DNA of 64,000 nt from Octopus vulgaris (taxonomy: Eukaryota). The notes beneath the pieces were generated by a model. That model saw only the letters and a program-made list of their open reading frames with translations, was not told the DNA's origin and ran no database searches. Positions 1 to 64,000 of this stretch are shown in pieces; within the stretch, counting starts at the first letter, position 1, and every line of letters starts with the position of its first letter. The position numbers and the translations under genes are program-made. The stretch spans positions 7,626,001-7,690,000 of the forward strand of contig OX597829.1 in assembly GCA_951406725.2 (NCBI GenBank), in the 5' to 3' direction.

Positions 1-167
1 GTAACCCTTTAGCATTCAGGTTATTCTGTCAAAAGTAACATTTATTCACATTGTTTTGAATTAATCATTCATTATCTCATAGCCTTGAAATTTTAATGAT
101 GGGATTGTGCCATTGGAGGGTATGTGTGATAAGCTGGATCTGGTCAGTTTGGATGCTGAAGGATTAA
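1..167. mobile_element. TTAA-type (piggyBac-like) MITE, degraded
   Basis: Begins (g)TAACCCTTTAGCATTC and ends GATGCTGAAGGATTAA (imperfect inverted termini with TTAA). The interior matches the reverse complement of 7565-7801. Confidence 0.6.
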
Positions 168-284
168 GCTTGGGCTGCTACTGCTAGCAGATCAAATGAC
201 TGCATAGACACTTGCTTTTTTTTTGTTGTTGTTTAGTTCCTGGTTAGCACTAATTGGGCAGATGTATAATAATGTGTGTGTGTG

Positions 285-690
285 TGTGTTATTACTTTTC
301 TGGCATTATTCATTTAACACACAGTAAGCTAGGGCACTTCTTTAAAAGGAATTAATCAATCAGATCTTCCCCAAAACTAACTTCAGACTGCTTATTTTTC
401 CAATCCCTATTTGTTCAAGAGCTAACTTACAAGACATAGTTCTAAATACAGATGTTTGTACACAAATCATATATACTATATATACATATATGTACACACA
501 TATATTCATACATATATATATATATATATGCTTCCATAGAGATTCTAGCTAACAAATTTCACTAACAAGACATTGAACACTCTGAGGCAATAGCAGCAGA
601 TGCTTACTCAAAGTATCACAGATAAAACCAAATGTGGAATCATATGGCCACAAAAGCAAACAGCTTAACCATTCAACAATACTTGTGTAT
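285..690 (-). mobile_element. Degraded tRNA-derived SINE (family of 59213-59575)
   Basis: Patchy similarity to the better copies at 24745-25158 and 59213-59575 (aaatttcactaacaaga...gcaatagcagcagatgcttactcaaagt...cttaacca), with an internal TA/CA microsatellite. Confidence 0.45.
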
Positions 691-1299
691 TAAACATACA
701 CATAAATAAGGTTTGCAGTGCAGTGTAGGTGTGTGACATAAAATTCATGTCATGATTTATAATTGTAATCACTTCCAGGTGCATACAAATTAATTGCTTT
801 AATATATTTGTAGATAGAAATTAAAGTGAAAATAAATTTCTATATGAGTATTAATAATATCAATGAGGTTTTAAAAAGAAAATTCTGAAAGAGAAACTAA
901 GATTTTTGTTATGATTAAAACCTTTTACGAACTATCTTCAGAACCTCTTTTTCTCTTTAGTGACTACAAGTAAATCTACAATAAACACAATGCTTTTGGC
1001 AGTATGTGGCATGCAAATTTGTTGAAACTGTTCACATAGTGGGATCTGGTAAGACACAACTCATCCATAATATGCTCTCGTGTCTTCACAGAATTCTTTT
1101 TGTTCCTCGCTCTACTTGTGCATTCCCCAACCCTCATATCCATAAATTCCATCTAAAAATGCTTACTTTTAAGCAGATGATATTATTCTTTATTCTTCCC
1201 AACCTGTTCCAACTGCACATCATTCAGACACAGTCTACATAAACACCACATAATGCTAAAGTCACACTGGTTCCATAAGCAGAGGCCTCAAAGCACCTT

Positions 1300-1640
1300 C
1301 CAATGAGCAAGTGCTACTCTTGCTTCTTTCAACAGCAAGAAACCTCATGCTTCTCAACCCAAAGAAATATTTCAGTACAGAGCAGCATGCGACTAGAGCA
1401 TGCATAAATGTGTTAAATGTTCCAGCTTATCATTATTACGAAGGATCTCTCATGGCAAATGTACATTCTAAACTAGGACTGAATCAAAATGACCCTTCTC
1501 TTCTTGTCCATAAGATATTCATCTGCCAACAATTAATGATGCAGATGAGACTAACAATGGAATATTGCTTCCACACTTTAGACAGACAAATCTTCAAGAC
1601 TGTATCTAGAAAAGAATCACCTGACTGATTGGTATAAAGA
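1300..1640 (+). mobile_element. Possible decayed LINE AP-endonuclease remnant
   Basis: Fragments VPAYH...NVHSKLG and ETNNGILL (different frames) weakly resemble the GDFNA..G / TN.NG..L motifs of RTE-type endonucleases. Confidence 0.3.
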
Positions 1641-2742
1641 CACTCAAAGACACAAATCATTCTTCTACTCATTAGTGTACTGTCCATTATTGTTGTCTTT
1701 TCTACTTCAATTATAATAGTTTCTTTGCCTTTTATCCTTTCGGGGCCAATAAAGTACCAGTTGCATACTGGGGTTGACCTAATCAACTGGCCCTCTTCCC
1801 AAAATTATATCTTCTGCTTCTCTAAACTACTAAGTTTATGTCACCTCTACTTAGGAAATGCTGACCTGCTTGTCTCTCCTACTCTCATCATCCTTGTACC
1901 CAGTCCTCCAGATCCAGCACTCACAACTACATCATTTCTTTTTACAATGTTCACCTTCTGATGACTCTTTCCTTTCTTAGGTATTTTCTGCAGGTGCAGA
2001 AGAACATAAAAAGCATCAATTTCAAACTATGAGGGCCTAAAAAGGTCATGGATTCTCCAACTTTCTGCCAGTTCAGTTAGTATAAAAACCAAAACATAAA
2101 TTCAATGCAATCAAACTTGCCCATGTTACTAGTAACACAATCTAATACACACATAGTTGTGTGTGTGTGTGTGTGTGTGTGTGAGAGTATTAAGTTAGGT
2201 TTGATACATTGTCCCAATATGAATTATGGAAAGGGCCAATTATTCTGTTTTATATTAGTACAGTTCCTTAAGCATCTTACTCTATAAGGAAAATAAAATA
2301 AGTACCAAATTACTGATGGTGAGTATAATTGATTAAAATCCATTTAAGATGGGGCTCCAGTATGGCCAGTCAATTGGCAGAAACCGGCAGAAATGTGAAA
2401 GAACAATACAAAAGATGTATAGGGGTTTCTAAGACAGAGCACATACAAAACGAAACGGAATACATGCGTGTTTAATGTATGAATAACAAACACTTTATTC
2501 ATTTGATTTGGGAGGTAGCTAGCACAGTGGGTAGATTTGAAACAGGAGACCTGCTTCCCAACTATGACAACTGAGATGATATAATACATTGAGACAATCA
2601 AATTATTGTTCCACTGAAAAACTTTCCTGTTTGTTCAACATTGGCTTACACACATCCACCTGCCAATCTGGCACACCCTCTCCATCCACCATCCCTAGAG
2701 GTAAATACTTGATGTGTGTTGATATTTATATATATTTATTTA

Positions 2743-2745
<3 letters not shown>

Positions 2746-2785
<40 letters not shown>

Positions 2786-2871
2786 TATGTATATATATAT
2801 ATGTATATATATATGTATATATATACACATGTATATATATATATATATGTATATATATGTATATATGTATG

Positions 2872-2950
<79 letters not shown>

Positions 2951-2961
2951 ATATATATATG

Positions 2962-3020
<59 letters not shown>
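2746..3020. repeat. Compound (TG)n/(TA)n microsatellite
   Basis: Directly visible; it is the source of the YIYI ORFs. Confidence 0.97.
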
Positions 3021-3021
<1 letters not shown>

Positions 3022-3894
3022 TAGTTTCAAAGTACAGATGCAAAAAGAAAAAAAAAACCTCTGATGTTTTTGTTTGCTTATTCTTTGTACATTCATTTGT
3101 TTTTATCTTGTATTAATTTTATTTTATATCAGAGCCATTTTATAAGGGTTAAAAACAAGAATGCTTCTCATTACAACATTGTATAAAATAACATAAATAT
3201 ACACACATTCCAGACAGATACATAAGTAGTTAAGGAAATAGAGAGGAGTTTGGACAGACAAATATCTACCTATTTAGTCCAACACAAGTCAACAATTAAG
3301 AGAAAAAAAAAAGCTTCTCTTCCCCCCACTCTCTCCAAAATGTGTGTGTTTCTGTGTGTGTACATGTATGTATTCAAAGAGAAAAATTCACACACATCAA
3401 AATATATGTACAAATGTATCTGCATATACACACAAATATATGTGCACACTGACACACACATATATATATATAGACACACGTGTATGTGTTTGTACACACA
3501 CACACATATTATGGAACTAAAATTCAATGTTTGTCTGTGTGTTCCACTATTTTAGCAAAATCGGAATACTATGCCAATGAAAGGCTTTGACTAATGCACT
3601 CCTTTGTCTAAAAAAAAATTTCAAATATCTTTTTGGGCCCTAAAAACTATCAAAACATTTTATTCCTTACACAGAAAAGCAACTTTTCTCCATTCATGGA
3701 AGATAGAAGAAATAAAACAATAATATGCATGCATAAAAAAAATTGACATATATGTACAGAAATGGGCAACACACACACACACGCCCTCTCTTCCCCCCAC
3801 TATTGAACAGAAACATTACAGAATAGTGCATGTTCTCAGTACCACATGCACATTCACATATAAAGACACACATACATATCAAACTCACACATAC

Positions 3895-3927
3895 AGCATT
3901 TTGTGAAGGAAACACAGAGAAGATTGA
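3895..3927 (-). CDS. Candidate 33-nt microexon of the minus-strand host gene (SIFSVFPSQNA if phase 0)
   Basis: Minus strand reads ttttttttttcttttag|TCAATCTTCTCTGTGTTTCCTTCACAAAATGCT|gtatgt. Length is 3n, there is no stop, the donor matches the other two exons, and TGCATG motifs lie downstream. Confidence 0.55.
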
Positions 3928-4256
3928 CTAAAAGAAAAAAAAAATGTTATAACTGCTGTTCAAATGTTCATTAAATAAGTGCGTATCTATACACACATGT
4001 ACATAATGAACATAAAGATTTATTTAATGAGCAGAAATACATATAACAGTACTTCAGCAGAACAGTAGTCCCTAGCCTGCCAGCTCTGTGCTATCTTTCT
4101 CTTTGTTCCATGCTAAAATTTTGTTAAACTTCGTTAATACACAGAATGCGTGAATGTATTTAGACATGCATACAGACACACACAAACACACACACGTATA
4201 GTACAACCACTTCAACACATACATAATCCATATATGTATATATATATGAATTCTCT

Positions 4257-4289
<33 letters not shown>

Positions 4290-4293
<4 letters not shown>

Positions 4294-4580
4294 CCAGACT
4301 ATCAGATGTTGCTATACATCATTGGTCACAATGCACTTTGCACTGTTTTAGCTGTTGAATGATGCCACCACATCAGTTAGGTGAGCAGACCAACATTCCT
4401 CACCGATCAGAAAGCTAAGTCATCGCAGGGTGACTCTTTTACAGTTGAGGAGACTGGAATAATGAAAAATGAAGTGTTTTGCTTAAGAATACAATGTGCA
4501 ACCTGGTCTGGAAATTGGACTCATGGTCTAGTGACCATGAGTGCAACACCCTTAAACTCTAGGCCACATGCCTTCACATA
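4290..4580 (-). mobile_element. tRNA-derived SINE (family of 62597-62790)
   Basis: Reverse complement shares the tRNA-like head and the body segment gtggc.tcattc.a..gctaaaaca.tgcaaa.gcattgtgac with 62597-62790. Confidence 0.7.
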
Positions 4581-5749
4581 AATTCATACACTCATACACA
4601 TATTCATATACACATATGTGTAAAGAATTAATACAACAGAACACATTGTGTATCATACTTAACCATAAACATCATTAGAATATATTGTAATAATACCATA
4701 ACAAAAAAACTTCTGCATCAACACAAAGTCCAAACAATGTATTAAATATATACATTTCAATGTAAACAAGGAGATTGTAAACTTCACGACTCAAACTGTT
4801 ACATTGGATACACTCAAACACAACACCTTCTTGGCTCAACATGCATTTACAACAAAATGTTATCAAAACTATATGAGGCAGTAAACGAAATAACATCATA
4901 TAGGAAAACACTCATTGACAGCACTACAGTTTTATGCAGACTTAATAAGTGTGAATAACTATGGAGACTTTTACTAAAAGCAAAATACAAACCAAAATTA
5001 AGCACATGGATATAAGCAAAATTAATCATGAAATTTACCAGAACTTACCTTAAATTATTCTCAGGACTTACTGTTGTATAACTTTAAATGCAGCATTGAT
5101 GCTACTATCAGTTATAAAATAATTTCCAATATTTTTTATGACTTATCACAAAGCATACAAACATCATGCCATTATTGATAGCATAATATCTTGAAAATAT
5201 GACTGTAAGGGGTTTGAAATATTAATCAACTAATAAATCCAATAATGTTTTTCAACAAACTAAATGTAAAGAATTCAAAAATGAATATGAAAAGTCCTTA
5301 ATGAGAATGATCAAACTTGAATATAATGGTTGGCATTAGAAAGGGCTTCGAGTTATGGGAGCCATGTCAAAACAGATTGATTGGAGTATGTCATAAAACT
5401 ATACAATGTTAGATCTTGTTGAACTCAAGCCAACATGGAAGGCAGATTTAAAATGATGAAGAGCACGATGCGTATACATGTAAGGGGTGAGTGAAAACTC
5501 ACACACCAATAAGTTCCATACATTCCAGAATTGTCAAAGACACACTTCAACTTTTCCAAAGTTGAATAAAATAACTAAAATAATGATGAATGCACATGAT
5601 TAGCAAAATAATAATAACATAAATAAAATGTCAAGTGTCTTGGTGTGTGACTTTTGGCCTGCTGTGTATATTATAAATATCAGGTAAAATGAGCATTGGA
5701 AATGCTCTGCACCACACAGAAACTGCAGGAGCTACTCAGAGGTTCTCTA

Positions 5750-6270
5750 AGTTCCACTAAACTGACTGCAATGCCATATCATCAGTGGGTGTCTCAGGTT
5801 CATGGACATTTTGCTCCTTAGCCTGTATGCTTCAATTGAGTTACGGCAGTGGGGCCTGAACTAATCTTTGGTACAAAAGGGTTCCACTTGCAGCCCCTTC
5901 TCATCCACAGCCACTTTGAGTTTGTTTCTGATACCATGCCTCTTTCCTTGGTAGCTTTCTTCAGTTATCTGGGTTCTAGACATATCTTCTGTAGGAAATA
6001 GTGCACTCATCTCACTGGAAAGCTGAACAGCTGAGATCAATGGGGAATGAGGCTGAATGCCATCTCTTGACAAGGGTCTTACTGACCGAGTCCTGATATT
6101 TGCTTTCCTTTACCTGGTGTAAAATATCAGGTGTTCTTCTAGGGTGTTTGAGTGAATTTGGCCATGGTGATTGTTGGAGAGCAGGAACATATCTGGTTGA
6201 AGTAATCTCACCAATATTTCCATTGGGAAGACAAGTCTGCTTTCAGATCCACTTGTGTCTTCCACAATGT
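5750..6270 (-). mobile_element. Decayed RTE-type LINE 3' fragment
   Basis: More GC-rich block. Minus-strand fragments such as DMSRTQITEESYQGKRHG resemble the RTE ORF2 C-terminus; multiple disruptions. Confidence 0.4.
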
Positions 6271-6534
6271 CACTGACTTATCCTAACTAATGCATTATTC
6301 CACTGCCTTTCACCCTTTCTCTTTTGCCAGCCATTACTTCCTCTGCTCCGAATCACTTCTACTGATATCTCTTCCTCATTTTTCTCCATACACTAATATT
6401 GCTAACCATCATCCTAAAACTCTTTATTCACCCCTGCCCCTATTTCTAACCATCTCCCACTCTTACTCCCTCCCACACTCTTGCAACTACTACCTACCTA
6501 CTCTTCCTGATATTCTTCTATTTACCTTGCTGTA

Positions 6535-7026
6535 CCTGGCAAGACTTCCACCCATCCCCTCCAAGAAACCACCCTTCTTTAAAACTTTTTTTTTTGACAG
6601 AAACTCCCTTTTCAGCTACGGGGAATACAAATCTGCCAAAAAATTGTCAAAAATCGATATTCCTAAATTACCACCCCAACAAAAATATGGAGATTATGAT
6701 TCTAAAAAAAATTTCAAAAAATCTTTGTAAAATGTTTTTTTAAGAATTTTTTTCTTTTCTAAATATGCAGAAAAATACGGACATCAGGATTCGAACAAAA
6801 ATTTCAAAACATTTCTGTACTTACGGTTACGGTTTTAGGGTTTTAGAGTTAGTATTGGGGAAAAAAGTCAAAATTGAAGAGGTTGGGGGGGAGGGGTTGG
6901 ACTTTCCCAATACCGATTTTTTGCAGTTTTCCAGAATCTCCGTATCCTAAAACAGAGATTTCTGGCAAAAACAGTTTTAAAAATAAACAAATTTGGGGGT
7001 AAAAATGGGGGGAGAGTCTTTCCCTG
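6535..7026. mobile_element. ~490-bp non-autonomous DNA transposon (MITE) with TA flanks
   Basis: TA|CCTGGCAAGACT...AGTCTTTCCCTG|TA (9/12 inverted match), subterminal inverted segments (~6616-6672 vs ~6898-6947), and an internal TTAGGG-like run. Confidence 0.6.
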
Positions 7027-7564
7027 TACTGTTGTCTCTTTGCAGCTGCAACCCATCCTTATATAATGTAGAGTTGTCATGCATCTCATCTAAAACAATA
7101 AACGTGTTCCTGTTCCTTCTATTTTAGCATAAGGCCATCCTCTGCCTAACTATATACAATCCCATGGTAGTCTTCTGAGTTACATGGTGACATCACTAGT
7201 GCTGGTGCCATGAAAAAAGCACCTGGTCACTCTGTAATGTGGAATTAGGAAGAGAGTTTATTCACAATGTCATCATTTCTATGCTCTGTTACCAACTAAC
7301 TTATTTAAGTCCATCATATTGTGTATTTGTTACAAAAGAAACCTTGATACCAACTCAGGATATCTCTAGGTGATGTTACAGCAAATAAGCTGAATGAAAA
7401 GAAGATCAATCACATCATGAAAAATAGATCAATACTGGTTGCTACAAATGATTTAAATGTTAGGGCCAAGGCAGTAATCTAATATGACACATCTTCATCT
7501 TTAAATCTAGGCTGGCATGAGTTAAATGAGAATTACAAGCTAGATGCCCTTCTGTTGCTAACCC

Positions 7565-7801
7565 TTAACCCATTAGTGTTTACACTGGCTGCATCCGGCC
7601 CGAATATTCTACCCATTTTATGCTCAAACTGGCCAGAACCAGCATCTCACACCTACCATGCAATGTCATTCTAAAAATAAAAAATTACAACTTTCATATC
7701 TCGAAGTTAAAAGATTGAGTTTTTAATGTTTAATTAAGTTCCTAAAATGTGAATAAATAAGGCTTACTTTTAACATATTAATGTGAATGCTGAAGAGTTA
7801 A
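7565..7801. mobile_element. TTAA-flanked piggyBac-like MITE
   Basis: TTAACCCATTAGTG...GAATGCTGAAGAGTTAA; inverted homolog of 1-167. Confidence 0.7.
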
Positions 7802-7952
7802 ATGTTTTTTCAATAAGTTGGATTGAAACCAGTGAAATTGCCAAGCTAGGGAGCACATTGCTCATGAAAAGTATAAACAAACATGTCTGTTTGGCACTTG
7901 TATCAATACAAAATCACAGAAACAATCACACATATACGCACACACACACACA

Positions 7953-8026
<74 letters not shown>

Positions 8027-8345
8027 GATGGGCTTCCACACAGTTTCTGTTTATCCAATTTTAATTCACAGGGTATTGGTTACACTGAACTGATAGAAGT
8101 TATTCAAATTTGTAAAAATAACGATTCACTATTTTTCTCATCACTTATGTTTATATGTATTTGTAAACTGCCCCAGATTGTAAAACTGTTCAATGTGTTA
8201 ATTCAACTGGCTTGAAGTCATAGCCAAATCTCTCTCAAATCTCAACCCTTGTCATGACAACAGAAAAAAAGAGAAAGAAAAAGACATGTAAGAATATAAT
8301 CCAAGATATTCTATAAAAAGACAGAGTGGCCATAATTGGAAAGCT

Positions 8346-8535
8346 TTGGATCGACATTTACCTCCCCCCCCCCTCATGTGAACAATAACTCCTGAAGACA
8401 ACAGATGATATGAAACTTCTTAATATATTGGAGAGAGGGTAAGAAACCTAGGGAGTAATTGTCCTATGGGTAGTATCATCGGGAGGGAGGGGGGCGTTGT
8501 CGTATAGGGGGTAATTGTCCTGATATGCTTGGATC
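8346..8535. mobile_element. Small MITE with GGTAATTGTCC subrepeats
   Basis: GACATTTACCTCCC versus GGGGGTAATTGTC inverted ends; flanking TTGGATC direct repeat at 8346-8352 and 8529-8535. Confidence 0.55.
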
Positions 8536-9764
8536 ATTTTCTACTTGATCAAATTTGACCATGGGTTAAATTACAACAACAAAAAAAGATGCAATTGTAT
8601 TGATATGATGTAGGTGTCACACCAACATTTCACAATAGAAAAATAACTCTCAAGAGAAACATTAAAAAAAAAGCAAAAACAGACCTAAAGTAAAAAAGAA
8701 AACAAAACTTCTTTTGTAACTTTCCACTTACATGTATCGTCTTATATAAATTGTGAAATTATTTTTATCAAAAATAAATATTAACTATTATAAATTTCAT
8801 AAGCGCCTTTATAATAAAGTATGAGTTTTCCAAATTCATAATTTTTGAACCTTGTCTAAAGCTTTTCATTGCTTAAAAATTTTCATAACTCGAGATAGAT
8901 TCTGCTCTGTGGCACAGTTTCTGATTTAAACGGATCTAAATTAAAAAACTTTTCATCAAAATTCAAGCACAAACTTAATAATGACAATTATTTCACTAAA
9001 TTCGTCATTATTTTCAAAATTAACAAAAGACTATGTATTTCAACAAGAATACTGTAATGGATAAGTTTTTGCAATAAGAATAAAATAACAATAAATGTAA
9101 CCAGTGTAGAATGGTAGAATGAGGTTTGAGAGATTTAGCTGTTATTTCTAACAGTCTGAGCATCCATAGAGAAGATTGTTGTTTTATTTCACATCATTCT
9201 CACTACTCTTTAACTTTATAACATGCTGATACCTTTAACTCTATTAGCTTTATCAAGGTTAGCTTATATAGATTTCTTTCAAAATTACTTGTTAGTGAAA
9301 CACTGTGGCAATTAAATTAAATTAAGATTGCTTATAATAGTTACAATAAAAGTCTTTTCTAATGATAGCAGCAAGAATGTATAGTTGGCAACAGAATAAA
9401 TTTAACAACAAAGAAAAAGAAACAAGAAAAAATATAACAAAAACAAACCCCACTGACTGCACATAACATAAAAAAACCAAGGGAATTCAAATTTTTTTCC
9501 TAACCCTGCCAAGTATCTTTTTTTTTTTTTTTTTACTCATGACTGTTAAGTGAAAATTGAATACATATTCCTGTGTCATAAGATTATAAAATAAAAATGA
9601 AAAAATGCCCAACAATAAAGCCCTCAAAAGTACCCCGACAAAAAAATACTTCAGATCCTGTTCCAATTAGCAGCAAGGGATTCCACTTAACAATCTAGTA
9701 GCCTCCATGAAGCAAGACTGAAGAGCTATCAAGAAAAGAAAAGTGAGTAAAAAAGTAAAGTTAT

Positions 9765-9795
<31 letters not shown>

Positions 9796-9950
9796 CATAA
9801 ACATGATAATAAGAATAATGATATATCATGATCTTTACTAAATCTGTACAATGTGGCACCCATCAGGACTCATACAAAGTGTTGAAGATGTTGAATCATT
9901 CAGTAATATACAATGAAATGGCTCATGAAACAAGAGAACAATGACACAGT

Positions 9951-9955
<5 letters not shown>

Positions 9956-9987
<32 letters not shown>

Positions 9988-10080
9988 CGCATATGCACGA
10001 GCTCATAAATGTACACATGTACATAAATATATATATATATATGTTTATGTATATATATATATATATATAATTTGTGTATG

Positions 10081-10114
<34 letters not shown>

Positions 10115-10198
10115 CATGTACATATGTATGTGTATATATATATATATATATACATGTACATATGTATGTATATATATATATATACATACATACATATG

Positions 10199-10246
<48 letters not shown>

Positions 10247-10259
10247 CATACATATGTAC

Positions 10260-10306
<47 letters not shown>

Positions 10307-10345
10307 CATATGTACATGTGTGTATATATATATATAAATTATATG
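9956..10345. repeat. Compound (TG)/(TA)/(TACA) microsatellite
   Basis: Directly visible, with a recurring tacatgtacatatg subunit. Confidence 0.95.
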
Positions 10346-11067
10346 TACAGAACGAGACAACTCAAAAGGAAATGAAAAGAATTAGCAGTGAGTAGATTTC
10401 TAAACTAAAAGTGTATATAGTAAGAGGAATGACAAGGACTTCATAACTATGAGTCCTGAGTTAAAATATTCATCAATTCACTACTGACAACTGGATTAAA
10501 ATAGAGAAAAAAAAGAAGAAAAAAAAGGAAAGAAGACATTGCAACAATTGATTTATTAATAATTTCAGGTCCTTTGTGCTTGATTATATTTGAGTACATA
10601 TTTATGTTCAATAATATTAAGAATATGAAATAACATTTCCTTTCAGTAGTTCAAATGCTGAATGTGAATTCAAAAACTAAGATACTCTCTATGGACTGAG
10701 GCTAAGCAGGAAAACATGTCCTGCCTTGAAACTACATTGAAATGTATGTAAATACATCTGAATTCAAGAAATCATGACAGCTCTGGTTGTTAAATTTAAC
10801 TGCTCATATATTTCACTTGTGTATGATAAAAAAAATACTGACTGCATTAATCAAATAAGATCATTTCCAAATATGATGTAATTTGTTATGAGTTCCCAAA
10901 CAGCGAGTTAATTATACTCAAATATGTATACTTATATGGATAGATAATAGTTACTTAATATAGTGATTAATCACAGAATTAAATATAGGAATAATTATAT
11001 AAGAATATTATAGCCTAAAACGCATAATTTAAGTCATACATATAAACCTATATATATATATATATAT

Positions 11068-11430
11068 CTGGGTAGCATACAGCTGACCAAAAAAATACAA
11101 TGCAACTTCAACCATCCCAGGAAAAGACCCCCCCTCTCTCTTTTTGTCTTTCTTCCTTTTTGGAATTTTTCTAACCAAGCCTCCAAAAACTCACCACACA
11201 CACATATATAGATTCAAAATAACTAGAACATTCTCTTCCCAATCTAGCTCCAAATTTTTTTCAACTAACTCATATATAGGAAGTATAAATTTTCTGGGGA
11301 AAAAAATCATTCCTGACGAATCTCTGAAATTAGATGAAAGCACTACAATAATTATCCAAAATTCTGACTACCTCCTTTTCCTTAACATGAAATCTGTACA
11401 CCACTTCAAACAATCTCTCTATTTAAATAT
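11068..11430 (+). mobile_element. Penelope-like terminal remnant containing a hammerhead-ribozyme-like core
   Basis: Block bounded by (TA)n-rich sequence, with CTGACGA-ATCT-ctgaaatt-AGAT-GAAA at 11313-11339. Minimal hammerheads are a known feature of Penelope-like termini. Confidence 0.45.
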
Positions 11431-14400
11431 ATACATATACATACACACACACTCACATATATATTATATATATATGTATATATGTCAAGACTCTCAAAGT
11501 ATACAATCAATAATTTTATTATTTGTGCACAATAGGTGTGATATTAAAGTAGTGGACTATTAATCATGCAGTGTGATCAGTACTGTGTCCTACACTAAGG
11601 CACCTGTCTCTACTTGCTCCATTTTGCCTGACTGAACAACATAATAAAAGAAAATCCACCAAGTACTTTACAGTTAAGTAGGAAACAATAAGAAAGTCAC
11701 ATAACTGTGGAGAAAAAAAATGGTCTAACAAAACATCCCACCCATAAAAATATAGAAAACTTTAAAAAGTTAATTAGCTTGTCATATATAATTAGATTTC
11801 AATGAATAAGCATATCAATTGCTACTTTTTAATATAGTGATTCTAAAAAAATGCTAAAGAGATTAAAACAACCATATTCATTATCCCAATGAATATAGTC
11901 TTTAATTGTTCAAAAAATGATAGTTACATTGAAATAATTTGTAAATCGGTTGTAAGGCATATGACAATTGTGCATGTATCATTATCTGGTTCAAAGAATA
12001 CTTGTTTGGCCGCAGGATAACCTTTCTGACCAATTAGCAGTCATGTTCAATGCAAGAAAAAGCTAGATGACAAATGAGTTATTTACAAATATGAAAGTTG
12101 CAATAGAATATTTAAACTTTTCTAATCTGCATATTTACAATGTATCATCTACTTAATCTGAATTGTTGTTTATTTTCAGAGCAGCCTTCTTCAAGTAGAC
12201 TTATGATCAAAGGTATATTAGCTGCTTAATTTTCAGGTCACAGTATATCTAGTTCTACATTATTTAATGCGTCCTCCCTTTTCTGAGATAGTAGGATATG
12301 ATCTAATGTACATTTTATTGATATTTCTAGTAAGTCACGTAACCACATAGAATTTCATTCCCTGGCTCAACCTAGCTTTACATGAATTATGCTTTGATAA
12401 TTAAGAAACAAACAAAAATAAACGCAGCACCTTTTCTCTTCTATATATTAACTGAAAGTGACTGCTCTTCAAATAGCCAAACCTTCTTCCAGTAATGTAC
12501 TTATCTTTCAATATCTGTGTGTGCATGTATGAGCACATATACCTGTGCACATTGCTACACATGTTAAAGAAATTGCTTTATTGCTTTTATAGCCAAAAGG
12601 ATAGACTGCAGATATGCTTTCAAATCATAAAATGCCAGAATATCACTTATGAACTGTATCAGTATCATATTTTAAGTTTATTGTTCTCCTAATATTGATC
12701 AGGTCTACACTTGAATTCACACAATTTTTATTTTATTCTTCTTTCTTTTTCAAAACGGTTTATACAAATTAATATTTGAAAAATATTTCCTAAACAATTA
12801 AAATGTTAATATCTAAGAAACACACACAGAGTGTCTCAATTCCTGAGATACTCTTTTTGAATTATAATTATTAATGGCAGAAATACTGCCCTGCAGGTGG
12901 TTTTTTACTAGTTGCTACATAATACTTACACAGTGGATTCCCAATGTGTACAATTTTTTGATACGTTATATATAATATCCCTTTGTAACTTATATCTGTC
13001 AAATAGCAATCACACAGGAATAAGCTCAACAGTGGTATTAGGACTTATTTTTCCGTCAAAATATATATATATATATATATATTATTAACTTTTTTTATAT
13101 ATATATATATATATGTACATTTCAGTATTAATAAATGATATAAGCCTACAATTACAGATGTACAGAGATGGGAAATTATATTTTTTGCTTTCCTATTCAT
13201 CATATCTACTTTGATAACACAATGATTTCTAAAATATATAAGAAATTTCCTGTTACAACCCTTATCATGTAACAGCCTCCTATAATAGTTATTTTCTTTT
13301 TGAACATTGTATACAACAATGAAGTGCTTTAGTTTAAAGTAAACAAGACAAGTTTGTATTAGGTACAATTGACATAAGTACATTTAAACCACTTTTCTTC
13401 TTCTGGTTTCTATTTCTTCAACAACATTCAACAAATATGACAAGGTGTTGTAATCAAAATAATTTAGCTGGTGCTAGATTAAACTTATATTTTGGAAAAA
13501 TGTTTTTTACTGATATGTCTGTAGAAAGTTGTTGAAATATTAGAGTAACATCTACATATCTATAAATATAAAGAAAATATAAATATTTAAAAATTGTGAT
13601 ATTGTCATGAAGTGTAGAGCAAGAGAGACAAAAAAAAACAAAAAAAAAAAAAAACACACACACACAGAGAAAGAAAGGTGAAGGACAAAACTATCTCACA
13701 GTGTTAAAAAAATGTTATCTTGCAATGAACTAAAATTAATTTTCTGCTTGAAAAGTATAGCTGAAATCTTCAATGATAAAAGAATTTTAAAAATACATTC
13801 TGATAAAGATATATTAAAATTAGAAATTTTAGGAATTTTCTATGCATGTAGACTTTAATAATTGCTTTCTTTTAGTAACAGCAACATCCTCATAACTAAT
13901 TAAGCTTTTTTTTTGTCTCATTCTATGGACATACTGATATATCAGGATTAGTGTCCCCATCTTGGTTGTTACAGTTATGATGTTTCAACTGTTGTACAAT
14001 CTAGTTTCAGTAATTTGTAAGATTTTGAACTGAAATCTTTATCAAGTGCACAAGGGAAGATTATTCTTGTTCTGTTTCCCATATTCTTATATTAGTTATT
14101 CCACTTGTGATGCTACTTACACATACCACTTGAACCTGAGAATAGATCTAAACTGAATGTCACAGGATTGAGCTCACTACTTTCTGTAGAGCGAATGATT
14201 AAAAGCATTGATTAGGTTTCAAGTGTTGAAAGTCTATAAGGTATCTGTGAGTTCAATCCCTGTATCAGTTAATTATATACATATATCACCATTATCATCA
14301 TCATCATCATCACCATTTTAATGTCTACATTTCTTTGCTTGCATGCATCAGACAAAAGTATGTTGAGGTAGTGCTTCCTAAGGCCGGTTACCTTTGACAT

Positions 14401-14479
14401 CTTGTCCCCACCTGCTTGCAAATGAGTTAATAATTTCCAATTTATTAAGCAAGGAGTATAAATATGGCCCCTCATGAGG

Positions 14480-14880
14480 ACCTGGGCAAAGTGGATTGAC
14501 AGCCTTGACAGCACAGCTCTGAGCACAGTTGACAACATCAGATGGTGCAATTACATCTGATGAAGAGCCTCATGCATGCAGCTTCCCGCTTCATAGCCAT
14601 CCGCCACATGTGCTGGTATGGACATGTCCTTTGCCTCCAGCCAGATCATCCTATCAGGACCTTACTTTTGTTCAACGCACCAGTTGTGGGCTGGAAGAGA
14701 CCCCATGACAGGCCCTGCACCAGATGCTTGGATGTGATTAAAGAAGATCTCCAGAGGATTGGTTTCACCTTGGGGGTTGCAGAGGGCCTGACATGAGGTT
14801 GCCAGCAATGGGTGGCACTGGTGAACCAGGTTGGCTTTGCACATAATGCCTCTGAGATGATCCCAGCCCCATCGAGAGAG
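14480..14880 (+). mobile_element. RTE-type LINE 3' end fragment
   Basis: ORF 14542-14796 has WYGHVLCLQPDHP...WKRPHDRPCTRCLDVIKEDL, the typical RTE C-terminal W.GHV.R...GRP..RW.D motif. Confidence 0.8.
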
Positions 14881-16490
14881 AGAGAGATTGGACAACAAAC
14901 AACCTAGACGTGTTTATACAAAGAAGTGGAAAAGAAAAGGACAACACATGACTCAGCCCATTGTTTACAAACACCACATAATATATCAAGTAGGCTGGAC
15001 ATGATGTGTGGTAAATAGCAAACCATTTCTAGCAAGTAGCAAAGATGAGGAAAATACAAGCTCATTCATATACACACATATCCACACATACAATTATATC
15101 TTGGGAAGGGAATTACACCATTGATATCCTCATGTAGTGGTTCTATTTTATTTTGATATTTTCCCTTGTCACTTGGTTAATGAGTCTATCCAATTAACTA
15201 ATCAGTTATTTGATTAATTGTGCTCAGTTAGGACTGTGGAAGTCCTTTCATCACCACTCATAACATCATCAATGATAAGTGCTCTTCAGGTTTGCTTTAG
15301 GTTACACTTAACTGACTGATTGATTGATTGATTGAAGATTCAATCAAACAACTGATTACTTAATTAGTTATCTGGTTAACTAATAAAGAAAAAAAATACA
15401 AAAGAGCAAGTAAGTACAGTATTGCAATTAACCACCAATGAATTTTCAGTCACTGTTTTCTTGTATCAATAGTAACAGATTTTGTCTTAGCATGCTTTTG
15501 ATGGTGGGTAAATGCTACTGACAAAAGTTCAACAAGGCAGAAATGTGCATCTATTCTAACCAGTGTTGCTGGACAATATTATCTGTTACTGATATATTTG
15601 TGTTTTTAAACATAGTACAAATATATAAGAATTTGTCTCTGGATGAATACTGCAGATAATTTGCCTTTTGACAATATCTGCATAAAGTATGATATACAAA
15701 CAACACACATGCACACATGCACGCACACACACACACACAATTATAATCATAAACATACTTGTTTCCTTTTTTGTAAAACTTAGTAAATTGTAATGGTTAT
15801 TATTTAAATTAATTAAATTGATTCAGCTTTAAACTTTGCTGGAGGTTAAAAACTGCAATTACATTTGTGTGCAAGCATGTGCACACATGCACACACATAA
15901 ATCTTTCTATGTGCTAAATGAGACCAGACAGTGAAAGCTAGAAGAGAAAGATATGTAATATAATGTAATCAATTTGTTGTGAGGACCGGACATACGTTGG
16001 GACTTAGGGTTCAATTTAATATCATTCTTGTAGATGGGGAATGTAATTTTCAAGATATGTTAAATAGTGAGATATAAGATGAATTAAACTATTTTGACAT
16101 TTTTTTTTTGTTTTCACAAGAATGAGAGAAATATCTAACAGAAACAGGTATGTACACACAAGCATATTACTCTGTAATAACATCTGCAATACTGAATGCA
16201 ACTGTTTCAATGTTTTCTATGGATATCAGCTCATGCACATATTGATATTTTTATTTACATTCACCTGCCAGTAAGACAACAACGTGAAGAGAAAATTTTA
16301 TCAGTATCAGGAACATTTTCTATATTCTTTCCAACACAAATTTTTTATCTAAATTAGAAAATGTATGCAGAGTACGTACAGATGATATATAAAGTAGATT
16401 AAGTGTACAGGATGTATAGACTTTATTAGTTCTCTTTTAGATTCTTTATATTTTGGTTTCAGACCAAAATATAAGAAATGGGCCACAATT

Positions 16491-16686
16491 CTTTTCTACT
16501 CTAGGCACAGAACCCAAAATTTTTTGGGAAGTGGCCAGTTGATTAGATCAACCCCAGTGTACAACTGGTACTTAATTTAACGACCCTGAAGTGGTCGGCA
16601 GAATTTGAACACAGAATGTAAAGACAGATGAAATACCGCTAAGCATTTCACGTGGTGTGCTAACGTTTCTGCCATCTCACTGCCTT
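16491..16686 (-). mobile_element. tRNA-derived SINE with 16-bp target-site duplication
   Basis: Homolog of 40490-40702; flanked by GAAATGGGCCACAATT at 16475-16490 and 16687-16702. Confidence 0.85.
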
Positions 16687-16989
16687 GAAATGGGCCACAA
16701 TTAGAAAACACAATTGAAATTTTCTTAATCTTCAATAATGATTTCTTGCTTAGGTACACAAATAAGATATGAAGTAATCTTGTAGATGAGATGGCATTGC
16801 CCTATGACTTATTTCATCAGTGAGAGAAGAGAGGAAAAACTAAGCTGGTTCAGTGTGGAAACACAGAGAGATATAGCTTTCGGGAAACAGGGAGATATAG
16901 CTAAAGAGTACTAAAAGAGAATTATGACTGGTGAGCTACTATTTCCAACATTTAATTAATCTTGTTAAACTAACAGTCATGCATAGATT

Positions 16990-17490
16990 TGTATGAGCTT
17001 GATCCCCCATGCACCTTCGCAAGTGGAATTATCACATGGCATATGATAGTTTCCCACATTAACATCCAATGCAATCTTTTAACTGATACAAGTATGTCTT
17101 CACAGGAAAGTAAGTTGATTTCAACCATGGAAAGGTATGCAAAGTAGAATGTCACTAACCAGCTCTTCCATACTTTCCTAATTAGGCTAATTCCCCTTTC
17201 TTTAATGGTGTCTTAGACTTTAGGTAGCTTGTCATACAATCTTTCGTTGATAGGATGCTCTTTCCAGAACATATTGACAATGACATAGAGCATCCTGTAT
17301 AGTTTGGAGTCTTCTGGATTTTGGCTAAGTGGAAGAACCAATGTGCAATATGAAATCAACCACTGTGAGAAAAAAGGTCTTATTTCCATATTATGCTCAG
17401 ACTTAGATGCTGTCCAAGCTTTACTGAGGAAATATCTAAACATCAGTACTATGTTACTTTTGACATACATGATACACTGGCTTTATCGAG
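16990..17490 (-). mobile_element. Decayed RTE-type LINE 3' fragment
   Basis: KAWTA...YRMLYVIVNMFWKEHPINERLYDKLP is similar to the fragment at 51241-51629 (NLSWKHHPTKIQIYGKLP). Confidence 0.7.
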
Positions 17491-17689
17491 AAAATTTTCT
17501 TGATGCTTTTCCATAAAATAGCAAAGCTGACTCATGGAATCTAAATTTAAGATGCAAATGAAAAAAATAAATAAATTCTCATTTTAAAATGAATAATTCT
17601 GCCAACTCACCACCTTTAGTTATGATAATAAAGAAAAATAACAACTTAACCAATCTCATATCGGGATCACATCTTCTTTGAAACTCTGT

Positions 17690-18045
17690 TGATTACGACA
17701 ACGAGGGTTCCAGTTGATCCAATCGACGGAACAGCCTGCTCATGAAATTAACGTGCAAGTGGCTGAGCACTCCACAGACACGTTTACCCTTAACATAGTT
17801 CTCGGGGAGATTCAGTGTGACACAGAGTGTGACAAGGCTGGCCCTTTGAAATACAGGTACAGCAGAAACAGAAAGAGAAAGTTGTGGTGAAAGAATACAG
17901 CAGGAATTGCCACCCCGCCTGCCAGAGCCTCGTGGAGCTTTAGGATTTTTGCTCAATAAACACTCACAACACTCGGTCTGGGAATCAAAACCACGATCCT
18001 ACAACCACGAGTCTGCTGCTCTAACCACTGGGCCATTGCGCCTCC
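17690..18045 (-). mobile_element. tRNA-derived SINE, near full length
   Basis: Minus strand starts GGAGGCGCAATGGCCCAGTGGTTAG (A box) and ...GGTTTTGATTCCCAGACC (B-box-like); same head as 62597. Confidence 0.85.
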
Positions 18046-19235
18046 ACTATGGGTCACATAAATTGTAGGGGAAATTTAAAACAATTGAATCCATCGCTTG
18101 CTATACAACAGATATTTGTTATTATTCCTAGAGAACACAAAGTCGACCAGATTATATGTTGAAATGGAGGATTAGTTGTAAATACGATTATACAGTACTG
18201 TTTCTGTTACTTTAATGATAATAACAAAAACAACAATAATTAATGACTTCTACCATGAACATGATGTTGAACATTTTAGAAAGAGTACAGTCATTGATAC
18301 TTCCTATACTTCTTCACTGTAGAGTATTTTATCAATCCTACCATAATAAAAGCTTCACTTCAGTGATAGCAGGATTTAAATTCAATGTGTATAGGAACGT
18401 AGGAAACAAAAAAAAAAACAAAAAAAATCAAAACATGTTGGTCTGCCAGCTGGTTTATCATTTTTGCCATCCTCTGCAGTAAAATAACAGCAACAGAAAT
18501 AATTTTGAGTGTAGACACAAAGTCACAAATTTCTGCATTTAATCAACTCTGGAAATTATGAAATGCAAGTTGGCCTCTGAAGCAAGTTAAACATAAAATG
18601 CAAAAGGACGTAACTAATTGCTACAAGGTATTTTATCTTTTGATATAGTGATTCTGCCAGTCTACTGTATTTATGTTATAGATTAAATTACCTATTATTT
18701 TGGTAATGCGTTGTATATAAATATGTAAGCGTGCATGCTTGTAGTGCATATATTGTGTATATACATGTATGTGTGCACATGTACATATATACAAAGTAAA
18801 CTGTCTAAATTTCAACAAGAAACCTTTATTTAAAAAATATAGATAAGTAACGTAGTGTGCTTATTTGTGCAAATACACAGTGTTGTAAGGGTATGCATTA
18901 TATTTATGGGTACTAAATGTTACTCCTTTATTTTCCCAAGGCGAGTAGATTGTCATATTTGAGATGGCATGATGGAAGTTATTTATAATCTATTGTTCAG
19001 GCTAGGAGGTAATGGGTAATGAAAAGTTATGATCATTCTCATGATGTCACATTTATTATGATAGTGATAATATATTAAATGTTTCATGAAATCACTGCTG
19101 TCATCCTTCAGTAAAGAAGGCCAGGATGTAATAGATGCATTACCAAAATTACTATCAGAATTATTTAATTTAAAAATGAAGTTAATAATTTGACAATAAG
19201 AGCAAAAAATAAATATATCCATTCCTGAAATACTG

Positions 19236-19278
<43 letters not shown>

Positions 19279-19282
<4 letters not shown>

Positions 19283-19346
19283 TGGGTGCTGAAAAGTTGC
19301 TTGCTTTAGGTAAAAGAAGATACAGGAAGATCTGTGTGTGTAGGTA

Positions 19347-19406
<60 letters not shown>

Positions 19407-19580
19407 CAGGGAGATCAGTTAATCATGGTTTTATTCAGCACATCCTCCTCTCAGATTCATATCCTTATTACAGTGATCCTTCAGTTTTTCTAAGCCCTGA
19501 AAAAGAACTTGGAATGTTGGTCCTCCAACCAGGCCTTTCACGAAACCCTTAAAGCCAAGAAATTTTCAGCACCTGCCTCA
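19279..19580. mobile_element. Mariner-type MITE interrupted by a microsatellite
   Basis: TA|TGAGTGGGTGCTGAAAAGTTGCTTGCTTT...AAAGCCAAGAAATTTTCAGCACCTGCCTCA|TA, giving ~30-bp imperfect TIRs with TA flanks. Confidence 0.8.
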
Positions 19581-21135
19581 TATAATAAATCTAATTAGAA
19601 AAGTATTTATGTTTTGCATTCCGTCTTTTATATCCTTCTGAAGCTGGTTTGCTTTTCATACATCCTACAATAGCACTTCTTTCTCTATATGTCATAATAC
19701 TAGATCTGAAATTTGTTATGGGCACTCCTGGTTTGTCCCTTGCATGTCAAGAAGTCTTTCTTCCTGTAAGTAACATAGGAACCAAGCTACTTGAAATCAA
19801 TGAGTACTTTAAGTCGTATACCATAAATTGGTGGCTGGATTTCATCTTCATTTTGATGATGTACAAATGGCATTAAGAAACAAACCAACTTTGACTGCAA
19901 CATTCTTAAAGAATGCTAACAAGTCATGTACATGACACAACCAAGTATTTCAAAGTTAACATGGTTGGCCTTTCTCATATGTTGAAAGCATTCTCCACAA
20001 TGGAGTCGAATCTTGGACAATGAAGAAGGAATCTGGAGATCACTAGCATGGTATGTACACCAAGTTACTTACAAGAGTGTTATCCTTTCTTGAAGACTCC
20101 CACATCCTTATACTTAGATGAATAAATGCTTTACGTATGTAATCTGTTTGAACTATTAATAAAAGCTTGAAATATGAAAAAAAACTTTTCTACTCAAACT
20201 GGTATAAAACTTTAATTATTTTATATACAAAGAATTATAACAGTTGTATCTACAGCTAGTTTCATTAAATATGATAGCCAACAATCATATACCATTTAGT
20301 AAAGCAATAATTGATGACATCAGCACTCACCTAACAAGACACTAAATTTACAATTATACTAATGTACTTTGTTGCTGCTCTCTGCCTCATCTGAACTATA
20401 TATCTCGTTTTCAAAACAGAAACTTTCAAGAATTTCCCTCCACCTATGTTTTTCTTACATGCAAATAGAATATCAGTCATATCAACTTCTGGAAAGGCCT
20501 ACACAAGTTATGGCTTTGATACTACCATTTTTCTTCCATAAACTAAAATGGTCAAAGTGAAAAGTAAAAAAATACAGCTGCCAGTCAATTATGCTTTGTG
20601 ATGTAAAATCAGTCTGAGGAAGGGGGAATTTCACATAATTTGTGATATCATATAGATACGAGACATATTTCAACAAAATTATCATTCAAAGTAACAGCTT
20701 ATGCTTATTTTTGTGTAGTCTTTATAACATTTATCTGACCTCATGCAAAAAAGTATGTTACTTAACACCCTAATACTCTTCATGAAGTTGATGTCATGAT
20801 TTCTTTAGAAAACAATAAAATCTAATTACTTAGATATAAATTCATCACATGAAATGCAATTAATTGGCATTCATACAAATAACATTTAACAATAACGAAC
20901 TAATAGAAACTAAAAATGCAGATTTCAACATTTTCAAAATTTTATAATAAAATAACGATATATGACAACCATTTTTCAAAATATATGAAAAGTGAGAAAG
21001 AGAAAAAAGTTTACCATGCAGTGATTAGAAACACCGAACACCAATAAATCTGACAACAAAGATTAAAAATTACAATGAAAACAAGATCAGATATATAAAA
21101 AAAAATTATATATATACATATACACATACACACAC

Positions 21136-21211
<76 letters not shown>

Positions 21212-21699
21212 GTATATAATTCAAGAAGGTGAGGAATGACCTGTATATTAGTTTGAAAGATTTAATATATTTATTATAAGGAAGGGAAGAAAACAAGACT
21301 TAACTTCAAAGAGTAATTATTTTAAGGTAGAGATATATCTATTCTTTATAAACTATGTATTTTGCCTTAAAGATTTGGTATGTGTGAGTGTGTGTGTGTG
21401 CATATATATATCAGAGAGTAAATTTACATGTACACTAATATACTCTGTCACTGCACTCTACATCACCTAAACTAATGTCTCAGTCCCAAAACAAAACACT
21501 AAACACATCCAGCCTTTGCCCAATGTTTTCAGAACCTGTGGGGTAGGTTGGTGCATGACCTCCATCTTCTGAGAACTGATTGTGAGGCTTAAGTTGTAGC
21601 AGGCAATAAAAAAAGTAGTTCATGCTCTGCTGCATCTGAGCCTCTGTGGTGGCACTGAGTGCACAGTCACCTGTGAAGAGGAAGTTGAAAATGCATGAA

Positions 21700-22210
21700 A
21701 ATGCATTAAGTAGTTGCATGGCCTATGCTACTGTACACTGCTTCTATATGAACTGTCGGAAAAAGCAATTGAAAATCACCTGGCAAGGTAAGATTCCACA
21801 CACAGAGGTCCTCTCACGAACTGATCTGCCAAGCACTTACACACAGTTGAGGAGAGCGTAAGTCAGGTGGGTAGGGCAGCTCATTCCAATCCTTGACATG
21901 CGATTTCCCAAAAGACTGTTTTACAGCAAACTGGCAGAAGGCAAGCACATTCAGGGCGGAGAGAAGAAGTATTTCAAGGATACACTCACTCATAAGACTC
22001 AGTGAAGAGCTTCAATATCAACTCTGAGATCAAAGCTGCTCTCACAGATGTGCCACCACCTAGAAACAGAATAGGACTGCAAGGTTAGAAGGGTAACACA
22101 AACTGTGCAAGTCCAGAGCTAACTCCTTGTTCTCAGTCCCAACAGACCACCAGAGCCTGACTCAAGGCAGAACCTTCTGAGCACACATTGCACTGATCTG
22201 CCACAGCCAG
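21700..22210 (+). mobile_element. RTE/BovB-like LINE 3' fragment
   Basis: LKITWQGKIPHTEVLSRTDLPS, followed by RWVGQL...RFPKRLFYSKLAEGKH..GG.KKYFKDTL, the BovB-like ORF2 C-terminus. Confidence 0.8.
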
Positions 22211-22230
22211 ATGCACTTTACATACATGTG

Positions 22231-22271
<41 letters not shown>

Positions 22272-22723
22272 GTGTGAGCATAAATTTATGTATATATGTC
22301 AGTTGGTTGTCTGTGAGTTTTGTGATGTCTCCAATGGAAATTGTGCTTTCGGTATTCTGTGATCACATCATTCACTCCGCTCCATTCTCAAATTATCTCG
22401 TTTCAAATATGTTCTCTTAATGATATTACTGAATCTTTCCATGGCCCCGTTAAGTTGTAGCGAATCAATGTTCTATCCTCTCCATAATAGTCCATGTCTT
22501 ACTTGCATGTAAGATAGACATTGGGTCAGAATGGAAAAGAATGGCGCAATCAAGACAAGATTGAAAGTACATTTGTGACCAATAGTGTACAACAACATTT
22601 AATGGTCTAGTCGATACTGTGATGTATACATTTATACATATACATGCATATTTAATCTATATAAACATAAATATGTATGTGTGTTTATAAATATACATGT
22701 ATATAAATATATATGTATATATG

Positions 22724-23065
22724 TGCATGGCTCAGTGGTTAGAGTGTTGGATTCACAATCATAAGGTCATGAGTTCGATTCCCAGACTGGGTTGTGTGTT
22801 GTATTTTTGAGCAAGGCACTTTATTTCACTTTACTCCAGTTCACTCAGCTATAAAAATGAGTTGTTGTGCTGTCACAGGTGCCAAGCTGTATCAGCCTTT
22901 GCCTTTCCCTTGGATAACATCAGGGGTGTGGAAAGAAGAGGTTGGTATGTATGGGTGACTACTGCTCTTCCATAAACAACCATACCCAAACTTGTGCTTC
23001 GGAGACTAACTTTCTAGATGCAATCCAAAGGTCAAATAGTCATTCATGGCCACAAGGGGCCTTTA
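22724..23065 (+). mobile_element. tRNA-derived SINE (CORE-like TTGAGCAAGGCACT segment)
   Basis: TGGCTCAGTGG A box and GAGTTCGATTCC B box, followed by a non-tRNA body. Confidence 0.75.
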
Positions 23066-23496
23066 TGTATGTACAAATGCTTCCTTAAGCATTAGGCAAA
23101 GGTACTAATTAATATTATATTACATAATACTATCTTAGTTTGTCCATTGTCTGTTTATGTATATATATATATATATATTTAATTTATTTAATTAATTTAA
23201 TTTAATTCAATTTTATCATGAATTTGCATTATTTTTATTTCTTTGTAAAAAAAAACAATCATCTGCATGAATTAAAATTCTCTTATATACTTTAACATCT
23301 TCTCTTCTCCAATTGTAACAAAATTGTTGAGTTTTATGGGATTTCTTGCCATAAATTCACAACACACCATATACATGTATTATTTTCATATTCACAAATT
23401 CATGCCAGTGAGCTACCAGCAAAATATGAAGAATCAATATTAGAAATCTTTCTTCGGAAACCTCCAAAGGACGAATCTAAATTCAGCCTTTTTACA

Positions 23497-23537
<41 letters not shown>

Positions 23538-23628
23538 TTCCTGGCTGATCCAGGAGAAGTTCATAGGTCATTGCAGCAAGGTAAAGGGAGAAAACCATAA
23601 AAGAGAGAATGCAACCTCATTTCAATCC

Positions 23629-24135
23629 TCATATAAATGGGAATTCTGAGAGTTGATCACAATGAAACACACATACAGTAAGACCATAATGTAGGGCTTG
23701 GATCAAGAAGACAAAATGATCAGGACATCTGAAATGATTAAGGACCACCCACATGGCTGGTCTTAGCACAGTGTCAAAAGATTTCTCCAGATCATAGAAG
23801 GCAAGGAAAAGGGACTTTTGTTGTTCATAGCACTTCTCTTGGATTTGTCTGGCACAGAAAACCATATTTATGGCTCCACTGGATGCACGGAAACCATACT
23901 GAAATTCTTGAAGGAGTCTTTCCATGATGACCTTCAGATGGTTCAAAAGTATTTGAGTAAGAAATCTTTTCCACAATAGCATGTAGTGAGATTCCACGAT
24001 AGTTCCCGATATATTGATGATAATTGTGTCTTTGAGATCATTTGGGACCGGACATGATAGGCACATCTTTAGAAACAAGATGAAGAGCTTAGTCTGCAGT
24101 GGCAATCTGCCATGGTGCATTCCTAGAAATAGCAT
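23629..24135 (-). mobile_element. RTE-type LINE reverse-transcriptase fragment
   Basis: QYGFRASSGAINMVFCARQIQEKCYEQQKSLFLAFYDLEKSFDTV corresponds to non-LTR RT domains 1-3 (QxGFR, DLEKAFD). Confidence 0.9.
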
Positions 24136-24284
24136 TTAACAATAATACAGGAATGAAAACTAAGACGTAGATTTGAAAATTATAGTCCAAATATTTATCC
24201 AGGAGGAGAAATTGTTTGTCAGGTTTGAGAGGGCAGTTTATATATATACATGTGTGCATGTGTGTGAGTATGTGTAAGTATATA

Positions 24285-24329
<45 letters not shown>

Positions 24330-24744
24330 AATATTTAGCAGAAGTAACAGTGTGACTGAAGGTCTGTGAGTTTTTGTGCATTGGCACTTATCAAACTGGT
24401 TACAGGTCAAAGACCTGTGAGTTTATATCACCTTTGGGGATAAAAATCTATACTCATATTTTGTGTTCTATTTGTCCTGTTTGCATCAACATACTTATAT
24501 ATGTGTGTGTATATGTATATATATATATATACATAGCTTTGGATGAAGAGGGTTAGGATTAGGGTTTGCTGCTATTGATATGCAAACAGGGATGAATCAG
24601 AGTTGGGTCAACAGTGCGAAGGGGTCTGACTTTGAAAGACCCATCTAGGACTTCACAAACATCACTCAACAGTTCATCCAACAGCATCCACAAGATGCAA
24701 CTTAAGAGTAAACTATGGACAGCTGTGTCTGTGTGTGTGTATTT

Positions 24745-25158
24745 CTTTTATTCTTTTGTTTGTTTCAGTCACTTGACTGTGGCTATGCTAGAGCACTGCC
24801 TGGTAGGGTTTAAGTCAAACAAATTGACCCCAGGAGTTAATTTTTTTAAAGCCTTGAGCTTATTTTATTTTATCAATCTCTTTTTACCAAACTGCTATGT
24901 TACAAGGATGTAAACACACCAACACCGGTTGTCAAGCGGTAATGAAGGGACAAACGCAAACACGAAGATACACACACATATAAATATGTATGTATGACAG
25001 GCCTCTTTCAGTTTCTGTCTACCAGAATCCACTCACATAGCCTTGGTCAACCTAAGGAAATAGTAGAAGACACTTGCCAAAGGTGATGCACAGTGGGACT
25101 GAACCTGGAACCATGAAGTTGGGAAGCAAGCTTCTGACCATGTAGCCACGCTTGCGCC
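24745..25158 (-). mobile_element. tRNA-derived SINE (family of 59213-59575)
   Basis: Co-linear with 59213-59575 (gtttcagtca.ttgactgtggc.atgct...gaagacacttgcc.aaggtg...gtgggactgaacc). Confidence 0.85.
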
Positions 25159-25479
25159 TATGTATATATTGCTTGTTTTTATGTTCATTTATAATAAAAT
25201 CAATTTTAAATTAACCTAAAGAGAACAGATTTATTCTTTAACAAGAATAACATTGAAAGTGACTTTGAATTTTTGGTCAGCTAAGCCATCGTCAGCAGTC
25301 CAACGACGGCTCAGCTGGTTAAAACTTTGACAGTGCTGTCAGTAACATTGTTAAGAATAATAAATACACACACACACATGTATATCTATATAGGGTGTAT
25401 ATATATATATGCGTGTGATTATGAGCTGTATAATAATGACTCTCTGCCAGTTTGAACAATGTGCTTTCAATTGAACAAT

Positions 25480-25680
25480 GTGCTTTCTCCGTCTGGGTTG
25501 CGGATCCTGGAATAAGCTGCTGGACGAAATGGTGAAGATGCCGACGACCGCTCGGTTCAAAGTCTCTCTTGACCAGAAATGGCTTGAACTCTTTGCATGA
25601 ACACCCCTGTACATAACTCCATGTCCCCTTACATGGCCTTGCTTTTTGCTTTTTGAGCCCAAAAATTAATTTAACTTAAT
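25480..25680 (+). mobile_element. CR1-type LINE 3' end
   Basis: FSVWVADPWNKL.DEMVKMPTTARFKVSLDQKW (with an indel) matches the CR1 ORF2 terminus FS.RV...WN.LP...FK..LD; short 3' UTR ending in a ttaac-like repeat. Confidence 0.8.
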
Positions 25681-26642
25681 TGCTTGATTGACATGAGGAC
25701 AGCTACGAGGAGCTACATTCCAGTTTCAATTCTATTTATGGTGAAAGTATATATACACTCCCAACTATTGAGGACTTCTTGTACTAGAAATCTAATATAC
25801 ATTAATTGTGGTGCCAAGTTTATTATCAGTAATTCAATAGAATATTTAGAATAATTATCCAATGGGAAAGGCACATTGTTCTTGTTAATCTTCATTACAC
25901 CCCACCCCCCACAAATTTACAATGAATTACAAAATGTATGACATAGTTCTTGAACAGATTGTACTTTTGTATATTCAGCTATAATAAAATATGACATCTA
26001 TAGCAATCCTTTTTATAATAATGATGTTTTATATTTTTTCTATATTTAAAACTTGCTGTGAAAATATTCAGAAAATCAAATTTATGGAACTTCTTTAACA
26101 TTCTTACAGAGTTTAGGGGACATTTTACTATCATGTTCTTGCTAAAAATAATTGTCTCTCTCTAAGTTACAGGAAGCCCAACCGTATAAGATTAACAAAA
26201 TACCATTACTATTCTCACAGACAATCTGTATGAGATATGGTATTCTAAAATGTTGGTCTTAAAACACATGGTCTGCCATTTTACACTTCGTAGCATCATC
26301 TATGTGGAATAAGTTTCCACGGTCTCCATTTTAAAGCCAATAAGGAAATTGGTATGAGATACGTTAGCTGTTATACTGAATAAAGTCAAACAGCTATGTA
26401 AAAACGGCTTCAGTGACTTCTGCGCATCTTGCTCAAATAACAGAACCCCGTTTGGCAACAGAGATTCAGTTAGCATATTAGACAGGTTGAGTAAATAGAA
26501 AGCAAAAACTCTTTTGCTATGCTATACTTATTTAAAGAAATTGGGGAAGGATCTCTAAAAAAGGTGGTAGTTAACACCAAGAAATTAAATGAAATTCTTT
26601 GTGAAGGGAAATTATGTGATATCAGGGAAAGAGCCCCACCCG

Positions 26643-26648
26643 CTAATT
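26643..26648 (-). CDS. Candidate start of an alternative last exon (N-stop) after exon 27567-27692
   Basis: Long T-rich tract ending ttcag|AAT TAG, ~920 nt downstream of a phase-0 donor and followed by ~900 nt of repeat-poor sequence (possible 3' UTR). Confidence 0.35.
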   Translation of the reverse strand, partial: N

Positions 26649-26875
26649 CTGAAAAAAAAAAGAAAAAAAAGATTTGCTTTCTGAAATCTGTCTTGACCAA
26701 CAACAATAATTTATCATGTCACACAAATGATTAGTGATTAAGAGTAAAATAGTTAATAATTTTGTTTACCAAATCTTATTAGAGTAAAGAAAGTATTATA
26801 GTATGGCAAAATATGGAAAACAAAGGTACAGATCATTCTCCACAACAAAATTGATTACCAGTTCCTAACTGCAAG

Positions 26876-26892
26876 TACATGCATGTATGTGC

Positions 26893-26923
<31 letters not shown>

Positions 26924-26990
26924 AATATGTATATATATATGTATGTATATATATATATGTATGTATATATATATATATATATATATATGA

Positions 26991-27049
<59 letters not shown>

Positions 27050-27170
27050 TATGTATATATGTGTGTGTGTGTGTGTGTGTATGTATGTGCACATGCACAC
27101 ATACATGCAGTATACTGTATACTTACACACACACACACATACATATATATATATACACTCTGTGTGTGTA
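26876..27170. repeat. Compound (TA)/(TG)/(CA) microsatellite
   Basis: Directly visible. Confidence 0.95.
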
Positions 27171-27566
27171 TTACATATTTTATAATTGAGTGAGTATTGG
27201 TATTGATTTTAATACAAAATATTACAGTGCTTAGCACATGCTTTGATGAAGATGTCCAAAGGTAGTTAATATATGTTTAATTCATATACATTAACTGATA
27301 CAGACACACAATAGAGACACTCTTGAAAAACAGTGCATATTTACAACAAACAATGTTTGATTAAACTTGACAAAGAAAAATTTTAAAAAAACAGCAACAA
27401 CTCAAAAAGAAAAAAAAGCTAAGAAAAATTGAAACAGAAGAAACCATAAGCAAGGTGGTGAGTGGTTCTGTGAGAAATATATATTAAAAAGGTGTGAGGG
27501 TAAAAAACAAGAGAGTGACGACAACAACATAAGGGGATATAGAGAGGGAGAGTTTTAGGCACATAC

Positions 27567-27692
27567 TGAGACAGGTGGCGCCACCGGTTTGACTTCTCTG
27601 CTATCAGCAGAGCCTTCAGTCGAAGCTTCTAGCTCATTCTCTTCAGCAGCCTTCTTTTCATTATCAGATTGTGAACTGAAGATACGTTCCAA
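27567..27692 (-). CDS. Internal coding exon (126 nt, phase 0-0) of an unidentified gene: LERIFSSQSDNEKKAAEENELEASTEGSADSREVKPVAPPVS
   Basis: cctgttttcag|TTGGAA...GTCTCA|gtatgt. Only frame 0 is open (the other two have stops), GC is raised over the flanks, and the sequence is not repeat-like. Confidence 0.85.
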
Positions 27693-28086
27693 CTGAAAAC
27701 AGGTACGAAGAATGACTATCAATATTGAAGCACTTAGACATCTCCAGCTGACAAAGTACTGATGATGACAATGATGATGATGATGTCAATAATAATAATA
27801 ATAATAATAATAAATTGCAAATGTGGGAATTGATGTTGAAACATTTCTATCACACACACACTAAGTATATGTATGTAAGCTTGAGTGTGAGAGTATATGT
27901 GTATATATGAATATATACATATATAGGTACACACACACACGCTTTTATATAAAACAGATTTTAAAATATTTGCTATCATCTGTAAACTGAATTCCAAATA
28001 TGGTATTAAAAGAAATCACATATAAATAACAATAAAACACTCAGGTATGGTTGAGATATAATAACAGGACAAATATCAAATGAAAT

Positions 28087-28170
28087 ATAGTAGTAGTAGT
28101 AGTTGTAGCAATAGTAATAATAATAGTAGTAGTAATAATAATAATAGTAGTAGTAGTAATAATGATGATG

Positions 28171-28201
<31 letters not shown>

Positions 28202-28221
28202 TGATGATGATGATGATGATG
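28087..28221. repeat. Compound (TAG)/(AAT)/(GAT) trinucleotide microsatellite
   Basis: Directly visible. Confidence 0.95.
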
Positions 28222-29019
28222 TAAACAAGTAACATAAAATTTGCATCAGACTGTCTGAAAGTATAAATTCACCAACTGAACACCCACACATAGTAAGAAA
28301 TTATAAAATCCAATTGATGTTATTCCTTCTTTTTCATTTATTCTTTAATTTTTTCTTTTTTTTTTTTTGTAATAAACCATCAATGAATTGTGGAACAAAA
28401 CAAAGACTTTAAAAAATCAATAAATAAAGGAATATTTATAAAATTAATCTTCAAATTGAAAGCAACAATGATGCCCGTCGATTAATGTTAGCCAAAAGCT
28501 ATTCTATATTTAACTTGGTGCATTTATTAAAGGCAATATTGTGATATTGCGTGTAATGACGATGATGATAATGATATTGATGATGGTAAAGTTGAATGAA
28601 GAAAGTTGCTGAAATTCCACATGAGTGTCTATATAGCAAGCTTAGAAGATAGTGTTCTTTCTGAAAGAAATACTATCAAGAACATCAAGATCAACTTCTA
28701 ACTATAAATCTACTTCAGAACAATGTTAGTTACAAACTGGTTTCAGTAATGTAGAGAAAAGAAACCTTTAATAATGATTAAATAATGGCGATGATGGGGA
28801 CAATCATTTCTTTTATTTGTGACCAGTGCAAGGGATGAGCAGGGGACAATAAAAAAGATACATAGCGTAAAAAAAAATAAAAAAGAACATTTACTCAGAA
28901 TGGAATGATAAGAAAATAATACAAGTATACATGGTATACGATATTAACAACCAAAAATAAAATAAAGTATGCGTTTGAATATATGTGAATTAAGAAAGAA
29001 ATGGATGAAAAGTGAAGAA

Positions 29020-29136
29020 AACATTGGCAGAATTTGAACTCAACACAAAGTCACAGATGAAATGCTGCCAAGCATTTTGTCCAGAGTACTAAGGAGTGTG
29101 CCAAGTTGCTGCCTAAATAATGATGATGATGATAAA

Positions 29137-29169
<33 letters not shown>

Positions 29170-29377
29170 TTCTACTATAGGAACAAGGCCTGAAATTTAG
29201 TGCGAGGGCACTAGTCGATTACATCGACCCCCCAGTACTCAACAGGTACTTAATTTATCAACCCTGAAAAGATGAAAGGCAATTCTTGACAGAATTTAAA
29301 CTCAGAACATAGCAATAGGCAAATTACCAATAAGCATTTCGTCCAGCATGTTAGCAATTTTACCAGCACACTGCCTT
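29020..29377 (-). mobile_element. Two tandem SINE fragments (family of 40490-40702) separated by (AAT)n
   Basis: The motif gcagaatttgaactca / gacagaatttaaactcagaac occurs twice. Confidence 0.75.
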
Positions 29378-29420
<43 letters not shown>

Positions 29421-29432
29421 GTAATAATAATA

Positions 29433-29480
<48 letters not shown>

Positions 29481-29524
29481 TAATAATAATAATAATAACA
29501 ATTATAATAATAATAATAATAATG

Positions 29525-29555
<31 letters not shown>

Positions 29556-29694
29556 TAATGATAATAATAATAATGATAATAATAATAATAATAATATTAA
29601 TAATAATAATAATAATAACAACAACAATAATAACAATAATAATAATAATAATAATTTCAATAATAATAAAAATAACAATAATAATAATAATTTC

Positions 29695-29726
<32 letters not shown>

Positions 29727-29734
29727 TAATAATG

Positions 29735-29768
<34 letters not shown>

Positions 29769-30016
29769 TAATAATAATAATAATGATGATAATAATAATA
29801 ATAATAATAATAATATTAAGAATGATAATAATAACAATAATAATAACAACAATAATAATAATAATGATGATAATAACAATAATAATAATAATAATATTAA
29901 TAATGATAATAATAATAATAATAATAATAATGATAATAATAATAGTAATAATAATAATGATAATAATAATAATAATAGTAATAGTAATAATAATAATAAT
30001 AATAATATTAATAATG

Positions 30017-30085
<69 letters not shown>
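29378..30085. repeat. ~700-bp imperfect (AAT)n tract
   Basis: AAT with interspersed GAT, AAC, ATT and AGT variants; source of the poly-I and poly-L ORFs. Confidence 0.98.
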
Positions 30086-32590
30086 GCCCCCAAAACAAAT
30101 GGCAATATCACTGAGCTAAAAGACATAATATATGCAGCAGCCACTGCAACCACAAAAGAAGCTGGATGCTCCCTCAAACCCATCTTAACAAGAATACCAC
30201 CACCTAAACAAATCCTGTCGATAAATAACATCCCAAAAAATAGAAAAAAAATAGAAAAGATCTGTCGATTCTTAACAAAATTAGTAGACAATCACAACTA
30301 CTAAGTAACAAGAAGAAAATACTGTACAAATACAACATTACACAAAAAGATTTACCTGAGGTATAAGAAAAGCTAAAGATATCCTTGCCAAAGCACAAAG
30401 GATCTGCCGGTATGAGAAACGCCAACTTTTCTTTGAACAGAACAAGCAATTCAACTCCAACCCCCAAAAGTTCTACCAATAATGTGGCAAAAATAAAACA
30501 GAGATCACTGCAGTACCAACAGCAGAAGTGGAAGAATTTTGGAAAGAAATATGGTCGGCGAAGGAACAACCTCAGAAAAGGATTATTAACATAACAAACT
30601 CAGCACCTGAGCAACTTTGGACTCCAATAACAACTGAAGAGGTCACCCAGGCACTGCAAAGACTAAGCAACTGGAAGGCACCTGGGCATGACAAGATCCC
30701 CAACTTCTGGTTAAAATATCTATCAGGAATACACAAAAAACTGGCTGAAAACTTTAACAACATACTAGCAGAGCCAGAGACAATGCCTGAATAGTCACGA
30801 AAGGGAAAACTATCTTAATTCCCAAATCCAATGAGACAGCAAAACCAGAAAACTACAGACCTATAACCTTTCTCCCTACAATGTACAAAGCCCTTACTGT
30901 TGTAATATCGCAAATAATGAACAAGCACCTGGACGAAAACAACCTGTTTCCAGAAGAGCAGAAAGGATGCTGCAAAGGCTCATATGGCTGTAAAGATCAA
31001 CTAATGATCAATAAAGCCATAACTGAAGACAGCCGCAGAAAGAAGAAAGGCCTCAGTAAGGCCTGGATCGACTACCGAAAGGCGTTTGATAGCATTCCCC
31101 ACACATGGATCCTCGAAACACTAGCCATTAACAAAGTAGCACCAACAATCATAAAATTCACAGAGCACTCTATGAATAAATGGCAAACAGTCCTACACCT
31201 CCAAACAAAAGAGGGACTTGTGAAAACCAAAGCCATCCCCATTAGAAGAGGAATATTCCAGGGAGACACACTATCTCCACTCCTTTTCTGCTTGGCACTG
31301 TCACCTCTATCTGATATGCTAAATAGAACTGGATGCGGATACAAATGTTATGGCAAAACAATCCGCCACCTTATATATATGGATGACCTAAAACTATACG
31401 CTGCAAATGACAAACAGCTGGAAACACTATTAAAGACAGTTCATGGATTCACCAAAGAAATAGATATGAAATTTGGATTAGAAAAATGCACCAAAGTAAC
31501 CCTGAAAAGAGGAAATCTAGTTAAGAGTAGCAACATCACAATAGATAAAGCCAATGAAATAAAAGAATTAGACCAAAGCCAAATTTACAAATACTTAGGA
31601 ATCCATCAACTAGATAAGACACAACACACAAATGATGGCGAAAATAAAAAAGGAATATTATAGACGAGTTAGATCAATACTAAAAACAGAGCTCAATGCT
31701 AAAAACAAGATAATAGTTATTAACACTTTAGCCATCTCAGTTGTAAGTCACAGCTACAATATCCTTAACTGGACACCAAATGAACTGACCAAAATAGACA
31801 GGAAAATAAAAGAAATAATGACAGGATCTAGGATGCTCCACCAAAATTCTGACATAAATACTATGTATAGAAGGTGGTAGAGGCCTTATACAGCTAGAAA
31901 ACTATTATAAAATAACCGCCATAGGACTACAGAAGTACTTGATTCAGAAAGAAGGAAAACTAATACAAATAGCCACAAAACACGAGCAAAACAAAAAAAT
32001 ATTTTCAGTATTTAAGGAAGCTGACAAATACAAACAAAAAAATCATACTACCTAACAAATATGAAGAAGAAACAACAAAAGCTATAAGACAATTGAAAAC
32101 CAAACTAAAACTAAAACAGCAATGAACCATGATAAGGATCATGAAGTAAAGAATGGTTTCTAATTGATGTATCAATACCAACAGATGACGTTTCTCTTAA
32201 AGAAATGGAGAAACTCTCAAAATACAAAGACCTGGAGATAAAAGGTAACTCGAATGTGGAATCTAAAAACAGAAACAATCTCTATCATAGTAGGTGCATT
32301 AGGCATGATAAAAAAATATTCAGACAAATACATAATAAAAACACCAGGACTTACAAACACATATAACATACAGAAAATTGCACTATTGGGCACTGCACAC
32401 ATCCTATGCAGAACACTTTCCATACAATAACCATCAGAGCATCACAACAAATCACAGCACATACCCAAGGCACACAGAGCTGCGCTCGGCAGTGAAGTGA
32501 AAGCACGCTATAAAAATAAAACTACTGAATAATGATAATAATAATAATGATAATAATAATAATAATAATAATGATAATAATAATAATAAT
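30086..32590 (+). mobile_element. R4/Dong-type non-LTR retrotransposon (RT + restriction-like endonuclease); 5'-truncated, frameshifted, internally deleted
   Basis: NWKAPGHDKIPNFWLK, ENYRPIT, EEQKGC, AWIDYRKAFDSIPH, RGIFQGDTLSPLLF, HLIYMDDLKLYA, FGLEKC, YKYLG; C-terminal LIDVSIP..D, EKLSKYKDL, IIVGALG, LLGTAHIL; (AAT)n at both ends. Confidence 0.93.
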
Positions 32591-32989
32591 TGTTTCTAAT
32601 TTTAGGACTAAGTCAGCAGTTTTGAGGCAAGGAGCCTAGTCTATCAGACCAAATTTAGTCTAAGGCTGGTACCTTATTTCCCTAGGAGGGGATGAAAGAC
32701 AAAATTGATTTTGACAGAATATGAACTCAGACTGTGAAGAACTGGAATAAATACTTAAAGGCAATTTGTGTGAAGCTCTAATAATTCTGGCAAAGCATCA
32801 GCATAATTGCTTTTTAACCTAAATATCAGGAATATATTTCAATTTTTTATGTTTTTATATTTGAGTATAATACTACTTCATAATTTAAAAAGAAAAATTT
32901 GCATTAAATTTCTTGTATTACGTGAGTAAGCACAATGATGATGATGATGATGATGATAATAATAATTTGACTTTGACGAAAATCTTTAC

Positions 32990-34740
32990 ATGGTTAAATG
33001 AGAAATCATTGAAATGAATGTGTAATACAAAGCAATGTATGAAAGTGGATAGTTGAATGGTGAATAACTTTGATTATGGAAGATCCAATGAAAGGAAATG
33101 AGTAGAAAATTATCAACCAATCACCCAACTCAACCTGTTATTAACAGGCATTTTTACTGAGAAAACCACACAAGCAGGGCAAATTACTACTTATTGAATA
33201 GAAGGATTGCAGGAAACACATAAATGCACCAAACACTGTCTGATCTGGGACAAAAGAATTGCAAGAGATGACAATAATTAGTGAATAACAAAAAACAAAA
33301 AAAAAAGAAGAAAAGAAAAGAAAAGAAGAAAGAAAAAAGGCCTGCGAGAGATGTTTCCCTATTCTCATATTGTGGAGCTAGTGTGTTTGGCAGGGCTGTA
33401 AACCTCATCAGCACCCTCAATGGAAAGGTGACATACTGGAAAATAAATTAAATAGTGAAAAGGAAATCACTGCTGTTGCTGTAAAGAAGACATATCTTTC
33501 AGTGTGACTCTTTCTCTCCTTTGTCATTTACTACAATTCTAATATCTATTTCAATGACAACATCTGCTAGAAACAAGTGAGACCTGTACGCTCCATCTTC
33601 AATTCGTTTTTACTTGATGGACGAATTAAAGATATTCATGATGCCAAACAAGGAGATTCATTCACTGTTAAAACCATAAAGGAGTGATGCAGCGATGTGA
33701 AATGTAGTTAAGTAAATCAAAATGTGTGACTTTAGTCATAAAAAGAAGGAAGATAAACTCACTGTAATGAAACAATTTCATTTGTTAAGGGAATGGATTT
33801 CAGAACCCAATGACAATTGACACAAGTGCCTAGCCGTAGTGGAACTTAGTGATATCATGAACAAAGAGATGCAGGAAAAAAATGGTAACTATATTTGAAA
33901 AGACTAAAGCTTATTGATGTTCATTCTTTTTCATCTAGATCTTTACATTCTGAGTTCATATTCTGCTGAGGTTGACTTTGTCTTTCATCCCTTCAGGGTT
34001 GATAAAATAAATATCAGTTGAGCACTGAAGCAGTGTGTGTGGATATGGGGGGGGGGGGGTCAATGTAACTGACGTACCCCACCTCCACCCTAAAATTGCT
34101 GGCCTTGTGTCAAAATTTGAAACCATTAAAGTACTGGAATAGTGAATTAGATGAAAGATAAAGTGGATGCATGAGAGAGAAAAATGAGTAGAACTTTATG
34201 TAAGGAATACTTTGCCTGAAGGCAAACACCAGTCATTTATACTTAAAATGGAGGAATTGGAGATAAGGTCAATAAACCATTACCAAGCAATAATTGCTAA
34301 AGTATCAAAACATGCTGTAATGGAACTGTGACATAATGGTGTTGACCTTCAAGAGAAGAGTCTTTGGACAAAGTAGGGTAATATGTGAAGGAAAGGAAGC
34401 ACTAGAAGAAATGCCGTTATATCAATAGTTCTACAGAATTTTTATGGGAGTGGTTCTAGAGAAAAGATTTAAAGAAAGAAATGGAGAAAATGTTTGTAGC
34501 TACAGAAAATGAACCCCTAAATATTGCTTCAGTGATGAAACATATTTATGGCATTGCTTCAACATCATTGTCTATATAATGATTAAAAAATATCTTACAT
34601 ATGGTAACAGATTGTAAAATAGGAGCTTGGAAAGAGTAAAAGCAAGGATAAAGTTTGTCTTAATTTGCAGGGATCTCTATGAAGAGGAAAATGAGTTCAG
34701 ACACTACTCCTTTGAAGAGAAGTACCAGAAAAGGCCTTAG
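32990..34740 (+). mobile_element. Older, heavily decayed R4/Dong-type LINE with a SINE inserted at ~33940-34125
   Basis: Residual VENYQPIT (~33100), IFQCDSFSPL (~33495) and LMDELKIF (~33615) motifs in the same order as in 30086-32590. Confidence 0.65.
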
Positions 34741-37675
34741 ATCAGTATTTCTCAATATCATTGTTGCATACCCCACACCGATTTAAAACACACACAAAAA
34801 AAATAATAATAACCTATAACCTCACTCTCCTATATCCAACCACAAATTAAAACTTTATTCTATGTTTTATATTGAAACACAGCTCAAATGTTATAAATCT
34901 ATTAAAATTATATAGCATTTGGGGGAAATGGTTATAATGATGTGATGACAACAAAGAAGATGACAATGAGGTTGATGAGGATGACTGTAATACTGATTAG
35001 TGGTGGATGAGTAAGACTATTGATTGAGGCATAAACAGTGATTCAGTCATTGCTATTTAGTCCCAGATCAATTTTTATCCAGCATATCTGTCATCAAAAG
35101 CAATCAGGCTGAGACCATTTCCTTTTCTCAGACATAATGCATCTAGGACAACATTCAGCCCTTGTGATTCATTTCCCAACCATTTTTTCCTGATTACTCT
35201 ATCCATTTAAGAAAAAAAAAAAAATTCTAAAAAAATTTTTGACTTCTTGCAAATAGCAACCAAATCTCCTTCAATTCATATTCAGCTGTCTGAGACACTG
35301 ATATAAAAAAAAAAAGAAAAGAAAAAAATGATGATATGGTCATGACTAGAGTGTCTTTGAGCCTAGATCTATTTCATGAAAACTAATTTAGAACTTATAA
35401 TAGCAACAAGCAGACAAAAAAACATATCCATTCCTATTTAATTTTTGTTTTGCTTATTCTTTATTTTAATTATATACGTATAGGACATTTAAAAAGAAAA
35501 AAACAAAAAAATATACATATGTACATACATGCAAACATCTATCCATCCACACATGAATACACACATACATATGTATGTACATCTATACATGCATACATAT
35601 ATGCATGCACGTACACACACACACACACGTACATACGTTTGGTCAACAAAACAGTTTATGACAAGATATTAATATTCTTCATTCTAAAAGAGTCAGAGCA
35701 AGTAAGATATTTTAGTTTAAAAGCATTTAATCAAGATTTGATATTTCTTCCAGCCTGGTTCCAAAGACATTAAGATAATCTGTGTTATAGAGTGCTATCC
35801 AGCATATTCTTCTGATTATAAATTACTTTCTATTGCCATAATTTTGGTAAAATCTCCATCAGTTAAATTGTACTTATATGAAAATAATTTGATTAAAGCA
35901 ATTTTGGGAATTAAAATAAACTATACAAATATCAATAATCTATAATTACTGGCAGGAAATAATGATAATAATGATGGTGGTGGTGATGCTGCTGATGTCG
36001 ATGATGTTATGATAATGACAATGACGATGATGGTGATCACAATAACAATAATATAGAAGTTAGAAAAATTCATGTATTATTCTGTTAAGGAAATGCTCAC
36101 CAATAAAGGATAAGCTTTGAAATTAAATTAAAATAATATAGATATTTTTCTTGTCATTTAAATTAATCCTGACAAATATTTGTTTGCTGCCAAGAAGAAG
36201 AATAAAAATGTAAAAGAATGATATTTGATATGAGTACCTGTGTGTGTTTGTGATACAGTACTGAGTGTGTATATAACAGAAAATATTAATAAAGAAATAA
36301 CAGAATGATGTTCACTTTTTGGTGTAATCAATGATGATGATGATGATACTAATACTAATAATAATTCATTTACATTGATTACATACACTGCAACAAAGGT
36401 AAAATTATTTATTAAAAAACAGTTAAAACCAAAACTGAAAATATCTGACTAAATAATTGGGCATAAGAAACATTAGACATGGTGTGCAAGAGAGAAGACT
36501 GCACCAGTTTGATCATGTGATGCAGACGAATGAGAACAGCTGTATAAAGAAGAGCTGATTGCTAAACACAAATGGAAAGAGGGTTCTGTAAAGAAGACTC
36601 AACTCAAAATGTTGAGCTTCTTTGAGATGATAAAGGACTGAAATGAATAATGAAAAAGCTGTGTTTGAGAAAACCTGTCCCTCTCAGTGAAAATGAGGTC
36701 CAGTCATGTCTTCCACCTTTTAATACCTATTCCTCCACCAATCGGCTAATTGTGCTAGTAGTACACACTCAGATGTTGCAAATAATACCAATTATCCCCA
36801 CCTCCCTTACACAGTTTATATTATATCCCTGCTGCTTTCCCTTATCAACTTCTCTTCCCTGACCAGTTCTTATTTTCTTTCCTTTACATCTCCAATCTAA
36901 TATTCACAGTATTCCCCCTCAAGCCACATCTGTAATGATCGGGCACTCTTTCATCATAAACACACTAACCTAGCCAGCTAAATTTTTCTGTTCCCCTATC
37001 ATTATTTCCTCTTTCATATTTTCACCATGTAGCATGACCTCACACCTTTTTCTCTTCTTCCAGATACAGTAGCCATTCAGTCAACTCTTTAACAAGACAC
37101 CTGCTTTTGTCCCTCTATTACATCCATCTATATTATACTCCGTTCAGTTGAGGGGCCTTGACTAGCAAGAACTCAGTGATGTTGCAAAAAAAAAAAAAAT
37201 TTTTTTAAAAAGCACCCAGAACATTCTGTGAAGTGGTTGACATTAGGAAGAGCATTCATGAGTTCAAGCCATGGCAAAGCAGATATACTGGAGCTTGGCA
37301 CAGCCTTCTAGCTCCTCAAACCAGCATGGAAAAAGGGATGATAAATGACAGTGATGTTAATAATGATATCTATAAGTATGCCTTGATGCATTTAATGTTG
37401 TTTAGGTGAACAAATCATTTGTCGTTATTATCTTTTTTGTATTAATTATTTAATATGGTTGACAAAATATTATTTTCCTTGAATTTTGTTTGTTTCAGCC
37501 AGATGGCTATGGTCAATGTTGAGGTTACTGCCTTTCAACTCATCACCTAAAATTAAATAATATTTACTAAGAAACAGAGTGCATGGATTCACTTAATAAA
37601 CTAGCCTCTCCCCTTGAATTTCAAGGCTGATGACTAATCAAAAAAACTATACTTTTTTTTTTCATGTTATTATTA

Positions 37676-39122
37676 TCAATATCTATAAATCTGAAATGCG
37701 AAAAGTTTGTTTGTCTGGTTTTGGCATTGGAACGTGTTAAAGGGCACTAGATCCCGTCGGATTGACTCCAAAATTTACAGGGACATGTAAAATGAGGTGA
37801 GGATATTAGTGGGATAGGTTAGAAATCCCTATCTTTAAAGGTGTCGTTACTAGGGCAAAAAACGCACACTTAGATAAGTCTTCTCTCATTCTTTTATCTG
37901 CCTGTCTTCCTCAATGTCTCTCTCTTTCCTCCCTTCCTTTCACATTCTCTCTATAACGTTGTTTGACGGCTACTATCTTTCACCCGCCGCCTTCACTCTT
38001 TCTATTATTATCGCCACCACGACTACACAATCATGAGAACAAATATTATGAATCAGATATTTATTGGGTTAATTTATATATGTGTATGTGTGTGTGTTCT
38101 ATATATAAATATGTATATACAATGTATATATACAAAGTGTATATATCTGTATTTATATATATATAATTAGTATACATTTGTATATATAATGCGTACACAC
38201 ACACACACACATATATATAATGCGTATACATGTACATATATATATTTAATGTGTGTGTATATATATATATATAATGTGTGCATTATGTGGCCAGTTGAGC
38301 TGAAAATATGCACACCTATGTTAAAAGTGCTGATGAGTTTGCATGGCAACTATTTTTTTCCTCAAATGAAAGGCGTGACCTCTAGGCCAAAATTCCTCAT
38401 CTTATAAAATGTGACCCGAGTGGACCCAAATGAAATCGGGTTATATTAACCAAAATGTTAAAAGGGGTCTAAATGGGGCTGGAAGGAGATTAAAATTTAC
38501 AGGAGCGGGTGTTTAGGAATTCTCTGTTACATCAAGGTAAACAATTTGCGCCAGCCTTTAAATCTTCAATGTGTTGCCGTCCATGATGAAGAAGTTTTGA
38601 ATGCTTGCATTGGTGAGTCTACTGTCGTGGGAAAGAATCACTTCAAAACTTAGTGTTTAGGAATTTTCTTTTACATCAAGTTCAAAATTTTATGTCACCC
38701 GTTAAACTGCCACTACGTTGCTGTCCGTCATTAAGAAATGCCAGCCATGGTGACTCTACTATCCTCAGATGCTATCCCTTCAAACTTTGGTTTCCAATAT
38801 TTTATTATTTTTATTCAAGTTCGCAAGTTCGTCTGTCCTTTTTAAATGTTATGAAGCAGACCTTTCCGTTGTCACTGCCTGATATTTATGAGTGAACTTT
38901 CAAAATATATTCTTTCTCAACTTACTCAAGATCTTTTGTTGTTTATAAATGGGAGAGAGATAGATAAAGATAGAGAGTAAGAGAAAGCGAGGGAGAGTCC
39001 GAGAGAAAGGAAGAGTAAGAGAGTGGGAAAGTGAGAGAGAAACAAAGGAGAATGTGGTGATAAAAAACAGAAAGTAACAACCACACTCTTACCCGCGCGT
39101 AGAGCGGGTCACCTTAAGCTAG
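37676..39122 (+). mobile_element. Non-autonomous Helitron
   Basis: Host A|TC 5' end (TCAATATCTATAAAT), 3' hairpin ACCCGC-gcgtaga-GCGGGT (39091-39109), then CTAG|T, with no TSD. The internal decayed fragment MSPVKLPLR..SLRN...QVRLSF resembles a PIF1-like Helitron helicase. Confidence 0.8.
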
Positions 39123-39134
39123 TTATTATTATAA

Positions 39135-39520
39135 AGGCAGTAAGCTGGTAGAATTGTTAGCATGGCATATAAAATGCTTAGAAGCATTTTGTGTCTTTAT
39201 GTTCTGAGTTCAAACTCTACCAAAGTTGAGTTTACCTCTCATTCTTTCAGACACAATAAAATAAGTACCAATCAAATGCTGGGGTGAAAGTAATCAACTA
39301 ATTCCCTCCTACAAACTTTCAGGACTTAGCTGGCAAAATTGTTAGCACAGCATTTTGACTGATTTTACGTTCTGAGTTCAAATTCCACCAAAGTCAACTT
39401 TGCCTTTCATCCTTCCGTGGTTGAGAAAATAATTACTAATTGAATATTGGGGTCGATGTAATCAACTTATTCCCTCATCTCAAACTTGCTGGCCTGTGCC
39501 AAAAATCTGTAACCATTCTT
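39135..39520 (+). mobile_element. Two tandem SINEs (family of 40490-40702)
   Basis: agctgg.a.aattgttagca...gttctgagttcaaa...ttt.cct.tcat.ctt occurs twice. Confidence 0.8.
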
Positions 39521-39710
39521 CTTATTATTATTTTACTTTTCAGAGCTCTCGATCTTACTTGTTCTGGTTGAATCTGTGTGACTGGACAGCAACCTGTTGT
39601 CAAAGGTCTTACAGGGTATCTTCCTGAAAATTGTAAGTATTGGTACTTGGTTGTTAACATGGAAGACACTCAACACCCAAGCACCAATCTCAATTATTAC
39701 TAGTATTATT
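39521..39710 (-). mobile_element. R4/Dong-type 3' fragment with (TAA)n tail
   Basis: Minus strand shows VIIEIGA...TIFRKI-like terminal residues, a short UTR, then aaaataataataa. Confidence 0.5.
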
Positions 39711-40489
39711 ACTTCACTATCCGTATGCACTTTTCTGCTATAATGCTTCTATCATTAGAGATAAGCTTAACACGTCCAGTTTGACACACCTCAAGAAGTA
39801 GCTGCTTGCTGTGGAAACTCAACGAATAACAGATCACAAGAATAACCTAAATAATCTACGCTTGGAGGGAGTACTTCTTCTCTGGATGATTACTTAACAC
39901 AAACAATTGTATGTGCGTGTGTGTATGCTTGTACACACGTATATCATCTGCATAGCATATTCATCAATCAAATATACACTATACACACACACACACATAT
40001 ATACATAGCTGATGTATTTTTGAGGGTGCATGACCTAGCGATTGTGATTTCAATTCCAAGGCCAGGTGGTGTGGTTGTGTTCTTGAGCAAAACACTTCAT
40101 CTCACATTGCTCTGTAATTACTTCAGAAGCTGACACGTGGTAGACAGTGCAACTGTTCAGACAACGTCTGTTTGATGAAGAGAGTAGGCTAATGTGTAGC
40201 ATGTACATTTGATCACTTAAACAAATCACTTGAGCAGGCCATTCAACAAAAGCTGAACATTCATACCCGTCATCTTTGATGCAAGAGTCTGTCATACACA
40301 TACACACTTAACTATATATATCATATCATCATCTTACATCCTGTTTCCATGCATTCCTGAGATGGGCGGGTTGTTCCTCCTCTCCTAGATGGGTGGTCAT
40401 CAGGTCATCAGAACTAAGGAGCTTGCTTACAAGCTTAACAAGGCTCACTGGTCTACCCAACCTTGCACTTGACAGAATGTATTGAATGT

Positions 40490-40702
40490 GAGGCAGTGAG
40501 CTGGCAGAAATGCTTAGCGGCATTTTTTCTGGCTTTATGTTCTGCGTTCAAATTCCGCCGAGGTCGACTTTGCGTTTCATCCTTTCGGGGTCGATAAATT
40601 AAGTATGAGTTATGTACTGGGGTCGATGTAATCGACTTAATCCCTTTGTCTGTCCTTGTGTGTCCCCTCTATGTTTAGCCCCTTGTGGGCAATAAATAAA
40701 TA
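40490..40702 (+). mobile_element. Young SINE with 16-bp TSD
   Basis: AGAATGTATTGAATGT at 40474-40489 and 40703-40718; central GACTTTGCGTTTCATCCTTTCGGGGTCGATAAATTAAGT segment (resembles the MetaSINE-type domain, from memory); AATA tail. Confidence 0.9.
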
Positions 40703-40759
40703 AGAATGTATTGAATGTAATTTGTCATACCAGCACTAGACAGGTATCACAAAGGAAAT

Positions 40760-42130
40760 GCCTTAGACAGAAATAATTACAAAGGCATCACCTGGATCAG
40801 GTAATGAAAGTTATAGAAAGAGTCATAGATCAATTAATTAGGAAGAGAGTTAGCATAGATGAGATGCAGTTTGGATTTGTGCCAGGCAGAAGCACTAATG
40901 ATGCCATCTTCCTAATGAGGCAACTGCAAGAGAAACACCTGACCAACAATAAACTCTGTATCTGGTTTTAGTTGATATGGTGGTCGAAGCTTTTAACAGG
41001 GATCTCTGCTACTCCCTATCTTGTAGGCAATGTGGAAGAGTGGTTGGTGACAGCTGTAAAAGCCATGTGCAGGGATGCTACCAGTAAGGTGGACGTTGCC
41101 AATAAGTATAGCAAGGAATTTAGTGTACAAGTAGCAGTCCACCAGTGATCAGTTCTTGCACCACCCCGCTCTGGTTTATCATAATCTTCCATGCTAAAAC
41201 AAGAATTTAAGACTGGTGGACCAATGACTTTATTCTTGTCACAGAATCACTGCCAGATCTAAAGAAGAAATTTCTGGTTTGGAAGCAAGGTCTGGAATCA
41301 AAGGGCCTTAGTGCTAATTTAGCAAAGACTAAAGTCCTAATAAGTAGGAAAACAGTCAAATCACAGATGACTTCAGGGCAATGGCCCTGCTCAATATGTA
41401 GAAAAGGTGTCAAGAAAAACTCCATACGGTATACCCAGTGCAAGTCATGGACACATAAGAGGTGCAGTGGCATCACTGGAAGATTAACAGAGAAAGTAGT
41501 CTTTACATTTGGGAGATGTGCAGGGACATTAAACACCAGGAATGTACAAAAAAAATAGACTCCCTCAAATGACATTGAGGATCCTTAAAAGTAGTAAACA
41601 GTCTCTGTTACTTAGGTGACCAAGTTAGCAGTGGTGGAGGTTGTTCTGAAAGCATAGCTGTGAGAATGCTCTATTAGTAACAGAAGGCTTCTTCCTTACT
41701 GTAAAAGGCAGATTATATGCCTGTGTATGAAAAGCTATGCTACATGGCAGTGAGATATGGACAGTGAGTACTGAAGGCATAAGAAGGCTTGAAATAAATG
41801 AAACCCATATGCTCTACTCAATGGGTAATGTTAGTGTGCATATCCAACAAAGTGTAAGTGATTTGATAGAAAAACTGAGTATACGAGGCATTAGGTGTAG
41901 TGTAGAAGAGAGAAGACTGCACTGTCACAGTCACATAATGCATACGAATGAAGGTAGGTGCCTCAAGATGTCATGATCACTAACTGTGGTGGCAACATGT
42001 GGAAGGGGTAGGCCTAAGAAGACATGGGACATTGTGGTGAGAAAGGAGCTCCAGATGTTGAGCTTCACAGAGGTGATGACAAGGGACTGAGACTTCTGAC
42101 GGTTTGCCATGCTTGGGAACACATGTCAAG
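40760..42130 (+). mobile_element. RTE-type LINE (RT to C-terminus), decayed, with a Cys/His finger inside ORF2
   Basis: MQFGFVPGRSTNDAIFLMRQLQEKHL; WPCSICRKGV...CKSWTHKRCSG; CYLGD; MLHGSEIW; GRGRPKKTW. Confidence 0.9.
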
Positions 42131-42404
42131 CTAAGAAAAATCCAGATTGTTCTGGCATACAGGTTTGATCCCTGCATCCCTCTCTAGCTGAGCATTCCTA
42201 ATCTTTTGGGCTTGTAGGTGCTGGTGTCACATAAAAGTATCCATGCGGATGCTGTGTGAGAGCACCAGGTATGCTCTGTAAAGTGGCTGGCATTAGGAAA
42301 GCATCCAGCTGTAGAAAGCACGCCAGAATAGGGATGGAGCCTGGACAGATTCTGCCAGCATGGGTTAGAGCAATAGGAGTACAATTCCCCCACCACCAAC
42401 ACAA

Positions 42405-42930
42405 AAAAATGCCAGTGTAAATACACTGGGAGTTGTGCAAGGAGCATGGGCTAGAATGTTCCAACAAGTGGTATGAAAATCAACCTTTGCCAATAGCAGA
42501 GTATCATCAGGCGAAACTCATATTGGATATGGCAAAATACACAGACAAGAAGCTGCAACATAACCAGTCACTCTCCTATTGAAGGAGTCCAAAAAAATGG
42601 ACCTTCTAATCTGCTATAACTGCAGATTAGAATATTGTGTAGAGAGAGGATGAGAAAGGTGTGACATACCAAGACCTAGGATTGGAAGTGAAAAGAATCC
42701 ATAGAGTGTGGTATCTATTCTGATCAGTGTACTTGGGACCATCTCAAGAAAGCAATATTCTGGCATAAAAAACTGCAAATATCAAACTTTATAGGAAGTA
42801 TTCAGTCAGTAACATAACTTGGAACACTTGTTGAGGCAAGTGTTGTGTCTGCAAGCCACAGGATGGAGCTGAGACATGACACAGATAAATCAGGAAAAGT
42901 TAGAGGAATAATAATAATAATAATAATAAT
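42405..42930 (+). mobile_element. R4/Dong-type C-terminal fragment with (AAT)n tail
   Basis: IHWELCKEHGLECSNKWYENQP...TDKKLQHN and YQDLGLEVKRI; tail at 42908-42930. Confidence 0.75.
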
Positions 42931-43541
42931 GTAAAAAGTATAAACCACAGAATTATTAGTGCAAAATGAACTAAAAGGAGGAATGTAACATGCTACAATC
43001 CTCCATACTCCTTACAAGTTAGAATAAACATAAGGCATTTTTTAAATATGATTAGAACAAAATTCTCCACCACAGAAGAGATACTACCATCTTTTAACAC
43101 ATTGTAAAACATTCTTATTGCACTACTCCGAACTGCTGCCTGTATTTTAAACTTAATAGAGGCAATAATGATAAAACAAACAAGAATTTATCAAATATGG
43201 AAAATGATATTAATGAAAGCCATGGTAATCATTTCACAACTCATTAATTTAAGATGATTCTCAGAACAAACCAATAAAAACAACATAAGCAATGTGTTTA
43301 GCTGGCAATAAAATACAGTGCCTGTCATATTTGGTAAAAATAAAGAAACTTTATTTACTGCAAATATTTTACGCCAATTATCATCTACCAACAGTCAAAT
43401 TAATATGAGAGTTTCTAGAAATAGATGCAATTGTAGAATTTGTTCATCAATATTCCCTTAAGGAATATTAGCTCAGGAAAATTGTCTTATTGGGATGTAA
43501 TATCAATAGCCATAATGCAATTAGGCAATAAACAGGATTTA

Positions 43542-44323
43542 CAGGGTGCGATGGGTAAATTGTTGGCTTTTATATTTTTAATTTCGTGCATGCACACTGT
43601 TTGTTTTCATTGACTACACATTATAGTAGGGTCAGTTGGGCACTATCTGTGGGAAAAACAGCACCATGAGGCAGTTCACTCTACCAGAAGTTTGGAAACA
43701 ACATGCTGTACTGCTTTGCTTTTGCGCCGGAAGCTCCAGTACAAACAGATGGTGAACACACAGAACAACTGTTGGCCTGCTGTGTCCCCAAAACATATAC
43801 AGAGAGTGATAAAAATCAAGAATCCAGTCAACATTATGGTGTTTGGAGAGATCACCAGTGGTGGCAACATTATGCCTCCATTCATCTTCCCACATGGCTT
43901 CAGACTCAACACAGAGGCCTACATCATTGGCTGAAGGGTGTTATGCTGGAGGATTCTGCATCGTGCCACACAAGCAGAAGAGCCCAGTCATGGCTGTCAG
44001 ACAATTTCTGCAACCACATCACCCCTAACATCTGGTCACCTAATGCCCCAGACTGCAACCCCTTTGATTATTATGTGCGGGGCACAGCTGAGCGAGAGAC
44101 CAACAAAATTCCTTGTAACACCAAAGATGAATTGAAGGCAAAGATTCTGAAGTCATCTGGTTGCTGTGGTTGATGGCAATGGTGATTTTATTGAATAAAT
44201 TTACTCTTTAGAATTTCAAGATATTTTTATATAATTTTGGTAAATATATATGATAAAATGAGATGTCAGTGTTATCTTCATTTTTGAATAATTTAGATGA
44301 CAATATATATTCATTACACCCTG
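43542..44323 (+). mobile_element. Tc1/mariner DD37D (maT-type) transposon, internally deleted
   Basis: TA|CAGGGTG...CACCCTG|TA. Transposase pieces IMVFGEITSGG and EDSASCHTS...WSPNAPDCNPFDYY, with 37 residues between the last two catalytic D. Confidence 0.9.
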
Positions 44324-45999
44324 TATATCTGTTTCCAAAATCAGATATTCCTCACATACACAGTTTTTCTAATCCCAAATAAAAGCAGTCAGCATTGCTT
44401 ATGGAATTTTAAATCTAAAGCTAACAAATTTGAATTTGATTCAGATTTTTAAAGTTCAGTGGAACTATATATGATGGTGAAAGGCGTTAATGCTATTTTT
44501 GCATATGCGACTTGTACAAAGCCTACAAACAAGCAACAGCTAATTAAATAAGATGAATGAGACTCAAGTTAATTGCAATCATAAAGTATTTAAACATGAA
44601 ATGATTGCATAGCTAGAAATCTTGATAATGGCATTTCAATTCCCACAGCAAATATATCAAAATTACTGCCCTAATCAAATTAAACAGTTGGTATTTAGAA
44701 TTATTGAGTTAAATTTTTCACACGTAAAACTTACCATAATGCAACAATAATGAAAAAAGAAAGAAAAGCTAATTCTATTTCATATTATAACTGAAGATAT
44801 ACTACCCTCAAGAAAATCTGTCTTGTAGACACACTAATATATTTTACAAATATAGATTTCCTTTATTTTTATGTATTTATGACCATAATTTATATCTGGT
44901 TCTTAGTCTTTCTTGGTCACTAATTACCATGCTTAATTTATTTCTGTAATAGTTGCAAAATGCATTTATTTTTATAATATATATATATAGTCCAATGTCA
45001 ACAAACTTTGACTCATAACTACTTATTAATATCCATCTTGCATTGCTAGATTACTGATTCAATTTTATACTTTTCTATGTAGATGTGCCTCAAATCACAA
45101 AATAATAAGAATGTAACAAGTTAGGGGTCAGATAATTGTTCAAGTAACCTTCTGCTAGGAACTCTTGCAGTGACTCATTTGGTAACCATTTTAAAATCTA
45201 TGAAGTAATCACAGAACAATATTACGAGGTTCTTTCCAGTGTAGAGAAATACAACAAACCACATCATCTTTCTAAGCAACTGTGGTATCAGATGACATCC
45301 ACAATATTTCTCTGTATAACTCTTACTTGCCACTCTTGACTGGAAGATAAATGGTGCTTTATTCAGAATGACAACTCTCTCTCTCTCACACTCTCGCCCC
45401 ACCCCATTCAACATGCATACATATAGAAATGCGGGCTTGTGATGAATGATGTCGAAACAATGTGTGTACATCTTCAAAAGAATAAATTGTACAGTTGTGA
45501 TGTTTTACTTGACTGCCTAATGAAGTGTATATGTTTCAACACACAACATTTAATTCTTCTTTTCTTGATGCCAGGGCAGCAACACAAACGTAAACATGAA
45601 CGGTTGTTTTCATATGTGACTTACCTTTGAAGTAATTGGATCAAAATAATAGAATGCAATGTTGGTGCTATATTATTGAGTGAACATATGTACAGGTAGA
45701 ATTCTTGATTGAATGGGAAGTTTTGAAAACAGACAAAAATAGTTCTTTTTTTTTGTATGGAACATGACTTCATAGTCACGTGCCTCCGAGTTCAATGCCA
45801 CAGTACAACATCTTAAATCAATATAAGTATAAAATTGGAGAAAGTGTGTAAAGGCCGATAGTATTGTACCTATTAAGTTGTCATCTCTGTTACATAACAT
45901 TATTAACTGATCCTTGGATGATTTTAGTCAAGCTTATTCTGTCTCAAGTATTCAGATCAAGTTTTTTTTGGTGAGAGAAAAACTCAGAATTTTCCTTAA

Positions 46000-47085
46000 T
46001 CCTTTCGTTACTATATTTCTGACCAAAATACACCCCTTATGTGTTTCAATTAATTTCTAACATAATCATAAATTTAGTCTGGTTTCATTAAACAACTATA
46101 ACTTTTTTATTTATCAATATATTTAATGATTTTTGGAAGATAATTTAATGAAATGTTCTCAACCAATTCTATACTATAATTTTTGTCACAAAGTGACTCT
46201 AATTGCAGGTAGATACAGGTAAATTCAACAAAATATGAAATTATTAAAATTTTGTTCAAACATCGCTATAGAAAATGGGTTATTAGCTAATATTCAATTG
46301 GGTATACAACAAAATTTTACAATAGAATTTGTTATTTTGGGTAACATTCTGATACCCATAATAATATTTATGGCAAAATAGTCTTAATTTCATTTAAGGT
46401 TGTGGGAAACCACAAACTATCCTTTCTTTCGTTTTGTTTACATTTAGCGTAACGGTTCGTTTCCGCCGTAATGATTTCAAATAGGCTCATTCGAAAAAGT
46501 AAAAAGAAATAGTCTAAGGCTTTACTCTCCTGGGAAAGTCTGTGGCTTGGTCCAGTTTCTTCAGAAAAATCACCGAAAGAAACAGTTTTTAAATTTTCAC
46601 TCCATTCAGGTGCCAATTCATTTTCTTTATCGCTGTCGGAGCTCTCGGATTCACTGTTTTCACTTTCAGAAAATGAAACATCAGATTCATTATCAAATAC
46701 CACGTGCTTTTTTTTTTCAGTCATAGATTTAAATTTATGAAGGTCTTCAGTAGAAAATCTTTCGAATTCTGACTCGCTGCTTGATATAATGAAATTCATA
46801 TCCATTTTTTGTCAGAATTACAAATTTTGAAAACACAATAGGAACAAATTTCAGAAAAAAATCTCCCAAAATTCACGGAATTAAAATTACACTTCGATTG
46901 TTGTACAAAACTGTAGATGAACTGTTTACGAAGTATAATCATGTGTTTTCACGAATGTACTAAAGAGATTTGCTCTGATATTCTCATTTAAATATGAATA
47001 GGTAAATACAGGCGGGTTTGGGCTGTTTGGTCACATTAACCAAAATTTTTTTCGGGCGGCTTTGGGTGGTTTGGTAACGAAAGGG
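46000..47085 (-). mobile_element. Internally deleted piggyBac element
   Basis: TTAA|TCCTTTCGTTAC...GTAACGAAAGGG|TTAA. ORF 46368-46805 has an acidic N-terminus plus FSEETGP..LDYFFLLF..LFEII.AETNRYA..WFPTTLNEIK (piggyBac transposase N-terminal part); the catalytic core is absent. Confidence 0.92.
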
Positions 47086-48628
47086 TTAATGTGGTGCTTT
47101 TACTGTTATGACCAATGACCTGAAATTTCTTCTTCCTTTTCTTTCAAGTAATGTTTCTAGCCTCAGCAAAAAGTCATGCGTGTTACACTTATTCTGCTCA
47201 ACCAGAAAAAAATTATCGTGCATATTCTTTTTAGGTGCTTTGCCTTTTTTTTTAATTGACTAACCTAACTTAGAAATGCAAATACAATTTAGTTATTGCT
47301 TTTTGAAACGGAAACAGTAACATCTGTCTGAATGGGTTACAATTAAGAATAATGGTGATTCTAAAAGATGCAATTCCAGTTTGTAAAGCTCCAAGGCAAA
47401 TTATGTTATTGAAAAAGCTTTTTTGATGATAGGTTTTATAATATGCATACAAAAATTGTAAACCATAAGATACCTGTGTTCAAAGGTAAGAAAGTATCAT
47501 GAAAGTAATACCTAAGTACAAAAGAGATAGAGATAGATAGAGAGAGTAAGAGAGAGATACAGAGAGGGGGTAAAGAGACAGAGACAAATAAATAAGTTTT
47601 GTAGCTTTAAATTTATGAATAGGTAAATTAAATCCTCTAATATGTAATTATTGATTTTCCCTTTGTTATTAAAAAGTATGAAGACATATGAAGACACTTG
47701 GTCCTAATAACATCACACAAAAGGGGGACACTGAAGCTTGAAACAAAATGTTGATTGGGTATTCTAAACCTGAGATGACTCCAGGTGTCTTCAAAGAACT
47801 AGTAGAAAACATATCAAATTTCAAAGCAGTACAAAAAATGTTGGGTTGCTGGTGAAGGTTCTGGCAGAGTTGTTAAAAGGTTGGATTAAAAAGGTGGAAG
47901 TGGGAGAGAGAGAGAGAGAGAGAGAGAGGAGAAACTCCAGCAGATAAGTGGATGCATTGTTGGCAGGGGTATGGGGTAGAGTAATTAGTAATGGAATGAG
48001 AGAGAGTTGTGAAGAGAAAGAAATAGCTTATTGATGAACAGTTGAACACTGGTGTTGGCAGGAGGGTTGAAAAATAAATATGTGAAAAAAGTGTTGACAG
48101 AAGATAGGACAAAAATACAAAAGAATAGGTCAAAAAGAGAATCTAGAAACATGTCAACTGAAATATATAGCAATAAATTAATACATAAATGAATAAACCC
48201 TTAAAAATTACAATGATCTATTGAAAAAAATATATTCTCAGGGGGCTCCACATTCAAGAAACACACTAGGACAAGAGTTCAAAATATGGAGCATGACATT
48301 AACATTAAATATGCAAGTGTGTGTGTGTGTGTACACACTCATCATCATCACTTAACATTTGTTTTTCATGCTAGCATTGGTTGGATGGTTTGACTGGCCA
48401 CTGGTAAGGATGCACACCATATCAATCTCCACTGTCTGTTCTGGCATGGTTTCTACTGCTGGAAGCCCTTCCAGATGCCTACCACTGCACAGAGGGAATT
48501 GGGTGCTTTTTAAGTGACAGCAGCACCATTGTGGACGAAACTTCTTGAGTATAGGAATACCTCAGATATCTTGGCCCTTAGTCATCTCCTTTGTAAAGCT
48601 CAGTGCCTAGAGATAGGCCTTCAATACA

Positions 48629-48677
<49 letters not shown>

Positions 48678-49099
48678 CATATATATACATACAAACACAC
48701 AGACACATGTATATATACATTCATATACATACACAAACTACACACACATACATATGTATGTATACACATGTTTGCATTTGAATTTCCAGGCAGAGAAAAA
48801 TCATCCTATACATGTAGAAAAGTATAACTTTTATCATTATATATATATACATATATTTCTCCAACAATGCCAGAATGGAAAGTGGATGTTAAACAATGAT
48901 GATGATGATGATGATGTCCATAAAGCCAAGTCTGACAGCAACTGGAGCATCAATTAAATGCATCTATGTTAATGAATGGAACTGTATGTAAACTTCATTT
49001 AGTTGGTGTCTTATTCAACAGGGATACGAAATGTGTAGTGTTGCAAGTTACATCAATAAATAGTTTTGAAATCCCACCATGACTTTCTGGATACAATGA

Positions 49100-49135
<36 letters not shown>

Positions 49136-50014
49136 ATACACACCCACACACACGTGTAGCTTTTTAGTCAGAACAAAAAAGCATATTATATATAATTAGG
49201 GAGGATACAGGGTATAATTTTAATACAATATTATAAAGTAAGAACTGTTTTCAACCAAAGTTACTGGTTGAAGTCATGTGAAATCTAAGAAGATTAAATA
49301 ACCATTTGATATGGTTCACTGGTAAAAGTATAACCAGGGTATTGCTCCAAACAATATAAGAATAGTCATGAGATAAGGGAGAAGGACAATGGTAAAAATA
49401 AGCTGCTAGTCTTCTGCCAAACAGGAACAAAGGAACAAGGGAGACATGCTTAGGTTAAAATATGTACAAAAGCACCAAGGCATTCAAAGTCAGAGTTATG
49501 TCCCTTAGTATAACTTGGCCGTCCCACAATAAAATCTCTTGTAAACTCAAATATATTGCAGCCTGAAGCATCATATGGTAGATATATAGGAGATAGATAG
49601 ATAAAGAGAGAGAGAGAAAGAAAGAAAGAGAGAGGACTATAATAAGGAGAATGAAGGAGGGAAAGGTGTAGGGGAATGCATTTATAATTTAGATGGAAAA
49701 ATAGAAATGTAAGAAAATTGAAGAAAAGCCAGAAATGTAATGAAGGAATAAGGGTCATAAAGAACTAGCGCTGTATGTTGCTGTTAGGAAGCTCTTGAAC
49801 ACACTGTCAAAATGTATTCGTGCTCATGAGGACAGAGATAAAATCTTGAGTTTTGGATGTTGAAAACGATGGAGAGAGAAAAACATATATGCACAAAAAA
49901 TACTTATTATCATCATTATTCTTACTTTAATTTCCCCTTTTCTATGCTTACATGGGTCAAATGGAATATGTTGCGACAGTTTTTTCTACACCTGGCTGTG
50001 CTTCCTAGAAATAT

Positions 50015-50246
50015 CTATTTCTTTATTGCCCTCAGGTGACTAAACATAGAACAGACAAACAAGGACAGACAAAGGGATTAAAGTTGATTACATTGACCCT
50101 AGTGCATAATTGGTACTAATTTAATTAACCCCGAAAAAATGGAAGGCAAAGTTTACCACGGTGGAATTTGAACTCAGAATGTAACAGCAGACAGAATACC
50201 ACTAAGTATTTTGCCAGCAGGCTAATGATTCTGCCACCTTGCCACA
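50015..50246 (-). mobile_element. SINE (family of 40490-40702) with degenerate TSD
   Basis: Reverse complement of 40490-40702; flanked by cttcctagaaatat / cttcctggagatat. Confidence 0.8.
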
Positions 50247-50266
50247 CTTCCTGGAGATATTACCAA

Positions 50267-50950
50267 GGTGCAAGAGTGGTTGTGTGTAAGAAGCTTGCTT
50301 CCCAACCACATGGTTTCGGGTTCAGTCCCGCTGTATGGTACCTTGGGCAAGTGTCTCCTACTATAGCCTCACACCAACCAAAGCCTTGTGAGTGGATTAG
50401 GTAGATGAAAACTGAAGAAGCCTGTCGTAACCCTGTCAGAGCAGGTGCCACTTAAAAGTACCCAGTCCTCACTGTGAAGTGGTTGCTGTTCAGAAGGGCA
50501 TCCAGCAGTAAACACCTTGCCAAAACTGACCTCACCTCTACTTGTGCCACATAAAACGCACTCAGGCCACTCTGCTGAGTGGTTGGTGTTAGGAAGGGCA
50601 TCCAGGTGTAAAAATCCTGCCAAAACAGTCATAGAAGTCTGGTGTAAACTTCAGCCTGGCTGGCCCTTGTGGTACTGTCCAACCCATGCTAGCATGGAAC
50701 ACGGATGTTAAATGATGATGATGATGATGATGATGATGTGTGTGTGTGTGTGTGTGTCCGTGTTTGTCCCCCCAACCATTGGTTGACAACTGATGTTGAT
50801 GTGTTTACGTCTCTGTAACTTAGCAGTTTGGCAAAAGAGACTGATAGAATAAGTACTAAGCTTACAAAGAACAAGTCCTGGGGTCGAATTGTCTGACTAA
50901 AAGGTGATACTCCAGCATGGCAGCAGTCAGATGACTGAAACAAGTAAAAG
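50267..50950 (+). mobile_element. SINE (family of 59213-59575) interrupted at ~50430-50737 by a (GAT)n-tailed element
   Basis: Head at 50267-50428 and tail at 50740-50950 are co-linear with the reverse complement of 59213-59575; the insert ends ccaacccatgctagcatggaa...(gat)n. Confidence 0.8.
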
Positions 50951-51240
50951 AGAGTAAGGTAATGTTTCACATGGCCAGACTCACTCTTCAGGAAACAATG
51001 GAAATGAACAACAGCACCTGTATGACAGAAACGTGCAATCACAGCCATAAAAACAGGCATAACTGTACATGTGTGCGTGATCCCCACACACACACACAAT
51101 TATACAAGATGAACTTGATGACCCTGCCAGTGCTACTGATATCTTTTGCTAAACTAAGTTATGGGTACGTAAACAAACCAACACAGGTTGTCAAGCAGTG
51201 GGGAGGGGACAAACACAAAAAAATGCACACACATACAAAC

Positions 51241-51629
51241 ATCATCATCATCATCAATGGAACTTACCATGCTACGCCAGACTTCACGGTCCATCATAGC
51301 ATTACGGAGGTCCTGTTGCTGGATGCCTGTATCCCTGGAGATTACATCAGGGTAGGAGAGTGTGCACCCTCTGGTATCGCGAGCAGATGGCTTCCAGAGG
51401 AGAAGAGTAGAAATTACCTCGTTTTCAGCTCTACAACAATGTCCAGCAAACTGGACTCTTCTACCTTTCACAGGAGATGATACAGGTGGTAGTTTCCCAT
51501 ATATTTGTATTTTGGTCGGATGATGCTTCCACGAGAGATTTTGAGCTCTCATAAGGAGGCCGAGTGTAAGTTCCATCCAACCGCCTCTCAAACTTCTTTG
51601 AGAGAAGATCTGGCTATGTTTGTTTCTTA
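51241..51629 (-). mobile_element. RTE-type LINE 3' end with (GAT)n tail
   Basis: LMRAQNLSWKHHPTKIQIYGKLPPVSS..GRRVQFAGHC...LLLWKP...AMMDREVWRSMV followed by (gat)n. Confidence 0.85.
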
Positions 51630-51945
51630 TCATCATCATCATCATCATCATCATTTAGCGTCCGTTTTCCATGCTAGCATGGGTTGGACGGTTCAACTGG
51701 GGTCTGGGGAGCCCGAAGGCTGCACCATGCCAGTCAGATCTGGCAGTGTTTCTACATCTGGATGCCCTTCCTAACGCCAACCACTCCGAGAGTGTAGTGG
51801 GTGATTTTATGTGCCACCGACACAGGTGCCAGACGAGGCTGGCGAACAGCCATGCTCGGATGGTGTTTTTTATGTGCCACCGACACAGGTGCCAGATGAG
51901 GCTGGCGAACGGCCACGATCGGATGGTGTTTGTTACGTGCCTACA
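51630..51945 (-). mobile_element. (GAT)n-tailed retroelement 3' end with a 63-bp internal tandem repeat
   Basis: (cat)n-ttagcgtccgttttccatgctagcatgggttgg...ggatgcccttcctaacgcc; repeat units start at 51805, 51868 and 51931. Confidence 0.8.
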
Positions 51946-52514
51946 GCACAAACATATATGTATATATATTATATATATGTATGTGTGTGTGTGTGTGTGT
52001 GTGGGAGGTGTGTATATATATATATATATATTCAGCTATGACTGTTCATGGCTTGGTATGACTTGATAAGCTTTTTCCATAATGCTTGTTTCTTTGCTTG
52101 AGTTTGCCATTTATTATGATCAATTCCTTTCCCTTTCATATTCCTTTTTGCAGCATCTTTGAATCTCAGACTAGGTCTTGCATGGTTTCTTTTTCCCTTG
52201 CATAGTTGAGAGTAACGGATTTATCTAGGGAGTCTGTTGTTGTCCATCCTGTGTGTGTGACCCTACCAATGTAAATTTCTATCTATGAAGATTTCCATCA
52301 TAGGAGGCAGACAGCCACACCATAGGATCTTTTCATTGCTGATCTTGTCAAATAGAGTAACATTCATGATTTGTCACAACTGTCTCATCATACATGTACG
52401 TAGCTTGTCAACTTGAGCTTTATAGACTGTTCAAGTACCAGCTCCTTATAGCAGGGAAGAAAGCATTATAACCTGGTACACTTTAGATTTGACACGTATG
52501 GAAACGTGTGTATA

Positions 52515-53360
52515 TCATCACCATCATTGTTTAACGTCCACTTTCTATGCTGGCATGGGTTGGACGGTTCGACCGGGTTCTGGGAAGCCAGGAGGCTGCA
52601 CCAGGCTCCAGTCTGAACAGGCAAAGTTCTACAGCTGGATGCCCTTCTTAACCAAGAGTATAGTGGGTGCTTATTACATGCCACCGGCATGGGAGCCAGG
52701 CAGGAGACGCTGGCATCGACCAGGCTTGAATGGTGCTTTTTGCTTACCACTGACATAGGAACCAATCAAGCAGCACTGGCTCTGACCACACTCATATGAT
52801 GCTTTTCACATGCCACCGGCACAAAAGCCAGTCCGGTGGCTTTGGTATCAATCACACTTGAATGAGGCTTCTTACATGCCACCAGCACAGGTGCCAGTCA
52901 GGAGGTACTGGCATCGGCCATGCCAACAATTTCACTCAACTCAACACGTCTTCTCAAGCACAACATATTGCCCACACTTGACTCTCAGCCTTTGTTATGA
53001 CCAACATTTTTAAAAATTCAATTCTCCAAACATGCTCAGCTAGCCAGATCTTCTCCATAGTTGGGTTCTCTCCAGAATTGCACATCTCCAACAGGCATGA
53101 TCCTTTGTCATCTCCCTCGTGAGATACAACATTTTCAGATCAGTCTTCACAACTCTAAAACTTTCTTGGTTGTCCTCTCTCACAGATTCCATTCACTTTG
53201 GTTGTAAAATGTTTCTTTACAAAACTCTCATTGTCCATAAGTGTCATATACCAATACAACTGAATGCTTTTCTTCTGTTTGTTACATGTGGTTGTCTTTT
53301 TTTTTTTATCAAGTTTTTCAGTAATACTCTACCACTAATATGTTGTGCACACTAACATTA
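52515..53360 (-). mobile_element. RTE-type 3' region: UTR with four 66-bp units, then a decayed ORF end
   Basis: Same terminal motif as 51630; CCAC anchors at 52681, 52747, 52813 and 52879; 53040-53360 resembles the reverse complement of 41830-42120. Confidence 0.7.
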
Positions 53361-53708
53361 CAGATACACAAACACACACACTGAACACTGTTTCTATACT
53401 GATAATGAATGAATTTTTATCATGCTTGCCAGCTATTTGTGACACCAGAAATTTGTAAAGTACTCATTCTGTATTTCAGCAGAAGCTGAATCCGTCCAAG
53501 CATGCAGTTGCCAATGGATACTTGCTGTTGATGACACTCAAAGAAGCTGAAATCTGGGTTTAGAAACTCCACTGCTGTTGCAGCTGGTTGCTTTCCACCA
53601 GCTCCTCATATGCTTCTACTCTTTTTTAGCACTATACATTTATACAAGATGCTTTCCCAAACCCTTGTTAAATAACATATACGGAATGCTATATATATAT
53701 ATATATAT

Positions 53709-53859
53709 GCATTAGGAAGGGCATCCAGCCATAGAAACATTGCCAGATGAAACTGGGCCTGGTGCAGCCTTCTGGCTTCCCAGACCCCAGTTGAACCATC
53801 CAACCCATGCTAGCATGGAAAGCGGACGCTAAACGATGATGATGATGATGATGATGATG
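53709..53859 (+). mobile_element. (GAT)n-tailed retroelement 3' end
   Basis: Close inverted copy of 51630-51777. Confidence 0.85.
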
Positions 53860-53979
53860 CATCACAAAAGTGACAAAGGGCACTAATTAAGCACCAATAT
53901 TGTTAGAAATAAGAGTCAAAACAACTCATATTCACAGAATACTGGTGCTGATTTAGTACCTTTTGTCACTTTAGTGATG
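53860..53979. mobile_element. 120-bp hairpin MITE
   Basis: CATCACAAAAGTGACAAAGGGCACTAATTAAGCACCAATATT versus AATACTGGTGCTGATTTAGTACCTTTTGTCACTTTAGTGATG (~42-bp imperfect inverted repeat). Confidence 0.7.
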
Positions 53980-55883
53980 TATACATTTCTGCCTTTCGGT
54001 TGTGAAATTGTGAATTAGCCACCCACACTATATGTAACTTAGAATTCAAGTTTAAATTTGAATTTAAACTTTGCTTGTTGGGTATGTCTCCAGTAATATG
54101 CTGACAAAGCACTTTCACTGCCCATGACTACCTGGCACCAACCACAGTAATTGCACAATCCTCACTGGATCTATGTTAGGAATTCCTCACTGCATGTTGT
54201 TTTTACTATATATTTGTATATATGTATGTTGGCTTTTTATCAATTTCTATCTAGAAAATCCCAACTTTGGTTTGCCTAAGATCATAGTGGAAAACACTTG
54301 CTGTAGGTGCTTGGAAGTTAGACTGAGCCAGACGTAAGTGCAAATATATGACACACCAATACATATTAAGTGTAAATATGTGTATATATATATACACACA
54401 CGCATACACAGTAATTAAAGAAATATGAAAATGCCATCCAACTGGCAGCCATGTAGTTCGCCAGATTTCTTAGATACATATATAGAAATTTAGACCAAAA
54501 ATACATCTAAGAAAATATCATTCTATTTCTATTATTTAGTAATGTCGTAGAAATACCAGTATAAAAACTAAACTACAATGATTATACTTATTCTACAAGC
54601 AGTGTATCAAGAAACTTGACAATCGAGGCCCAGCATCTTTTAGGATTCTTACTTCCTTTTGTAGCTAACTCAACTCAAACTGTACAATGAAAGCAGTTCT
54701 ATCTACAGCTGCTTTAGGTTTCCACCTTCCCCTCTTCATGCATACTGGGGATACAAGGGCAGCCCATCTACAAAACTGACTACTACACAATAGAGGGTAT
54801 ACTTAAGTTCTTGCCAAAGATAAAAATACAAACATACAGACATATGTATGAGTGTGTGTGTGTGTAGGCATGTATGAATAGATACATACATAATTATTTC
54901 AGCATGTGGGCAGCATGTAAGAACATCAGTAAATCCAGATATATAACACACTGTATCTGACACTGGGCTCTTTCCTGATTCTATGCTAACACAATTACCA
55001 GGTCAAAATATTATACATACTAACATGTACGTATGTGTGTGTGTATTATACACACATATACTTATGTACAGGCAATGAGCTTCCACATGTTTTGTATCTC
55101 CCACAATACACTTAGGATTGGTCAACAAGAGAATAAAATTGAGGGCACTTTCTTAAGGTGCCATGCAGTGGATTGGAACCTTTCACCCACATGAGTAAGC
55201 CACTAGGGTAATAAAAAAAAAAACAACACAAAACAGCATGCTGATTTTATAACTGCTGCTTCTTTCAGATTAGCAATCTTTTCAGTGAATGGCACTGAGT
55301 GAAACCAACAGTAATAATATTAGCACACAGAAAATCCAGTTATAGCAAGCACATAGCTGATAAAAAGTACACATTCTCTACCAACAATCTAATTAGAGAT
55401 TATGTGTGACATATGACAAGAACAACAAAATATATTTTATTCATCATTGTTATCACTATGATTATTATTATTATTATTATTAATATTATTATTATTATTA
55501 TTATTATTACTATTGTTCATGTGATTATTCTATTAATATTATACCTGCACTCAAATTACATCCAAGCATCCATCACAAATAGATGCAGATTCTTTTTTAA
55601 TCCTCTATTTTTATTTATATATTTTGAACATTTTCTTTCAAACACTCATGCATTGAAGTCAACATGAGTAACCACCACCACCATCATCATCATCATTATT
55701 ATTATTACTACTACTAATTTCTTTCTTTTATTAGTATTTTTGTTTTAAAGAGTTGTAACTTCAAAGAGTGAAAAGATAAAGAATTAGAAGATATTAAAAT
55801 GAAATATTTAAATTAATATCAACTCTAATCATACTTCCTCTACCCAGCAACCACAAACATACACACAAAAACAAGACAACAAC

Positions 55884-55918
<35 letters not shown>

Positions 55919-55967
55919 TAATAATAATAATGATAATAATGATAATGATGATGATAATAATAATAAA

Positions 55968-56185
55968 TGGTTTAAAATTTTGGTGTATGTGCTGCAATTT
56001 TTTTGTTGGGGAAGGGGTTAGTTCATTACCCCGATCCCAGTGTTCAACTGGTAGGTATTTTACTGACCCTGAAAGGATGAAATGCAAAGTCAACTTCAGT
56101 AGAATTTGAACTCAGAACATAAGTCAAAAGAAATGCTGCTAAGCATTTTGTCCGATGTGCTAATGATTCTGCCAGCTCACAACTT
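55968..56185 (-). mobile_element. SINE (family of 40490-40702) between (AAT)n tracts
   Basis: gaccctgaaaggatgaaatgcaaagtcaac...gaatttgaactcagaac...ctgccagctcac. Confidence 0.85.
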
Positions 56186-56196
56186 CAATAATAATG

Positions 56197-56232
<36 letters not shown>

Positions 56233-56956
56233 GTGACAATGAATGTGGACATTGACAATAGTGATAATGATGGTGATGATGATAATGCATGAGAGCAGAG
56301 AGAGAAAAAGTATTTTCACATGACAATGGATGAAACAGCTACCATATCCACTAGACCTAAAACAATGTTAGAGATATCTAAGAAAAAATAAATAAATAAA
56401 GAGACCTGAAAAGTAAAATCACACACAAATGTAAAGATGAGCCCCTCCACCATCTCCACCATCACACAAAAAAACTCCCAGAAGGTAATATTTTTTACAG
56501 CTACTGCCTAGCACACATTACATGCTTTCAACAGTAGCAGAAAGTTCTTTTTTTTTTTGATTTTTGATTTCTTTCAGGCTATGCATACTCAGAAATAAAT
56601 AGATTCACAGTGGAAAAAGGGTGAGTTTTGGGAGAGAGGGAGAGACAAAGGAAGGGGAGGAACCAAGGTGAATGTCACGGCAGCAACACCAAAAAGAATT
56701 TTATTTTATGGGGTTTGGTTTTTTTAAAAAAATATACATATATATATTTTTTAAATCTCTTCTTTTTTAACAGGAAGTATTAAAAACACAGGAATGGTAC
56801 CACTGGCAACAGAGATAATTTTCTTCAATATTAAGCAATAATGCACATTTCACAACTACTACTACTATACATTGTCTTCTGTATCAGATGTTTCAAGTGT
56901 GCAGGAAGAAATGGATGAACAGCACTAAAGATGTATGTGTGTGTAAGGTAGATGGT

Positions 56957-57034
<78 letters not shown>

Positions 57035-57100
57035 GGGAGTATAGCTCCAAACTTACAGGGAAAAATTCGATTTAGTATTAAATCAAATTTCACAGTATAA

Positions 57101-57232
57101 ATATATAAAATATGAATTAGAGATAAAACCACTATTTATATTTATATTATTTGTTATTTATGTATTGGTTTATGTCTATCACCGTTTGAGTTGCATAACA
57201 GTGGTTTTATCTCTAATTCATATTTTATATAT
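57101..57232. repeat. 33-bp perfect inverted repeat (probable Penelope-like inverted terminus)
   Basis: ATATATAAAATATGAATTAGAGATAAAACCACT (57101-57133) and its reverse complement (57200-57232), set in (TA)n. Confidence 0.8.
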
Positions 57233-57276
57233 ATATATGTGTATATAAAATATATATATATATATATATATATATA

Positions 57277-57454
57277 CTTTACTTAAAGCAGCAGAAAATT
57301 CAACAAAACCTGTTACTCTGAGTTAACGGGAATGTGAAACTCAGAGTAACAGGTTTTGTTGAATTTTCTGCTGCTTTAAATAAAGCAAATTACTCTACCA
57401 CTGGTATTTGAGTACTCTTTTTTCCACCTTGTTTCACATTTATGTGTTTACTCC

Positions 57455-57457
<3 letters not shown>
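57277..57457. repeat. 42-bp perfect hairpin plus tail (probable Penelope-like inverted terminus)
   Basis: 57283-57324 and 57338-57379 are exact reverse complements with a 13-nt loop; flanked by (TA)n on both sides. Confidence 0.85.
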
Positions 57458-57498
<41 letters not shown>

Positions 57499-57504
57499 TA
57501 TATA

Positions 57505-57870
57505 TAATGTATATATGTATGTATGTTATTCAGTTTTATTTCAAGATTTCTTGTCAACAGAAAAAGAACTGGTTTCTAACCTAGATCCAAGACTCCTTCA
57601 CTGGAATTTCAACATCAACAACAGGGTATTTTTGTTTGTATGTATGTATATATGCAGATTTGTATGTCTTGCTTTATGTATGTATTCTCATGCATATACT
57701 TGCATAACTAGTTATGCTCATATATATTTAAATGATACACTTCTGGAAAGTTTTACAGATTTTTACAGTTCCAGTGATAGATTGGATCTGTAGTCTTTGA
57801 ATTAGCTTTCTCCTTTCTGGTTTTGAGAAGCCTAATTTCCCAAGATTGGTATTTAGGCAGTGTGTTACAT
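57505..57870 (-). mobile_element. 3' end of a non-LTR retrotransposon (probably RLE-type)
   Basis: YVTHCLNTNLGKLGFSKPERRKLIQRLQIQSITGTVKICKTF resembles RLE-element C-termini; UTR with (TACA)n. Confidence 0.55.
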
Positions 57871-58841
57871 ACATACTTATGTATATTTGTATGTGTGTGT
57901 GTGTATACACACAAACACAGTTTTATTTCATGTTTGTACAACCAAGTCACCTTTGTTACATCATGTGGCTATGATGTAAGAATACATGTGAATCCATTTA
58001 TATAACACCCTGGACACAGCATTTTCACAATTGTAAACTAACATGATTACCAGATCACAATACTTTTCTCATTCACACACAAGATCTAGGCACCTTTAAA
58101 CAGCAAACAAATTTTGCCCCATTAAAATTTGAGACCATTCACTTATAAAGTCCTTAAAAAGTAATATAGAAAGAATGGTTTAAACTTTAAGAACGAAATG
58201 GTAATTTTAATATAAATTACATACCTATTAATTAATAAAATAACTGACTCATCTTTTGCTTGAGATAGATATGTGACATAGCTCTTATGTTTATAAGTCA
58301 CACCTTATACTTAAATATTTCCCACCTCCAATATGCATATGTGGTGGCAGAGAGAATGTAAAATTCACATTATTCAAGGTCACATCTACAGAAATTCATC
58401 AATTTTGGATGAATGACATCGGTTCATTTCTTAGATTGTGTTTAAACAGAAACCATTACTGTGTCATGGCAGAGTCACTGTCATTTCTTTGAAACTTTGC
58501 ATACTGTTTCATTTACTTTTACCTTATTTCCTAACTTCATTGGTATCAATTGTATACCTACAACAAATTTTGTAACAGTGGAATCTAAAGTATGAGTAAA
58601 CATGTCGTAAATGTACGATGAATGATTTTGAAACTCAATAAAGTGCATTATTCTCTTACAAAATATAAGTGAACATAGTGAAATAGGTATGGATTTAGTG
58701 TTATCGTTTCCTTTGTCGTTAGTGATAACTAAAACTTAATACTGTAGTTGAAATAGAAGCTGTTTTACCAGATAGTCGTTGTGTTGTAAAGGAAACTAGT
58801 GTCGATAAGTTATGCTGATACAGAAGACAATAAAATCAAAT

Positions 58842-58847
58842 CTAAAC
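58842..58847 (-). CDS. Candidate start of an alternative last exon (V-stop) after exon 63865-63945
   Basis: ttctttttcatattattgtttttgcag|GTT TAG, followed by ~900 nt free of TEs and microsatellites (possible 3' UTR). Confidence 0.4.
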   Translation of the reverse strand, partial: V

Positions 58848-59045
58848 CTGCAAAAACAATAATATGAAAAAGAAAAAAAAGGTAAAGAACAAACAAATAC
58901 AGTGTATGCTCAAAAGCAATCATTAAAATCAAGCTGTGTGACCAATTTTGCATAATACACCTATCATTTGCACAACAATAAATTTTGCAATTTTCATTCT
59001 GTACTTCAAAGTAACAACAATAATAATCCATACAGCATACAATAA

Positions 59046-59069
59046 TCATAGCATAAGTATAAACTCAGC
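59046..59069 (-). CDS. Candidate alternative terminal or stop-containing exon (AEFILML*)
   Basis: catttttcttctctctctccag|GCT GAG TTT ATA CTT ATG CTA TGA; possible donor gtatgc after 59041. Confidence 0.3.
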   Translation of the reverse strand, partial: AEFILML

Positions 59070-59212
59070 CTGGAGAGAGAGAAGAAAAATGATAAAAATT
59101 CTACCAAGATATGTTTTAAGATTATATAAATTATAATAACAAATGTAAAAACATGATATTTTTTCAGATAGGATCAACTCTAAGTTATGTTATTACATCA
59201 TAATGATACTCA

Positions 59213-59575
59213 TTTACTTGTTTCAGTCATTTGACTGTGGCCATGCTGGAGCACCGCCTTTACTTGAGCAAATCTCAGGACTTATTCTTTGTAAGTTTAG
59301 TACTTATTCTATCGGTCTCTTTTGCTGAACCGCTAAGTTACAGGGATGTAAACACACCAGCATCGGTTGTCAAATACAAACATGCAATCTTATACACGAA
59401 CACACATACACACACGACGGGCTTCTTTCAGTTTCCGTCAACTAAATCCACTCACAAGGATTTGGTAAACCCGAGGCTATAGTAGAAGACACTTGCCCAA
59501 GGTGGCACGCAGTGGGACTGAACCCAGAACCATGTGGTTGGTAAGCAAGCTACTTACCACACAGCCACTCCTGCG
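59213..59575 (-). mobile_element. tRNA-derived SINE (CORE-like CCTTGGGCAAGTG segment)
   Basis: Minus strand starts CGCAGGAGTGGCTGTGTGGTAAG...GGTTCAGTCCC; multiple homologs in the window. Confidence 0.88.
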
Positions 59576-59607
59576 ATAAATAAATAAAACTACAGAAAAC
59601 AACAACT

Positions 59608-59820
59608 GATTTCTTTACTACCCACAAGGGGCTAAACATAGAGGTGACAAACAAGGACAGACAAAGGAATTAAGTCGATTACATTGACCCCAGTGTGTAA
59701 CTGGTACTTAATTTATCAACCCCGAAAGGATGTAAGGCAAAGTCGACCTCGGCGGAATTTGAACTCAGAACGTAGCGGCAAACCTCTAAGCATTTCGCCT
59801 GACATGCTAATGTTTCTGCC
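59608..59820 (-). mobile_element. SINE (family of 40490-40702) with ~19-bp near-perfect TSD
   Basis: actacagaaaacaacaact (59589-59607) / actacagaaaaataacaact (59821-59840). Confidence 0.88.
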
Positions 59821-61819
59821 ACTACAGAAAAATAACAACTAATGTGTTGTACTGCATATTTTCCTCCCTAATTTACTAAGTTGTCTTAGGTTGGTAGTTT
59901 TTGCCAATTCAGCTGTCTTCATAACTTTATTACAGTTCAATGCTAAGGATGCGCAATAAAAATAATGTAAAAATCTGTCCTCATCTAATTTTGCCAGACA
60001 ATATGAGTGTACCACCAAAACTATTGATCACTTCTTAATTCTGTCAAGTGAGTAGAGTAAGCTATAGTGAAGAGGTTTAATAAGACTGAAATATATTGGT
60101 TGTTTTCAACAGCTGGCTTCAAAAGTAAGAACTACCATTTGCATGATCTTTATTTTCCAAACTCTTCATGTGACTGATATTTTTGGAATTATCTTCCTTA
60201 CCAGAGGTTTTTGAATTTTGCTCTCCACAAGGAGATTCACTATGCTGATTGCATAATCAGTTTTCAGCGAGACCCCAGTTAGTTTTTAATTGTCAGAGCA
60301 AATCAGTTGAGAAGAATTTATTTACTTCTCGTAACTTACATTTATTCCTTAACTTAGTTTAATTATTCGTCTGTAGCCATGCTGAAGACCACTCGGAATG
60401 GCATTAGTCAATCATATTGACCCACGGAATTACTTTTCAGTCTATTCCTTACCACATGGAGTGTGCATTTCAATGTTTGCCTCCTCTTTAAAATATGGGG
60501 CTCTGTGTTTATATTGTGCAAAGTTCAATAAGTACTTGGCCTAAAGATATGTGCTGATTCGAAAATGACTGAATGAAACCCATCAAGGTTCTTCATGATT
60601 TCCTTCTCATTTATTTTCTCATGGACCAACATCCTGGTTTCTAAATATATTTGACAACATGCACTGAACCAGAGAAGTTGCATTGAAATACATGGCATGT
60701 TATTGTATCACTGCCAAATTATTGTATCACTAGAGCATGAAACTATTAGCAGTTCTTTTGTAAATAGTAAATATATACACACACACACATGCGCGCGCAC
60801 ACACACACACACGTGCGCACACACACATACATTTATTTATTTATTTATTTTAAAGAAGGTTATTGTGTAAGACCAGAACAATACAAGATGGTATAAAGTA
60901 AACAAAAAGTCCTGAAGAAAGGGTCTTCGCCCCAAAATACAGGAACACAAAGTAAAACTACTATTTAGTTCTGTTTTCTTTTCCTTTTGTAATTTACTTT
61001 GTACCTTCTTGCATTGTTCCAGCCTTTCACAACAACCTTTTCTAAAGTCATATCTCACAACGCTTGAGTAAAACCACCTCATGTTGTGTGTGTGTGTTTG
61101 TGTGTGCGTGTGTGTATCTGAAGGGCTTCTGCTAGGTGTAACTAATTTCAATTAAAAGTACTAACCAGACAAAACATGAAATTAAATGGCCCCAAATTAA
61201 ATTCACCAGCATAATCACGCCTGCACCTATAAACTTGCAACATTTCATTTCTTTCACACTTGTGAAAAACAAAATGAATTTTTTTTAAAAATGTGTTTGC
61301 AGTAGAAAATATATTTTGCAGTCATGCAGTTCTAAAAGTATTTAACAGGCAGAATTGTCTGCAAAATGGCATAATTGAATTCATATGGTTTCCAACACAG
61401 GCACAAGAGCAAACATTTTCTGGGGTGGTTGGAGTTACAAATATTTATCATAACCACATTACCCGAACAATAAAACTCCAGAACAAAACAGTCAACCATA
61501 GTAGGATTTGAAACTGCTAATAATAGTAATTATAAATGGAGATGGAGGAAAATAATTTCTACCATAAGCATAAGGCCTCAAATTTGAAGAAAGGGTAAAG
61601 TCAAGTGAATCAAAAAAAATTTTATGCCAACACACACACACGCTTAAAAGTTTTATTAACTTTGTAAATTCAACAAAATGCAATCTGCTGAACCCAATAG
61701 AATATCTTCACACTTAATACTAACCTTTCAGTTAGTATTAAGAGTGAAAGTATTTTATTTTAAATGGCCTGGTCCCTGAAGCACAGATACCCCTACGATT
61801 TATGGCTCTCTCTCTCCCA

Positions 61820-62166
61820 TATATTCATATATACACAATTATCTGCATAATATATATATATATATATAGACATACATACATACATATATACATACACAGA
61901 TACACAGACATATATACATACACACAGATATATATAGAATATACAAATATATATATATATATATATACATACAAATTTATACACACATATTTATCATACA
62001 AATAAATACACATAAACACACATCTACACACACACGTATGCGTATATATTCTCTTACTAATTTTAGCTATGAGACTGAGAGTATGCTGGGCCACCATCTT
62101 CAAATGATTTCATATAATATATAGACGTATGTATATTGCATGTGTATGTGTGTATATGTATGTGCG

Positions 62167-62200
<34 letters not shown>

Positions 62201-62390
62201 TATATATATACACATATATATATATATATATATAACACACACACATATATATATATACACACACATATATATACACACACACACACACACACATACACAC
62301 ACACACATATATGATTGATTGATTGATTCTAGTTTCAGCTCATATATATATAAACACACACATACATATGCATACATACACACACTTTGC
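61820..62390. repeat. Microsatellite field (TA/CA/TACA)
   Basis: Directly visible. Confidence 0.9.
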
Positions 62391-62536
62391 ATGTATCACA
62401 TAGCTTTGCATGTATGTCATGACTTTTAATTACAATTCATTATATTATTGTAATTAAACATAAATTCAATGCTTTACGCAAAAGTTGTATCACTATTATT
62501 TATTTATATTTACACAGTATCTATCTATCTATCTAT

Positions 62537-62594
<58 letters not shown>

Positions 62595-62596
62595 GT

Positions 62597-62790
62597 GGAG
62601 GCGCAATGGCCCAGTGGTTAGGGCAGCGGACTCGCGGTCGCAGGATCGCGGTTTCGATTCCCAGACCGGGCATTGTGATCCCTGCTGTACTCTTTCACCA
62701 CTCTTTCTTCTGTTGGCCTGCTCGCTTAGCCAGCGGGGTGGCGTCATTCGAAGGCTAAAACAATGCAAACGCATTGTGACAATGTTAATT
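62597..62790 (+). mobile_element. tRNA-derived SINE, CpG-rich (young) head
   Basis: GGAGGCGCAATGGCCCAGTGGTTAGGGCAGCGGACTCGCGGTCGCAGGATCGCGGTTTCGATTCCCAGACC with A and B boxes; homologs at 17690-18045 and 4290-4580. Confidence 0.85.
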
Positions 62791-63127
62791 TTATGGAGAG
62801 AATGACGTAATGTACAGCACAAGCATTGATCACTATGAATAAATCACCTGTGCAGGTCATTCACCAAAACCAAACAGCCACAAATTGTCTCCAGTGGAAC
62901 ATTCCATTGTATATGTATAAATGCATTATATATATATATATACTTGAGTGAGTGGAGAAGTGTATGGATCAAAACTAGTAACTGTTGTCGCTTGCATGAC
63001 TTCTCTCAACCAATCGCAAGCCACCTTATGGTAATACTTTCTCTCATTCAAATTCAAAATGGCTGGAGATTAGCATCACACTTGAAACTTGGAGTACCAA
63101 TGAATTTGAATCAAACTGTTTTCATCC

Positions 63128-63175
<48 letters not shown>

Positions 63176-63276
63176 TACAAAATTAGAAAATGGAGAAAAC
63201 ATACTTAAATCAATCAAACATCAACCATCAGATGATACCCAATCAATACTTTATTACACCATTACATAACAGTAAA

Positions 63277-63328
<52 letters not shown>

Positions 63329-63514
63329 CAGAGCAACTTTTGAGGCTAGTCTGATAAAGTGCTACTCTAACATACTCATTTGAAAATATTAATACTACAT
63401 AACTTTTAACATGGAATTATTTATATGAAATGGTGTTAAAAATGGAGTGGTGTTGAAACAATTGTAATTGACAATAAATAGTAATAAAGATGTGCTAAAT
63501 CTTTCCCGCATGTA

Positions 63515-63545
<31 letters not shown>

Positions 63546-63591
63546 CATCATCCTCATTGCTTAATGTCCATTTTCCATGCTAGCATGGGTT

Positions 63592-63632
<41 letters not shown>

Positions 63633-63864
63633 TACACATATATATATACATATATATATATGTATATTTAAAAATAAATAATTAACGCCATTTCTAAATA
63701 CATTACTTTTCTTCTTCAATAAGGCTGAGTTTATTTTATCTTCCAAAGAGGCGGGGATGATAATCATAAGAAAACAAGAGAAAATTTAAAAGAAAAAAAA
63801 ATAACTAAAATCAAATCATTTCAAAACAAAACATAACCCCAAAAAAATAAAACACCTGACATAC

Positions 63865-63945
63865 ACTGAGCAGTAACTTTAGGGTCTTTTCTGGTCGTGG
63901 AATAAACTTTTGCTCAGAACGGGGCAAAGCGAAGAAAGATTCCAA
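63865..63945 (-). CDS. Internal coding exon (81 nt, phase 0-0) of an unidentified gene: LESFFALPRSEQKFIPRPEKTLKLLLS
   Basis: Long T-rich tract ...tattattgtaatttcag|TTGGAA...CTCAGT|gtatgt. Only frame 0 is open, and the boundaries are homologous to exon 27567-27692. Confidence 0.82.
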
Positions 63946-64000
63946 CTGAAATTACAATAATACAGAAAAAAAAAGAAAAAAAAAACAACAAAATGAAAAG

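Follow-up and report, generated by a model that had tools for sequence, protein, structure and literature searches.

The locus and the exon pair

The window, that is, the whole stretch of 64,000 nucleotides analysed in the present study, lies inside one octopus gene, which is annotated as 'calcium uptake protein 3, mitochondrial' and is called MICU2/3 here, and it carries two exons of this gene, A and B (Table 1). The coding exons of MICU2/3 span G000:C16:7587589-8059106, about 470 kb, and its introns reach at least 72 kb between mapped exons. A scan of the 64-kb window for long open reading frames gave no clue to the gene, and a search with the exon B peptide returned one protein, isoform X2 of the O. 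sinensis 'calcium uptake protein 3, mitochondrial', in which A and then B stand in series directly after EF-hand 1. On the window plus 400 kb of neighbouring genome, the EF-hand 1 exon was mapped 15,856 nt upstream of A, and the next constitutive exon at the distance from B given in Table 1. In a genome search, all nine matches fell at this locus; neither a further MICU2/3 locus nor a MICU1 locus was among these matches, a count that is a lower bound.

Table 1. Coordinates of the gene, the two alternative exons and their splice sites in the window
Feature	Position in the window	Strand	Remarks
MICU2/3 gene	1..64000	-	covers the entire window; no coding exons other than A and B are annotated there
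Exon A acceptor tttcag	63946..63951	-	preceded by a long pyrimidine tract; joined to the EF-hand 1 exon G000:C16:7705802-7705884
Exon A	63865..63945	-	81 nt, phase 0-0, 27 aa, net charge +2; alternative
Exon A donor GTATGT	63859..63864	-	contig junction to the constitutive exon G000:C16:7625285-7625379
Intron separating A from B	27693..63864	-	36,172 nt
Exon B acceptor tttcag	27693..27698	-	direct contig junction to the EF-hand 1 exon
Exon B	27567..27692	-	126 nt, phase 0-0, 42 aa, net charge -5; alternative
Exon B donor GTATGT	27561..27566	-	same downstream constitutive exon as A, 28,187 nt further on

Among solved structures, the octopus protein matched human MICU3 best (385 bits, with 254-276 for MICU2 and 143-148 for MICU1), and in this match the start of the exons is aligned to the MICU3 residues that follow the EF-hand 1 loop. 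Both 12-residue EF-hand loops are canonical (D1, D3, D/N5, E12), Pfam EF-hand matches were obtained, and the model reached a target TM-score of 0.89 against 6AGI (four-hand fold). The N-terminus is basic, with a helix predicted at 42-59, and the C-terminal cysteine is aligned with C413 of human MICU2, the cysteine of the disulfide link to MICU1. An optional 9-residue N-terminal segment, encoded in the part of the gene upstream of the window, distinguishes isoform X1 of O. sinensis from X2 (P0003 and P0004). In a tree of 26 sequences, the octopus gene grouped with MICU2/3 and apart from MICU1 (support 100/100), and vertebrate MICU2 and MICU3 grouped together, apart from the protostomes including the octopus gene, with moderate support (84/95). 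The octopus gene is probably co-orthologous to vertebrate MICU2 and MICU3, and since it falls outside the vertebrate pair, MICU2/3 is the safer name.

The introns in the window also hold remnants of mobile elements. A 290-codon open stretch at 30791-31660 on the plus strand contains a reverse-transcriptase domain (Pfam RVT_1, E 3e-29); this retrotransposon remnant lies in the intron between A and B and adjoins a long (AAT)n tract. A second reverse-transcriptase fragment (RVT_1, E 3e-8) lies at 23632-24135 on the minus strand, in the intron downstream of exon B. Two more open stretches, at 46371-46811 (minus) and 43670-44170 (plus), which we take to resemble piggyBac-type and Tc1/mariner-type transposase fragments, gave no Pfam match supporting a transposase.

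The coordinates of both exons proposed by the first-pass annotation were confirmed, together with their lengths (81 and 126 nt), tttcag acceptors, GTATGT donors, phase (0-0) and peptides. The proposed identity of 18 out of 21 nucleotides between the two acceptor junctions was also borne out and is above background: on both strands of the 64-kb window, the 21-mers of A and B are each other's sole match at four or fewer mismatches, and among the ten acceptors of the MICU2/3 gene the A/B match ranks first of 45 pairs (runner-up 14/21). In addition, the 12 matches over the 15 exonic positions are, besides the exon itself, unique among 487 TTTCAG sites in 464 kb. Six of the 18 matching bases belong to the acceptor consensus and the shared L-E-x-x-F accounts for most of the others; given L-E-S-F-F and L-E-R-I-F, the 12/15 exonic matches have P = 0.03, with codon usage taken from the MICU2/3 gene only. 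Beyond nucleotide 15, no similarity between A and B was found (shuffle P = 0.41), and their 300-nt flanks gave low-complexity matches only. A common end of the two exons had been noted as well, and this holds in part, as both end in Ser before a GTATGT donor, but the codons differ (AGT in A, TCA in B). We rejected this end as a sign of paralogy and regard it as coincidence, Ser being the last residue in one of 25 distinct mollusc versions of exon A.

Conservation across molluscs and the origin of exon A

The tally for molluscs covered 98 proteins from 41 named species, and since these proteins are cluster representatives, absences from it are uninformative. By script, A and B together were found in 23 species, A alone in 17, B alone in 23 and neither in 9. 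Inspection corrected this count: Lottia has B (B alone, 24), two mussels scored as 'neither' have a mussel-specific segment, and six species with neither were left. Exon A was found in 34 of the 41 species, among cephalopods, gastropods and bivalves, and the A/B pair is thus conserved across these three classes. A search with exon A and its flanks returned octopod proteins only (3/3 candidates) and was too word-limited to bound the range of the exon. Further optional, lineage-specific segments occur in the slot after EF-hand 1 in limpet, Biomphalaria, mussels, chiton and nemertean (P0025, P0038, P0050, P0059, P0065, P0102, P0103 and P0104).

The two exons are conserved in different ways. Exon A of Argonauta is identical to that of octopus in 27 of 27 residues, compared with 86% for the whole protein. 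Across 25 distinct 27-residue versions of exon A (three of 28 were left out, two being chimeric models and one a 24-residue form), K13, F14, P16, R17 and L26 are invariant in all 25, at positions not used for selecting the sequences, and the mean net charge is +1.8. Invariant residues in an exon that stays skippable point to selection on the A form. In exon B, only the first six or seven residues are kept, and the rest is variable and predicted to be disordered. The start of B is common to ticks, insects, amphioxus and human MICU3; as arthropods and chordates share it, B is taken as the ancestral exon.

For exon A, we lean towards an ancient duplication, in which a copy of the acceptor and first codons of B probably gave rise to it, presumably at least 500 million years ago. 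The paralogy by tandem duplication proposed in the first-pass annotation is likely, but it rests on five codons and is unproven. A recent duplication was rejected, because both exons are present in bivalves and gastropods and their flanks share only low-complexity sequence.

It is less probable, but still a serious alternative, that A was not copied from B and either entered the gene independently or, as an old exon of protostomes, is related to the upstream segment of insects, the LExxF start having converged to finish the same helix. The likeness of A and B is confined to 15 nt; along the exon bodies and flanks no homology was found after nucleotide 15 or residue 5, apart from low-complexity sequence in the flanks. 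Ticks, insects, crustaceans, nemertean and chiton have upstream segments of their own in the slot, and other slot segments were seen in flies, moths, ostracod, krill and spider, with exon borders inferred from the proteins only. Hydrophobic residues at positions 1, 4 and 5 begin 12 of 14 such lineage-specific segments, so part of the likeness between A and B is explained by a need of the slot for a start that completes the helix. The exact L-E-x-x-F appears to exceed that need, however: E2 and F5 occur together in A and in B but in none of these 14 segments. Beyond residue 5, one of 47 B segments resembles A at z > 2. Five insect segments resemble mollusc A weakly in this part (z 1.1-2.6), which would suit an old protostome exon, but the five are not independent and the likeness may be helix periodicity; the chelicerate and krill segments showed no resemblance to mollusc A beyond residue 5. 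Overall, the duplication of the start of B remains the origin that we favour.

Splicing of the two exons in octopus

The first-pass annotation had read A and B as alternative modules joined to one upstream exon beyond position 64000. Spliced contigs show that this is so, the upstream exon being the EF-hand 1 exon, 15.9 kb upstream of A. The splicing evidence consists of contigs, which can drop rarer splice forms, from six of 24 listed sequencing runs, found with exon B as bait. None of the listed runs is recorded as RNA; the spliced contigs show that five of the six examined are RNA, and the sixth, run X21, is uninformative on expression. Junctions from the EF-hand 1 exon through B to the next constitutive exon were present in all four runs checked for B, and the corresponding junctions through A in three of the four runs checked for A, the fourth (X21) being unspliced. 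A and B therefore share the upstream donor and the downstream acceptor, as well as the phase, and A-only and B-only spliced forms are both present in octopus. A change at 63883 was considered as RNA editing and rejected, since it is synonymous and present in the unspliced run too.

Runs X1 and X7 contain both forms, in contigs of 180 nt and 135 nt beginning 24 nt within the EF-hand 1 exon, the pattern that an assembly graph with a branch after the six bases common to A and B should give. A B contig in run X9 and an A contig in run X15 have the same short form, which suggests a second path in these runs too. Contig depths, which are not expression measures, were 92.7 for A and 65.1 for B in run X1, and 7.2 for A and 12.7 for B in run X7. 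Forms with both exons or with neither come from annotation only in octopus: of the O. sinensis isoforms, X1 and X2 carry A and B, X3 carries B, X4 carries A and X5 carries neither, and the gene model of O. bimaculoides contains A and B in series.

We consider it unlikely that A and B are a strictly mutually exclusive pair made by tandem duplication, with the models that contain both as annotation artefacts or minor leakage. Such a pair would agree with the clean two-path pattern of runs X1 and X7 and with the contigs of the five spliced runs, in which no A-to-B junction was found. It would also suit the helix-completing LExxF at the start of both exons, which is needed only if each directly follows the EF-hand 1 exon. 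But proteins with A and B in series are known from 23 of the 41 mollusc species, from isoforms X1 and X2 of O. sinensis and from the O. bimaculoides model, and exon-free forms are annotated in O. sinensis and other molluscs, six species in all, so that a rule of never both and never neither does not hold. The bivalve-like protein P0043, assembled from short sequencing-run contigs, also has A and B in series, and double inclusion is thus more than a product of gene models, at least in that sequence. Furthermore, the exons are unequal in length and have unrelated bodies, and no mechanism of exclusion was found: the 36-kb intron and lengths divisible by three leave no steric or decay-based exclusion, and 600-nt flanks contain no pairing stem common to A and B. 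The motif TGCATG occurs twice within 500 nt downstream of B (0.29 expected) and not near A, counts too few to use. Hence, the strict exclusivity expected at first is contradicted, and of the predicted junction pattern the common upstream donor and the lack of an A-B contig stand, but forms with both exons are annotated. The use of the two exons in octopus appears to be biased to one exon at a time and not obligate.

The EF-hand 1 slot and its relation to known systems

We assign a probability of about 0.7 to the following reading: A and B are spliced alternatively, without a change of frame, between the EF-hand 1 exon and the constitutive exon that comes next, and each codes, by prediction, for the final turns of the EF-hand 1 exit helix and is likely to tune the calcium response. 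In the AlphaFold models, where the exons start at residue 216, the exit helix crosses the junction in both forms, at 210-221 in the A form and at 215-239 in the B form; the A form then has a second helix at 234-244, and residues 240-262 of the B form are a low-confidence stretch. Both models have low pLDDT values over the exons (57-68 for A and 39-74 for B). The A-form model was closest to the MICU3 structures 6AGI and 6AGJ. As predicted by these models, LExxF would complete the exit helix, after which A would add a short second helix and B an acidic disordered loop.

The slot corresponds to residues 246-275, approximately, of human MICU1, which contain R259, R261 and R263. These residues are reported to lie close to the D-ring of MCU when the channel is blocked and to be disordered when calcium is bound (PMC7442490, PMC7434445). 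The exit helix of EF-hand 1 in human MICU3 is described, in the available part of its report, as long without calcium and bent with calcium, with a consequence given there as unknown (PMC8353469), and micro-exons of MICU1 alter calcium affinity and uptake according to the accessible portion of another (PMC8909990). Since the slot matches both the pore-contacting loop of MICU1 and the calcium-bent helix of MICU3, the exchange of A and B likely tunes calcium gating. Replacement of the conserved basic module A by the acidic loop B could alter the calcium affinity of EF-hand 1, the coupling to MICU1 or a membrane contact, and any of these could change the threshold of the uniporter, an effect that the micro-exon of MICU1.1 has in mammals. 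MICU2 and MICU3 lack the region by which MICU1 contacts the channel (PMC7434445), so that the loop does not have to face the pore.

In Drosophila, MICU3-A and MICU3-C had similar effects and neither was a gatekeeper, and the available text does not give the site at which these isoforms differ (PMC6506686). It is quite improbable that the splicing, though real, matters little for function, with a loop after EF-hand 1 that tolerates insertions and isoforms that behave alike, for although loop length and sequence vary widely across 150 MICU representatives, the body of exon B is unconserved and the Drosophila isoforms acted alike in the text available (PMC6506686), the five residues of exon A named above are invariant in all 25 versions of an exon that can be skipped. 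A wider proposal is that protostomes, with one MICU2/3 gene, swap the end of the EF-hand 1 exit helix and so obtain the choice between gatekeeper and enhancer that vertebrates get from MICU2 and MICU3, molluscs using the conserved basic A and the ancestral B and arthropods their own exons in the same slot; we regard it as doubtful.

Both exons are already in the gene annotation, and what is new here is an exon choice conserved across molluscs, paralleled in arthropods and placed in a functionally open part of a calcium sensor. In the literature covered, outside which most subscription papers fall, no published study of MICU2/3 splicing at the EF-hand 1 slot or of mollusc MICU isoforms was found, and supplementary splicing tables on cephalopod or mollusc transcriptomes could list the event. 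The nearest published item is a table row for zebrafish micu3b, a sex-biased mutually exclusive exon event whose position is not given in the available part of the source (PMC7349279). With A and B, molluscs have retained natural variants in which precisely the stretch of the calcium-dependent helix bend of MICU3 is exchanged, and these offer ready-made constructs for asking how the exit helix of EF-hand 1 determines the threshold of the uniporter.

The octopus protein has the same fold as human MICU3 (EFHA2; PDB 6AGI, 6AGJ) and MICU2, with the same two canonical EF-hand loops and C-terminal cysteine, and the residues after EF-hand 1 in human MICU3 match the start of exon B. No alternative like exon A was found in the vertebrate sequences examined, in which the variation lies further along the loop; block differences of this kind were seen in the MICU3 sequences P0148, P0158 and P0132. 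Dscam1 and myosin heavy chain have mutually exclusive exons that arose by tandem duplication. Exons A and B resemble this type in their common phase, flanking exons and structural slot and in their probably homologous starts, but differ from it in their unequal lengths and unrelated bodies, in annotated double inclusion and double skipping, and in that no exclusion element was found. Arthropod MICU3 proteins (ticks, Drosophila, Ceratitis and Papilio) are like those of molluscs in having an optional segment upstream of the LEKIFS/MEKIFS segment, and in ticks all four combinations of the own upstream segment and the B-like segment are present; the arthropod upstream segments, with exon borders inferred from proteins only, lack an LExxF start and show at most a weak likeness to mollusc A. 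The mammalian micro-exons MICU1.1, 1.2 and 1.3 are, like A and B, in-frame optional exons of a MICU protein, used singly or together (PMC8909990), but they belong to another paralogue and insert 2-4 residues behind residue 181, well away from the EF-hands. In octopus, by comparison, the exchange involves 27-42 residues and affects the end of the EF-hand 1 exit helix itself.
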